Shown here: positions 1 to 64,000 of the stretch, in pieces
Numbering within the stretch: position 1 is the stretch's first letter
Layout of the letters: each line of letters starts with the position of its first letter
From: Macrostomum lignano
Lineage: Eukaryota
Direction: 5' to 3'
Assembly (NCBI GenBank): GCA_002269645.1
Contig: NIVC01000398.1
Location: 1-64,000, forward strand
DNA: 64,000 nt
Notes under the pieces: model-generated
Database searches by the model: none
What the model was told of the DNA's origin: nothing
The model's input: only the letters and a program-made list of their open reading frames with translations
Position numbers and translations under genes: made by a program

Positions 1-563
1 GAGTAATGTCTGGGACTTCCTAAAACGCGGCATTCAAAAAGAGAATCCACCACAGAATGTTGTGGAGTTTTCGTCATGTCATCGAAAACGCTTGACAGCA
101 GCTTCCCCAGGACTTTCTGCGCCGCCTCATCCTTTGGAATGCCCCGCAGTCGCCGCACTTCTGTGTGCGAGGGGATCCCACACGCGTTATAACCCACCGC
201 GATTGAAACTGCACATTGCATAAAATGAACAAACTGTTGATTTTTGGCGCGACTGACGTTTTATTGATTCAATCAACTTTCCCTTCCCCCGCGGCAGCTT
301 AGTTGCGCGTTGAGGCGCGATTGCGAGTGAAAAGTTGTGATAAGTGAGAAAATTTTCATCTCCTTGGAGGATGGAACTTTTGACTGTTGACTGCACTTTT
401 TATTCCGGACTGATCCCATTATTGCATCATCTAAAATAATTCGATTGCCATGCTTAATTTCCATCCAATTCGTCAAGAGACTGAAACGATTAATTCGATC
501 ATATGTGACCAGAGAAAATTCTAGGTCAGTGACTTCACTTTCTGTTTAAAAATACCAGCAGTG
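1..563 (+). mobile_element. 3' end of a decayed Tc1/mariner transposon (transposase C-terminal remnant plus probable right end)
   Basis: From base 2 it reads SNVWDFLKRGIQKENPPQNVVE, then across frameshifts ..QQLPQDFLRRLI..HTRY. This matches the Tc1 C-terminal pattern (IEhlWd.LKr...P.n..eL...i...li.sm..r.....gg.TrY). It ends in ...ACCAGCAGTG at 563, like a Tc1 TIR. Confidence 0.75.
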
Positions 564-896
564 ATATACTCATTAATAGTTCTATATTGACCGAGGACAA
601 CACGCTGCTTTCAACGAAAAGATTTAGGAGGGGAGACTTTGGCCTGAAGCCCCCATTCATCCCATAGCCAGCCAAGCCCCTGAAATTTGGTAAATAGTAG
701 TGTAGTCAGTAGTCATTATACATGTATGGGTATTTTCGTTGAAAAATAAAAGTTTTGTGCAATTGAGTAGAGCTCATATTCTTTTGCTCCTACATTAAGG
801 TGCAGTTTTTTTGCGGTGCCCACCCTTCCTATGCGCACTTCCGCTTGCCAGCAGTGCCCGAAGTTGATTCTATACTCTTATACTCGTACATGTATA

Positions 897-1485
897 CACT
901 CAGCAACAGTCAAAACCGCCACCCTACCGAGAGAGGCGACTTCTCTCTCACCTCAACTGCAAGTGCCGTAACTTGCGCCACGTGGCTAAAGCTGGGTGAG
1001 AGTGAATTCCAGGGTGAGAGTACAAAAGGGACTGGGGTTGGGGGTGCAACAGTACACGTGACAATGGTCAGGCAATGACAGACGCTGAACGATGGCGCGC
1101 TGTTGGCATGCCAGAAGCTGGTGCATCCATCAGCGCAGTTGCTCGCCAATTTGGTCGATCACGTTCAACAATTCGAGCGCGCTGTTAACGAAGTCCCAAG
1201 AGACTGGTAGTGTTCAGCATGCAGCCATAGGCAGCCAGCGCCATGATCTCCGCGGCTCAACAGCCAGGGCAAATTGACGTCTGCTGCGGATTGTCAGGCG
1301 AACTTCGACCGCGCCAGCAGCCACCCTGCTCTGTCTAATGTGGGTGAAAGAAGCAGATTGCCCTCTCCTGCATTCACTCTCACCCAGCTTTAGCCACGCC
1401 GTGGCGCAAGTTACGTCACTTGCAGTTGAGGTGAGAGAGAAGTCGCCTCTCTCGGTAGGGTGGCGGTTTTGACTGTTGCTGAGTG
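897..1485 (+). mobile_element. Internally deleted Tc1-like element with about 111-bp TIRs and a TA target duplication
   Basis: TA|CACTCAGCAACAGTCAAAACC... (897-1007) is the near-perfect inverse of 1372-1485 ...GTTGCTGAGTG|TA. The interior encodes a frameshifted transposase HTH: MVR..TDAERWRAVGMPEAGASISAVARQFGRSRSTI..LLTKSQETGSV. Confidence 0.9.
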
Positions 1486-2084
1486 TAGTTTTGGCAAACT
1501 TGGTTACAAAAAGGTACGGCTCGTACAGTAAACATGTATTACCATCTGGCATCTGGGTGACGGTTTTAAATGTTGCTAGGGCTGTGACCTGGGTGCTCTA
1601 CTCCACTCTAACTTGATGCCTGTAAGGCTTAGTTTCCGATCATTTACTTCATTTACTAATTTAAGCTGTCGCGAGAGAGAGAGAGAGGGGGCTCTGCAGT
1701 CCCAGTCCCTACCCCCATTTAACGCCTTAGCCCTAGGTTTTCAAAAATTGATTGCCGCAATTTGACTGCAGTCAATTTGTCTGGGGAATAAATGAACTCT
1801 AAACATTTGGTACTTAACACTCGAGCCGCGGCACTTGATCGTTTCGAACCAAAATAGTGTTGCTGGAGAATACATGTACATATAGTACTGCATACAGCTG
1901 AAGTAACAAATATGACCCTCAATAAAATAATATATAAAATCATGCTTCTGTAACTTCTGAATGTACATGTAGCAAGGCTTTGGGGCATAAACGATTATAG
2001 GCCGTACCGAAAAAATAAGAATTTTCCAATTTTCTGCTTAGAAATATCTATTTCTGCCGCCACATACAACTCTCAAAGCTCCGG

Positions 2085-2715
2085 CCTACCCGCCTCCCGC
2101 AACAGCTCCGCTGCCTACCGCGGCTCCCCCAACATTTCCGCTGTCTACCGCCTCTCCCCCAACAGCTCCGCTGCCTACCGCGGCTCCCCCAACAGCTCCG
2201 CTGCTTGCCGCCTCTCCCCCAGCAGCTCCGCTGCCTACCGCGGCTCCCCCAACATTTCCGCTGTCTACCGCCTCTCCCCCAACAGCTCCGCTGCCTACCG
2301 CGGCTCCCCCAGCAGCTCCGCTGCCTAACGCGGCTCCCCCAACAGCTCCGCTGCCTACCGCCTCTCCCCCAACAGCTCCGCTGCCTACCGCGGCTCCCCC
2401 AACAGCTCCGCTGCTTGCCGCCTCTCCCCCAGCAGCTCCGCTGCCTACCGCGGCTCCCCAACATTTCCGCTGTCTACCGCCTCTCCCCCAACAGCTCCGC
2501 TGCTTGCCGCCTAGCTCTTCCCCAACAGCTCCGCTGCCTACCGCGGCTCCCCCAGCAGCTCCGCTGCCTAACGCGGCTCCCCCAACAGCTCCGCTGCCTA
2601 CCGCCTCTCCCCCAACAGCTCCGCTGCCTACCGCGGCTCCCCAACAGCTCCGCTGCCTACCGCGGCTCCCCCAACAGCTCCGCTGCTTGCCGCCTAGCTC
2701 TTCCCCAACAGCTCA
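2085..2715. repeat. 30-bp minisatellite (CCGCTGCCTACCGCGGCTCCCCCAACAGCT)n, about 21 copies
   Basis: Direct tandem periodicity. The overlapping repetitive ORFs are artefacts of the array. Confidence 0.95.
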
Positions 2716-3699
2716 GCCCCTATCCAGGATTTTAGGGAATTTACGACCAACTTGTCTGATCGGTTCCACGTTGTACACCGACAAAATAATGGTTAAAGAC
2801 AGCGTGCAAGCTTCAAGACAGGGACATGTAGTTATCAACAAATCATTCTCTAGGAAGTTTGATCGGCACAAATATAATTGGCACCAGACATATTGCTTTT
2901 GACGATGTAAAAGAGACTTGCGCCAATTCAAATGGGACGGCATATGTTTCTCAAGCAACATCTGTGAAGCGAAGTCACAGGATTTATGAGTATTGCAAGA
3001 CACAGCAGTGGCAGAAAGAAATATGAAGCTTAAGGTTGTGGAGTGAGTTGTTTTTTATTCAGGCTCGTATTTTGCGTTGGTTTAGCTTAAGCCTGTAGCA
3101 GAGAAAGTGGTCAAACTCGGGGAAAGTGGAAGTTAAAAAATTACTTCGGTTGGCATTTATTGCATTCCATTATATCAAGAATTTTTATTTAAATGTTAGA
3201 TCTAGACTAGATCCCTTCCCTTGGTTCTATAAGGGATCCAAAGATCAAATACTAAGTTTGCTGCTCATTCTGCTTTCCGTATACCTTGCTTGAGAAGCAT
3301 ATGGATCAGTAGGGAGTATGGCTAGTCTCGTTTAGATCTTCAACAGCAATACTACAGCATGACATTTTAGTGTATTTCAAGAGATTCAAACGGCCATTAG
3401 CTACGCTAGTAGCATTCAACAGCAGATTGGTTTCGACGCCACGCAATGTAAAATTATTGGCGCAATGTTACGTCAGTACATGCGGAAGTATTTGTAATGC
3501 AGAACAGCGGCAGTAGCTAAATATTGACATCCGAAGTTGAATTTTGCGACAATATTACACGCAATAAATAGCATTGACACCAAACGGTAAAAAGTAAAAC
3601 ACAAGAAAAGCACACGGAATTAAAAGTAAATAGTTTGCGTGGTAGGTTTGGAATTAGATCAGTGAAACAGTAAGAAGCATAAACTTTTGAATCGTGAGT

Positions 3700-4600
3700 A
3701 CGCGATATGCACCATCACAGTTCGCAGCTGGGCAAATTATTCTGTAGAGACAACAACAAGGCAAACCGCCGGGGACTCAACAGAGTACAGTTCACAACGG
3801 AGGTGGTGTCAGATCAGTTTTCTCGGTGCGAGCTCTCTGAAGGCGGCAACAGAATTCCTAGCCGATCACCCCAGCGTCATCTAGCAAGCAATCCGCGTAG
3901 CGGCTCGCCCGGCCGTAGCCTCGGGGCCAGGGGCCCTGCATCGTGAGTAGCAGGACGTCCTGCACTGGTTGAGAACAGTAAGCCTCCGCCGAATGGTGTG
4001 GCCCGCCAGTTGAAGTCTTTGCCTGCGGAGGGTCTCGCTAGGTCGTCGCAGCAGTCTGGCAGCGCGGCGTCCTACAGGACAACTCGGATAGAGCGGAAGG
4101 CAACCCAGGCCAGGCCCCTGCGTCGCGCCAAGTCCTCCTGGACACTGGGCACAAGACTGCCGAGGTACGTGAAGCGCGTGCAGCGAGGTAGAGCCAATGC
4201 ACGATCGTCGGGCGTCCCAGCAGGTGATTTTGATAGGCAGCTCCGCAGGTACACATCACCTGCCTCTTCTCGATGTTCACCGCTAGCCCGACCGATGCCG
4301 CAGCTGCCACCAGGCTGTCTAGCATGCGCTGGGCTCCCTCAGCCGTAGAGGCAAACAGCTCCAACAGCTCCTGGGTTACGCCGACTCCAGATGGCGGCTG
4401 TTTGTTTGCAGCCACAGTAGGAAGCCGTCCTCATCTGTTGGCAGGGCCCTCCGTAGCACCCCATCGAGCACCAAAACGAAAAGGTAGGCCGCAAGTGTGT
4501 CGCTCTGCAGCACCCTGAGGTCGTGTTGAACAGGTTGGACAGTACGTCAGGTGCCATTACGGCGGCGGTAGAGAGTTATGGTTGCTGCGACCAGTCGCTA
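3700..4600 (-). mobile_element. Degenerate RTE-type non-LTR retrotransposon fragment (RT and thumb), frameshifted, YADD region lost
   Basis: The minus strand gives GVLQSDTLAAYLFVLVLDGVLRRALPTDEDGFLL, ASTAEGAQRMLDSLVAAAASVGLAVNIEK and FTYLGSLVP..DLARRRGLAWVAF. A (TTG)n-like tract lies near 3750. Confidence 0.85.
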
Positions 4601-4639
4601 CGGCACGTAGAATGACCACAAGACCGATGCGAGGATATT

Positions 4640-5160
4640 CTGAAGAGAGGAAGGAGATAAATTCTTCTTCACTTCTTCTGAAAAGAATAGTTAAAGTTTA
4701 ATTAGCAGAGCTACGAGGTGAGGCTGGAAAGAAGAAAAGGGTGGGGTCTGAAGGGGAGAAGAGGCTGGGGTCTAAAGGGGAGAAGAGGGTTTGAAGGGGA
4801 AGAGAGGGTGGAATCTGAAGGGGAGGAGAGGGTGGAATCTGAAGGGGAGGAGAGGGTGGGTACTGAATGGAGGAGAGGGTCAGGTCTGAAAGGGAGGAAA
4901 GGGCTGGGTCTGAAGGGGAGAAAAAGGAGCAAAGCAAAGAGGAATAGCAAGGAGAATGGGGGACAAGGAGAATGGAGAAGGGAAATAGCAACAAGGATAG
5001 AGGAGGAAGGGAATGAAAAGGATAGAGGAGGAGGGGAAGTTCAGCAGGGAATATAAAAGAAAAAAACAGTAATAGAAGGAAGGTAAGAGAATAGCAAGGA
5101 TGGGTAAGGAGAAGAATATCAAGGCTAGGGGAGAATAGCAAAGAGAAAAAGGGAGAGTGA
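4640..5160. repeat. Purine-rich (GA) low-complexity tract with a degenerate 24-bp sub-repeat
   Basis: Almost all A/G on the plus strand. GAAGGGGAGGAGAGGGTGGAATCT units occur around 4790-4860. Confidence 0.8.
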
Positions 5161-5199
5161 AAGACCTTAAGCAAACTGACTTCAACTACTCAGAAGCTT

Positions 5200-6090
5200 C
5201 TAAAAGGAATCCTACCGACGACGACGGTTTTCTGCTGCAGCGACGCGTGGGTCGACGTCAACCGGAGAAGCGGCTCAGCGTGCTTGGCTACGCCGATGAC
5301 CTCGCCCTGCTGTCCTCGACCGTCGAGGGCGCCCAACGGCAGCTGGACAGGCTGGTTGCCGTTGCGGCGAGTGTCGGCCTGGTGGTCAACACGCAGAAGA
5401 CCGTTGTGCTCTGCGTGCCGGACGACATCGAGGCTGCAATATTTTGCCGAGGCGCTGACGGGCAGGCGACCGAACTCCCGCGATGTCAGCAGTTCGTCTA
5501 CCTCGGCGGTCTGGTTCCAGACGCTCGCGAGGACCTGCGACGCCGCCGCGGGCTTGCCTGGGCTGCCTTTCGTTCTGTGAGGGCAGTCCTGCAGTCCGAG
5601 GCCCTACCGGACCGCCAGAGGGCGGCGCTGTTCCAGGCGGTAATCGAGACCGTCCTGCTGTACAACGCCGAGACCTGGACGCTGACGGACTCACTCGAAC
5701 AGCAAGTCGATGCGGCGCACGCTGGTCTGCTGCGCGCCGCCTTCAACATCGGCGTCGAGCGAGTCACCAACGCGGCACTCTATCGCCGCGCTGGCCTGCC
5801 ACGTCCAAGTGATCTACTGCGCCGTCGGCGACTCCAGCTCGCAGGCCATCTCATCCGCGCCGAGTCGTACTGCCCACAGCCGGTGCAGGAGGTGCTGCTG
5901 CTCACGCTGCAGGCACCCTACCGGCGAGGTCAAGCGCGAACTCGGCGTTATGTCGACTGTCTGCTGGCTGACGCCGGCGCCCCGGACACTGCCGGTGGCG
6001 CGGCCTTTGTTCGCGCCCAAGCCATGAAGCGCGCCCTGTGACGCTGACCTTTACCATCATGACAGCGTATTTTGTTGTTGTTGTTGTTAA
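5200..6090 (+). mobile_element. 5'-truncated RTE-clade LINE (RT C-terminal half, open frame) with a (TTG)n tail
   Basis: ORF 5157-6041 contains LSVLGYADDLALL, VGLVVNTQKT, FVYLGGLV, LLYNAETWTLT and RRRRLQLAGHLIR. A short 3' UTR is followed by TTTTGTTGTTGTTGTTGTT at about 6070-6088. Confidence 0.92.
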
Positions 6091-6414
6091 AAGGAATATT
6101 TGAGCAACTATTAGCATATAAGGTAGGGCAGTTTAGCACAACTTGCCTAGTACGAGCTCGTAGATAGGTATATTAGGACTACTAGCCTTGTAGGGTACAG
6201 AGTTGTTTAGCAACTACTAGTCAGGTAGATAGAGTGGATTTGTACCTAGAAGACTAGCAGGTTGACCCGCGAAGCCTAACAGACTATAAAGTAGATTAGC
6301 ACCTATAAGTCTAGACGGTAGAATGATAGGTATTATATTTACTAGCCTAGTAGGTAGGATAGGCTACTAACCTAGTATAGTAGATAGAATCTAATCTAGG
6401 TTCATTATCCTGTT

Positions 6415-6800
6415 ATTCCTCCTGTTATAGGAGGGTAGGAGCTGATGGCGGAGGCTAGGAGGGTAAGAGTTGGTAGAGGAGGGTAGGAGCTGGTAGAAGA
6501 GAGAAGGGAAAGTGTCGAAGGGTAGAGCAGGGCAGGGGAGAGTAGAAGGTAGGAGGGTAGGAAATGGTAGAAGGGCAGAGAAGGGTAGGAGCTGGTAGAG
6601 GAGAGTAGGGGGTGAGGCTGGTAACGGAGGTTAAGGCAATAGACAAGGGTATAGCTGCAGAGGAGGGGAGGAGCTGGTAGAAGAGGGTAGAGAAAGGGTA
6701 GAGGGTAGAGAAGGATAGAGGTGTGTAGGATAGTAGAGGAGAGTAGGAGGATAAAGGGTAGAGAAGAGTAAGGAGAGGATAGAAGAGTAGAGGAGGGTGG
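6415..6800. repeat. Purine-rich low-complexity tract (GGAGGGTAGGAGCTGGTAGA-like degenerate units)
   Basis: Strong purine skew with recurring units. Confidence 0.7.
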
Positions 6801-7009
6801 GGGGCTGTCTGGGAGGGTTTGCCTGGGAAAGCTGCCTTGAAAGGTTTGCCTGGGGGCTGCCTAGGAAAGATAGCCTAGAAGGACTGCCTGGGAGGAATTA
6901 ATGATTAAAGCAACAAAAAAGCATTCATAAAAATACAAACAGCACATGTGGAGTGCACGGGGTGTAGGGAGTGCAGGGGTGCAGGAGTCAAAGAAGTATA
7001 ATTCTGCTG

Positions 7010-7790
7010 GGGTTAGGGCTAGGATAGTGAAAGGGCCAGTTCTGGGGGTCTAGGGCCAAGACTGGGATGGGGTAGGGCTGGCGCTGAGATGGGGTAGGGC
7101 TGGCACTGGGGTGGGGTAGGGCTGGGGGTGGGGTAGGGCTGGGGCTAGGGCTAGGGCAAGGGCAGGGGCTGGGGCTAGGGCTAGGGCAAGGGCAGGGGCT
7201 GGAGCTGGGGCTAGGGCAAATGCAGGGGCAGGGGCAGGGGCAGGGGCAGGGGCAAGGGCTTAGGCTAAGGCTAGGGCTTGGGCTAGGGCTTGGGCTTGGG
7301 CTTGGGCTAAGGCTAGGGCTAAGGCTAGGGCATGGCTGGGGCTAGGGCTAGGGCAGGGGCAAGGGCTAGGGCTAGGGCTTGGGCTTGGGCTAAGGCTAGG
7401 GCAAGGGCTTGGGCTAAGGCTAGGGCAAAGGCTGGGGCTGGGGCTAAGGCTGGGGCTTGGGCTAAGGCTAGGGCAAGGGCAAAGGCTGGGGCTGGGGCTA
7501 GGGCTGGGGCTAGGGCAAGGGCTAGGGCTGGGGCAGGATAGTGATAGGGCCAGAGCTGGGGCAGGGATAACAAGCACTAAGGCTAAGGCCAGGGCTAGGG
7601 GAGGAACTAGGGCTAGGGCTAAGGTTAGGGCTAGATTAGGGGCTGGGATAGAGTGGGATAGGGCTAGGACTGGGCTAGTGCTTGAGCTTAAGCTAGAGCT
7701 GGCTGCTAGGGCTGTGGTGTGGCTAGAGCTTGAGCTGGGGCTTGATCTCAAGCTAGGGCTAAGCTGGGGCTAGGGCTAGGGCTAAGAGAA
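7010..7790. repeat. Degenerate hexamer array (GGGCTA/GGGCAA/GGGCTT/GGGGCT)n
   Basis: 6-bp periodic GGG tracts on the plus strand. Confidence 0.9.
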
Positions 7791-10700
7791 TGAAGCCACA
7801 AATAAATGTAAAGCTATAAACAAGGGTAGAACCTAGTAGAAGAGGGTAGAGATAGGTTGAAGAGGATAGGATCAAAAGGTGAGGGGAGGGTAAAAAGGGT
7901 AGAAAAGAGTATAAGGATAGAAGATAGAGAATAAGAAAAGAGGATATAGAAAGATGAAAAAGGGTTTACACCCAACCCAAGCATGCTAACTAAACATATT
8001 TTAATCCAATAAAAAGGCTAAATTCATGCTTTTATCTTTAGCCTAGCTAAAGCTTAGGTAGGCTTAGCTATTTTGAATCAAATATAGACCTAATTAGAAT
8101 ATATTAATCCAAACCAAATATACTAAATCTCTAATATTTGCTTGTATGCTTAATTATTTATATTAGGCCTAGTAGGCAGGCTTCAAGTTTACTCACTAAT
8201 TCATTAGTATAATTAATAGTATTATTAGGGTTCAACTTTTCTTTAGCCCTAGGCCTAGCACTATATATAACTTGGTATATATAAATTTTGGTAGGCTAGG
8301 CCTAGTATATTTAATTTTAAATTTCAATTCTATTTAGCAATGATTTATTTTGGCTAGGCCTAGGGCTTAAATTAAATAGGTTTGATATCAAATCAAATAG
8401 TCAATTTTGTGTAAAATGGATTAAAAACTTAATAGGCCTACATTAAAATTAAGTCCTTAAAGCTATAGAGTTCTATCCTAGGCTAGATAGAATTAAGGCC
8501 CTATACTATATCTAGGCAAGGCATAGCTAATAGCTAATATAGGCAACTAATACTATAATGCTTTGGCTAGAAATATATCAACAATATAGACAAATCTGGC
8601 TCTGTTAATAAAAAATAATAACCCAGTTATATACTAGCAAATGGTTTACTAGTCAAGCTCTATTTTTTATTTAGCAATTAACATTACTATTTATATATAG
8701 AAATACCATTATATTATATAGATAGGTCTTGGATATATGCGCCTTTTATATACCATAACACTAACTGAAGAAAAAGCATAAATTTTAGGGCCCATATTTT
8801 TAGGTGTATAGAACTGCTTAAATTAAATTAAGCCATTGGCATTGCCAATATATATGTAAAATGTAAAAGGGTATAACCGTTTCAATGAAAGAACTTTTTT
8901 GTGCATATGTGCACAAATGTTTTCAATACAACGTAAAATAAAGCCAGAAATACATGCAGCACTACACCGTTACATTCATTGCTGGGCTGCAAGGCCGTGT
9001 TTTCCGAGGATAGAATGGCCTCATGAGTGGGACATGGCTGTGTTGCCAGACTGTCTGGAAGCCGGCCTATTTAATATTATAATATAGCAATGAAATATAC
9101 ACTACTTTATAGCCAAGAACTTTTTCAAAGTCAAATATTTTTAAATGGCCAATACAATATTAGCATTATAGCCTACTTTATAGCAATATCTGGTTATTTT
9201 TTCTAATTAGGTCTAAACCTAGAATTGCACTCACTCTTAGTCTCTCTTACTCTCTAGAATAAAAACTGATATTTTTTGCATATGACTATATGGGAAGCAA
9301 AGGCTTAGGCCCTACTTTTTTCTACTCAACTCAACTCACTCAATTACTAGGCCTACCGCCTACCTACTACTAAACTTCTACCTGGCTAGGCCCACTGGGG
9401 CTGGCCTAGGCCTAGGAGTAGGAGTAGGCCTATACCAAGTGGCTAGATTACCTTTTAAACAACACAATTAACTTGACTTAAATAAACCAGACTTGTTAGT
9501 TCGTTTAATACCATAGTATTAGAATTTAGAATTAGAACCAATTATTTTATTAAAAAATCTCTACTAAGCTACAGTACAGGTACAGCACAACCTAGGTCTA
9601 ATTCAATGCCTTATAGTAGTAAGCCTAGTTTAGGCATGTCATGTGTAGGCTTAGCCACATAGCCTTCACCCCAGCTCAGTTTTAGAACTACATGGATTTT
9701 AGACCCTAGTTTCCTAGTTGCCGGCCAGCAGCACGCACGCACGTGCCTTCGCTTCAACGAGTAGAAAGCATTTAAATTTAAGCTGCAAGGGCCTAGGCCT
9801 ACCGTCATGATGCATGTCTAAAACTAACTAACAAGAAACCCACAGCAGAAAGAGAGTCCTGCAACAAGCTACTAAAACATGAATGCATTTATTGGCGCTA
9901 AAAAGTTAACTAGCTTTGTTGATATTGTAACAATCATTTTTCGATTAACCAGCAAGCTGAGACAGCAACCAGCATGCTGTCATACCGTAAACAAAAAACT
10001 TAAATCGTGCTGTTTTCGTTAGTTTTAAGCAAACACGGGTGCACCAACCAAGCACGGAAATCTATTGCTTGAATATGATTTATTTTTCTTTTTACGACAA
10101 AAAACCTAAAATAAACATTTTATTCCATGTTTTTTGTTGACATGAAATTATATAATCACAAATATTAAAGCCTTTAGTTATTACACAGTACTGTTGTTTA
10201 ACGGTGTTGCCTCGCCTGACAAGTTTGCCTCCGTGTAGTTTTAAGCTACATGGCCTCTATTCGCATTCAATACTTAAAGTAGGAAACCTAGCATGCTTCT
10301 TAACAATTTTAAAGGGTTTGGGAAAGCCTGGCATTGAACTCGATGCCTCAGCTAGGCCCACCCAGTTCCAGCCTGATGAACGCTTTCCAGTCCGAGATCC
10401 GCCCAAGAAGAAGTGCTACCGAATCTTGCACTTTTCATAGGTAAAGTCCAGCTGATCCAGTTCCGCTTCGCTGGTTATGTCGGCCATGATTGCCAGATTG
10501 CCAGTGCCAAACTCGCACGTACGTACAGCTGTCTGTTCACCGACCATGAGTTGCCTGTGTTTACATGCTACAGCTTGTTTTTTATACTTCACTCTACATG
10601 GGTCGTCTCCGTAGCCAGACGGTTTTTGTAAAATTCAACGTTTTCAACTAATATGTTTGTTGTTTGCCGTAAATAAATATTCACAGAAGCTGGCTGTGGG

Positions 10701-11903
10701 TATACCCTGCAGCAAACGCCTACATACGAGGCAGGGACAACTAAAAAACCCTCGGGACGCGAAACGAGCCAATTCATGGCAAAAAATCTGAGGGGCTTGC
10801 TTAAAAGTATTGTTCTATGGCTTTTTCAAGTCTTCTTTGCTATCAGGCATTAACGGTTAGATTAAATAGTAAAGCGAGGCAATGCGCCTGCTTCGCAAGG
10901 TTTGCAACTGCCAACTGACAATAACTGCAGGGATCAACACCTGGACACAATCCAACTTTGCTTATAACAGCAGACGCAATTCGACGATTTATGGCTTCGC
11001 CTTTCAGTGATGTTTTTGGCTTTGAGCCTTTGCTTTGAAGCGATGCGGCGGCTGCTCAATGCATCAATTCAACGGCGATGGCTAATTGTGAAAAAAGAAC
11101 AGCAGCGCGCAGCTGTGGCCTCCAGGTTGGCGACTAGAATCAAAATTGCCTAGCAGCGAATGCGCGGGAACGTCACGCGAGGATTGCCAAGGCATTAGAG
11201 AAAATTACCGTCGCGACGATCAAAAGGCGGAATACTTTTGTCACGGACTACTTAACTTAACCACAATTAAGTAGTCCGTGACTTTTGTCCACTTGGAGCG
11301 ACTGCGCGTACCCAGTGCGCAGAGGCGTGTGTGACAAAACGTCTACCAGTTGGCTGCTGGCCTAGCTATAAAGCGCTGTGTCAATGGAGTACTTCTAAAG
11401 CGATGTAGGACGCAGGCCGAACCTTATAGTCGAAGTGCTTCCCCAATAGTTTGGTGACTTTAACTAATATAACATGTAAATTTTGACAAATCGTTCATTG
11501 ACCCGGACTTTACAATCCGGGTATTGCAAAAAGCAAACCTTAGTCTCTCGGCCGGATATTTCAACCTGCAATTGTGGCTTCCGGGGGGATAGCGACTGCA
11601 AGTAACCCCGGAGAATTCAAAGCAGCCTGAGATATCCGGACCGCGGATTATTCTTTAAGATGCTTGCAACGTCCGGGGGAGATCAGAAAGTAACTTGTAC
11701 TATATGGGCGGATAACACAAGACACGGATATCCGGAAGTATAACACCGGAGCAGAGGTACGTGTAGCATCGGCAGAGTCAGGTGCATTTGTATGCTTGTA
11801 GAAGAATTGCAAGGGACAAAGAACAAAGAACAGCACAATCTTCGATTGATTATTGTTCATATTCACTAGGATAGTAAAATAGCGGGACAATTATTTCTAG
11901 CAG

Positions 11904-12153
11904 TCAATAACAGGGATCAGGACACGGCTGTAGCCTTAGAAACAGGTGGTCAACTAGCAGGGCATTGCGTAGTTCGCGTTCAAACTCCTCCTGGGTGACC
12001 GTGGCGTCGGCCACTCCACGTCGCATTATCGACACCCGGGCGGTCAGGTCTAACACTCCAAGGCCGTCAGACGGCAGGTCAAGGACTGCCAGGCGCCAGT
12101 AGAACCACCGATCCGGCTGCATGCTGTAGTTCTGCAGCAGGTGGCTCACTGTG
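11904..12153 (-). CDS. F-box gene terminal exon
   Basis: It translates TVSHLLQNYSMQPDRWFYWRLAVLDLP...ALLVDHLFLRLQPCPDPCY*. A phase-2 acceptor GGCCAG|C fits, but the exact acceptor is uncertain. Confidence 0.65.
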
Positions 12154-12270
12154 CTGGCCGATAGAAGCGGCTGGTCTGGACAGTGCGGCAGGAGGGTCTT
12201 AAGATTGGCTTGGTTACCGAAATTTTGTCGGCGTCTAAGGCACCGACGAGAGTTGCTAAACACATTTTGA

Positions 12271-12410
12271 TGAGAGATGTTAGACACGGAAATGTTGACG
12301 AGAGAGATGTTCGACACGGAAATTATGACGAGAGAGATGTTCGACACGGAAATGATGACGAGAGAGATATTTGACACGGAAATGGTGACGAGAGGTGTTA
12401 GACACGGAAG
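12271..12410. repeat. 30-bp minisatellite (GAGAGATGTTCGACACGGAAAT..GAC), about 5 copies, intronic
   Basis: Tandem periodicity. Confidence 0.85.
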
Positions 12411-12678
12411 AGGTCCATAATCTTAGACACAAAATAAAGTAGATTGCAGAGAAATAATATGCTTTAATCAGTACGTCGTTTAAAGTAAAGACAGTATTCG
12501 AAAAATATATAAAAACACGTAAAAATCACCATTAAGTTCGCGATGTCCTTTGCAGGTAACATCTATCGAGCATTCGAAATTGGAAATTGTCACACTCCGA
12601 CGGTTGATCCTGCGAAGCGAAATGCGACGTCTGTGCTCAATAACATTGTTGCGTTGGTTTATAAAATCTGTCGAGATA

Positions 12679-13108
12679 CTTGAATAAATAGATGGACCAC
12701 TCAGAACATTTGCGTGTAAGCTACTTTCAGTTCAGTAGACAGTTAAACAGAAGAATTTTAATGTATTTTTAAAGCCAAGGCTCATATATTGGCTCTTTAC
12801 CCCCCTCAGCCTAAACCCTCCAACCGCTACTCCACACTTACCCCCCGCCCGCCCCAATTTTTATTTGCCCTTCTCGGAATTCCAGCCAAAAGCTGCTATG
12901 TACATTTCAGTGGACTGGCCAATGTACATTACTGCTGAACCAATTAGCATGCAAGCTGTTTACGTCTTCAAGTTAAGGCTTCTAAACTTATCAAAGTTAT
13001 TTCAGCCGCCTTTAAAATAGCTTATGTATTCTTCTTTGCTACTGAAATGGACGTAGAAAGCTATTTTACTAAGTATATATGCCTGAGTGACCCATCCAGT
13101 TATTCTAG
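12679..13108 (+). mobile_element. About 430-bp TA-flanked MITE, family copy 1
   Basis: Terminal inverted repeat about CTAGAATAACTAGATGG.CCACTCAG with TA on both sides. Homologous to 22994-23422 and 33152-33590. Confidence 0.8.
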
Positions 13109-13155
13109 TATCTGTTTTCGAACTTAAAAGCGACGAATAATTAATAAGAATGCAC

Positions 13156-13409
13156 CTGGCCTGCAACAGTGGAACCCGAACGCCGGAGCTGTCAGCAGCC
13201 GAAGCCACCGATTCGGAGTCGAGAGGATCGCAGAGCAGCTTCTTGACGCGTAGCAGCAGGTCGTAGCGACCCGGGTGCACGCCGACAAAACTGAAATCCA
13301 TGCTTAGCGGCTGGCCCAGAAACACAGGGCTGAGCAGGGGCGCGGGGAACAGGGCCCCTGTTAGAGACGACTCAGGCACCAGTCTGGCTGCTTCACTGCG
13401 CTGCTGCTC
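13156..13409 (-). CDS. F-box gene exon 3
   Basis: Acceptor CTCTCCTCTCCCCTAG|GAG (phase 0). It translates EQQRSEAARLVPESS...MDFSFVGVHPGRYDLLLRVKK. Donor AG|GTGCAT. Confidence 0.75.
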
Positions 13410-13562
13410 CTAGGGGAGAGGAGAGAGCATGGTTTTCGGCATTGGAGATAGATTGGATAGATTGGATAGATTGGATAAAGAAGATTGGAAATAGGCTATC
13501 AGGGGCAGAGCACATGTACATGTAGCTACAATGCATGACAATCATCAGATGACATCCAAATG

Positions 13563-14150
13563 CAGTGGCGTCGCCACTGGGGGGACTGTAAAACCAATGG
13601 GGGACATACCAGTGCTTTTCTTCCAGCCCCACCTTGTGACCCGTTGTGGAAATCAATATTGTTGCTTTAGGGCGCCAAAATGAGTTGCCTGTCTGTGGCG
13701 CCAAAATGAGTTGCCTGTCTGCGGCGCCAAAATGAGTTGCCTGTCTGTGGCGCCAAAATGAGTCGCCTGTCTGTGGCGCCAAAATGAGTGCCTGTCTGTG
13801 GCGCCAAAATGAGTCGCCTGTCTGTGGCGCCAAAATGAGTTGCCTGTCTGCGGCGCCAAAATGAGTCGCCTGTCTGTGGCGCCAAAATGAGTTGCCTGTC
13901 TGTGGCGCCAAAATGAGTTGCCTGTCTGCGGCTCCAAAATGAGTTGCCTGTCTGTGGCGCCAAAATGAGTTGCCTGCTTGCGGCGCCAAAATGAGTTGCC
14001 TGTTTGCGGCGCCAAAATGAGTTGCCTGTTTGCGGCGCCAAAATGAGTTGCCTGTCTGTGGCGCCAAAATGAGTTGCCTGTCTGTGGCGTCAAAAATGAG
14101 TTGCCTGTCTGCGGCGCCAAAATGAGTTGCCTGTCTGCGGCGCCAAATGG
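13563..14150 (+). mobile_element. hAT-like MITE left part (CAGTGGCGTCGCC...) with an expanded internal 26-bp array (GGCGCCAAAATGAGTTGCCTGTCTGT, about 18 copies)
   Basis: Shares GGAAATCAATA..TTGCTT.AGGGCG and CCAAAATGAG units with the complete element at 43683-43998. No right end is visible. Confidence 0.7.
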
Positions 14151-14178
14151 ATAATTTTCAACTGGTTTCAAATCTCAC

Positions 14179-14533
14179 TTGAGCACGTCCGTCAAGGAGC
14201 AGCTGCTCAGGCTGAGCCCTGTACAGCCCCAGCAGCGCGTGCAGGTAGAGCCTGGCGAACGGGTTCCTACCGCAGCAGGTGTCTTTATTAACAAACGCCC
14301 AACAGTTGCGCAGATAATCGGCGCCAAAATGGCGTCGAATTCGTTCAACCCAGCAGGCGTCGCTGGCGCCTCGGTCGGTTGTCGGCGAGTCGATGTTGAC
14401 ATCCACGACGCCGCAGAGGCGACGAAAAGCTGGCGAAACCTTGCAGACGCGGGCCAGTTCGAGTAGGTTGAGGCTGGCAGCGATTCGGGCCAGACAGTCT
14501 GGCGGCAGCCGGTCGAGCAGTGGCGGCCCCGGC
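14179..14533 (-). CDS. F-box gene exon 2, containing the F-box motif
   Basis: Acceptor TTTTTCCGCAG|G. It translates PGPPLLDRLPPDCLARIAASLNLLELARVCKVSPAFRRLC...CWVERIRRHFG, a canonical F-box (L..LP.e.l..I...L...eL.r...Vs..fr.l). Donor CAA|GTGAGA. Confidence 0.85.
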
Positions 14534-14637
14534 CTGCGGAAAAAGATACAGAAAAAACACTGAGGCAGCTGAATTTCCCAGGACTGCAGGGGTCGGCAAA
14601 GTTTTTCTGCCCTGAGCTAAGGACTGCGGACCAGCTG

Positions 14638-15173
14638 AGAGAGGAGAGGCGAGAGGAGAGAGGAGAGGAGAGGAGAGAGGAGAGAGGAGAGGAGAGAGGA
14701 GAGGAGAGGAGAGAGGAGAGGAGAGGAGAGAGGAGAGGAGAGGAGAGGAGAGAGGAGAGAGGAGAGGAGAGGACAGGAGAGGAGAGGAGAGGAGAGAGGA
14801 GAGGAGAGGAGAGAGGAGAGGAGAGGAGAGGAGAGAGGAGAGAGGAGAGGAGAGGACAGGAGAGGAGAGGAGAGGAGAGAGGAGAGGAGAGGAGAGAGGA
14901 GAGGAGAGGAGAGGAGAGAGAGGAGAGGAGAGGAGAGAGGAGAGAGGAGAGGAGAGAGGAGAGGAGAGGAGAGAGGAGAGGACAGGAGAGGAGAGGAGAG
15001 GAGAGGAGAGAGGAGAGGAGAGGAGAGAGGAGAGGAGAGGAGAGAGGAGAGAGGAGAGGAGAGAGGAAAGAGGAGAGGAGAGGAGAGGAGAGAGGAGAGA
15101 GGAGAGAGGAGAGAGGAGAGAGGAGAGGAGAGGAGAGGAGAGTAGGGAGAGGAGAGGACAGGAGAGGAGAGGA
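14638..15173. repeat. (GAGAG/GAGGA)n purine microsatellite in F-box intron 1
   Basis: Pure A/G pentamer-like repeat. Confidence 0.95.
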
Positions 15174-15261
15174 TGATGCCATTGGGCATTAAGAATCCTA
15201 TAGGCTTAAAACCATGATGTCACTCGCATAGCCCAGCATAAGCACACCAGCGACAACTCAC

Positions 15262-15599
15262 AAATCGTTCGCAGAAGCGCACGGAACCTCTGCATCTTGA
15301 TCTGACAGCTCATTCTCATCCTCAACCAGTTCTTCCTCTTCCGTTAGAATGCCAGAGAGTTTCTTCGACTCGCCGTCAGTGCACGAATCGAAGGCGGGCA
15401 GACGGTTGCGGCTGCTGTGCGTGTCGCCCCAGCTGATGATCTCGTAGGCAACCGCCTCGCCCGAAGGCAACCGCCAGATGCCCTGCTCGAAGTGGCCTGT
15501 TCCCACCAGAGTCGACAGGATTCGAGGCGGAGATGCTGTGCTCAACAGGCTCAGCTCGGTTGGGGCTAAGCCAAGGCTGCTCAGAAATGTTTTTATCAT
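15262..15599 (-). CDS. F-box gene exon 1 (putative ATG; acidic stretch EEEELVEDENE)
   Basis: ATG at 15599. The donor TT|GTGAGT joins the phase-2 acceptor of exon 2. The start could be further upstream. Confidence 0.6.
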
Positions 15600-15744
15600 T
15601 TTTAAATAAAATACTTTGGATTTAAAATCTGCGTAGTCTTTTATTTAGGTCTTGCTTTACCGTTTAACTAAGAAATTTTATAGCCATATTAATTACGTGT
15701 TAATTAAGACAACTTCATTGTCTATGTGCCATACTTGAAACACC

Positions 15745-16030
15745 AAGTCTTGATGTACTTTAGCGATAACCATTAAGTCTTGAGTCTTGATGTACTTTGG
15801 CGGCATTTATTGAGTCTTGATGTACTTTGGCGACATTTACCGATTCTTAAGTATTTGGCGGCATTTATTGAGTCTTTATGTACTTTAGCGACATTTATTG
15901 AGTCTTTATGTACTTTAGCGACATTTATTGAGTCTTAATGTACTTTAGCGACACCATCGAGTCTTGTGCTTTGGCTATATTTATTGATTCTTTATGTACT
16001 TTAGCGGCATTTATTGAGTCTTGATGTCTT
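15745..16030. repeat. About 30-bp minisatellite (TGAGTCTTTATGTACTTTAGCGACATTTAT)n
   Basis: Tandem periodicity. Confidence 0.85.
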
Positions 16031-16609
16031 CAAATAATGAAAAAAAAAAAACTAGAAAGTCGAAGTAATCATTACTACTAATTATTAGTAATGAAGTGAC
16101 AAAATATAAATGAAGTAAGAGAAAAAAATAGTACAATAAATTCGAAATGATTAGAATTGCTATATATTTTTCGCGATAATATACAATAATACTGGCGGCT
16201 CATGAGTACGGAGTGGGAGAATTAAAGCAAGAATTAATTAAGAATTAAAAAAGTTCAAAAATAAGAAAGCAAAGACTAAGTCGGAATATTCGATTAAAAG
16301 CTGGATTAACTCCATATTGCACAATAGAAAGTCTGAGTGTGTGTGGCACTAATTATAAGCAGTAAATTAATTTTATTCAAACATGTAAATAGAAAATTAA
16401 GGAAGGTAAAATTTCGTTACACTTTTTAAACATTTATTGTATGCGACAAATTTACAAATATTATTATAATCAATTAAGTACTGTTTTTGACCTTAAAATT
16501 ACGCTGCTCATGTGAAATAATTGATTGGCGATAATAATTGATTGCAGGACCCAATCTTAATAGTTCATGGCTCTTATCTTTGCCATCCAACCACCTTCTG
16601 CTCTTATTT

Positions 16610-17150
16610 CTAATTGCCTATGGCTCTTATTTCTTACACCCAACACCCCCCTATCCCTCCCCACTGACCGCCTATGACCCTTAACTCTCATACCCACCAA
16701 CCCTCCATCCCTGCCCACTGACTGCCTATGACCCTTATCTCTCATACCCACCACCCCTTCATCCCTGCCCACTGACTGACTGCCTATGGCCTTTATTTCT
16801 CACACCCACCACCCTTCTATCCCTCCCCACTGACTGTATATGGCACTTATCTCTCACACCCACCACCCTTCTATCCTTCCCCACTGACTGTATATGGCAC
16901 TTATCTCTCACACCCACCACCCTTCTATCCCTCCCTACTGACTGTATATGGCTCTTATCTCTCACACCCACCACCCTTCTATCCCTGCCCACTGACTGTA
17001 TATGGCTCTTATCTCTCACACCCACCACCCTTCTATCCCTCCCTACTGACTGTATATGGCTCTTATCTCTCACACCCACCACCCTTCTATCCCTCCCTAC
17101 TGACTGTATATGGCTCTTATCTCTCACACCCACCACCCCTCTATCTACGG
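16610..17150. repeat. 54-bp minisatellite, block 1 (ACTGACTGTATATGGCTCTTATCTCTCACACCCACCACCCTTCTATCCCT...)
   Basis: Tandem periodicity. Same family as 17830-18250. Confidence 0.9.
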
Positions 17151-17829
17151 TCCTTATCTATCGCACCCCCTGTTTATGCCCCTTATCTCACACGTCATCG
17201 CCCCCCCTTAGGATTGCTTTTGAATGTCAAACTAAGTGCCAATAAACAGAATGCTTTAATGTTATTTGTAGTAACCTGACTGGAATAAATTACAGCTAGA
17301 GAACATTCGGTAGTATTAATTCTTGTGAAATAAATACAGTAACTATCCAATAGTAAGTATTGCAGCTTCTGACAAAACTAAGATAAATAGTTTTTTAATC
17401 AGGCAAAAAGCGGAAAAAAAACAAAAAACATCATAGATTGCTTGGTTGAGTAAGATTTATTCATATATAAAAACATGCATAAAATTCTATTATTACAACA
17501 AGTTAAAAGGTATAGATTTAAAATATTTGATTAAAAATGAATTGTAGCAAAATAATGAATCGATAATCTTATTCTAATGCATAAATCGTCTGTCCAACTA
17601 GCCTCGAAGATTAAACCTATTAAAAGGCCGTGTCGTTTTCGGGTAGCATTAGTTCCAAGAATTTCTGAAAAAAATTTTACACATGTATTTACTTCAACTC
17701 ACATATGCGAAAAGTTATAATATAAAAAATCTTTTTTCACTCTTGCAGATCACTCTAAACCGATTTTCACACTTGCATATTCCTTCAAACCGTCTAGTTT
17801 CTACTAACTGGCAAACTTTGCGACTTTCT

Positions 17830-18250
17830 ACCCCCACCACGTTGTCTATGACCCCTTTTTTCATGCCCCACCACCTTTCTATCCCTCTCCACTGACTGTC
17901 TACGGCCCTTATCTCTCACACCCACCACCTCTCTATCCCTCTCCACTGACTGTCTATGGCCCTTATCTCTCACACCCACCACCTCTCTATCCCTCTCCAC
18001 TGACTGTCTATGGCCCTTATCTCTCACACCCACCACCTCTCTATCCCTCTCCACTGACTGTCTATGGTCCTTATCTCTCACACCCACCACCCCTCTATCC
18101 CTCCCCACTGACTGTCTATGGCCCTTATCTCTCACACGCACCACCTTTCTATCCCTCCCCACTGACTGTCCATGGCCCTTATCTCTCACACCCACCACCT
18201 CTCTATCCTTCTCCACTGACTGTCTATGGTCCTTATCTCTCACACCCCCT
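17830..18250. repeat. 54-bp minisatellite, block 2
   Basis: Tandem periodicity with the same unit family as block 1. Confidence 0.9.
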
Positions 18251-18708
18251 ACGAGAAGCTTCCGCACTTGCCTCCACACTTACCCTGGCAAACTCAGGCC
18301 CAGTGGCAAGGGTCTCCCCGCCAGGCAGCAGCCGCACGCCGTCAACGGTGGCTTCAACGTTTTCAACAGCATTAGCACCGTCGCTGCACCCGCCGTCACC
18401 CGACTGTTGCGTTAGCAAGCGGAACTGACGACGCACAGGCGGAACTGAAGCTGCAGCAGCTCCAGCCGCCTCTACGTGCAGCTCAATCAAGCGAGCAGTT
18501 GTTAGCAGTAGTCCGGAGTTCGAATCCACGGCTACAATTTGCTCGCTTGGACAGCATCGACCAAGTTGATGAAGCAACGCGGCAGCGGACGTCGCTGAAC
18601 TGTCGGGCGCGTCGACATCGACAATGGAAATCGGCGTCGATTTTGTTGACGACAGAGCCGACTGCATCCGCGATGACAGTTGAACAGGTGTAAACTCTTT
18701 GCGACGCA
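18233..18708 (-). CDS. VPS13: VPS13-like exon 19 (PH-like C-terminal domain, stop at 18233)
   Basis: TTTTGTAG|TG phase 1. AAALLHQL..GLLLTTARLIELHV resembles the VPS13 C-terminal PH fold. An internal donor AGG|GTAAGT at 18284 could lead to another last exon. Confidence 0.75.
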
Positions 18709-18944
18709 CTACAAAAGATTTTTTGGAGTTTTTTGGATAACTTCAAATACCAATCTTGCTTAAGTTCTTTGACAGAACTCTTAACTAAATTAACGCTAGT
18801 ATTCAACCTTGGAAATTTTTGTTCCACATGGAGGAGAAAATATTTTGCAAAAATCTTTAGAAGACGATTAGGGAGTTTTTCTGGATTTTTTTCTGGAAGT
18901 TTCTGGAGCAATCTCTGAAAAATTCTGGGAAATCCCTGAGGAGT

Positions 18945-19235
18945 TCTAGGGGAAACCCTGATGAGTTCTGGTTCTGGGGGAATCCCTGATGAGTTCTGGG
19001 GGAATCCCCGAGGAATTCTGGGGGAATCCCTGAGGAATTTTGGGGGAATCCCTGAGGAATTCTGGGGGAATCCCTGAGGAATTCTGGGGGAATCCCTGAG
19101 GAATTCTGGGGGAATCCCTGAGGAATTCTGGGGGAATCCCTGAGGAATTCTAAGGGAATCCCTGAGGAATTCTGGGGGAATCCTTAAGGAATTCTGGGGA
19201 ATCCCTGAGGACTTTTTGGGAAATTCCAAGAGACT
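18945..19235. repeat. 22-bp minisatellite (GGGGGAATCCCTGAGGAATTCT)n, intronic
   Basis: Tandem periodicity. Confidence 0.9.
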
Positions 19236-19361
19236 TCCAGGGGGAATCGCTAAGAAATTTTTAGAAAATCGTTAGAGGGAGCCCTGGATTCTTCCATAAA
19301 ATTTGCTGGGTAATATCGTCAATAAATCAACTAAAAATGAGAATATAGAAAAATAACTCAC

Positions 19362-19762
19362 GACAGGTGCCGAGCAGGCAGCCCAGCGGCAGGGTGACGG
19401 CCATCCCTGGCCGACGCTTAATCAGCCGCTTGAACTCCCTTCTGGCCCACTGCTGGGCGTCGCCACCGTCGTTGTCCGGCCAGGCGACTCCGAGAGCGTT
19501 GCCAGCGGGAACCGTGGCTCGAAGACGCCAGCCGTTGCCTTGGGCCGCAGATTCTGACGTTCGCAACGGCAGATTTTCGGCGTACAAACGCAGATTGCGC
19601 AACAGTTGGAACCGGTCGATGCGAACACCACTCGATGGCGCGTCAGACTGGGGCGTCAGCGTGGCCAGCAGGCGGACGAAGAACGCCGGGTCGTAGCAGA
19701 GGTCCAGGCGACCGAGTGCGAGCGACATCTCAGAGATGTGCAGCGGTGGCGGCTGGGCAGAC
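19362..19762 (-). CDS. VPS13: VPS13-like exon 18
   Basis: HISEMSLALGRLDLCYDPAFFVRLLATLT resembles RIKYFKVLIQEMDLRLDLGFIYALTDLMT. It ends LPLGCLLGTC, like ILGLDVLGNP. Phases 2/1. Confidence 0.85.
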
Positions 19763-19779
19763 CTGGGTGATGTAAATTC

Positions 19780-20025
19780 AGCGATGGACTATCTAAGATT
19801 AGCGATGGATTATGTAAGATTAGCGATGGATTATCTAAGATTAGCGATGGATTATCTAAGATTAGCGATGGATTATGTAAGATTAGCGATGGATTATCTA
19901 AGATTAGCGATGGATTATCTAAGATTAGCGATGAATTATCTAAGATTGGCGATGGATTATCTAAGATTAGCGATGGATTATTTAAGATCAGCGATGGATT
20001 ATATAAGATTAGCGATGGATTATGT
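19780..20025. repeat. 21-bp minisatellite (TAAGATTAGCGATGGATTATC)n, block 1
   Basis: Tandem periodicity. Confidence 0.95.
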
Positions 20026-20344
20026 CCAGGCCTGGGCTGCGGACCCTCCGCAGCAGGCCCAGTATCCGTTCTCCCACTGACTAAGCAGCACCGATTGCTC
20101 CCCTCACTGACTCACCCGAGTCACCCCCACTGCACGCTCCCCATTGCTTCATGCTACATATCTCCTGTACGTTTGTGTTCGTGCCACAGCACGCCTATAC
20201 GTTTCGGGCCCCAGAGCCCAGAAATATAACGGTAAACACGACCGCCTCAGTCTCTCCACTTTTTGTACTGACTGCCTGCCTGCTCACGGGATCCGCTCCC
20301 AGGCAGAGCTTTGAACTAAACTCCAAGACTCACTTTCAAGTCAT

Positions 20345-20790
20345 TACAGATTATATAAGATTAGCGATGGATTATATAAGATTAGCGATGGATTATGTAA
20401 GATTAGCGATGGATTATGTAAGATTAGCGAAGGATTATCGTAGATTAGCGATGGATTATGTAGGATTAGCGATGGATTATCTAAGATTAGCGATGGATTA
20501 TCTAAGATTAGCGATAGATAATATAAGATTAGCGATGGATTATGTATGTAGGATTAGCGATAGATTATCGAAGATGAGCGATGGATCATATAAGATTAGC
20601 AATGGATTATCTAAGATTAGCGATGGATTATATAAGATTAGCGATGGATTATGTAAGATTAGCGATGGATTATGTAAGATTAACGATGGATTATATAAGA
20701 TTAGCGATGAATTATCGAAGATTAGCGATGGATTATATAAGATTAGCGATGGATTATGTAGAATTAGCGATAGATTATCGAAGATTAGCA
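20345..20790. repeat. 21-bp minisatellite, block 2, same unit
   Basis: Tandem periodicity. Confidence 0.95.
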
Positions 20791-20797
20791 GACTCAC

Positions 20798-22443
20798 GCT
20801 CCATCATCCTCGACTTCAGCAGAACCGGCAGCAGCCATGCAGACTTTCAAATCCGCTCCTAAAAGACGACCTTCACCAAGGACGTCAGCTTTAGGCCTTG
20901 CCTTCAAGGACAGCGGCACCCTGAACTGGTCGGGCGCCTGAGGACACGACTGGTCCACCTGCAAGCGGCCCAGCTTGATCTGGAATCGAACTGGACGATT
21001 AACTTCTCCTTTGTCAGGCTGTTGCGAAAATTCGACTTGCCCGACAAATCCAGGAAGGCAGCGTCGGTAGAGACGTCGCAATTTCGGCTGTAACATCGTC
21101 ATGCCGACCTCCATACTACTGCTAATACTACTGCTAGAAGTAATAGCGTTGTCATTGACCAATTGTTCAAAACAGACTCTCCATTGGTCGGAATCGACCA
21201 GCTCCACTGACGATTGATTTGACAATACCGACGAGACCGGCGTAGACAGCCAGCGTCGGTAAAGCCGTTCGACAGCAGCCGCTGCGTCGGGTTTCAATCG
21301 CACGAAACGACGCTTGCCGCCAGTTAATTTGGTTTTCAACCATACGGGATTGACGTTATCGATGGTGAGGTTGGCAACGTTTCTACAGCCTCTGCCGGAG
21401 CCTCTGCAGCGCTGGCAAGCTGCGCCGTCAGGCGTCGTTGTCGTTGTTGTCAGTAGGTTCGAATCCAAACGTAACAGAATGCCAATGCTGTGCAGGTCGA
21501 CGCGGAACTTCCACGCTTGGCTTCCGTTTCCGGTTCCGGTTCCATTCTCGCGTCCAGTACCGTCACCTGACCCACTTCCGGTTCGATTCTCGCGTTTAGT
21601 TCCGTCACCTGACCCACTTCCGGTTCGATTCTCGCGTCCAGCATAGTCACCTGACCCACTTCCGGTTCGATTCTCGCGTCCAGCATAGTCACCTGACCCA
21701 CTTCCGGTTCGATTCTCGCGTCCAGTTCCGTCACCTGACCCACTTCCGGTTCGATTCTCGCGTCCAGTTCCGTTACCTGACCCACTTCCGGTTCGATTCT
21801 CTCGTTCAGTTCTGTCACCTAACCCACTTCCGGTTCGATTCTCGCGTCCAGTATCGTCACCTGACCCACTTCCGGTTCGATTCTCGCGTCTAGTTCCGTC
21901 AACTGACACGCCTCCGGTTTGAGTTTCTCGAACAGTATTCCCATTTGAACCACTTCCGGTACGATTTTTCCGTCCATTTCCGTTACTAGAAATAGTTCCG
22001 GTTTGATTTTTGCACTTACTAGCGTCATCGGAACTATTTCCAGTTGGTTTCTCTTGTCCAGAATCGTTACCATTAAAGCTATTGGGTGGTTCATGTTCAG
22101 TTTCATTTCCTGCCACATGTACACGTCCGATCTCGTCATTTTTAGTACTTGGTCTACTTCCGGCAAACGCTTGACGCAAATTTTCGACTAACTGAGCGAT
22201 CGCAGCGGCAACGGCAGGCGACACGACCAAGCAGATTCTGTGAAGCGGACAGGACAGCATTACGGATGTAACATCGGCAGACCAGTTGGCCTCGAGTTGG
22301 AATCGCGGATAAGTGCAGTTCGACTGATAGCTATCAGATGAAGGAGTCTCCAGAATCAGCAGAGGCTCTTCAATGAGTTCCGCGCTTGTGCTGGTCAGCG
22401 AGGCGCTGGCGGATGGGCGTTCGAAGGTCGCAGAGCAGGAGGC
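20798..22443 (-). CDS. VPS13: VPS13-like exon 17 (1646 bp; repeat linker, WWE-like insert and C-terminal RBG region)
   Basis: Open from CTGCAG|GCC to GC|GTGAGT. FRVDLHSIGILL, NVANLTIDNVNPVW, AVERLYRRW, MTMLQPKLRRLYRRCLPG and FQIKLGRLQVDQ align by eye with the VPS13A post-VAB segment. Confidence 0.9.
21530..21960 (-). repeat. Coding 42-bp tandem repeat (RENRTGSGSGDGTG, about 9 good and several degenerate units) inside VPS13 exon 17
   Basis: Unit CACCTGACCCACTTCCGGTTCGATTCTCGCGTCCAGTTCCGT. The frame is preserved throughout. Confidence 0.9.
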
Positions 22444-22454
22444 CTGCAGTTAAG

Positions 22455-22690
22455 ACGGGAATGTGTAGACAAAGATGCAAGGATACAGAAAGGACACACA
22501 GCACAGATGCAGACACAAGGACACAAAGAAAATATAAGGCACGAGGACACAGATATAAAGAGACAAGGACACAAGGACACAAAAACCAAAACACAAGAAG
22601 AGGACACAAGAACACAGACACGAGGATACAAAAACACAGAGAGAGACAATTGCCAGGTGCAAAGCCAAACAGACATGCTGACAGAACACT
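22455..22690. repeat. Degenerate CA/GA-rich simple repeat, intronic
   Basis: ACACAG/GACACA-rich low complexity. Confidence 0.7.
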
Positions 22691-22721
22691 ACGGCTAAAA
22701 GAGATGCTGGCCCACACTCAC

Positions 22722-22835
22722 ATGTTCAAAGCCAACTGTGAGATGGTCAAGGCTAAACGCAACGCTGCCTGCGCCAGTGGGTGAGTCGCCAATCACCATG
22801 GAAACGGTCTTTGTAGCGACAGTCAAGCTGCCAAA
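22722..22835 (-). CDS. VPS13: VPS13-like exon 16 (absent from the ORF track)
   Basis: FGSLTVATKTVSMVIGDSPTGAGSVAFSLDHLTVGFEH. TTTTCAG| to |GTGAGT, phases 0/0. Confidence 0.8.
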
Positions 22836-22993
22836 CTGAAAATTAGCAATGTCATTTAGGAATTTATTATAACTTCGCAGAACACTGTTGGCAAAATAGT
22901 CGCGCGTGCAACATACTACTAGTAATTAAAATGTCAGTAGTATTTTATATTAACAATCACAACAAATCAGATTAAATCAGTTTAAAGCACATA

Positions 22994-23422
22994 CTAAAAT
23001 AACTAAATGGGCCACTCAGCACATTTGCGTGCAAGCTACTTTCAGTTCAGTAGTAAGTCAAACTAAAGCGTTTTAATGCATTTTTAAAGCCATTTAAACT
23101 CATTTATTGGCTAAAGCCCAAACCGCGCCTTTCCACACTACCCCACCACTCCGCCCGCCCCAATTTTTATTGCCTTTCTCGGAATTCCAGCCTAAAGCTG
23201 CCATGTACAGTTCAGTGGACTGGGCAATGTACATTGTGGCTAAACCAATTAGCAAGTTGTTTACACTTGCAAGCTTTGGCTTCTAAACTTATCAAAGTCA
23301 TTTCAGCTGCCTTTAATTTTATAAAACAGCTTATGTATTCTTCTTTGCTACTGAACTGAAAGTAGAAAGCTGTTTTACTTAGTAAATGTGCCTGCTGCAG
23401 TTGTCCATCTAGATAATTCTAT
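22994..23422 (+). mobile_element. TA-flanked MITE, family copy 2
   Basis: Homologous to 12679-13108 over its length, with the same TIR and TA flanks. Confidence 0.8.
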
Positions 23423-23430
23423 TATGTATC

Positions 23431-23531
23431 AGATTAAACATGCCTTTTGAGGGAGTTATTTGTATAAATCACGAGGGCCTGAGGCCCGAGGGATTTATGA
23501 AAATAACTCCCGAAAAAGGCATGTGTAATCT
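23431..23531. repeat. About 100-bp imperfect palindrome (hairpin-type mini element)
   Basis: AGATTAAACATGCCTTTTGAGGGAGTTATTTGTATAAATC pairs with GATTTATGAAAATAACTCCCGAAAAAGGCATGTGTAATCT around a GGCCTGAGGCC centre. Confidence 0.85.
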
Positions 23532-23839
23532 CGTATAAACCATAGACATTAAGACTTTGCGGGATATTATTGAATATTACCAAATAAAATCCCGGAGAAC
23601 GCAAATATTGTCACGGAAAGTCTTTATTTCTATGGATTATCTGTGGTTTATGGTAAAAAGATTTACACTACACTCAACAAGAGTTTTTATTAGTCTTCAA
23701 TACTCAGTAGGCATGCAAAATTATAGAAAGAAACATTCAACACCATTAACACGGTGTGGGTATTGAGTAGATAAATTTGACTAGCGCCAAACAAGCAGAG
23801 CTTGAGTTTTGTAATTAGCATATTTCTATCTATCATTAC

Positions 23840-23874
23840 CATCTTAGATGAGGCTGGAGACGCTGAGGTGGTGG
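23840..23874 (-). CDS. VPS13: VPS13-like exon 15 (35-bp micro-exon, tentative)
   Basis: TTGCAG|CC..ATG|GTAATG supplies the phase 1-to-0 link needed between exons 14 and 16. Confidence 0.5.
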
Positions 23875-24134
23875 CTGCAATATTGGCGACTCGTGTTGTA
23901 AAAAAACTTGGCAGAGAAATGAAAATATTTAAAAAATAAGACAAAAAACAGAATAACTACTCATATTAAGGCAAGTGTGCGTGCAATTTTGTTTTAATAA
24001 TAACTAATCTACATTGAATTACTTTTTCAAACTCATTTAAACTACTTTAAGTAGTTTGATTTCTTTTAAAATAATAATTCAAGGCAAAAGCTTGGACAAA
24101 TAAAGAATCATTAAAATAGCAACTGCTCTCTCAC

Positions 24135-24288
24135 CAGCGGTCTGTTGAGGCCTTAGCAACGGTTGCCAAGTGTTGACAATGGAAACAGCGCTACTCACAG
24201 CGGAAGGAGCAATTCGAATATTGAGTCGTGATTTGAAGATCAAAGTAGGAGCAGGCAGCGATAGACAAATAGTCTCGGTGCTGAGCAG
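24135..24288 (-). CDS. VPS13: VPS13-like exon 14
   Basis: LLSTETICLSLP...NTWQPLLRP, similar to the VPS13 WEPLIEP motif. CGCAG| to |GTGAGA, phases 0/1. Confidence 0.8.
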
Positions 24289-24359
24289 CTGCGAGTGTTG
24301 GGGCAACAGGTTCAACAGGTAAACAAAATATTTTCATTGTCCGAACAAAATCTCACAGT

Positions 24360-24640
24360 TCGGCATCAAAATCTCACCGCAAGACTGCATTTCGATCAAA
24401 ATCTCACCGCAAGACTGCATTTCGATCAAAATCTCACCCTAGATTCCAATCTGGGATAGAATTCTCACCCTGTGATTAAAACCTCACCCTTTGATCAAAA
24501 TCTCACTCTATAATTAAAATCTCATTATGTGATCAAAATCTCACCCTGTGATCAAAATCTCATTATATGTTCTAAATCTCACTCTAAGCGCAAAATCTTA
24601 CCATGTGATCGAAATCTCACAACTAGATCACAGTTAAGGA
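24360..24640. repeat. Degenerate tandem repeat with an ATCAAAATCTCAC core
   Basis: Recurring motif at roughly 24-34 bp spacing. Confidence 0.75.
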
Positions 24641-24725
24641 TAAAAATTTCACCCACATCCCCAGTAAAAATCTAGCCAATGGGGAACTTTGCAAGCTAAC
24701 AAACTGTCGACCTTCAAACGCTCAC

Positions 24726-25021
24726 CTCAATACCATCAGCAATCGCAGAATCCTGAAGTGTCATTGGCTTCCGCAAGACATCATTATAAAAGGTCAAACA
24801 AAGATCAGTCAATTCTGTCTCGCTAAATGAGCCGTTGAAACCGCCAAGTTGAAAGCAAAATGCGTTGCCGCCGCCGCTAGCAGTTTGGTTGCCATGGTTA
24901 CTATTTGGCTGGGGGCGGGCATTTTGAAAAATTTGCACACGCAACGCCGAAGTTTCAACGCTCAGCGCGGGCGAAAATCGCTGCTCTGGCGAGGCTGCCG
25001 CGGCTGCGACCGACGATGGCT
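24726..25021 (-). CDS. VPS13: VPS13-like exon 13
   Basis: PSSVAAAA..LSVETSALRVQIF..FCFQLGGFNGSF..LTFYNDVL. TCTCCAG| to |GTGAGC, phases 1/0. Confidence 0.8.
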
Positions 25022-25132
25022 CTGGAGAAAAGAATAGAAAAAATACTACTCTTACTACTCAATAAAAGTTTCTCAGTAGACATGCGGAGAAAATAGCTGT
25101 ATCCTTGCTATAAGCAAAGAAAAAAATGAAAA

Positions 25133-25396
25133 AAGACAGACAGACTAACAGACAGAAAGACAGGACAGACAGACAGACAGACAGACAGACAGATAAGACA
25201 GATAAGACAGACAGACAGGACAGACAGACAGACAGGACAGACAGACAGACAGATAAGACAGACAGACAGACAGATAAGACAGATAAGACAGACAGACAGG
25301 ACAGACAGACAGACAGACAGACAGGACAGACAGACAGACAGACAGATAAGACAGACAGACAGACAGATAAGACAGATAAGACAGACAGACAGACAC

Positions 25397-25438
<42 letters not shown>

Positions 25439-25460
25439 GGACAGGCTACAGGCAGACAGA
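25133..25460. repeat. (GACA)n/(GATAA) microsatellite
   Basis: Direct reading. Confidence 0.95.
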
Positions 25461-25466
25461 ACCTAC

Positions 25467-25681
25467 CAGTTTCCCGAGGCTTGGCTTGGTTGCTAGGCGC
25501 GGGCTGACCCTGAGCAGCCATCGTTGCCATGCAGTCGCTAAGCAGAGGCAGCTCATCAGGCCACAGCCGCAATTGGCAGGCTGCCAACCTGACTGTCAGC
25601 GAGCGAGGCAAACTGCGAATCGATAATAGATCGGTAGGTTCGGAGTTCGAGTCCGACTTCGAGACGCTGCGACTGAAGATG
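25467..25681 (-). CDS. VPS13: VPS13-like exon 12
   Basis: IFSRSVSK..LTVRLAACQLRLWPDELPLLSDCMA. TTCCAG| to |GTAGGT, phases 2/1. A micro-exon near 25741-25767 is possible. Confidence 0.8.
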
Positions 25682-25804
25682 CTGGAAGATGCGAAAAAAG
25701 ATAATGGCACTGTTGGGGAGTACACGCGTACTTTTCGCTTACGTGTACAGGTAGGTAGTCAGGACTAATCTGGCTTCAGCTTCGGTCATCCGCTTAAACG
25801 CAGT

Positions 25805-26205
25805 CTAGATACCTCTCAGATACAATCTAGATACCCTCAGATGCAATCTAGATACCCTCAGATGCAATCTAGATACCCTCCCAGGTGCAATCTAGATACC
25901 CTCCCAGGTGCAATCTAGATACCCTCCCAGGTGCAATCTAGATACCCTAAGATACGATCTAGATACCCTCCCAGGTAAAATCTAGATACCCTCAGGTGCA
26001 ATCTCGATACCCTCTCAGATTCAATCTCGATACCCTCTCAGATACAATCTAGATACCCTCAGATGCAATCTAGATACCCTCAGATGCAATCTCGATACCC
26101 TCAGTTGCAATCTTGATACCTTAGATGCAATCTAGATACACTTAGATGCAATCTAGATACCCTCAGATGCAATCTAGATACCCTCAGATGCAATCTAGAT
26201 ACCCA
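25805..26205. repeat. 21-23-bp minisatellite (GATGCAATCTAGATACCCTCA)n
   Basis: Tandem periodicity. Confidence 0.9.
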
Positions 26206-26227
26206 CTCAAAACTAGCCAAGCCTCAC

Positions 26228-27081
26228 CTCCATCTGTCCAGCGGCTCTCTCTGGACGTCGCCCTCGCCCTCGCCCTCGCTCTCGTCATGCGCCACGGCCT
26301 CAACGCCGGCGTCAGCCAGCCGAAGCTGCCAGATCGTTGACGGTCGTTGCCGACGCAGCACCAAGCCGACGGAGCAGGCTCCCAAGGACAGGTCGTAGGC
26401 CCACCTGGTGCCCGCAGGCTGGCCCAGCTGATCAACTCCATCAACGGAATCCTCGCCGCTCTCGGCGATCTCCGACGCCGCTAGCGAAGCAATCGACAGC
26501 AAATCGGATCGATTGGCTACAAGCCTTAGTCCGGGCGTTTCCATGGCAACAGCCAGCCAAGTTTGGCAACAATGCTCGTCAGAAATGGTGGCATCCGAGC
26601 ACCGCAGCCTGGCAATCTGAGCAGTGAGCACCGGCTGCTCATTACCGATTTTATTACCGTCGCTCTCGCCGTAAAACCGAAGCAGTCTCGAACTATTTCC
26701 GAGTTGGTTGCTACCCTGCCCGGCAACCACAAGATCGCCAACGCGGCTGCCCGCGGCCAGCTGACAGACCGAGGCCGACAAGCCAGAGATTCGAACCCGC
26801 AACTCATCAGCCAGTAGAGCCATGTCGGATAATGACGTCATCACCGCATCCTCTGAGGTGAGCAGCTCCTTCAAAGCCGGCCGACTGTAGCCGAACTCGT
26901 AGAATTGCACGGCATCAGTTGTGTCATCGGGATTTGACTGAGCAGAGGAGCTGGTGCTGCTCAACAACAGGCTGCCCAAGTCTGTGTACAGGGCGCGGTT
27001 TCCGGCGCCGCCACGGAGCGGCAGGATGAGTCGAGGCGCGCTGATCTCAGCCCGGGCTGTCAGGCCGCCGGCTTGGCGAAT
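26228..27081 (-). CDS. VPS13: VPS13-like exon 11
   Basis: LTARAEISAPRLILPL..ALYTDLGSLLLSS, a typical VPS13 repeat motif. GCCAG| to |GTGAGG, phases 0/2. Confidence 0.9.
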
Positions 27082-27158
27082 CTGGCAGGTTTTGAAAATT
27101 CAACAAAAAATTCATCGACATACTGTATCTGAGGAAAAAATTATTTTTATAAACTGAC

Positions 27159-27251
27159 CTCAGTCTGGGCCGATTCAAGTACGTCGCCAGCTTGCCAGTT
27201 TAAGCGAGATTGTAGCTGCTCCAGCGGCTCTTGAATTGAAGTGCTGAACTC
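27159..27251 (-). CDS. VPS13: VPS13-like exon 10 (93 bp, absent from the ORF track)
   Basis: EFSTSIQEPLEQLQSRLNWQAGDVLESAQTE. CCCAG| to |GTCAGT, phases 0/0. Confidence 0.75.
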
Positions 27252-27299
27252 CTGGGATTTTTTTAATGGCTGGATGTTCACGTATTAAATAATTTTAAA

Positions 27300-28095
27300 G
27301 TGGGTCATCTAGGGTCTCGACGGTAGGAAGGCCACTCAAGTTCATTTAAGGTCGGTCACGGGGTTGCATGCTCATTCAAGGTCATCTAGGGTCGCTAGAG
27401 TTGAATGATATTTCAAGGTCATTTAGGTTCAAGAAGGTTAGATTGCCAGTCAAGGTCATTGAAGGTCAAAAGGGTTATTCGCCAATATTCAAGGATAATG
27501 ATAATAGATTATCATTAAGGGTATCTAAGGTCACGAGGGTTAAATACTCATTCAAGGTCAGCTAAGGACACGGGGGTTACATCGTCATTTAAGGTCCTCT
27601 AGGGTCACGAGGGTTGAATGGTAAATGGTTATTCAAGGTCATCTAGAATCGCGAGGGTTCGATGATCATTTTAGGTCATCTAGGATCACGAGGGTTGGGT
27701 GGTCATTTAAGGTTATCTAGGGTCGCGAGGGTTGGATGGTCATTCAAGGTCATTTAGGGTCGCGTGGGTTGGGTGGTCATTCAAGGTCATCTAGTGTTGC
27801 AAGGGTTGGATGGTCATTCAAGGCCATCTAGGGTCGCGAGGGTTGGATGGTCATTCAGGGTCATCTGGGGTCGCGAGGGTTGGATGGTCATTCAAGGCCA
27901 TCTAGGGTCGCGAGGGTTGGATGGTCATTCAAGGTCATTTAGGGTCGCGAGGGTTGGATGGTCATTCAGGGTCATCTGGGGTCGCGAGGGTTGGATGGTC
28001 ATTCAAGGCCATCTAGGGTCGCGAGGGTTGGATGGTCATTCAAGGTCATTTAGGGTCGCGAGGGTTGGGTGGTCATTCAAGGTCATCTAGGGACG
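27300..28095. repeat. 37-bp minisatellite (GGTCATTCAAGGTCATCTAGGGTCGCGAGGGTTGGAT)n, degenerate at the left
   Basis: Tandem periodicity. Confidence 0.9.
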
Positions 28096-28177
28096 CGAAT
28101 GCTGTTGATTAAAGACATAAAGTTTTGTTTAACAAGCTCAGGTGAACCAGGTTCATAATAGTAGGCATATTAATTAC

Positions 28178-28642
28178 CTTCAGCCCAGCCATCAGCTCGG
28201 GCAAAAGTACAAGCTGCACTTTATTCAATTTGCAGTCAATATCCAATCGGCTTGGGCCGGGACCAGCTGGCCAACTGGTAATCCGAATTCTGGCCACAGG
28301 CTCGTCAGGCAAATCGGCTAATAACGGCTTGGCGTACAGTCGACGCCTTTGCCGATTGGGCACCAGACAGGATCGGCCAGTGTCCGCTTCTAAACCGGTG
28401 CACTCCAGCTGTAGTTCGCGTTTCAGCCGGTACTCCGTCATAGCACCACCAGTCGATGCCGGCCGCTCGTAGGTGGCCGAAGCTTCGATGCGCAGCTCGG
28501 ACAGCCGGCACACGCACAGGATCTGGTGTTCGGCGGAGGCCAAATCCAGCCTGGCATTGGTGAGCCGCAGCTCCAGGCTGACTGGAGGCGGCGGCGACTG
28601 GCGAATGCGGCGGTGCGGCCGCGCCGGGCCGTCTTGGGAATG
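28178..28642 (-). CDS. VPS13: VPS13-like exon 9
   Basis: VSLELRLTNARLDL...LDIDCKLNKVQLVLLPELMAGLK. GCAG| to |GTAATT, phases 0/0. Confidence 0.85.
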
Positions 28643-28699
28643 CTGCGGCTGATTGATGGGTGGGGATGGTACTCAAGAGTAGCAGGCAATAATAGGGGT

Positions 28700-30600
28700 T
28701 GTGTCCTAGCATCTGTCCTAGTGTCTGTCCCAGTGTCTGTCCCAGTGTCTGTCCCAGTGTCTGTCCCAGTGTCTGTCCCAGTGTCTGTCCTAGTGTCTGT
28801 CATAGTGTCTCTCTTAGTGTCTGTCCCAGTGTCTGTCCTAGTTTCTGTCTTAGTGTCTGTCCTAGTGTCTGTCCCAGTGTCTGTCCTAGTGTCTGTCTTA
28901 GTGTCTGTCCCAGTGTCTGTCCTAGTGTCTGTCCTAGTGTCTGTCCCAGTGTCTGTCCTAGTGTCTGTCCTAGTGTCTGTCCTAGTGTCTGTCTTGGTGT
29001 CTGTCCCAGTGTCTGTCCTAGTGTCTGTCCTAGTGTTTGTCCTAGTGTCTGTATTAGTGTCTGTCCTAGTGTCTGTCATAGTGTCTGTCTTAAGTGTCTG
29101 TCATAGTGTCTGTCCTAGTGTCTGTCATAGTGTCTGTCATAGTGTCTGTCTTAAGTGTCTGTCCTAGTGTCTGTCCTAGTGTCTGTCCTAGTGTCTGTAT
29201 GCCTGTCTTAGTGTCTGTCCCAGTGTCAGTCCCAGTGTCTGTCCCAGTGTCTGTCTTACTGTCTGTCCCAGTATCTGTCTTAGTGTCTGTCCTAGTGTCT
29301 GTCCTAGCGTCTGTTTTAGTGCCTGTCTTAGTGTCTGTCCTAGTGTCTGTCCTAGTGTCTGTCGTAGTGTCTGTCCCAGTGTCTGTATGCCTGTCTTAGT
29401 GTCTGTCCCAGTGTCTGTCCTACCGTCTGTTTTAGTGTCTGTCTTAGTGTCTGTCCTAGTGTCTGTCCTAGTGTCTGTCGTAGTGTCTGTATGCCTGTCT
29501 TAGTGTCTGTCCTAGTGTCTGTATGCCTGTCTTAGTGTCTGTCCCAGTGTCTGTCCCAGTGTCTGTCCCAGTGTCTGTCCATGTGTCTGTCTTAGTGTCT
29601 GTCCCAGTGTCTGGCCCAGTGTCTGTCCTAGCGTCTGTTTTAGTGTCTGTCTTAGTGTCTGTCCCAGTGTCTGTCCCAGTGTCTGTCCTAGTGTCTGTCC
29701 CAGTGTCTGTCCCAGTGTCTGTCCCAGTGTCTGTCCCAGTGTCTGTCCCAGTGTCTGTCCTAGTGTCTGTCCCAGTGTCTGTCCTAGCGTCTGCTTTAGT
29801 GTCTGTCTTAGTGTCTGTCCCAGTGTCTGTCCTAGTGTCTGTCCCAGTGTCTGTCCCAGTGTCTGTTCTACCGTCTGTTTTAGTGTCTGTCTTAGTGTCT
29901 GTCCCAGTGTCTGTCCCAGGGTCTGCCCAGTGTCTGTCTTAGTGTCTGTCCCAGTATCTGTCTTAGTGTCTGTCCCAGTGTCTGTCCTAGTGTCTGTCCC
30001 AGTGTCTGTCCCAGTGTCTGTCCCAGTGTCTGTCCTACCGTCTGTTTTAGTGTCTGTCTTAGTGTCTGTCCCAGTGTCTGTCCCAGGGTCTGTCTCAGTG
30101 TCTGTCCCAGTGTCTGTCCTAGCGTCTGTTTTAGTGTCTGTCTTAGTGTCTGTCCCAGTGTCTGTCCCAGTGTCTGTCCCAGTGTCTGTCCCAGGGTCTG
30201 TCCCAGTGTCTGTCTTAGTGTCTGTCCCAGTGTCTGTCCCAGTGTCTGTCCCAGTGTCTGTCCCAGTGTCTGTCCTAGTGTCTGTCCCAGTGTCTGTCCT
30301 AGCGTCTGTTTTAGTGTCTGTCTTAGTGTCTGTCCTAGTGTCTGTCGTAGTGTCTGTATGCCTGTCTAAGTGTCTGTCCTAGTGTCTGTATGCCTGTCTT
30401 AGTGTCTGTCCCAGTGTCTGTGCTAGTGTCTGTCCCAGTGTCTGTCCCAGTGTCTGTCCCAGTGTCTGTCCCAGTGTCTGTCCTAGTGTCTGTCCCAGTG
30501 TCTGTCCTAGCGTCTGTTTTAGTGTCCGTCTTAGTGTCTGTCCCAGTGTCTGTCCCAGTGTCTGTCCCAGTGTCTGTCCTAGTGTATCAATGTGTCTGTC
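28700..30600. repeat. 12-bp minisatellite (GTGTCTGTCCYA)n, about 150 copies
   Basis: Tandem periodicity. Confidence 0.97.
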
Positions 30601-30629
30601 TGTCAGTCAGTCAGCAGAGCAGAACTCAC

Positions 30630-31001
30630 GGCAAGCACAGGCGGCGGCAGTGGCAGGTCGGCAAGCCGGTTGCACACGTCTTCGGCCAGGTGCAGACAGC
30701 CAGCCAGACAGTCGGGCTGCAGACAGGCTCCCAGAGCGTCCAGTTGAGTTTCCGCCGACATTCGTTCGGGCGACACCACGGCCGACAGGCTGAGAAAACC
30801 GAAATCTTCGCCCGGGATTTTATAGGGCACCCGCTTCGGACGCTTTACAATTTTTGCGCCTTGTGTCTCAAATCCCGAATCGGCAACTTCGACCGCATCG
30901 AGCTGGCTGCTAAGCAGGCGAAGAGGTCGACTGCAATCCAGCTTGGAGCCCGCGCCCACCGGCTGCGGGTGAGCCAAATCCTGGTGGGATGCGGAGGGTG
31001 T
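30630..31001 (-). CDS. VPS13: VPS13-like exon 8
   Basis: ...LRLLSSQLDAVEVAD...LDALGACLQPDCLAGCL. CTCAG| (alternative acceptor about 30980) to |GTGAGT, phases 0/0. Confidence 0.8.
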
Positions 31002-31002
31002 C

Positions 31003-31240
31003 TGAGGATTACAGCAGGTGAATCATGAGGATTACAGCAGGTGAATCATGAGGATTACAGCAGGTGAATCATGAGGATTACAGCAGGTGAATCATGAGGA
31101 TTACAGCAGGTGAATCATGAGGATTACAGCAGGTGAATCATGAGGATTACAGCAGGTGAATATTGAGGATTACAGCAGGTGAATATTGAGGATTACAGCA
31201 GGTGAATATTGAGGATTACAGCAGGTGAATATTAAGGATT
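31003..31240. repeat. 23-bp minisatellite (GAGGATTACAGCAGGTGAATCAT)n filling almost a whole intron
   Basis: Tandem periodicity. Confidence 0.95.
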
Positions 31241-31269
31241 TACAAAAATGTTTGAGATTCTAGTCTCAC

Positions 31270-31606
31270 CTCAACCGACAGCAAGTCCACAAACAGTCTG
31301 GCCTCAAGCCAGTTAGGCTGTTTCACCGCATTCAATCGCAGCCTTTCAATCAGAGCCTTCAACTTCGTGGTCTCCATGGTAACAACCAACTTGTTAACTA
31401 CCGCGTAAGCCTGCCATTTTAGCGGGCTCTCAATCTTGTTGGGATTTTCTTGCTCATGCTGTTTGGAGAAATTCGGCAGAACAGAAGGCACGCCCAGCAG
31501 ACTGGTTAGAGATGGCCCGCTCCACTTGGCTGCCCCGGCAACGGTTGCTAGGGCCTCAGGACTCAGCCGTAGTTGAACTATTTGGGTTTTGAAGACTAAC
31601 GACATT
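31270..31606 (-). CDS. VPS13: VPS13-like exon 7
   Basis: MSLVFKTQIVQLRLSPEALATV...LEARLFVDLLSVE. CGCAG| to |GTGAGA, phases 2/0. Confidence 0.85.
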
Positions 31607-31694
31607 CTGCGGAATAGTTTAGTAAATTAGTAGACACCGTTAGATTGATATAACTAAAGGTCTAACATTAAAAACCGTTCTAATCCAATTACCC

Positions 31695-32400
31695 TATTAT
31701 AAGCTACCAATACCAATTATAAGCTACCAATGCCCCAATTATAAGCTACCAATACCAATTATAAGCTACCAATACTCAATTATAAGCTACCAATGCCTAA
31801 TTATAAGCTACCAATGCCCAATTATAAGCTACCAATGCCCAATTATAAGCTACCAATACCAATTATAGGCTACCAATGCCCAATTATAAGCTACCAATGC
31901 CCAATTATAAGCTACCAATGCCCAATTATAAGCTACCAATGCCCAATTATAAGCTACCAATGCCCAATTATAAGCTACCAATGCCCAATTATAAGCTACC
32001 AATGCCCAATTATAAGCTACCAATGCCCAATTATAAGCTACCAATGCCCAATTATAAGCTACCAATGCCCAATTATAAGCTACCAATACAAAATCATAAG
32101 CTACCAATACCAATTATAAGCTACCAATACTCAATTATAAGCTACCAATACTCAATTATAAGCTACCAATACTCAATTATAAGCTACCAGTACTCAATTA
32201 TAAGCTACCAGTACTCAATTATAAGCTACCAATACTCAATTATAAGCTACCAATACTCAATTATAAGCTACCAGTACTCAATTATAAGCTACCAATACTC
32301 AATTATAAGCTACCAATACTCAATTATAAGCTACCAGTACTCAATTATAAGCTACCAATACTCAATTATAAGCTACCAGTACTCAATTATAAGCTACCAA
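31695..32400. repeat. 21-bp minisatellite (AATTATAAGCTACCAATGCCC / ..ATACTC)n
   Basis: Tandem periodicity with two variant blocks. Confidence 0.95.
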
Positions 32401-32442
32401 TATCTCTATAATAAGATACCAAAATCGCATCTCACTACTCAC

Positions 32443-32933
32443 TTTGGCAAATCCATAGGCGCATTAACGCCAAAACCGCAGGCGATTGCGGCATCAACAA
32501 TGGGCTTATCGATGCACTGATTGGCAACAATTCTCAGCCTAAGCGTCAGTTGGTGCACTGAGTTGGGCGCAGTTTCAGGCGCCAGGCACAACTGTCTGAG
32601 ATGCTCATCAACCAGATTGGACTCTGCAGGGCCGGTCTTCAGCCACAGCAGTTCCACCTCGTCCATCAGGCAGGTGAGCCCCCGGTCCGACGACAGAGGT
32701 CCGGTGGGCAGGTGAAACGACAAGCCGTCCAGGTGGCCGCGGAATCGGTGCCGATCTTTTTCGGCAGTGCCGCCAGATCGACCAGCGCCGTTGCGACCGA
32801 CGCCGCGACGTGTGAGAAAGCGCAGAGTTTTGAGCAGCTCCTCGTCAAGTTCCGGCTCAGCTTCCTCGGCCTCATCGGCGGCCGAGGATGAGGATGACAC
32901 TTGGAAAAAGTTGGCTAGGCGATTTGCCGTGGA
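32443..32933 (-). CDS. VPS13: VPS13-like exon 6
   Basis: STANRLANFF...FRGHLDGLSFHLP..LTCLMDEVELLWL. AACAG| to |GTGAGT, phases 0/2. Confidence 0.85.
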
Positions 32934-33024
32934 CTGTTGGGTATTGATGGAGGGGTAGAGGGTGCGTGTAAAAATCAAGGCGTCAGCCGGCCGGCCTCTC
33001 TGCGACGGAGAGGCGACTGTTGCG

Positions 33025-34040
33025 CGTCACATGAGTTATAGAATTGTAAAAGAGCCGCGAAAAAAGTCCTCCTAATAATCGTTGTGTTGGCGCTTAACTT
33101 TCTACTAACTTAGTAGGCTTAATAAGAGTTCAATAGGCTACACCACAGGTACTAGAATAACTAGATGGGCACTCACGCATATATACTCAGTATAACAGCT
33201 TTCTACCTACTTTCAGTTCAGTAGCAAAGAAGAATACATAAGCTGTTTTATAAAATTCAAGGCAGCTGAAATCACTTTGATAAATTTAGAAGCCCAAACT
33301 TCCAGGCGTAAACACCTTGCTATTTGGTTCAGCAGAAATGTACATTGGCCAGTCCACTGAAATGTACATGGCAGCTTTAGGCTGGAATTCCGAGAAAGGC
33401 AATAAAAATTGGGGCGATGCGGGGGGGGGGTAGTGTGGTAGGCGCGGTTGGAGGGTTTAAGCTGGAGATAAGAGGCAATAAATGAGCCTTGGCTTGGCTT
33501 TAAAAATAAATTAAAATGCTTCTGTTTAACTTACTACTGAACTGAAAGTAGCTTACATGCAAATGTGCTGAGTGGCCCATCTAGTTGATGATGGAATCCA
33601 GTGTTTCTACAGCGCCTCTAGCACGCCTCAAATACGACTCTCTCAGTCGCAGACAATAAAACGCTTCAATGTGATCCTTCGGCGACTTTTTGACGACTCT
33701 GAGTCGTCTAGAGTTACTTCTCTCTTATCATACTTGTTACCTGCAACGACTCTGAAAACTGGCCCCTGAGCATGCACACACGATTAAAACGGTACCTAGG
33801 GCTAAGAAGCGTCACATACTACTTGCGTTGCCCCAAAGTTGTTTCAGATTCGTTGCAGGTTGCAGAGTTGTAACTGAGGCGTTCCAGAGCCGCTGTAAAA
33901 TCGCTGAGTTGCGTCCAAAGCGCACCAGTGTCACTCTATGAATTTTAGAATTGCATTTCGCATTTAGTAGAAAGTTAAGCGCTAACACAACGACTGGTGG
34001 ACGACTTTTTCGCAGCTATTTTATGGTTTTGCAACTTAGG
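33025..34040. mobile_element. Degenerate inverted-repeat element hosting MITE copy 3
   Basis: GTCGTTGTGTTRGCGCTTAACTTTCTACTAA at about 33085-33108 is inverted at about 33962-33992. A related sequence lies at 58070-58290. Confidence 0.55.
33152..33590 (-). mobile_element. TA-flanked MITE, family copy 3 (inverted)
   Basis: Reverse-complement homology to copies 1 and 2. Confidence 0.8.
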
Positions 34041-34243
34041 TGATCCGCTCTCAATACAGTCGTTTGAGTTGTCAAAAAAACAAGAGTTACCCATCGTACA
34101 TCGTATAGAGACATCGGCTCTAACTTTCCCTAATATCTCACACTTTGCATATCATATTATTGTACACGACTAGCCCCATGCCCAATTGTTGTGTACAAGC
34201 CCGCCCAATTCCGGAAATTAGAGATTTTTGCATTAAAACTCAC

Positions 34244-34430
34244 AACGCAATGCACAATGCGACAGGCTCCAATATCCAGGATGTAGGGCGATTTGTCTGG
34301 TCGGCAGAGTTTAACAAATTTTGACTGGCCGTTTGGCAGCTTGGTGTGACAACAGCGGCAGGCCTCTGTGGCAACCAGCTGCCTGCCATCGTAGCCGAGT
34401 GCCGACAGGGAGCCTAGCGAAGCTTTCAGG
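34244..34430 (-). CDS. VPS13: VPS13-like exon 5
   Basis: [15 protein letters not shown]...[20 protein letters not shown]| to |GTGAGT, phases 2/0. Confidence 0.8.
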
Positions 34431-34474
34431 CTGTGGAGGATAGATAGAATGAATGTTTGTGTGTGGCATGGAGC

Positions 34475-34501
34475 ACAGACAGACAGACAGACAGATAGAT
34501 G

Positions 34502-34541
<40 letters not shown>

Positions 34542-34554
34542 CACACATAGATAA

Positions 34555-34591
<37 letters not shown>

Positions 34592-34592
34592 C

Positions 34593-34668
<76 letters not shown>
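34475..34668. repeat. (GATA)n microsatellite
   Basis: Direct reading. Confidence 0.97.
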
Positions 34669-35024
34669 TCATCGCAGTCAGCAGTTTTTCAAGGTAAAAG
34701 CGAAACTTAGTGAGTTTATTTGAGACCACTGTGTACTTTTATCTGTTATCTGTTAAGCACATGCGGGTTCGCCCTCTCTGTCTTATAAGCGTACTCACCT
34801 GTACTTCTTAGCGATCCGCTTTAAACTGGCTTCAATTTTATCCAATTTCACGTCTAAGATAGAAGTCCGACTGCAATGTAGAAAAAAGTCGTAAAATTCT
34901 GCTACATTCTTTTAGAACATCAGGAAATTGTCAAAAACATTACATAGTGAGTGTTCTGGCGCACTTTTTTAGCGAAAATTATTTTTGTGCTTTCAAATCC
35001 ATTACAGATTTCATTATCAAGGTA

Positions 35025-35420
35025 TTAATTCCTAATTAGAGATCCAGTTATTCAAGGTATGAATCCCTAATTAGAGATCCCATTATTCAAGTTATTAATC
35101 CCTAATTAGAGATCCCATCAACAAAGTATGAATCCCTAATTAGAGATCCCATCAACAAAGTATGAATCCCTAATTAGAGATCCCATCATCAAAGTATGAA
35201 TCTCTAATTAGAGATCCCATCATCAAAGTATGAATCTCTAATTAGAGATCCCATCATCAAAGTATGAATCCCTAATTAGAGATCCCATCATCAAAGTATG
35301 AATCCCTAATTAGAGATCCCATCAACAAAGTATGAATCCCTAATTAGAGATCCCATCATCAAAGTATGAATCCCTAATTAGAGATCCCATCATCAAAGTA
35401 TGAATCTCTAATTAGATATC
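35025..35420. repeat. 34-bp minisatellite (AATCCCTAATTAGAGATCCCATCATCAAAGTATG)n
   Basis: Tandem periodicity. Confidence 0.95.
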
Positions 35421-35489
35421 CAACAAGGTCATGTGAAGCGACTGTGAAGCGAAAATCACCAAAAAGTACATCCCCTGAGTACTGCTCAC

Positions 35490-35662
35490 CCTTCGCGCAG
35501 TGCAAAGCAGATTTGATCAGCGTCCAGCATTACTTTCGCATTAAACTGGTTAGCAGCGGCACCAGCAGAGTCGCTATCTCTATTGCGACTAAAGCCAGCT
35601 GCACTGGAATCAGCGCCTCTGGCATTGTTGGTGGCTGCGCGAACATCTTGACGGAACAATCT
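35490..35662 (-). CDS. VPS13: VPS13-like exon 4
   Basis: RLFRQDVRAA...FNAKVMLDADQICFALRE. CGCAG| to |GTGAGC, phases 0/2. Confidence 0.8.
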
Positions 35663-35747
35663 CTGCGATATAGATATAGTGTATAGCACATAAATGGTTA
35701 GAAAAATCACACTAAATTTTATTTCTTGTAAAATAAAAAACACTTAC

Positions 35748-35930
35748 ATTAAGTCTATCAACTTGGCCAGTAAGCAAGTCGTATTGTTTACTAGTCATGT
35801 CGAATTTGAAACCGCGAATAAAAATTTTTAGTACCGCTCTTGGTTGGGCGTTTGTTTCTATTAGACTGACGTTCAGACTGATTGATAGAGGCTGAAGCAC
35901 TGCAATGTAGCGTTTGGTGACCAGTTTTCG
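35748..35930 (-). CDS. VPS13: VPS13-like exon 3
   Basis: RKLVTKRYIAVLQPLSISLNVSL...FKFDMTSKQYDLL. AACAG| to |GTAAGT, phases 0/0. Confidence 0.85.
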
Positions 35931-35949
35931 CTGTTAGTTGGGAGCGAGA

Positions 35950-36415
35950 GTACATTGAGGTAAGGGTGTTGGGGGCTAAACTGGAGTGAGTGTACGTTGG
36001 GGCAGGGGATTGAAGCCTAGAGGGGAGTGAGTGTACATTGGGGCAGGGGGTTGGGGCCTTGATAAGAGCGAGTGTACATTGGGGCAGGTGGTTGGGGCCT
36101 AGACGGGAGTGAGTGCACATTGTGAAAGGGGGTTGGGGCCTAGACTGGAGTGAGTGTACATTAGGGCAGGGGATTGAAGCCTAGACGGGAGTGGGAGTGA
36201 GTGTACATTGGGGCAGGGGATTGGGGCCTAGACTCGAGTGAGTGTATATTGGGGCAGGGGGTTGGGGCCTAGACTGGAGTGAGATTACATTGGGGCAGGG
36301 GGTTGGGGCCTAGACTGGAGTGAGATTACATTGGGGCAGGGGGTTGGGGCCTAGACTGGAGTGAGATTACATTGGGGCAGGGGGTTGGGGCCTAGACGGG
36401 AGTGAGTGTACATTA
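35950..36415. repeat. 41-bp G-rich minisatellite (GGGGCAGGGGGTTGGGGCCTAGACTGGAGTGAGTGTACATT)n
   Basis: Tandem periodicity. Confidence 0.9.
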
Positions 36416-36769
36416 AAGTTTTTGAAAGGGATACAAATCGCGAATAATTTATTTACCGTGATGAAATTTCAAACTGTGACCGGTAAATACTTCCGACATT
36501 GCTGCTTTAATATCGTCCTGAAATACAATTAGAAATATTTCCTTTTCCGTTAAGTAAATTCAGTCTTTCTAGAACATAAAAGTAAAAAATACAAAACTAA
36601 ACAACTGACATGCTGACTTTGCTGGCTCAGCGGAGGCGACAAGTGCATTGTCAATGAGTGCAATTCGACCGACTGGAATGAATGGTTTTGAAAATTGAAA
36701 TTTACGAGCTGTCATTCGAAGTTACAAATTATTGGCAATACATTAATGGCGAAAAGCTCCACTACACCT

Positions 36770-38215
36770 TATCTGTAAGCTCCACTCTCCCTCATCTGTA
36801 TTCTGTAAGCTCCACTCTCCCTTATCTGTAAGCTCCACTCTCCCTCATCTGTAAGCTGAACTCTCCCTTATCTGCAAGCTCCATTCTCAATAATCTGTAA
36901 GCTCCACTCTCCCTTATCTGTAAGCTCCACTCTCCCTTATCTGTAAGCTCCACTCTCCCTTATCTGTAAGCTCCACTCTCCCTTATCTGTAAGCTCCACT
37001 CTCCCTTATCTGTAAGCTCCACTCTCCCTTATCTGTAAGCTCCACTCTCCCTTATCTGTAAGCTAAACTCTACTTTATCTGTAAGCTCCACTCTCCCTTA
37101 TCTGTAAGCTCCACTCTCCCTCATCTGTAAGCTGAACTCTCCTTATCTGTAAGCTCCACTCTCCCTCATCTGTAAGCTGAACTCTCCTTTATCTGTAAGC
37201 TCCACTCTCCCTCATCTGTAAGCTAAACTCTCCCTTATCTGTAAGCTCCACTCTCCCTTATCTGCAAGCTCCATTCTCAATTATCTGTAAGCTCCACTCT
37301 CCCTTATCTGTAAGCTCCACTCTCCCTCATCTGTAAGCTGAACTCTCCCTTATCTGCAAGCTCCATTCTCAATAATCTGTAAGCTCCACTCTCCCTTATC
37401 TGTAAGCTGAACTCTCCCTTATCTGTAAGCTCCACTCTCCCTCATCTGTAAGCTCCACTCTCCCTTATTTGTAAGCTCCACTCTCCCTTATCTGTAAGCT
37501 CCACTCTCCCTCATCTGTAAGCTGAACTCTCCCTTATCTGTAAGCTCCACTCTCCCTTATCTGTAAGCTCCACTCTCCCTCATCTGTAAGCTGAACTCTC
37601 CCTTATCTGCAAGCTCCATTCTCAATAATCTGTAAGCTCCACTCTCCCTTATCTGTAAGCTGAACTCTCCCTTATCTGTAAGCTCCACTCTCCCTCATCT
37701 GTAAGCTCCACTCTCCCTTATTTGTAAGCTCCACTCTCCCTCATCTGTAAGCTGAACTCTCCCTTATCTGTAAGCTCCACTCTCCCTTATCTGTAAGCTC
37801 CACTCTCCCTTATCTGTAAGCTCCACTCTCCCTCATCTGTAAGCTGAACTCTCCCTTATCTGCAAGCTCCACTCTCCCTTATCTGTAAGCTCCACTCTCC
37901 CTCATCTGTAAGCTGAACTCTCCCTTATCTGTAAGCTCCACTCTCCCTCATCTGTAAGCTCCACTCTCCCTTATTTGTAAGCTCCACTCTCCCTCATCTG
38001 TAAGCTGAACTCTCCCTTATCTGTAAGCTCCACTCTCCCTTATCTGTAAGCTCCACTCTCCCTTATCTGTAAGCTCCACTCTCCCTCATCTGTAAGCTGA
38101 ACTCTCCCTTATCTGCAAGCTCCATTCTCAATAATCTGTAAGCTCCACTCTCCCTTACCCTGGTATCTGTAAGCTCCACTCTCCCTTATTTGTAAGCTCC
38201 ACTCTCTTTAACCTG
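36770..38215. repeat. 23-bp minisatellite (ATCTGTAAGCTCCACTCTCCCTT)n, about 60 copies
   Basis: Tandem periodicity. Confidence 0.97.
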
Positions 38216-38275
38216 CAAGCCTCATCATTCCTTAACTATTAAAACGCCCATATACACGAACAAGCAGATATTTAC

Positions 38276-38778
38276 CCTTTGATCTCCGTGGAAAAGCAGC
38301 TTCTCAAACGCCACACCAGCTAATAACGGTTTGGATTCGTCAGACTTGTCTTCATAGCAAACATGCAACTGGTGCACCTCAATGCATTTTATTAGCTCTG
38401 GCATTTTCTGAAGCCAAGACAACCAATTTTGAGGCTTTTGTTGCTGTTGCGAACTCTCCGATTCATCAGATTTGACAGGCAATACTGCAGAGTGAGGCAA
38501 TTTCGATATTGAAGACTCTCGACGCCTAACTAATAGGTGAACATCCCGCATGACTAACTCCAGTCCTTGTCCGGGAAACAGCCGATTCTTTGAGCCAAAC
38601 CAGCTGACTGCATAGTTCAAAATTAGCTTGCCGGTGGCTTGAAAACTCTTCCTATTGAGTTCGATACTTCCAATATTGTAGTGGACTAAATCAAGTCCCG
38701 GTGCCACTTGGGCCAGTCTCTGGCGGACATCCTGATTTGCCTGATCAGCATTGGATAAGTTGAGCAGCAGGAATTTAC
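38276..38778 (-). CDS. VPS13: VPS13-like exon 2 (Chorein_N-like)
   Basis: KFLLLNLS..LAQVAPGLDLVHYNIGSIEL..LELVMRDVHLLVRR..QNWLSWLQ. Acceptor CCCAG|, donor AGG|GTAAAT. Confidence 0.85.
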
Positions 38779-41484
38779 CTGGGTTTTGGTGGACCGAAGC
38801 AACGGGTGAAAAAAATTGTTGAAAATAGTTGACTTTGATCTTTAATTTAAATGATTCACTTTTAGAGTTTATAGAGTGCATCATTTTGCATTAACTTTAA
38901 ATTTGGCATCTAAATCCTTAACAACCCAAAATATCAAATTTAAACCATGTTTTTTTCAAGTTAAATGCTATTTCATTCAATTTACATATTTTTATAGTGT
39001 GGAAGGCCTTCTTACATGAAATACTAACTTTCTATGAAATTTAAAATCTGTACATATTTTCTAGACAATTTTGTAGTATAAATACAAGTAAATACCCATT
39101 TTGGACTGAACCTTGTAATCCTTTCAACTAGAAAACAAATTTATTAGTGAGTTTCAAGTAAATATTGAGAATTGTATCAAAATTAGTTAATTTTTAATAA
39201 TTAAGGAGCATGTACTGAATATACTACTAATAAGTAGACTACCTAAATCAGAAATACATAAATAATACCAGAGACTGTGACCCTCTAATCTCAGTAATGC
39301 CTAGGACAAATATTTTTATTTTAAGAAAAGTCTTTTTTATAGTGTATTTTTAAGGGAAAGTAAATATATTCATCCATTTAGTCTCTAAATAATCCATAAA
39401 AATATAAGTGTGGCATGTGTTTAGTTTTATTTATTATATTAAACTAATTCAAATTGAAATTAATGTAAATAAAGAAAACAGTTAATAAAATATGACAAGG
39501 TATTGCCTTGTTTCTTATAAAGTTCTTCTATACATGGTAGGAGTATACTTCTCTATTTAAATCTCAAATGCTATCACCAATGTTGAATAGGGATATAGTT
39601 CTATCTTATTAAATCCTATTGTCAAGTAACTAAATTTGTAATAGTGCTCACTTAATCTTAGCTACAGTCACCAAGCTTATGCTAGTGATAAGCTTCTGAT
39701 ATACTTTTAGTACTATTCTTTGTACTGATAGTATATCATATAAAACTGGTAGCATATGTGTTCTTTTGGCCTAAGCAGTCTTATGGCACTGTACTTTGTT
39801 TTATCTTATGTATTATGGTTGTCTCCTATTTAGGTTTTTCTCTCAGTCCAGGTGTTACTAGGATCAGAGGGTAATGGCTTACACTCTAGGTTTATTGCAC
39901 TGAAGTGAATTCTTAGATTCTATGTCTGGATATTCTTACCCTTTGGTAGATCTTCTGCCTTCTAAGGCAATTTTCTAGATTCTTAATCTAGAGGTCTTAT
40001 TCTATAAGAATGGAGTGAGTTCTCTCAATGTTAGGGCTTTCAATGTAATTTTTATATAGAATCTTAAAAAAAAGCAAAAAAAATTTCTCAAAAAAATTAA
40101 TAAAACAAACACAATCAAAAAGGAAAGCTAATATTTATTGTCTAATAGCATTGTAACAAAATCTCTCATTTTATGTTATATATGTTCTATATTATGTTAT
40201 ATGGGCAAAAAACACTGGCAATATTAATACAGTTGCTGTGCAAATAATGAGTGCCTATATATTTATAAGGTATTTTTGTACTAGAATTTTTTATAGACAA
40301 ATTTAAATTAACACTTGAAAAATAGTTATCTTATAATATTATAAGTTAAAACTAACAAAAGGTAACTGTGCAGGCATGATTTACATGTGTTTATAGCTTA
40401 GCAGTTGTTAGGCCTACTACTATTATTTATGCAAAATACAAGGGAAGGCCAAGGGGTATTTCAAAAAAGCAAGAATTAGACATTTGCTTTCAAAATGATA
40501 GATTATAGTCAAATATAAGTGGACTATAATAGCTGTGTATTATAGTATAACACCTATATTTATTTTAGTTACTATGTAAATAACAATAGTACTATTTACA
40601 CAGTGTCAGGCAAAAGATAGACAATAATAAACCTTCATTAAAAAAATAAATAATAAAACAAGGCAAAGCACAAAGATCTTTAGTCATTTAGAATGTTACT
40701 TTTATAAAACTTTTTCCTACTCTGAAATAAAAATAAAAACTTGGTATATTGATACTTTTATTGCAACTAACCCCTTTTAATTTTAAAGCAATATTTTTTA
40801 ATAATTAAAATACTACACTTAGAGACACGGCAACCATGTCTTTAATGCAAAAACTTATAGACACTGCAGCCATGTCTCTAAGTTTCCGCATTATAGGCAT
40901 GGCCACTGTGTCTAAAAGTATAGACCTAGTCACTATTAGAGACATGGCCACCATGTCAATAAAACTTGCATGGCAGCTGTATTGTTAATATTGAATGGGT
41001 ATGGGTTCACACTTAGAGACATAGTGGGTGGCCGTGTCGTTAATATTGAATGGGTTCACACTTATAGACATGGTGGGTGGCTGTGTCTCTAATATTGGAG
41101 CTTATAGGCACAGCTGCCATTGCCATGTATATAATCATTAATGGGATAAAAAGATCAATTGATTGAAAAGTCAGTTTTTTTATTTTTAAATTTTTAAAAA
41201 TTAGATCAAATTATTTCTTAATGAGTAACACAAAATCATTTTAAAGTGCAGCCGCAATTATATATGTAGCTACTGAAAATAAATTTTTTGATACATATTA
41301 GCCCACTTTAAGATTTAGTGTTACTCTTAGAAAAAACTAGCAATCTTCGCCCCCCGTTGGGGGACATCTGTATAGAACCTCTGTTCTCTACAAGTCACAA
41401 AAAGATAGCCAAAAAAGACCTTCACAAAGAAAACAGACAAAATACTCAAAGGAAGTGCAATGCAAAAAAAAATCATCCCAAGAC

Positions 41485-41660
41485 AGCAAGCATCCCCCAG
41501 ATAGCAAGCATCCTCCAGATTGCAAGCAACCCCCGGATAGCAAGCATCCCCCAGATAGCAAGCATCCCCCAGATAGCAAGCATCCCCCAGATAGCAAGCA
41601 TCCCCCAGATAGCAAGCATCCCCTACATAGATAGCATCCCCAAATAGCAAGCATCCACCA
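41485..41660. repeat. 18-bp minisatellite (CCCCAGATAGCAAGCATC)n
   Basis: Tandem periodicity. Confidence 0.9.
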
Positions 41661-41749
41661 GACAATAAGTAGCTAGTGCGACAATTTCCTTAGCATTATA
41701 GTGGCTCCTTTAAAATTTGCTTACTTTTATGTTTGAAATTGTGTAAATT

Positions 41750-42370
41750 TTATGTTTGACATGGTGGCTGTTTTATGTTCTACATGGCAACTGTTTTATG
41801 TTTGAAACGATGGCTTTTTAATGTCAGACATGGTGGCTCTTTTATGTTTTACATGGTGGCTCTTTTATGTTTGACATGGTGCCTCTTTAATGTTCGACAA
41901 AGTGGCTATTTAATGTTTCAAAAGGTGGCTTTTAAATGTTTGACATGGTGGCTCCTAAATGTTTGACATGGTGGCTCTTTAATGTTTGACATAAAGACAC
42001 ATATATAATTGACATGGTGGCTCTTAAATGTTTGACATGGTGGCTCTTTAATGTTTTTCATGGTATAGCTCTTTTATGTTCGACATGGTGGCTCTTTTAG
42101 GTTTGACATGGTGGGTTTTTTAGGTTTGACATGGTGGCTCTTAAATGTTTGACATGGTGGCTCTTAAATGTTTGACATGGTGGCTCTTTAATGTTTTACA
42201 TGGTGGCTCTTAAATGTTTGACATGGTGGCTCTTAAATGTTTGACATGGTAGCTCTTTAATATTCTACATTGTGGCTCTTAAGTGTTCGAAATGGTGGAT
42301 CTTTTAGGTTTGACATGATGGCTGTTTAATATTCAACATAGTGGCTCTTTAATATTCTACATGGTGGCAA
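41750..42370. repeat. 23-bp minisatellite (GACATGGTGGCTCTTAAATGTTT)n
   Basis: Tandem periodicity. Confidence 0.9.
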
Positions 42371-42447
42371 GTTGAAATTCTACATTAAAAAGTTCGAGTT
42401 GAAAAAAATTCTGTTTGCTCAAAAAATTCAAATTAAAAAAAAACTAT

Positions 42448-42515
42448 GACCACTTGGGATTCAAACCTAGCTACTCGCAATCACAAGGCAATCAACATAC
42501 CCACAAAGCCACCAC
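42448..42515 (-). pseudogene. Decayed tRNA-like sequence or tRNA-derived SINE head (His-like GTG loop)
   Basis: The minus strand reads GTGGTGGCTTTGTGG (A-box-like), then TGCCTTGTGAT, then GGTTTGAATCCC (B-box-like), followed by T-runs. The stems are poorly paired. Confidence 0.4.
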
Positions 42516-42741
42516 TTGCTTAAAAGAAAGGCCCTACAGAACACGCATTTTATATTGATGATTATAGCTATGCCTATAAGCTCAAATATTATAGACACGG
42601 CCGCTGTGCCTATAAGTACTCCATAATTAAAACGGACTAACTCTTGCAACAAAAATTATCAAAGGAATTCTTTATTTTAAAATCTAAGCACAGTTCCTTG
42701 AATATATCTAAAACATAAAAGAATAAAACATGAAAACTTAC

Positions 42742-42823
42742 CCTCTCGTAACAATGCTCGAAATGAAAAATGCTGTTGAATATAATATAATATTCCAACA
42801 AAGAACCTTAAAAATCGAGTCAT
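42742..42823 (-). CDS. VPS13: VPS13-like exon 1 (MTRFLRFFVGILYYIQQHFSFRALLRE-G)
   Basis: ATG at 42823 and donor G|GTAAGT (phase 1) matching exon 2. Its length fits the missing start of a Chorein_N domain. Confidence 0.6.
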
Positions 42824-43682
42824 CCTAATGGATCAAAATAGCTAACTGTGATTTACTGTCTGTTAGGTCATTAACATAAAGTGGCAAAAGCTTAGGCCTA
42901 ACTTAAAGGAGTATCTAGCTAATTAGCTCAAGCTTAGTGCTAATATGATCTGAGTAACTGAGTGATCATGATTAGCTAGGATAAGCGATATCGCCGATGG
43001 GGCCTACCAGTATACCACTACCACCACGAAAAGTTTTCGAGATACCGAGCAATACAACTGATCGAATGCACAAATACAGACACTGCTGAATTGGAACGAT
43101 TATATAAGGATGTAAAAATTTAGCACACGAAGGCTTTCATTCGCCACAGAATTTAAAGGCAAATAGTCCGCTCCACAGCGATATCTGATAATTAATTACG
43201 TTCTTGGAAAAGAACACTCTCAAAATAGACCACTTTTTTCACAATAAAACAAAGCACAGAATAAACAGCAATATTTCCTGATCTCTAAAATGTACGAAAC
43301 AAAGATACTTGTTTGTATTGCAAATAAAACCGATAAAAGTTATATTCATTTTTAAAGATACAATTATTTCAGCTTAATAGATTCATATTCTTTTCAGTTT
43401 CATTGATTGATTTCATTTTCAATTTATTTTCTACTTAATTTCAATGGTCTCCTTAATGCAATATCACGTCAATTCTCTCAATTTCGCTATGTGAAAATTG
43501 CGCCTAAGCTTCATACATGTACATGTACATGTATTCAAACCCAAAATAAGCTGAGATCGCGTTTTTTATGAGATAGCATTTTCAGATTGCGTTGCCAGAT
43601 AGTCTTTCATATATTCGAATACCCCTAGCTCATGATCATGCAATCACGTCAAAGCTGGAGCTGCAATGGGTGGGAGCATGAG

Positions 43683-43998
43683 CAGGGGCGACGAACCGGT
43701 GCAAGGGGACAGGGGGGACATGCCAATGCTATGTCCCCCGCACCTCGCCTTGTTGACGGCCGTTATGGAAATCAATAATTTTGCTTCAGGGCGACAGAAC
43801 AGCGCCTGCAGCAACCAAAATGAGTGTCTGTGGTGCTAAAATGGTGCCTGCGGCACCAAAATGATCGATGACAACACCGACGCAATTCGGAAATTAATAT
43901 AAACATGTATAGTAGGAATTTATAGTCATGAACATGTACCATGTAGAATTCTCGGCTTTGTCCCCCCACCACCATAAATCCATGGCGACGCACCGCTG
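43683..43998 (+). mobile_element. hAT-like MITE (316 bp) with an 8-bp TSD AGCAT(G/A)AG
   Basis: CAGGGGCGACG...GGCGACGCACCGCTG imperfect TIRs, flanked by AGCATGAG and AGCATAAG. Confidence 0.75.
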
Positions 43999-44015
43999 AG
44001 CATAAGAATTCCCCG

Positions 44016-45086
44016 CAGACGAATTGCCCACCGAGGTTTACCCAGACAGGAGATTTGCCCGCCGAGCTTTTCGCGCAAGAGATTTGCCCGCCGAGCTTTT
44101 CCCGAAAGAGATTTGCTTTCCGAGCTTTCCCGCAGGGGATTTGCCCGACGAGCTTTTCCTGCAGGAAATTTGCTCGCCGCTTTTCCCGCAGGAAATTTGC
44201 CCGCCGAGCTTTTCCCCCAGGGGATTGCCCACCGAGATCGATTTTCCCGCTAAGATTTGCTCCCTGAGATCGATTTGCTCGCCGAGCTTTTCCCGCAGGA
44301 AATTTGCTCACCGAGCTTTTCCCGCAGGGGATTTGCCCGCCGAGATCGATTTGCCCGCCGAGCTTTTCCCACAGGGGATTTGCCCGCCGAGATCGATTTG
44401 CCCGCCGAGCTTTTCCCGCAGGGGATTTGCCCGCCGAGCTTTTCCTGCAGGGGTTTTGCCCGCCGAGCTTTTCCCGCAGGGGATTTGCCCGCCGAGCTTT
44501 TCCTGCAGGGGATTTGCCCGCCGAGCTTTTCCCGCAGGGGATGTGCCCGCCGAGCTTTTCTCGCAGGGGATTTGCCCGCCGAGATTTGCCCGCCGAGATT
44601 TGCCCGCCGAGATCGATTTGCTCGCCAAGATTTGCCCGCCGAGATTTTCCCGTCGAGATTTGCCTGCGAGTGAATTGGCCGCCGAGGTTTGCCCGCAATG
44701 CTTTTTTCCTGCAGCGCATTATTGCCACGCGGCCGATTTTGTCTACATTGCCCACCCCCCGCCCAATGCTATAGTAAGTCTAATAAAAGAGATTAAGGAG
44801 ACAAAGCAACATGTTACACATGTATGCATGAATTAGTAGCTAACCGATGAGCCCCTGCATGTATAATTGATAGAAATGAAAACCTACGAGAAAAAATATG
44901 CATTTGTTATGCAGTTACTATATCGAATGTTTTGATCGGGGTACATGTAAATATATTTTTAACACAATTATTACTATACGCATCGGGGGCATGCAGACAG
45001 AATCTGCCGTGTGCCAAGAAAAAAGCATTGCATTGCGGGTAAACCTCGACCGGCAGGAATTAAAAGCTCGGCGGGCAAATCGTCTG
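44016..45086. mobile_element. TIR element (CAGACGAATTGCCC...GGGCAAATCGTCTG) containing a 29/18-bp tandem array at 44030-44690
   Basis: Inverted ends. The array unit ATTTGCCCGCCGAGCTTTT is the reverse complement of the right end AAAAGCTCGGCGGGCAAAT. No TSD found. Confidence 0.65.
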
Positions 45087-46448
45087 TATGTAGTACAGCT
45101 AGTACATGTACAGTAGGTCAAGAACGATTTACATAATGCATATGTTCGACGTTAATAAGGATCCGGATCTACACCTTTCTCAAATTGAATTTTTTCTCAA
45201 AGCAAAAACCTGCCAAGAGTTCATGGGTTTTAGCCAGCTTGGCAGATACAGTAAAATACAATGTCAATCCTTTGTATTGATTTTCGCCGAAGTAGTTTGA
45301 AACCTATATAGGTATGGAATTATGGATAATGATGTAAAGCTTGACGGTCGTTTCGTCTGCTGCCAGTTCGTCTGTCATTCTTTCGTCTGAAAAAATACGA
45401 TGCAGTCATTCGTCTGCCACACAAAATATTAGACTAAGTATGATGTCAGTACATATAATATTGAAAATAAATATCGGTATATATCTTAAAAACTACTAAT
45501 ACTTTAATAAAAATAACAAATTAATAATTACGCTAGAATTAGCACGAGCGTACGATCTAAAAAATATTATCCCAAGGGACCCGCGTGTAGTATGCACACG
45601 TAATACTAACTTTTTGTTTGTTATATGAATTTTCGAGGCTGAATAATTGTTCATAATAATGCATCATTATTGGATGGGGTCATAAAAATGCTCATAACAG
45701 CCGGCCGATCATATTTAACAGCGAACTCCGTCTCTGCCTTTAATATTCGTAACTGCAGCTTCCATCCGTCCATAAGTTCGTTTTTTCAACGGATTTTTAA
45801 AATTGATACTACGTTTCTTTGAAATATTGCGATAAACAAAATTACGCTTAAAAAACTGACATTTTGCTTTAACTCCATTTGAATGCCTCGCAATATTTGA
45901 TTATGAAAAATAAGTTTTGCTAGCTATGTAACTATACCTTATCTTTTTTTCTCAAAAACTCGTTTTGTCTGCCGGCAGACGAATTGACCCGCTCACCGTA
46001 AATTTCCCACTTCATGTTGTCACTAGTTCTTTAACTGATGGGCTAAATATTAATATTTTTAAATCCAAACTAAATATATCTGTCTAACTATATAGTAGGG
46101 CTTATGGGAGCCTATTATAGTAAGGCCCCTTATTTAGTAAAATTATGGCAAAGGCTAGAGTTCTGGCACCGGAACCAGGGTTTTTTTTTGTGCGCAGAGT
46201 GTGCGTATGCACCCTAAATTTTAAAATCGCACCCTGAAATTAAAAAAGTAGGTGCGGTTTAGGTGCGGTCTTATAACCATTTTTCTTTAAAGGCTTAACC
46301 ATGCTTAAGCTATTTTTTATGCACTGCCTTAAAATATGAAACAAAATAACTCTTTAAATCCTATTAAGTCATATAGGCGATATAGCCTATAGCTATAGCC
46401 TTATGTAAGATATTAAAATATACATTCCCAGTTGTCTGAAATGTGAGC

Positions 46449-49132
46449 AATGTGAGGGTTTCACGAGAGATATTCAGACAAAGGCTCCCTAAAACACGCC
46501 CCGCACCGGGCCCCGAACTGCTACACATTATAACATTTTTTGTCAATGCAGTATTTGATTGCAAGGAAAAGTTAAAATAGTAATGAAACAAATATCTTTA
46601 TTTATTTTTTTAAATATTATTATTTTTTATATTCTCGTTTTCATTATTAAATTATAATATTATTATTTTATTAATATTATTATTAATATCACTTTTTGTT
46701 CACCAAATTTTATATTTCAAAGTAAAAAAAACTAAATTTAATAAAAACTTGAAGCTTAACAGAAAACGCATTCTGAAGTGTCTTTAGTTATAGTCCAATT
46801 TGTTTTAATGTGTAGCGCTGCAGGGCGGTGCGGGGCGTGTTTTAGGGAGACCCATTCAGACAGACATTCAAAATGATTGTCTGTAACTTCAAACAAAATT
46901 GACCCGCTTCAACCATCTTTTTGGCAAATACTTACGCAAGTGTTGGGCGTCAAATAAGCTTTAATTTATTAACTGAAGTAAAAATCCTTCTGACATACAT
47001 TGATTTAAAAATTGCTTAGCAACACTAGCTCTGATTAGAAATCGCTTTACTGTTGACTAAAATTGTTTTGATCGTAGCAGCCTAAAAGCAGATACTGGAT
47101 TTAAAAATGCTTCGATTTACTCTATACGCATGTCTCAGCTTTAAAATGACACCTCAGGCGTCGCAAAAGACAGCTTTGATGCTGAGATATTCGACACTAA
47201 ACATGCATTGCTTTGCGCAATCTCACATTCAGAAATTTCACTGATTTTTTGTCGATATTTGTGCAGTTGCCATGTCCTTGTTTTTCATCAGAATCTTGTC
47301 AAATTCTAGTCATGTCTATACGCATGTCTCAGCTTTAAAATGACACCTCAGGCATTGCAAAAGACAGCTTTGATGCTGAGATATTCGACACTAAACATTG
47401 CTTTGCTCAAACTCACATTCGGAAACTTCACTGATTGTTATTCAATATTTGTTCAGATGCTTGTCTACTTCTCCATTTATTAACCATCGCATGGAGCCTT
47501 GCTAATGTACAAGTGTATGTAGTTACAGTAAATGGGGTTTTTGTGACTCACTTAAACTTGTTTACGCATTCTACAGCTATTCGCCGCCTTTCATTGGAGT
47601 GATTCATGGAGTCCAGTTGATAAATTTCCACAAATTGGACTGCTTCTACGTCAGATCTCAACATTTGGAACCGTCCTTGAACTATTTCAGAGTTAAGTGA
47701 GCTAATGGCATCAAATGGAAGGCTAGTGCTCGTACTTGTAAGCGAAGCAGGTTCACAATTGAAATGGTTGTATTCATGGCCATGGGATCTAAACTGATCT
47801 GTTTTACTTTCACGATCGCTTTGGTCTCAGAAGGAGCAGCAGTTGATGGACTGAGGTGAGAAGAAGATGTGTCACGACTTGAGCTGTTTTTTAGAAAATA
47901 TCTTTATCCAATTAAATATTTTCATGCGGCTCCTTAGGTTGTTCCGAATTCCGAGTCTAGAAGTCAAGACAGAAAAAAAGTTAAGAACTGCTACTGTAGT
48001 CCGTAGGGATTGGAAAGCTTAGCAGTACATTAGAAATCGCCTGTTCAATCTAAAAAGTTTGAAGTACATATAGCTATTGGGTTGCAACAACAGTAGAAAA
48101 AATTCTTCCTTTTTATTTTATTCCCACCGCTTACCTCATTCCGATTTGGATAGCAGAATTGCCGCGCAAAAAAAGTAAAAACATAACAATAAACTATTTG
48201 CTTCATATTAATTGCCACTGACTGTTAATAAACGCAACGTCAATTTCTCTCAATAACAGTTGGAACATGTTTCTTGTACACTCGTATATTTATTTGAACC
48301 GCAAAGCGGTGAAAAAGTCATGATTGGTTTCCAAATGTACAAATGTACACTCACAGACTCACTGACTCAGGTACAATCTATGCAATATAAAGGCAGGAAT
48401 CATTAAAAATCAAATACTTAAGACAGTTTAAGAGAAGTCCAGGTTTAAACTGGACATGACTAGAATTTGACAAGTTTCTGATGAAAAACAAGGACACGGC
48501 AGCTGCACAAATATCGACAAAAAATCAGTGAAATTTCTGAATGTGAGATTGCGCAAAGCAATGCATGTTTAGTGTCGAATATCTCAGCATCAAAGCTGTC
48601 TTTTGCAATGCCTGAGGTGTCATTTTAAAGCTGAGACATGCGTATAGACATGACTAGAATTTGACAAGATTCTGATGAAAAACAAGGACATGGCAACTGC
48701 ACAAATATCGACAAAAAATCAGTGAAATTTCTGAATGTGAGATTGCGCAAAGCAATGCATGTTTAGTGTCGAATATCTCAGCATCAAAGCTGTCTTTTGC
48801 GACGCCTGAGGTGTCATTTTAAAGCTGAGACATGCGTATAGAGTAAATCGAAGCATTTTTAAATCCAGTATCTGCTTTTAGGCTGCTACGATCAAAACAA
48901 TTTTAGTCAACAGTAAAGCGATTTCTAATCAGAGCTAGTGTTGCTAAGCAATTTTTAAATCAATGTATGTCAGAAGGATTTTTACTTCAGTTAATAAATT
49001 AAAGCTTATTTGACGCCCAACACTTGCGTAAGTATTTGCCAAAAAGATGGTTGAAGCGGGTCAATTTTGTTTAAAGTTACAGACGATCGTTTCGAATGTC
49101 TGTCTGAATATCTCTCGTGAAACCCTCACATT
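46449..49132. mobile_element. Foldback-type element with long (about 600-670 bp) near-identical inverted arms and a spacer of about 1 kb
   Basis: 46449-46480 plus 46863-47440 is the reverse complement of about 48458-49132. The arms contain an internal direct duplication of about 190 bp. Confidence 0.85.
46481..46853. mobile_element. Mutator-like MITE (373 bp) with a 9-bp TSD ATTCAGACA and an AT-rich core
   Basis: TIR CTCCCTAAAACACGCCCCGCACCG at both ends. ATTCAGACA lies at 46472-46480 and 46854-46862, and the intact site is seen in the opposite arm. Confidence 0.85.
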
Positions 49133-49504
49133 CTAAACAAGACTCAAGAGAAATTGCACTCTGAGCCTTAAAATCGCACCTTGAAATTTGGCACAAGGTG
49201 CGATTTTGCACCTTATCTCTGGCGAAAAAAAAAACCCAGACTGGAACCCATTTTCTAATAACTAGGCCTAGATGGATCCGGCAGTGGTATTCCAGTAGTG
49301 CAGTTTATGTGTATAAGTATAATATAGCAAAAACTTCTTGCTTTTTAATGGGTGGTTTATGTTGAGGTTTCGTTTAAGATAAGATCAGAATAAACGATAA
49401 GATTCAAAACAAGATACTTCTAGGCCTAATGTTCAAAGATGTCATTAGTAGGGGCCTAGGCCTAGTCAGTAAATAACTGCCTGCAGAAGACTGCCAGATC
49501 CATA

Positions 49505-49709
49505 CAGGCGCCGCGGAACAAGGGGGGGCAGCTGCCCCCCCCGACATTGAGTTGGGGGGGCATTGCCCCCCTCCCTCAAAGAGTCAAATACTGTTCAACA
49601 GCATAATTTTGCTCAAATTTTTGGTCATTGTCCAAGACAGGGTCATGGCTTGAGTCTCGGAAACTTGGTCCTGCCCCCCCCCTGGCAAAAACTCCTTCTG
49701 CGGCGCCTG
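49505..49709. mobile_element. hAT MITE (205 bp), TIR CAGGCGCCGC, perfect 8-bp TSD GATCCATA
   Basis: TIR and TSD read directly. Confidence 0.92.
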
Positions 49710-50745
49710 GATCCATAGCCATTAGAAAATGGGTTCAGGTGCCGGAACTATAGCCATTGCCTAAAATTATATCTATATGCAAAAATGGTAAATATATAAG
49801 AGCTGCACCCAAGTCTCCAAGATGGTCACATACCAAGAAACAGAAAGAAAGCCATGTATAACATTGAATCTCCATTATATATATTCTTTCTAAATTCTAT
49901 CATGACATTGATTTGCAACTTTATAGTATTAATATAGTAATATTTGAAATATTATCTAGGCTTAGGCTTGACTTCTATGTTTTTCAATTTTGTACCAAAC
50001 TTTTGTGTATTTTTTGCCCAACTATATATCAGATTGGTATGTGTGTTATATTGCTTTGTAGAAAATTTAACACTGAATTCAAAAACTGTTTTGTTTTTAA
50101 TGTAATTGTAAGTTAAAAATTGTGGTCTTTAAAACAATTCTTATGCAGACATCCCAAATCAAGAAAAAATTCCAAAATGTGTAATTCCTTAATAATTTCT
50201 ATCAGTAATGCTAATTTTTTTTAGTATCTATCAAGTATATTGGCAAAACTTTATCTCATTTTGTAGATGAAAATGTTTTCTTTCAAATGATATGTCACTT
50301 TTATAGATGGCCTATAGGCTAGGCCCATGAGATAATAAAAATGAAAGTCACTAGCATGTTTGGTTTTGAAGATCCCTTGTTTGATTGATAAGATCTTACC
50401 CTATTCTAATAATGATAATTAGGCCTACCTAAAATTATGTTAAATTTAAAGCCAATAATATAGTTCTATTAGTTTATTAAAAAGTCATCATTAATCCTAA
50501 GCCTTAGGCTAAGGTGGAGCAAAGAAAGAAGATAAAAAAATTTCTAGTTTGAAATGGGTAGGTTTGGGTTTCTTTGAAACCAGTTGGCATTGCATTCATA
50601 CGAATAAAGCCGGAAGATCGCGCAGACACATCACAACAAAATTTTCCTGTTTTACTCCGACTGCTAGGGTCCTCAAATTCTGGGGGGAAGGATAGTTTCA
50701 GTTGTAGGCGAGCAGTTTTAGTTAGAAATTGTCAGTGGTAGGCAC

Positions 50746-51627
50746 CAGTGTTGGGCACCAGTCCGTTAATAAGCGTTAATCCGTTAATAAGCGTTAATAA
50801 GTGTTAAGATTTTTCATTAACGTTAACGGACTGTCGTTAAGATTTTTTTGAACTAACGGATTAACGAATTTGCGTTAAAAATTTTGTGAATTAACGATAA
50901 ATTCATCGTTAATGGTAGGGTCTATGTCAATGACCAAAGACGCAAAGAAGGAACAAAAAATAGAAGTCTTACAAGAAGTTTAAACATTACGAACGTATTT
51001 GAGCTTACCTATATGCCTAAATATAATCTCTTTATTTATGACGATGATCATACAGACGTACATGTAAATAACAACTTCTTACAAATAAACTTTAAAATAA
51101 TGAATTAAAATAGTGTGAAACTTTATTTCTTGCGCGTGAGCATCGATCGCTTTGATTCACTTCTGTCCCAATCTTTCGCAACTTTCTGCTGCGCCTGCTA
51201 ATGGTACTGAAACAACCTTCCTATGCGTATTTAATTATGAATTTCTCGCTATTAGCTTTTAAGTTTCAAATAAAATAAGTTACTTTTTTTACCATATGCT
51301 TTACTTTTAGTAGTATTATGCATGCAAGTTTTTAAAATGATTATTTATTACTTTTTTAGCTTTCAAATCGCTTAGATGACCTCTGTGTTTCGCTAAAAAG
51401 ATGGAATAGCAAAGACGTGCAATATGAAGTCTGTTTTGGAAAAAAAGTGCAAGATTTCCGTATTTTCTGTGTTAACTTTAATGGATTAACGCTAATTAAC
51501 GATTATCAGTTAACTTTCAGTTAACTTAACGAAATTAGGAGTTAAAAAGTTAAGATTTTTTTGTTTTAACGCTAACGCTTTTGCTATTAACGGAAGTTAA
51601 GATTTTCATTAACGGTGCCCAACACTG
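50746..51627. mobile_element. hAT MITE (882 bp), TIR CAGTGTTGGGCACC, perfect 8-bp TSD GTAGGCAC, subterminal GTTAA/TAACG repeats
   Basis: TIR and TSD read directly. Confidence 0.93.
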
Positions 51628-53429
51628 GTAGGCACCCACCTACCATAATCCTATATAAGAAACCTAGATGCATATGCAACAAGGTATATTAGGCTAGGCC
51701 CTATTTGCTTAATTAATAGATAAATGCTAATAATAAAAGCTATCACCTTAACTTATGCAAATATTTTTTGGTTAATCTAATTCTAATATAGTATATCAGC
51801 AATCTTCTAGCTCTTATTTCATATATTTAATTCTTTTTTGAAAATTTAAAAAAAAGTTTTATCAATAGAACAATTGAGAGTTTATTAATAAATTACTAAA
51901 TAGATAGTTTTAAACACTATACTAATGCGTCACCTAGAAAAGGATATTGCTTAAGATGTTGCGCAGCTGGCAATAGCACTATAGAAACTTGTTTAGGTAG
52001 TGTCAAAATAGGGCCTTTGATATACTAGAGTTGCCAAAGTTGCATAGGTCTACCAAGTTCATATATATGTCTTTATGGTAAAAATTATATGAGTAGATGG
52101 CATGGATGCTATAGGGCATCTAGCCATGATTGCAACAGAAGAATTGGTATTCAAGATTGACAAGAAAGCAATGCTTCAAGAAATCTCTCAATCCCTATCC
52201 TTTCCATCTAGTTTTAGTTTTTTTTTAAATAGAGCAATTGCAATTTTAACCATATATAGCCAATAGCCATCTCAAACTAATAGACATATACATAAAATCA
52301 ATATACTGCCACATCTTCAACTCATGCAATTTTAAATATTTACCTGTATTAACTAAGAAAGTTAGACATTTAGAGCTGTGGCCATCTGGTCTTAGTACTA
52401 ATTATAAAATGGTATTTCAAATTATAACCAATTAAATACTGTATTAATATATATCACAGGTCTTTTTAGTCTCCTAGTATTACATTGTTTAGTAATCTGA
52501 AGGTAAGTTTTAGTCTACACTTTGGAAAGTTACATGGTATGCTAGAAATTTCTAGTATACCAGTACTAATGGATAGTTTAGCTATTTTGGTTTATCACTT
52601 TGGTGTTACCACTTGAGGCTCAAATAAATTTTTGGCATACCAATTTATATTTACCAAAACTTCAAAACTTTGACAAACACAAAATTAAACATTTCAACAA
52701 TTTTCCTTTTTTAAAAGTATGTATGCTACAAGAGTTTCAAAAAAACTCATCTTAGTTTATAATTCAAATGGTACTTTTATAAATGTAAAGTTAACAAAAA
52801 AGTTAAATAATTGAAAAGTTGTTGGTAATAATATTTTTGCATTTGCTAAGTTGCTGTAGAAAGTTTTGTTTAAAAAACATTTCTTTAGACAATTTGAAAT
52901 TAGTTTTCTCAATTGCATTTTTCTTAAAGAATTTTATAACAGTCAATAATTTTTTGTGATTTAAAAGTGGCATGCATTTGGTATACCAAAACAAAAAGGC
53001 ATTTTCTGGTATACTATGCTGCACTATCTGGACTATAGAATTTAGTCTAGATTTTTATTCATTAGGCTCCATTACTAGAATATTAGGCTATTGGAAATAG
53101 ACTGCACTGCACTTACTTACTGTAAATTGTATTATATTATTATTAGTATTAATATCTCTTTAGAAATTAGATATAAAATATTGTTGGCCTAGCTAAGCAA
53201 GACATTTAAAGCCTAGTTGTAATAGTTCACAGAGTGGCGAGGGCCCAGACAAGCCTAAGGATGATTCTCATAAAAATTCTCATCAAAAAAGATGACTCTC
53301 TTTACAAATATTAAAAAAGTATAATACCTACTATGTCTAAATCTTATGCTATTTTAAAGAAATGTTACCTTTTAACCTCAAACTACTTGTAGTAATAAAA
53401 ATTGATTTATTTACTTTTTTAACTCTAGT

Positions 53430-54792
53430 AGCACTGGAGCAATTCCCCACAAGCCCTTTTAGCATTGGAGCAATTCCCCACAAGCCCTTGTAGCATTGGA
53501 GCAATTCCCCACAAGCCCTTGTAGCATTGGAGCAATTCCCCTCAAGCCCTTGTAGCATTGGAGCAATTCCCCACAAGCCCTTGTAGCATTGGAGAAATTC
53601 CCCACAAGCCCTTGCATTGCTTTGGAGCAATTCCCCACAAGCCCTTGCATTGCATTGGAGCAATTCCCCACAAGCCCATGCATTGCATTAGAGCAATTCC
53701 CCACAAGCCATTGTAGCATTGGAGCAATTCCCCACAAGCCTTGTAGCATTGGAGCAATTCCCCACAAGCCCTTGCATTGCATTGGAGCAATTCCCCACAA
53801 GCCCTTGTAGCATTGGAGCAATTCTACACAAGCCCTTGCATTGCATTGGAGCAATTCCCCTCGAACCCTTGTAGCATTGGAGCAATTCCCCTTAAGCCCT
53901 TGTAGCACTGGAGCAATTCCCCACAAGCCCTTGTAGCATTGGAGCAATTCCCCTTAAGCCCTTGTAGCATTGGAGCAATTCCCCTCCAACTCTTGTAGCA
54001 TTAGAGCAATTCCCCACAAGCCCTTGCATTGCATTGGAGCGATTCCCAACAAACCCTTGTAGCATTGGAGCAATTCCCCTCAAGCCCTTGTAGCATTGGA
54101 GCAATTCCCCACAAGCCCTTGTAGCATTGGAGCAATTCCCCACAAGCCCTTGTAGCATTGAAGCAATTCCCCTCGAACCCTTGTAGCATTGGAGCAATTC
54201 CCCTCGAACCCTTGTAGCATTGGAGCAATTCCCCACAAGCCCTTGTAGCACTGGAGCAATTCCCCACAAGCCCTTGTAGCATTGGAGCAATTCCCCTCGA
54301 ACCCTTGTAGCATTGGAGCAATTCCCCACAAGCCCTTGTAGCATTGGAGCAATTCCCCACAAGCCCTTGTAGCACTGGAGCAATTCCCCCACAAGCCCTT
54401 GTAGCATTGGAGCAATTCCCCACAAGCCCTTGTAGCATTGGAGCAATTCCCCACAAGCCCTTGTAGCATTGGAGCAATTCCCCTCGAACCCTTGTAGCAT
54501 TGGAGCAATTCCCCTCGAACCCTTGTAGCATTGGAGCAATTCCCCTCGAACCCTTGTAGCATTGGAGCAATTCCCCTCGAACCCTTGTAGCATTGGAGCA
54601 ATTCCCCACAAGCCCTTGTAGCATTGGAGCAATTCCCCACAAGCCCTTGTAGCACTGGAGCAATTCCCCACAAGCCCTTGTAGCATTGGAGCAATTCCCC
54701 ACAAGCCCTTGTAGCATTGGAGCAATTCCCCACAAGCCCTTGTAGCATTGGAGCAATTCCCCTCAAGCCCTTGTAGCATTGGAGCAATTCCC
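53430..54792. repeat. 31-bp minisatellite (TTGTAGCATTGGAGCAATTCCCCACAAGCCC)n, about 43 copies
   Basis: Tandem periodicity. Confidence 0.97.
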
Positions 54793-54952
54793 ATGTCTTA
54801 TAGTTTAGTGTGTATTACAGATACTTTGTTTTAATCATTTCTGTGATTAGAAAACTGCACATCTGTCTTGGAGAGCAACTCAATAACTATAACGTGTCTA
54901 CTTGAGCACTTGGAGTTTAAAAAGCAAATATTTGTTATTTCTTTTTTTCAAG

Positions 54953-55333
54953 AAACCAACAGCAGAACAGAATGAGCAGTCGCAGTTTAGATAAGCGGCA
55001 CACCACCAGTCAGACAACTAGCGAAAGATTCCGTCGCTTAAGTAATCAGCCTAGTCAGCCTCTCACTATTGATGAAGATGTATCGATTGTTATCGAACGT
55101 AAAGTGCGCGGACCGCCAAGCACTGAGCCGCTGGTCCGCCGCTTCGATCCCGACGTCGATGCCATCCGTCTGCCTCGGCGTACTGACGAAGGCAGCGCGC
55201 CAGTGTTTCAACGACCTGAGGTGTTGAAATTTTATCACGACCGACTCACGCCTGAGCCCAGATCGCCGCCTAGAACTTATAGCAGCGTCCGGCACTCGCA
55301 GCGGCAGCATAGCAACGGGGGTAGCGGCGATAG
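54953..55333 (+). CDS. BCLAF1/THRAP3-like RS-rich nuclear protein, penultimate exon (ATG at 54972, or continuing from an upstream exon)
   Basis: Acceptor TTTTTTTCAAG|. RRFDPDVDAIRLPRRTDEGSAPVFQRPEV. Donor AG|GTTAGT (phase 2) matches the next exon. Confidence 0.75.
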
Positions 55334-55424
55334 GTTAGTACATAATACACTTGAGATTTCTTAGTCGGCTGATTTACAATGCTGTTAGCTGCTGATCGAA
55401 GATAAGGGTAGATTAATGATCAGC

Positions 55425-55855
55425 GATTGGGTTTGGATTAGGGATTTGGTAGGTTGGAAATTTAGGGATTAGGTAGGTTTGGGATTAGGGATTGGGTAGG
55501 TTTGGGATCAGGGATTGGGTAGGTTGGGATCAGGGATTGGGTAGGTTTGGGATTAGGGATTGGGTAGGTTGGGATCAGGGATTAGGTTGGTTGGGGATCA
55601 GGGATTGGGTAGGTTGGAATCAGGGATTAGGTTGGTTGGGGATCAGGGATTGGGTAGGTTGGGGAACAGGGATTGGGTAGGTTGGGGATCAGGGATTGGG
55701 TAGGTTGGGGATCAGGGATTGGGTAGGTTGGGGATCAGGGATTGGGAAGGTTGGGATCAGGGATTGGGTAGGTTGGGGATCAGGGATTGGGTAGGTTGGG
55801 GATCAGGGATTGGGTAGGTTGGGATCAGGGATTAGGTTGGTTGGGGATCAGGGTT
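55425..55855. repeat. 22-23-bp G-rich minisatellite (GGGATTGGGTAGGTTGGGGATCA)n, intronic
   Basis: Tandem periodicity. Confidence 0.92.
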
Positions 55856-55942
55856 GGGTATTAGTATCGGGTATGTTATATTACTATTGAGTAGTATGCT
55901 GTGGATATTTCACAATTTCGCAATACATTTCTCACCTGACAG

Positions 55943-56549
55943 AGAGCGCCGCTCAATCCACATGTCGTCCTCGAATCGTTATTCTCGCCGGCGCTACTCG
56001 TCCCGTTCCCGTTCGCGCTCTGCGTCCCGATCCCGCTCCCCGGTGATCCTCAGGCTGCCGCCTCAGCCGCCTCGCCGGGTTCACGACAGAATCGGCGGGC
56101 GTCGGTTTGCTTCGCTGTCGCCGTCGCCGTCGCCCGAGGAGCCGCTGTCGCCGTTAGCTGGCGGTCAAAATCAACGACGCTTTCGTCGCCGACCAATCGC
56201 CGAACGGCTCGGCGTCCGGCCGGTGAAAAACTTTGCCGAAAGCGGGGGCGGCAGGGGCGGCAAGTTTGACTCGAATCGGTTGTACTACAGACCGCCGCCA
56301 GCGGCCGCTCTAGACCCGTTGGCTACGCCGAAAGCGCCGTCATATTTTTTGCACGACGATCGAGGAGAGCGCAGGCCTACAGACGGCGACGGATACCGTC
56401 GGGGCGGGCGCGGCGGCCGCGGTTTTCGTCGCGGTGGCGGCCGCTTCGGCGGCTTCAGAGGCGGCGGCGGTGGCGGCATCGAAGGCAAATGGCAGCACGA
56501 TAAATTTGTTGACGACGAGGACGAGGCCATGGGTAGTAGCGAGTTCTAA
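55943..56549 (+). CDS. BCLAF1/THRAP3-like protein, last exon (RS tract, RGG, Btz-like motif)
   Basis: Acceptor CTGACAG|A. RSRSRSASRSRSP, then PKAPSYFLHDDR..RGGRG..GKWQHDKF..DEDE, matching the recalled BCLAF1/THRAP3 C-terminus (YFLHDDR..RGRGRF..KWxHDKF). Confidence 0.8.
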
Positions 56550-56629
56550 GCTGGTGCTACTTTGAGTAGCATTGTGCTGGAGAAATATTGGATCATGTTT
56601 CTTGTTGCTTTGATTTCCTTTCGCCCTTG

Positions 56630-57430
56630 AATCCTCATCAAGAATCACCCTCAAATCCCCATCAAAAATCACCCTCAAATCCCCATCAAGAATCGCCCTC
56701 AAATCCTCATCAAGAATCGCCCTCGAATCCCATCAAGAATCGGCCTCGAATCCCATCAAGAATTGCCCTCGAATCCCATCAAGAATCTCCCTCAAATCCT
56801 CATAAAAAACGCCCTCAAATCCCCGGCAAGAATCACCCTCAAATCCCCATCAAGAATCACCCTCAAATCCCCATCAAAAATCACCCTCAAATCCCCATCA
56901 AGAATCACCCTCAAATCCCCATCAAGAATCACCCTCAAATCCCCATCAAAAATCACCCTCAAATCCCCATCAAGAATCGCTCTCAAATCCTCATCAAGAA
57001 TCGCCCTCGAATCCCATCAAGAATCGCCCTTGAATCCCATCAAGAATCGCCCTCAAATCCTCATCAAGAATCGCCCTCAAATCCCCATCAAGAATCGCCC
57101 TCGAATCCCATCAAGAATTGCCCTCGAATCCCATCAAGAATCGCCCTCAAATCCCCATCAAGAATCACCCTCAAATCCCCATTAAGAATCACCCTCAAAT
57201 CCCCATCAAGAATCGCCCTCAAATCCCCATCAAGAATCGCCCTCAAATCCCCATTAAGAATCGCCCTCAAATCCCCATCAAGAATCGCCCTCAAATCCCC
57301 ATCAAGAATCGCCCTCAAATCCCCATTAAGAATCACCCTCAAATCCCCATCAAGAATCGCCCTCAAATCCCCATCAAGAATCGCCCTCAAATCCCCACCA
57401 ATAATCGCCGTCAAATCCCAAGAATCGCCC
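56630..57430. repeat. 24-bp minisatellite (AATCCCCATCAAGAATCGCCCTCA)n just 3' of the stop codon
   Basis: Tandem periodicity. Confidence 0.95.
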
Positions 57431-58069
57431 TCCATTAATCGTACCAAATTCACAAGTTGAATGTTAGAATGTGTTTTGTATATTGTACATGTTTTGCAAC
57501 TTATAAAAGTTCCCTTAACATTTGTACGAGTCTTCTGACTTCTCTTTTTTAGATAATGCATCGGATGCCGAAGGCATTATAATTTCACTTTGGTCTTACT
57601 CACCTGTTAAAGTTATCTAGTTGTATAAATTGTCTGTCCGATGATTGAGTACTTGACTCAAAAAAATCGTTACTACGAGCTACTGTTTGCAGAGGCGCAA
57701 TAGCTCTTATATGCTACTAACGTAATTATCAATAGTAGTAGCTGATAGTAGTATAGTTTGCTTCTTTCTTTTATTTGTAACTTTGCTATTAAATAAGGCC
57801 AGTTTAGTTCAAGATATAGTAATAACAGCTTCTAATGCTATTAGGTATTTAATAATTCTTTGCATGCGAAATTTCAAATTTATTAATAAAGCCGGTGTTT
57901 ATAATAATCTGGAAAATTTGGAGATTTACTGAAGTCTCCGTCTGTCTGCCTTAAATCATTTATCTTTATTACGCTCGTAAATTAGGCTATATTTCTTAAC
58001 CGTTGGAATCGTTTTCATGACAAGAATCACCGAGGAGCCACTGCAAACAACTGTAATGTTGAGTTCCGA

Positions 58070-58290
58070 GCTCATCACGAGAGTTGTAGATTTGTAAAAC
58101 AGTCGCGCAAATTTCGTCCAAGAGTTTTTGTGTTAACGCTTTACTTTCTACTTGAAGTACTAATTAAGCAGACTACATAGAGTTGTTATAAATGCAAAAT
58201 GCCATTCTAAATTCATAAAGTGACGAAGGCCTAGCACGCCTCAAATTAACTCTCGGATGACTCTATTGTCTTTGACGACTTCACCCTGTC
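58070..58290. mobile_element. Fragment of the dispersed repeat family seen at 33025-34040
   Basis: Shared blocks GAGTT.TAGA.TTGTAAAA, GTGTT..CGCTT.ACTTTCTACT, ATTCTAAA.TTCATA.AGTGAC and CTAGCACGCCTCAAAT. Confidence 0.55.
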
Positions 58291-58314
58291 CTCGAGAGAA
58301 GGCCAAAATACATG

Positions 58315-61300
58315 CACAGTCAATTGTCACTGACAATCAAATGTCACTGACAGTCAATTGACACTGACAATCAAATGTCACTGACAGTCAATTGACACTG
58401 GCAGTCAAATGACACTGACAGTCAATTGACACTGACAATCAAATGTCACTGACAGTCAATTGACACTGACAATCAAATGTCACTGACAGTCAATTGACAC
58501 TGGCAGTCAATTGACACTGGCAGTCAAACGACACTGGCAGTCAAATGACACTGACAGTCAAATGACACTGACAGTCAAATGACACTGGCAATCAAATGTC
58601 ACTGACAGTCAAATGACACTGGCAGTCAATTGTCACTGACAGTCAAATGACACTGGCAGTCAAATGACACTGACAGTCAAATGACACTGACAGTCAAATG
58701 ACACTGGCAGTCAAATGACACTGACAGTCAAATGACACTGACAGTCAATTGACACTGACAGTCAAATGACACTGACAGTCAATTGACACTGACAGTCAAA
58801 TGACACTGGCAGTCAATTGTCACTGACAGTCAAATGACACTGACAGTCAAATGACACTGACAGTCAAATGTCAGTGGCAGTCAATTGTCACTGACAGTCA
58901 AATGACACTGACAGTCAAATGTCAGTGGCAGTCAATTGTCACTGACAGTCAAATGACACTGACAGTCAAATGACACTGACAGTCAAATGTCAGTGGCAGT
59001 CAATTGTCACTGACAGTCAAATGACACTGACAGTCAAATGTCAGTGGCAGTCAATTGTCACTGACAGTCAAATGACACTGACAGTCAATTGACACTGACA
59101 ATCAAATGTCACTGACAGTCAATTGACACTGACAATCAAATGTCACTGACAGTCAATTGACACTGACAATCAAATGTCACTGACAGTCAAATGACACTGA
59201 CAATCAAATGTCACTGACAGTCAATTGACACTGACAATCAAATGTCACTGACAGTCAATTGACACTGACAATCAAATGTCACTGACAGTCAATTGACACT
59301 GACAATCAAATGTCACTGACAGTCAATTGACACTGACAATCAAATGTCACTGACAGTCAATTGACACTGACAATCAAATGTCACTGACAGTCAATTGTCA
59401 CTGACAATCAAATGTCACTGACAGTCAATTGACAATGACAATCAAATGTCACTGACAGTCAATTGACACTGACAATCAAATGTCACTGACAGTCAATTGA
59501 CACTGACAATCAAATGTCACTGACAGTCAATTGACACTGACAATCAAATGTCACTGACAGTCAATTGACACTGACAATCAAATGTCACTGACAGTCAATT
59601 GTCACTGACAATCAAATGTCACTGACAGTCAATTGACAATGACAATCAAATGTCACTGACAGCCAATTGACAATGACAATCAAATGTCACTGACAGTCAA
59701 TTGACACTGACAATCAAATGTCACTGACAGTCAATTGACACTGACAGTCAATTGACACTGACAATCAAATGTCACTGACAGTCATTTGACACTGACAATC
59801 ATGTCACTGACAGTCAATTGTTGACACTGACAATCAAATGTCACTGACAGTCAAATGACACTGACAGTCAAATGACACTGGCAGTCAATTGACACTGACA
59901 GTCAAATGACACTGGCAGTCAAATGACACTGGCAGTCAATTGTCACTGACAGTCAATTGTCACTGACAGTCAAATGTCAGTGGCAGTCAATTGTCACTGA
60001 CAGTCAAATGACACTGGCAGTCAATTGTCACTGACAGTCAAATGACACTGGCAGTCAAATGTCAGTGGCAGTCAATTGTCACTGACAGTCAAATGACACT
60101 GACAGTCAAATGTCAGTGGCAGTCAATTGACACTGACAATCAAATGTCACTGACAGTCAATTGTCACTGACAATCAAATGTCACTGACAGTCAATTGTCA
60201 CTGACAATCAAATGTCACTGACAGTCAATTGACACTGACAATCAAATGTCACTGACAGTCAATTGACACTGACAATCAAATGTCACTGACAGTCAATTGA
60301 CACTGACAATCAAATGTCACTGACAGTCAATTGACACTGACAATCAAATGTCACTGACAGTCAATTGACACTGACAATCAAATGTCACTGACAGTCAAAT
60401 GACACTGACAGTCAAATGACACTGGCAGTCAATTGACACTGACAGTCAAATGACACTGGCAGTCAAATGCCACTGACAGTCAAATGTCAGTGGCAGTCAA
60501 TTGTCACTGACAGTCAAATGCCACTGACAGTCAAATGACACTGACAGTCAATTGACACTGACAGTCAAATGACACTGGCAGTCAATTGTCACTGACAGTC
60601 AAATGACACTGACAGTCAAATGTCAGTGGCAGTCAATTGTCACTGACAGTCAAATGTCAGTGGCAGTCAATTGTCACTGACAGTCAAATGCCACTGACAG
60701 TCAAATGACACTGGCAGTCAATTGACACTGACAATCAAATGTCACTGACAGTCAAATGACACTGACAGTCAAATGACACTGGCAGTCAAATGACACTGGC
60801 AGTCAATTGACACTGACAGTCAAATGACACTGGCAGTCAAATGCCACTGACAATCAAATGTCACTGACAGTCAATTGACACTGACAGTCAAATGACACTG
60901 GCAGTCAGTTGTCACTGACAGTCAAATGACACTGACAGTCAAATGTCAGTGGCAGTCAATTGTCACTGACAGTCAAATGACACTGACAGTCAAATGTCAG
61001 TGGCAGTCAATTGTCACTGACAGTCAAATGCCACTGACAGTCAAATGACACTGGCAGTCAATTGACACTGACAATCAAATGTCACTGACAGTCAATTGAC
61101 ACTGACAATCAAATGTCACTGACAGTCAAATGACACTGACAGTCAAATGACACTGGCAGTCAAATGACACTGGCAGTCAATTGACACTTACAGTCAAATG
61201 ACACTGGCAGTCAATTGTCACTGACAGTCAAATGACACTGACAGTCAAATGTCAGTGGCAGTCAATTGTCACTGACAGTCAAATGCCACTGACAGTCAAA

Positions 61301-61545
61301 TGACACTGACAGTCAATTGACACTGACAGTCAAATGACACTGGCAGTCAATTGTCACTGACAGTCAAATGACACTGACAGTCAAATGTCAGTGGCAGTCA
61401 ATTGTCACTGACAGTCAAATGACACTGACAGTCAAATGTCAGTGGCAGTCAATTGTCACTGACAGTCAAATGCCACTGACAGTCAAATGCCACTGACAGT
61501 CAAATGTCACTGACAGTCAAATGACACTGGCAGTCAATTGTGACA
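58315..61545. repeat. 3.2-kb array of 17-bp palindrome-rich units (ACTGACAGTCAAATGAC and variants) with 34-bp dimers
   Basis: About 190 units. They contain TGACAGTCA and GTCAATTGAC palindromes. Confidence 0.97.
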
Positions 61546-62244
61546 GATCTAATTAAATTCTCTTTTGTACTGGTAGTTTTAAAATAAATACTCTACGTGA
61601 ATACTTGATAAAGCTTGAACAGTATTATGGGTTGCCATTGTATTTAGCAGTTGCCTATCTTCATGCACTCCAGAGTGGATCAATGGGTGCCTGCAAGTAC
61701 AGCAGTATTTTATTGCATCATCGATTTTGAAAACGAAGGATGCTGCAGAGCAGCCTTGTATTATATATATTAATCTATTTTTATGACTTTCTAAATTTGA
61801 CATGTCAGAAAACGAGGCCCGTCGTAACAATATACGTTAGTGAAGACTAGCGATTGGGGTTAGTTCAGCTTTGCGAGTCCTATGGGATAAATTTCTGTTG
61901 TTGTACATCTAAATTTAGATGCCTCAATGTAGTCCTTATGATTATAGTATGTAAGCGTTGAGTTTATTGGATTATTAAGATTTTATCATTTTGACTTGTA
62001 CGCTCGTATGATGTCTGATGATTCTACAAAATCCCTCTTTGTGGCCCCTAATTTAAATTGGTAATTTCAGTCTGGCCTCATAAAGAAGCAGTCTACATGT
62101 AGACTATTTCTATGCTTTTATAAATCATTATGCCGTCTGCCTTTTGTCGATGAATTTATTTCATATTTTCATTCCTCCTGCAAGTGCACATCCACTTCTT
62201 ACTGGTAGATATGGCACATTTTTTTTAATACCACTTCCATTTTG

Positions 62245-63487
62245 TGGTGATCTTGACGATACTTTGTGGTAGATCTTGACGATACTTTGTGGTGATCTTG
62301 ACGATACTTTGTGGTAGATCTTGACGACACTTTGTGGTGATCTTGACGATACTTTGTGGTAGATCCTGACCTGACGATACTTTATGGTAGATCTTGACGA
62401 TACTCTGTGGTAGATCTTGACGACACTTTGTGGTGATCTTGACGATACTTTGTGGTAGATCTTGACGACACTGGTAGATCTTGACGACACTGGTAGATCT
62501 TGACGACACTGGTAGATCTTGACGACACTTTGTGGTGATCTTGACGATACTTTGTGGTAGATCCTGACCTGACGATACTTTATGGTAGATCTTGACGACA
62601 CTTTGTGGTAGATCTTGACGACACTTTGTGGTAGATCTTGACGACACTTTGTGGTAGATCCTGACCTGACGATACTTTATGGTAGATCTTGACGGTACTC
62701 TGTGGTAGATCTTGACGACACTTTGTGGTGATCTTGACGATACTTTGTGGTGATCTTGACGACACTTTGTGGTAGATCTTGACGACACTTTGTGGTGATC
62801 TTGACGATACTTTGTGGTGATCTTGACGATACTTTGTGGTAGATCTTGACGACACTTTGTGGTAGATCTTGACGACACTTTGTGGTGATCTTGACGATAC
62901 TTTGTGGTAGATCTTGACGTCACTTTGTGGTAGATCTTGACGATACTTTGTGGTAGATCTTGACGATACTTTGTGGTAGATCTTGACGATACTTTGTGGT
63001 AGATCTTGACGATACTTTGTGGTAGATCTTGACGATACTTTGTGGTAAATCTTGACGATACTTTGTGGTAGATCTTGACGATACTTTGTGGTAGATCTTG
63101 ACGATACTTTGTGGTAGATCTTGACGATACTTTGTGGTAGATCTTGACGTCACTTTGTGGTAGATCTTGACGATACTTTGTGGTAGATCTTGACGTCACT
63201 TTGTGGTAGATCTTGACGATACTTTGTGGTAGATCTTGACGATACTTTGTGGTAGATCTTGACGATACTTTGTGGTAGATCTTGACGATACTTTGTGGTA
63301 GATCTTGACGATACTTTGTGGTAAATCTTGACGATACTTTGTGGTAGATCTTGACGATACTTTGTGGTAGATCTTGACGATACTTTGTGGTAGATCTTGA
63401 CGACACTGGTAGATCTTGACGTCACTTTGTGGTAGATCTTGACGACACTGGTAGATCTTGACGACACTTTTGGTAGATCTTGACGAT
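62245..63487. repeat. 23-bp minisatellite (GTGGTAGATCTTGACGATACTTT)n
   Basis: Tandem periodicity. Confidence 0.97.
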
Positions 63488-64000
63488 TTGCTTTTCAATA
63501 GAATGTAGCGAGAACTTTTTTTTGCGTTTTGCCAGTGCAGCATTGACTCAAATATTGACCTAAAATATCTGTTTGCCACTTCGTCAAAGAATGTAATCAT
63601 CATCATTGTCGCCTGTACGACTGTCTACTTCAATTTTTCACAGCGCGTGTTGCCACAGCTTGTAATTCGAGGATCTCTTCTCCATCGACCAGTTTATTTC
63701 GATTCGGTTTCTTTTTTAGGGTCCTTGGTTTTTTCGATGAACTCGCATTGACTGAAGCGTTGAATATCCTGTAGCCTTGTTGTTGATAAGCTAAGAATAT
63801 GCTTTTTGATATGCTGCGATAATCTCACAGAATCCGTGTCGATAGACTTGCGCGCATGTTCAAATCTGTCAATCAATTTTGCATATATTTATAGCTCGTA
63901 TTTATATAAAAAGCATTTGCCCGTCAGCCTGATTCTGCTTAGTAAAGTAAAACTCTTATAGAACAACTCAATGATTAAGAACTTACATTAGCAGTGTGGC

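Follow-up and report, generated by a model that had tools for sequence, protein, structure and literature searches.

A faint VPS13-like signal in an annotated hypothetical gene of Macrostomum lignano

Does the flatworm Macrostomum lignano possess a VPS13 paralogue that has dispensed with its targeting modules? The question is raised by a gene in the 64,000-nucleotide stretch of contig NIVC01000398.1 (assembly GCA_002269645.1, positions 1 to 64,000; hereafter the window). The first-pass annotation of this stretch had described the gene, with 19 exons and 2,358 aa, as a VPS13 paralogue of an undescribed minimal architecture that keeps the lipid groove and a PH-like end and seems to have lost its targeting modules. 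VPS13 proteins contain a groove of 12–15 repeating beta-groove units and a VAB domain of six repeats, and are covered in Pfam by VPS13_N (PF12624), VPS13_M (PF25033), VPS13_VAB (PF25036) and VPS13_C (PF25037).

The gene and its copies in the genome

The gene lies on the minus strand, runs from 42823 (or 38884) to 17620 and is phase-consistent and multi-exon, as had been proposed. Exons were found by tblastn with P0001, an M. lignano protein that is the only database homologue, and refined at their splice sites. The resulting model A has a coding span of 17620..38884 (minus strand) with an ATG at 38884 and a TAA ending at 17620, and comprises 22 exons and a CDS of 7,245 nt (2,414 aa) with GT-AG introns throughout and 0 in-frame stops. 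Its exons, all on the minus strand, are 38884-38276, 36672-36610, 36517-36457 and 35899-35748 (exons 1-4), 35662-35490, 34870-34799, 34430-34244 and 32933-32443 (5-8), 31606-31270, 30980-30630, 28648-28178 and 27251-27159 (9-12), 27081-26228, 25681-25467, 25021-24726 and 24288-24135 (13-16), 23874-23840, 22835-22722, 22443-20798 and 19762-19362 (17-20), and 18708-18284 and 17664-17620 (21-22). An alternative first coding exon (42742..42823, minus strand), which codes for MTRFLRFFVGILYYIQQHFSFRALLRE-G and has a GTAAGT donor after 42742, gives model B with 23 exons and 2,406 aa, an ATG at 42823 and a second exon that begins at 38778 (G|KFLLLNLS...). The ATG at 42823, already chosen in the first-pass annotation, is also the start of the GenBank models P0124 (PAA83878.1) and P0125; neither 5' variant is preferred by profile score. 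A further model, P0002, uses an exon at 43103-43195. The earlier 3' limit at 18233 proved to be a stop codon met when the donor at 18284 is read through. The gene in fact ends with a coding exon at 17620..17664 (minus strand), 45 nt that code for KFLELMLPENDTAF and the stop and that are present in P0001, P0124 and P0125. The earlier exon count and protein length were near these values but inexact.

Within exon 19, an in-frame 42-bp tandem repeat (21534..21983, minus strand; ~10.7 copies according to TRF) codes for a 14-aa unit, GRENRTGSGSGDGT, and its translation forms part of a low-complexity linker of ~240 aa. GenBank models P0001 and P0124 lack 84 aa (252 nt) of this repeat, P0125 and P0127 keep them, and the exon containing the repeat has the same length in the DNA of a second locus (L001) as in the window.

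Is the gene new? The description as undescribed does not hold, as the gene matches UniProt A0A1I8HBZ0 / A0A1I8JDS6 and PAA83878.1, the hypothetical protein BOX15_Mlig009510g1, from which the window model differs by one residue and the 84-aa gap in the repeat. Moreover, UniProt has automatically named fragments of the protein VPS13, VPS13_mid_rpt, VPS13_C and FSA_C domain-containing, and the full-length model P0124 FSA_C domain-containing. PAA83878.1, PAA50818.1 and PAA62105.1 (UniProt A0A267GCW8, A0A267DNE2 and A0A267EKN9) represent the same gene and its paralogues or alleles, are 97-100% identical and differ only in details of the gene model, namely the choice of the 5' exon and the treatment of the 84 repeat residues as intron. 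The M. lignano genome contains three or more nearly identical copies, that of the window included, and three loci carry intact open reading frames, 2,300-2,400 codons long and interrupted by 21-22 canonical introns. The second locus is collinear with the window and differs from it by 1.4% in exons and ~4% in aligned introns, an approximately 3-fold higher conservation of the exons. The dN/dS ratio between the two is 0.62 overall and ~0.5 outside the repeat, which indicates moderate constraint only. M. lignano thus has here a real protein-coding gene of the expressed type. When 1.84 billion representatives were searched exhaustively by phmmer with exon 1, 0 relatives emerged outside this species; the matches were an M. 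lignano model with faulty splicing and a TPR protein, the latter spurious. A word-indexed search with the joined N- and C-terminal parts gave 0 matches and also missed P0001 itself.

Similarity of the N-terminal ~400 residues to VPS13

To which family does the encoded protein belong? Its N-terminal similarity is weak, non-random and in register with VPS13. Pfam, run on single-exon open reading frames, on the entire protein and on ten overlapping fragments of it, returned no match beyond a sub-threshold VPS13_N (PF12624; E 0.0004-0.005, 15-19 bits at a cutoff of 80) at matching profile positions. This sole match covers the stretch HVCYED...KPLLAGVAFEKL (38291-38467, minus strand; aa 140-198) in exon 1, which encodes a chorein-N-like N-terminus according to Pfam, custom HMM and hhalign (38276..38884, minus strand; aa 1-203). 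Exons 2-6 (34799..36672, minus strand; aa 204-377), with the VLQPLSISLNVSL / KQYD motifs, complete a stretch of ~400 aa whose collinearity with the N-terminal part of VPS13 is seen with hmmsearch --max and hhalign. On a custom VPS13 N-terminal HMM the full protein reaches 14.0 bits and its first 420 aa alone 20 bits, and 0 of 2,000 shuffled sequences score above 4.1 bits. In addition, hhalign places query residues 34-387 in register with residues 32-381 of the VPS13 template (E 1.6e-4, probability 51%), and hmmsearch --max pairs HMM positions 124-297 with aa 138-285 and 485-546 with aa 336-392; the sub-hits at aa 139-290, 336-392, 1020-1069 and 2001-2074 are in VPS13 order. Since the shuffles and the hhalign E-value both speak for non-random similarity, remote homology is likely.

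The VPS13-like, collinear N-terminus thus stood up to analysis, whereas membership in the family gained no firm support, as the N-terminal region stays below the family threshold of PF12624 and far below true VPS13s on the custom profile. On the same custom profile, ATG2A reaches 30-43 bits, BLTP3B 30.5 bits and the VPS13s of sponge, rotifer and fungus 890-980 bits, approximately 50-fold above the protein encoded here. AlphaFold given a VPS13 alignment produced an N-terminal helix and beta-sheet (pLDDT 55, strands 65-83), for which Foldseek found the Vps13 N-terminal fragment 6CBC as the best PDB match, a circular result that indicates compatibility only. A sequence search of the PDB retrieved 0 VPS13, ATG2 or BLTP chains at E<=10. 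The columns invariant in VPS13 were dropped as evidence: 10 of 26 were matched in a MAFFT alignment, and shuffled and re-aligned sequences matched 7.4 on average and 14 at maximum.

The middle and C-terminal regions

How far does the likeness to VPS13 extend? The amphipathic beta periodicity of the protein is raised (z 3.2), to at least the level of true VPS13 fragments. For VPS13_M and the middle region no match was obtained with Pfam, a middle-region profile or a full-length fungal profile. Likewise, for VAB there was no PF25036 or SHR-BD match in Pfam and none with a pre-VAB profile; for VPS13_C and ATG_C none in Pfam, with 2- and 5-sequence C-terminal profiles or with hhalign; and for a C-terminal PH domain none in Pfam or with custom profiles. 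The one borderline match (20950..21171, minus strand; aa 2001-2074, ...MLQPKLRRLYRRCLPGFVGQVEF...VRFQIKLGRLQVDQ) corresponds to the junction between the last VAB repeat and 'wIQIDNQ' and is the best domain of a 5-sequence VPS13 profile (human VPS13A and VPS13C from the PDB plus three fungal sequences) with 3.4 bits, a score that one shuffled sequence in 2,000 attains. The best path of a pairwise Smith-Waterman alignment crosses this motif, runs through the by-eye motifs RLQVDQ...FRVPL / FFVRLLATL and is not significant (z 0.7-1.2). The match hints at a putative VAB remnant. Other look-alike VPS13 motifs failed controls.

VPS13A/C-type motifs in the right order, as initially reported, are borne out statistically for the N-terminal ~400 aa only, the C-terminal part contributing this one borderline match. 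Retention of the lipid groove and a PH-like end found no support past the N-terminus: the likeness to PH was seen by eye only, and an AlphaFold model of the last 531 aa, built from the single sequence without homologues, has an uninformative pLDDT of 32. As to the targeting modules, VAB, ATG_C and VPS13_C are without a match in Pfam and the custom profiles, but loss is inseparable from divergence: the middle and C-terminal groove of VPS13 is equally undetectable, so the missing matches may reflect divergence instead of loss.

Possible readings and comparison with known families

At present, the finding is mainly an already annotated hypothetical gene, correctly spotted, with a faint family signal. 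What could the protein be? With moderate confidence, we take it to be a very divergent, fast-evolving chorein-N protein, restricted to Macrostomum, that belongs to the bridge-like lipid-transfer (repeating beta-groove) superfamily and by sequence comes nearest to VPS13. Beyond the N-terminus the protein would then form a lipid groove and move lipids between membranes, and the gene may descend from a VPS13 duplicate in which most of VAB was replaced by the ~240-aa low-complexity linker.

A streamlined VPS13 with its targeting modules lost is possible. In its full form, in which a canonical flatworm VPS13 was duplicated and the copy retained the groove together with a PH-like C-terminus, lost VAB and ATG_C and acquired different targeting, we consider it unlikely. 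VPS13 provides the best and only profile match, the weak matches follow VPS13 order with one at the junction of the last VAB repeat and IDNQ, the protein is ~700-800 aa shorter than VPS13A with its linker roughly at the place of VAB, and the source names include VPS13_C; an ATG2A profile, made of two mammalian sequences only, gives -2.1 bits, and phmmer with a provisional BLTP3B sequence finds nothing. Against this stand an N-terminal score below those not only of true VPS13s but also of ATG2 and BLTP3, the missing signal for VPS13_M, VPS13_C, ATG_C and PH in Pfam and custom profiles, and a PH-like end that was seen by eye only. Could the protein instead be a divergent member of another bridge-like family (ATG2, BLTP3/SHIP164, BLTP1, BLTP2), or represent a chorein-N lineage of its own? 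Such families normally have no VAB and PH, whose absence would be explained without any loss, and according to precomputed annotations PF12624 also matches the N-termini of ATG2, which places the Pfam match at the superfamily level. FSA_C, used in the UniProt name, is a BLTP1-type signature, ATG2 and BLTP3B outscore the protein on the VPS13 profile, and 2,400 aa is near the length of ATG2 and BLTP2. However, ATG2_CAD, ATG_C, BLTP3, Apt1/Fmp27 and FSA_C give 0 matches in current Pfam at E<=10, the FSA_C name of UniProt was a lead that could not be reproduced, and the HxxYED / LQPLS / QY motifs are VPS13-type. A transmembrane anchor of BLTP1/BLTP2 type was rejected on sequence inspection, as neither N-terminal variant has a hydrophobic segment of ~20 residues or a convincing helix, the hydrophobic core in the alternative first exon measuring only ~9 residues. 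A better match to ATG2 or BLTP3 than to VPS13 was not found, a ranking made soft by the narrow comparison profiles (mammals only; a single provisional sequence), and we regard this second reading, the independent lineage included, as unlikely.

It could also be imagined that the protein is no lipid-transfer protein at all but either an orphan, partly disordered and confined to this taxon, or a duplicate in slow decay, its N-terminal likeness to VPS13 being convergent or a remnant. No family is reached at threshold, low-complexity tracts are large, the in-frame minisatellite is expanding, dN/dS is 0.5-0.6, pLDDT of the C-terminal part is low and several by-eye motif matches failed their controls. 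This explanation appears improbable, as none of the shuffles attains the N-terminal score, the register is kept from residue ~34 onward, long reading frames are intact at three loci and exons are better conserved than introns. The boldest reading, which we also hold to be doubtful, is that of a taxon-restricted minimal chorein-N lipid bridge, either a VPS13 duplicate with VAB reduced to one repeat and a disordered, minisatellite-encoded linker and with ATG_C lost, or a sixth, unrecognised lineage of bridge-like lipid-transfer proteins, that would dock to membranes unlike any described member. Should the protein work as a lipid bridge, it would reveal the extent to which chorein-N proteins can diverge and whether the VAB, ATG_C and PH modules by which VPS13 docks at contact sites are dispensable, which bears on the smallest architecture that can transfer lipids in bulk. 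M. lignano is amenable to RNAi and transgenesis, which makes the question testable.

How does the protein compare with known families? With BLTP3/SHIP164 (UHRF1BP1L) it shares a chorein-type N-terminus unaccompanied by VAB, ATG_C and PH, but BLTP3 has ~1,400-1,500 aa and a C-terminal coiled coil as compared to 2,400 aa here. ATG2, composed of Chorein_N, ATG2_CAD and ATG_C, resembles it in overall length, in the chorein-type N-terminus and in having no VAB or PH, and differs by its ATG2_CAD (PF13329) and ATG_C (PF09333), neither of which is matched here at E<=10. Among the VPS13s studied by Levine, only plant VPS13X is without a characteristic accessory domain, PH, and a VAB-less VPS13 would therefore be unprecedented in that survey (Levine, 2022; PMC7613979). 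From VPS13 the protein is set apart by 14-20 bits as opposed to ~900, by ~2,400 aa as opposed to at least 3,100 aa, by the lack of detectable VAB, VPS13_C, ATG_C and PH and by the presence of the ~240-aa low-complexity repeat linker. What it has in common with VPS13A/C-type proteins is the collinearity of its N-terminal ~400 aa with chorein-N and the first repeating beta-groove units (HxxYED, LQPLS, QY), a large size with richness in beta-type patterns and, possibly, the VAB-repeat/IDNQ remnant at aa 2001-2074.

Gene model and its annotation

Between 17.6 and 39 kb of the window, every long open frame that is not repetitive lies on the minus strand. A crude concatenation of these frames, used as query, recovered a single protein, P0001, which is listed as hypothetical in the flatworm Macrostomum lignano (2,330 aa) and whose database record carries no Pfam domain. 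The gene model, built by tblastn of P0001 onto the window and refinement of each exon junction, comprises 22 exons running from 38884 to 17620 (-), with GT..AG at every intron and a CDS of 7,245 nt encoding 2,414 aa. The database models P0124, P0125 and P0126, which cluster with P0001 at 90% identity, open with another first exon, MTRFLRFF...REG, found at 42823-42742 (-) with a consensus GTAAGT donor and joined to the acceptor at 38778, which yields 23 exons and 2,406 aa. Compared with P0124 (GenBank PAA83878.1, BOX15_Mlig009510g1), the protein starting at 42823 shows one residue difference and a gap of 84 aa within a repeat; it is 100% identical to P0126 and P0127. The UniProt model P0002 opens with an exon at about 43130-43190 (YRCGADYLPLNSVANESLR; window 43103-43195, -), joined to the same acceptor at 38778, and this exon is a candidate third 5' end. 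The first-pass annotation had essentially recognized a real gene, and its start at 42823 is the annotated ATG. Its end at 18233 is a stop met when the donor at 18284 is left unspliced; the last exon, with the true 3' coding end, lies at 17664-17620 (-). Database records already list the gene as a hypothetical protein, annotated but uncharacterised.

Repeats, paralogous locus and neighbouring features

The window is eukaryotic DNA that is rich in minisatellites. Between 17000 and 45000 most longer introns contain at least one array (period 4-54 bp, up to about 160 copies; for example 28702-30585, 36754-38157, 31696-32422 and 25134-25460), and these arrays make up the bulk of the divergence from a paralogous, collinear locus of the same assembly (L001, GCA_002269645.1). 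An in-frame repeat of 42 bp in exon 19 (21534-21983, -) encodes GRENRTGSGSGDGT units and sits in a low-complexity linker of about 240 aa in the protein of about 2,400 aa. It is here that 84 aa are missing from P0001 and P0124, while the DNA of L001 has the full exon length; the difference reflects either an intron called within the repeat or alternative splicing of the region. Exons of the two loci diverge by 1.4% (99/7,245 nt), with two 6-nt indels, both in frame, in exons 13 and 15; introns, where they align, diverge by about 4% and carry numerous indels. The overall dN/dS of 0.62 falls to about 0.5 once the 14-aa repeat is left out, and the whole reading frame is kept in three deposited loci. 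Taken together, these observations fit a functional, moderately constrained gene.

A 29/47-bp tandem repeat in translation accounts for the 335-aa open frame at 43775-44779 (-); the L001 counterpart of this frame is annotated as a 683-aa gene without a Pfam match, probably spuriously. Downstream of the VPS13-like gene, an open frame at 14161-14616 (-) encodes an F-box domain (PF00646, E 9e-6) and adjoins long serine/leucine/proline-rich repeat frames; it probably belongs to a neighbouring gene as one of its exons. Reverse transcriptase fragments at 4041-6038 (+; RVT_1, E 1.4e-5, YADD motif), with a related frame on the minus strand, look like a degraded non-LTR retroelement, and 5211-6088 has an 89% match in an intron of the L001 paralogue. 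A separate gene lies upstream, on the strand opposite the VPS13-like gene: its open frame at 55836-56546 (+) encodes a CASC3/Barentsz eIF4AIII-binding domain (PF09405, E 1.8e-5) and precedes proline/asparagine-rich repeat frames.

Resemblance to VPS13 along the protein

In the current Pfam library, which the first-pass annotation had suggested consulting, the sole match is a weak one to VPS13_N (PF12624; residues 140-198 on profile positions 123-187, E 0.0004-0.005), its 15-19 bits falling short of the cutoff of 80. A PDB sequence search returned no chain at E<=10, VPS13A and VPS13C being among the entries searched, and exhaustive phmmer comparison of exon 1 with 1.84 billion representatives turned up no relative beyond M. 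lignano. A word-indexed search with 759 aa of N- and C-terminal parts likewise gave nothing at E<=10; as it missed even P0001 (>95% identical), its empty result is weak evidence of absence.

The comparison set consisted of real N-terminal sequences from VPS13 and ATG2 proteins and of three fungal VPS13 loci in full length; the C-termini of human VPS13A and VPS13C were verified from PDB entries. An HMM of the VPS13 N-terminus made from 25 sequences and searched without filters scores the whole protein at 14.0 bits and its first 420 aa at 20 bits, and none of 2,000 shuffles (global or windowed) exceeds 4.1 bits. Hhalign aligns profile positions 32-381 with residues 34-387 (E 1.6e-4, probability 51%). 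A score above all shuffles and an alignment in register from the start make remote homology between the N-terminus and the chorein-N/VPS13-like region very probable.

Further along, neither the profiles for the VPS13 middle region, the pre-VAB region and VPS13_C/ATG_C/PH matched the protein, nor did two full-length fungal VPS13s give anything significant. A profile from the last VAB repeat to the 'wIQIDNQ' junction, a region picked after the motif was seen, scores 3.4 bits in a search of the whole protein (best domain aa 2001-2074, ...VRFQIKLGRLQVDQ); 1 of 2,000 shuffles reaches this score, and the putative match is borderline. Several resemblances that convince the eye fail controls: Smith-Waterman paths also cross the last-VAB-repeat motifs in alignments that are not significant, and the 10/26 matches to conserved columns of VPS13, counted after MAFFT alignment, are equalled by shuffled and re-aligned sequences. 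UniProt names fragments of the protein as VPS13, VPS13_mid_rpt, VPS13_C and FSA_C domain-containing, names that presumably reflect older signatures and are consistent with membership in the repeating beta-groove superfamily; the current Pfam library did not reproduce them.

Family assignment

Our best estimate, with moderate confidence, is that the gene would encode a chorein-N bridge-like lipid-transfer protein that is restricted to Macrostomum and evolves fast. That it is not a lipid bridge at all seems unlikely. Amphipathic beta periodicity is in excess (z 3.2), similar to or above that of true VPS13 fragments. AlphaFold supplied with a VPS13 alignment models the N-terminal 400 aa as a helix and long beta-strands (mean pLDDT 55, strands 65-83), and Foldseek places 6CBC (the Vps13 N-terminal crystal fragment), LPD-3 and Atg2, in this order, closest to this model; because the supplied alignment imposes the family, the agreement may be read as compatibility only. 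Without homologues, the C-terminal 531 aa reach a pLDDT of 32, which is uninformative on a PH-like end.

The originally proposed streamlined VPS13 paralogue, having shed VAB and ATG2_C and retained groove and PH, would be the most specific reading of the weak collinear signals. Its VPS13-like, collinear N-terminus stands; the VPS13_N score is sub-threshold, and VAB and VPS13_C/ATG_C membership was not recovered. The missing VAB and ATG_C matches are uninformative on loss, because the groove regions, which ought to be there, go undetected as well. The protein's length, about 2,400 aa including the linker, suggests that a full VAB domain is absent. The mammalian ATG2 profile scores the protein at -2.1 bits and an unverified BLTP3B sequence does not match it; VPS13 would thus be the nearest family, both comparisons being narrow. 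Descent from VPS13 proper is nevertheless rather doubtful, as the protein is by sequence more distant from VPS13 than members of other superfamily families: the N-terminal HMM gives 890-980 bits for VPS13 of sponge, rotifer and fungus, 30-43 bits for ATG2A, 30.5 bits for the same BLTP3B sequence and 14-20 bits for the window protein. Another or a new lineage is improbable to a slightly greater degree. If confirmed, the bridge-like protein would be an unusual variant whose family signal was already hinted at by automatic names. VAB, ATG_C and PH are widely conserved VPS13 accessory domains, and plant VPS13X is the only VPS13 in the survey without a characteristic one, its PH (Levine 2022, PMC7613979); a VPS13 without VAB would therefore be unusual.

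Follow-up and report, generated by a model that had tools for sequence, protein, structure and literature searches.

The largest exon of a Macrostomum lignano gene carries an in-frame coding minisatellite, which has probably inflated one surface loop of a ~2,400-aa protein known only from Macrostomum, perhaps a divergent repeating beta-groove (RBG) protein. The initial annotation of this stretch went further, proposing that the VAB adaptor-binding domain of a VPS13 protein had been deleted and that the repeat now fills its site. Our analysis does not support the view that the insert marks the position of a lost VAB domain.

Gene Structure and Anatomy of the Repeat Array

The gene was modelled within the window, by which we mean the whole 64-kb stretch of DNA analysed. 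The model, guided by the paralogous protein model P0001, has 22 exons with canonical GT-AG introns and an intact frame of 2,414 aa starting at 38884; the product is ~2,406-2,414 aa long, the exact length being set by the choice of first exon. Exon 20798-22443 (1,646 nt, AG/GT borders) holds the insert and both of its flanks in one frame and reads, on the minus strand, from SPAVAAAIAQLVENLRQAF into a 216-aa G/S/T/N/R-rich insert (21517-22164) and then into AWKFRVDLHSIGILL. The features of the gene are as follows.

17620-42823, minus strand: whole gene BOX15_Mlig009510g1 (PAA83878.1) of Macrostomum lignano, ~25 kb (22-exon model)
42742-42823, minus strand: alternative first coding exon MTRFLRFFVGILYYIQQHFSFRALLREG, spliced to the internal acceptor 38778 and used in P0004, P0005 and P0006 (donor GAGG/GTAAGT, acceptor CCCAG/)
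38276-38884, minus strand: first large exon, with a chorein-like motif (LDLVHYNIGSIEL ... IEVHQLHVCYEDKSDESKPLLAGVAF) and the alternative start MMHSINSK (Pfam VPS13_N; phmmer against human VPS13A)
20798-22443, minus strand: insert-carrying exon, the largest, aa 1577-2124 of the 2,414-aa model (splice sites, frame)
22165-22221, minus strand: helix-like amphipathic segment SPAVAAAIAQLVENLRQAF, preceded by the strand-like RICLVV and adjoining the insert (translation)
21517-22164, minus strand: whole low-complexity insert, 216 aa, aa 1670-1885 (translation)
22060-22164, minus strand: non-repeat head of the insert, 35 aa, AGSRPSTKNDEIGRVHVAGNETEHEPPNSFNGNDS
21892-22059, minus strand: four old degenerate 14-aa units, GQEKPTGNSSDDAS, KCKNQTGTISSNGN, GRKNRTGSGSNGNT and VRETQTGGVSVDGT (in-register BLOSUM scores of 32, 22, 52 and 34 against the consensus; background maximum 25)
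21556-21891, minus strand: eight near-perfect GRENRTGSGSGDGT units of 42 nt each, the young minisatellite core (TRF, translation, consensus search)
21514-21555, minus strand: last, degenerate unit GRENGTGTGNGSQA, whose final residue (A) falls beyond the 216-aa insert (translation, unit scoring)
21466-21510, minus strand: beta-strand-like amphipathic segment KFRVDLHSIGILLRL, where the ordered part of the protein resumes (translation)
17620-17664, minus strand: terminal coding exon KFLELMLPENDTAF and stop, with AATAAA at 17456-17461, 159 nt downstream

TRF returned a single array at 21534-21983 with a period of 42, 10.7 copies, 84% matches, 0% indels and a score of 604. The consensus 42-mer occurs six times at ≤3 mismatches, always within this array, and shuffles give an expectation of 0. 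In translation there are 11 clear 14-aa units in register and two older, degenerate units upstream, making 13 units at aa 1705-1886. The two oldest score 32 and 22 (BLOSUM) against the consensus, compared with a maximum of 25 and a 99.9th percentile of 19.5 in the rest of the protein. Read 5' to 3' on the minus strand, four increasingly degenerate units are followed by eight near-perfect ones and one degenerate one. As many as 181 of the 216 residues of the insert (G53 S28 T26 R24 N23) derive from the one 14-aa unit, leaving 35 that are unique, and each unit contains RTGS, an R-x-x-S motif. The 215-aa G/S/T/N/R-rich stretch that the initial annotation placed in one exon is present at 21520-22164 on the minus strand (AGSRPSTKND...GTGNGS), one residue short of the full insert, and its estimate of about 9-12 repeat copies agrees with both the TRF figure and the count of clear units. 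Its description of the array as a coding minisatellite forming an in-frame low-complexity linker was also correct, given one exon, one frame, a period of 42 and no indels. The unit length is divisible by three, the frame is kept within a single exon and transcript-derived models include the array, attributes that it shares with exonic VNTRs. The differences between units are mostly non-synonymous, which fits weak constraint and gives no positive indication of a function.

Three copies of the gene are present in the assembly: that in the window, which is 100% identical to copy L002 (NIVC01000398.1, GCA_002269645.1), and the copies L001 and L003. They are collinear and ~95-99% identical including introns, as is expected from the duplicated chromosomes of the DV1 line (PMC5730564), and L001 has a matching 488-aa ORF of the same length at ~96% nucleotide identity. 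The frame across the array is open in all three copies, which carry two array haplotypes distinguished mainly by non-synonymous changes. Of the length-variable flexible loop that had been suggested, the flexible in-frame linker is supported; no variation in length was seen, the insert being 216 aa in 3/3 of these DV1-assembly copies. Conservation between paralogues was dropped as a coding test for downstream ORFs; because the non-repeat DNA is ~99% identical everywhere, such conservation is uninformative on coding status. The public models of the locus show problems of their own, with collapsed units, frame-switched readings of the repeat and two different first exons.

Retention of the Array in Gene Models

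The array is retained as coding sequence in RNA-seq-derived gene models. GenBank models for GCA_002269645.1 were built from RNA-seq and mapped transcriptome assemblies (PMC5730564); the transcript-derived model PAA62105.1 (P0005) holds every unit, and UniProt A0A1I8JDS6 (P0007) shows no difference from the window anywhere in the array. None of the gene models has extra exons at the insert position. Six units (252 nt) are missing from two transcript-derived models, P0001 and P0004, the latter on the window's own contig, and the genome is complete at both loci; this gap may reflect removal of part of the array from some mRNAs, or transcripts collapsed in assembly. The predicted models P0002, P0008, P0009 and P0010 change frame twice within the array, reading TELDARIEPEVGQV, the only other open frame, which in the window copy is interrupted by a stop at about 21819-21821.

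We consider it quite unlikely that all or part of the repeat is absent from the mature protein, whether because it behaves like an intron inside the exon or because the full-length models are annotation artefacts. The shortfall of exactly six units in P0001 and P0004 despite complete genomic loci would be in keeping with such a loss, as would the GT and AG dinucleotides within the repeat unit and the frame switching in four models. However, the six-unit gap falls wholly within identical units, as would arise from collapsed short-read transcripts mapped by BLAT (the method of PMC5730564), and the unique residues of the insert are present in all models, together with no fewer than 5 of the 11 clear units in the same frame. 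P0005 and P0007, moreover, contain all units, and the alternative frame is stopped in the window copy.

Identity of the Host Protein

On its sequence, the host is a probable but unproven member of the RBG, bridge-like lipid-transfer proteins, and a very divergent one. The sole family signal is Pfam VPS13_N (PF12624), with E-values of 7.3e-5 to 4.6e-3 and 15-21 bits against a curated cutoff of 80. The best match (E 7.3e-5, 21 bits, aa 1-450) is obtained with the alternative N-terminus from exon 42742-42823. In the alignment aa 132-198 are paired with profile positions 123-187, together with a second collinear stretch and at the correct N-terminal offset, and the match is lost when fragments of 250-300 aa are scanned alone. 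A phmmer comparison with human VPS13A paired aa 144-199 with residues 126-185 (E 0.006, Z=1) over the motif HVCYED..KPL..G, at the same offset. Nothing in Pfam rose above threshold for single exons, the whole protein, 10 overlapping fragments or five paralogous models. A VPS13 profile built from a human and yeast seed, which collected only mammalian VPS13A and is no more sensitive than a single sequence, gave E 0.04 against the host, similar to shuffled sequence.

Searching aa 1-1200 exhaustively with phmmer against 1.84 billion representative proteins returned two M. lignano self-matches and nothing else, and word-based searches, one with 1,839 aa of exons joined end to end and one with the C-terminal half, likewise gave no homologue outside M. 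lignano. The only database relative of the exons in the word-based search is a hypothetical protein of Macrostomum lignano. Sequence searches of the PDB gave no relevant match for the whole protein, the N-terminal 431 aa or the 529 aa after the insert. The automatic UniRef names of fragments from the gene family read 'VPS13_C domain-containing' and 'VPS13 domain-containing', and that of the full-length protein 'FSA_C domain-containing'; being mutually inconsistent and not reproduced by current Pfam, they were set aside as family evidence and treated as leads only.

AlphaFold2 run without an alignment on aa 1300-2330 of P0001 gave a mean pLDDT of 33 and an unusable model, in which the pre-insert segment SPAVAAAIAQLVENLRQAF, modelled as a helix, is the only stretch with a 10-residue block average above 50. 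Forcing an alignment of the host to VPS13A for structure prediction was rejected, as the alignment itself would dictate the outcome. The excess of beta-amphipathic windows has z values of 2.5 and 1.7 in the host, compared with 2.2 and 1.8 in groove parts of VPS13A, and strand-P-helix motifs similar to that preceding the insert are found again at aa 534, 779, 975, 1496 and 1954.

Relation of the Insert to the VAB Domain

VAB repeats, of the beta-sandwich type and six in number, are the feature that defines VPS13 as opposed to ATG2 (Levine 2022, PMC7613979). For comparison we used a sequence of human VPS13A, confirmed against PDB chains 9yg4_B, 9yfw_B and 9yg5_B and gorilla VPS13A (99% identity). 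In Pfam this 3174-aa protein has VPS13_M at 1064-1861, VPS13_VAB at 1944-2452 and VPS13_C at 3036-3149, and as a positive control it matched VPS13_VAB at E 5e-47. In contrast to the control, VPS13_VAB had no match at E ≤ 10 in the full host protein, 10 overlapping fragments or five paralogous models, and when all six frames of the 64-kb window were translated and searched for VPS13, the result was noise only, with no VAB-like coding potential. Neither VPS13_M nor ATG2_CAD matched the host, its fragments or its paralogues in Pfam, and the 529 aa after the insert gave no match to VPS13_C, the PH-like domain, or to the amphipathic helices of the ATG_C region. VPS13_C being undetected as well as VAB, the protein cannot, by the VAB criterion of PMC7613979, be filed as VPS13.

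The absence of a VAB from the protein, as the initial annotation had it, is thus upheld for the full protein, its fragments, the paralogues and the six-frame window. Its placement of the two flanks did not survive comparison with VPS13A. The first segment had been likened to the helix just before VAB; slid along human VPS13A, it scores best at 773 and 1649 and reaches only 10-11 at the pre-VAB site, below the shuffled-target median maximum of 18. The second, KFRVDLHSIGILLRL, had been likened to the strand just after VAB; it scores best at 489 (KFFVHLKSMSIVL, 28) and then at 278 (23), and the post-VAB site comes third with 21, inside a null with a median of 19 and a 95th percentile of 26. Because the scores at the VAB borders lie within the shuffle null and are beaten elsewhere in VPS13A, the two resemblances look like the generic strand-helix-loop-strand boundary of beta-groove units and not like a signature of the VAB site. 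Pfam, phmmer and profile searches likewise detected no homology between the flanks and either the closing part of VPS13_M or the region after VAB, and alignment to VPS13A does not place the insert at the RBG10/RBG11 loop. The proposed deletion and replacement of the VAB region at this site is therefore not supported, since the flanks show no detectable homology to the VAB borders and the insert is made mostly of recent repeat copies, and the orthologues in which the same replacement was to be sought did not appear, as no homologue was found outside M. lignano.

Alternative Explanations

The weakness of the family signal raises the alternative that the host is no bridge-like lipid-transfer protein but a fast-evolving, lineage-specific orphan, with a VPS13_N match due to chance and a repeat that is a disordered segment. 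We judge this unlikely. It would account for the lack of homologues beyond M. lignano among the 1.84 billion representatives searched with aa 1-1200 and in the two word-based searches, for the lack of a PDB sequence match, for a VPS13_N score that is a quarter of the curated cutoff and for a VPS13 profile E-value of 0.04, on a par with shuffled sequence. On the other hand, the Pfam E-value of 7.3e-5 is small across the whole library, and the VPS13_N match lies at the right N-terminal offset and spans the family hallmark motif, which human VPS13A alone also recovers. The size of the host, its absence of other domains and its beta-amphipathic pattern are, in addition, compatible with an RBG rod.

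If the N-terminal match is taken at face value, the gene might instead descend from VPS13 itself, with the VAB repeats of the RBG10/RBG11 loop deleted and the minisatellite now lying in that loop, a history that seems to us improbable. The VPS13_N-like N-terminus and the absence of VAB from both the protein and the window search are consistent with it, and VAB has been described as an insert within an inter-RBG loop (PMC7613979). No other loop approaches the insert in length, and it ends ~530 aa before the C-terminus, comparable with the roughly 650 aa that follow VAB in human VPS13A, and UniRef names in the gene family include 'VPS13_C' and 'VPS13' domain-containing. Those names are, however, inconsistent ('FSA_C' for the full-length protein) and not reproduced in current Pfam, and the motif resemblances are not site-specific and fall inside the shuffle null. 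VPS13_M, a profile that stops immediately short of VAB, went unmatched, as did VPS13_C and the post-VAB region. Nothing at the site resembles the remnant of a 500-600 residue domain, because 181 of the 216 residues are recent copies of one unit, and the exhaustive and word-based searches gave M. lignano copies only, with no relative bearing a VAB at this position. Similarly slim are the chances that the protein is a lipid bridge derived from VPS13 but pared down, with all its adaptor- and membrane-binding accessory domains (VAB, ATG_C, PH) gone and the VAB-bearing loop replaced by a repetitive, possibly phosphorylatable disordered linker. Were it true, such a bridge would amount to a test by nature of whether contact sites can be reached with a bare groove and a flexible multivalent loop.

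Proposed Origin of the Insert

According to the explanation that we prefer, expansion of an ordinary loop by an in-frame minisatellite, a loop would have followed the helix closing a strand-rich unit. Its length before expansion is put at ~35-50 residues because the insert consists almost entirely of tandem copies (181/216). The loop may then have grown in frame through replication slippage or unequal exchange. The G/S/T/N/R-rich product would be intrinsically disordered and form a flexible polar linker, tolerated, we propose, because all that is required of it is to join the helix to the next strand, and the flanking ordered segments would still be able to pack side by side. RBG units are reported to pack in this way around long loops, and the sixth element of each unit, after five strands, comprises the start of a helix and then a loop (PMC7613979). 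The protein contains ~16 other polar stretches of 26-59 aa, among which the size estimated for the original loop is the usual one; the insert is the only stretch longer than 60. The TRF output for the 64-kb window has 47 rows, representing more than 30 distinct arrays, almost all of which are intronic with periods mostly not divisible by three, and simple and tandem repeats account for ~15% of the M. lignano genome (PMC5730564). The RTGS in each unit makes phosphorylation possible; a role for the units as a spacer, in multivalent phosphorylation or as a binding surface is speculation.

The locus illustrates how a minisatellite-rich genome is able to seed in-frame exon repeats. The locus also illustrates that a particular domain boundary cannot be read from short motifs that beta-groove proteins have in common. 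If the host is truly a bridge-like lipid-transfer protein, it would be an unusually bare and fast-evolving member of the superfamily, and it would show that a loop between groove units has room for a tandem expansion of 180 residues.

Comparison with Known Systems

As a coding minisatellite, the array resembles exonic VNTRs in having a unit that is a multiple of three, in frame, with mostly non-synonymous differences and an old-to-young grading of its copies. Classical VNTRs are defined by variation in copy number, whereas this array is constant in three genomic copies.

Like the VPS13 family (VPS13A-D, yeast Vps13), the host is large, has no N-terminal transmembrane helix, begins with a faint VPS13_N/chorein-like N-terminus and appears to be built of strand-helix-loop units. 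Mammalian VPS13A proteins carry VPS13_N, VPS13_M, VPS13_VAB and VPS13_C, and many also ATG2_CAD, whereas VPS13_M, VPS13_VAB, ATG2_CAD and VPS13_C are undetectable in the host, which also falls short of VPS13A by ~750 aa. ATG2 and SHIP164/BLTP3 are RBG proteins of the chorein-N type, naturally without VAB, and share with the host a chorein-type N-terminus, in the host a faint one, the lack of VAB and long disordered loops, which in the host are predicted. ATG2 proteins are ~1,900-2,300 aa long, and the human ATG2A chain 8kbx_B has 1,938 aa. The host nevertheless differs from both in having no sequence match to either, with no ATG2_CAD and no ATG2A match in the PDB.

In the BLTP1/Tweek family, intrinsically disordered loops separating the groove units are the reported cause of differences in length (PMC7613979), and the host insert is predicted to be an inter-unit loop of the same type. 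BLTP1/Tweek/Csf1 proteins differ from the host in that BLTP1 is much longer and starts with a transmembrane helix, and the host loop is a young tandem repeat in place of generic low-complexity sequence.

Gene Models and the Repeat Array

Public models of BOX15_Mlig009510g1 have two alternative starts, and the N-terminal match to the Pfam family VPS13_N is better with the upstream exon than with the MMHSINSK start.

42742-42823 (-), upstream first exon, beginning MTRFLRFFVGILYY... and joined to the internal splice acceptor at 38778
38778-38884 region (-), alternative start MMHSINSK..., read directly from 38884

The models also differ within the 14-residue repeat array. Six repeat units (252 nt) are missing from both PAA50818.1 (P0001, from the paralogous genomic copy L001) and PAA83878.1 (P0004, from the window copy, L002), and these units exist in each model's own genomic locus. 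Real splicing is one candidate explanation for the gap; a collapsed transcript that was mapped with a gap is probably the correct one. Four UniProt models (P0002, P0008, P0009, and P0010) read the repeat region in a second frame, as TELDARIEPEVGQV x about 8, which they reach via two frame switches.

21450-22166 (-), repeat region in the second frame, UniProt models P0002, P0008, P0009, and P0010

In the window copy, a stop near 21819-21821 interrupts this second frame; in L001 the frame is open over 238 amino acids. The second-frame reading in these models looks like a gene-prediction artefact.

The automatic UniRef names given to P0004, P0006, P0007, and P0002 ("FSA_C domain-containing," "VPS13 domain-containing," "VPS13_C domain-containing," and "Uncharacterized") conflict within one gene family, and none of the domains named (FSA_C, VPS13, VPS13_C) was recovered with the current Pfam library.

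Sequences in and around the Gene

Downstream of the annotated stop lie three open stretches of 128-172 codons, which have no Pfam match and are present in no gene model.

15261-15644 (-), open stretch
13005-13409 (-), open stretch
11907-12422 (-), open stretch

They show ~99% identity between the paralogous copies, which is no guide to coding status because all non-repeat DNA is equally conserved between those copies.

Minisatellites saturate the window (1-64000): the 47 TRF rows at a score of at least 200 represent more than 30 distinct arrays. Their periods span 4-211 nt, the longest array reaches 3.2 kb, and nearly every intron of the gene carries one.

28702-30585, 36754-38157, 53428-54792, and 58316-61537, example arrays (TRF)

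When translated, the minisatellites yield spurious ORFs and equally spurious Pfam matches (KH_BICC1, Tachystatin_B).

A dispersed element of ~440 bp, which contains a short ORF fragment (...SKEEYIS.F...), occurs both downstream of the gene and within several of its introns. Its copies are 82-86% identical and lie in both orientations.

12676-13115, 22993-23421, and 33139-33586, window copies
15102-15542, 29653-30114, and 39327-39776, L001 copies

The window also contains a GC-rich ORF that weakly matches reverse transcriptase.

5157-6041 (+), ORF matching RVT_1 (E 1.3e-5)

L001 carries a copy with 88.7% identity at 21903-22778, within the gene span of the paralogue, and this copy is missing from the corresponding place in the window, so the sequence is a retroelement fragment.
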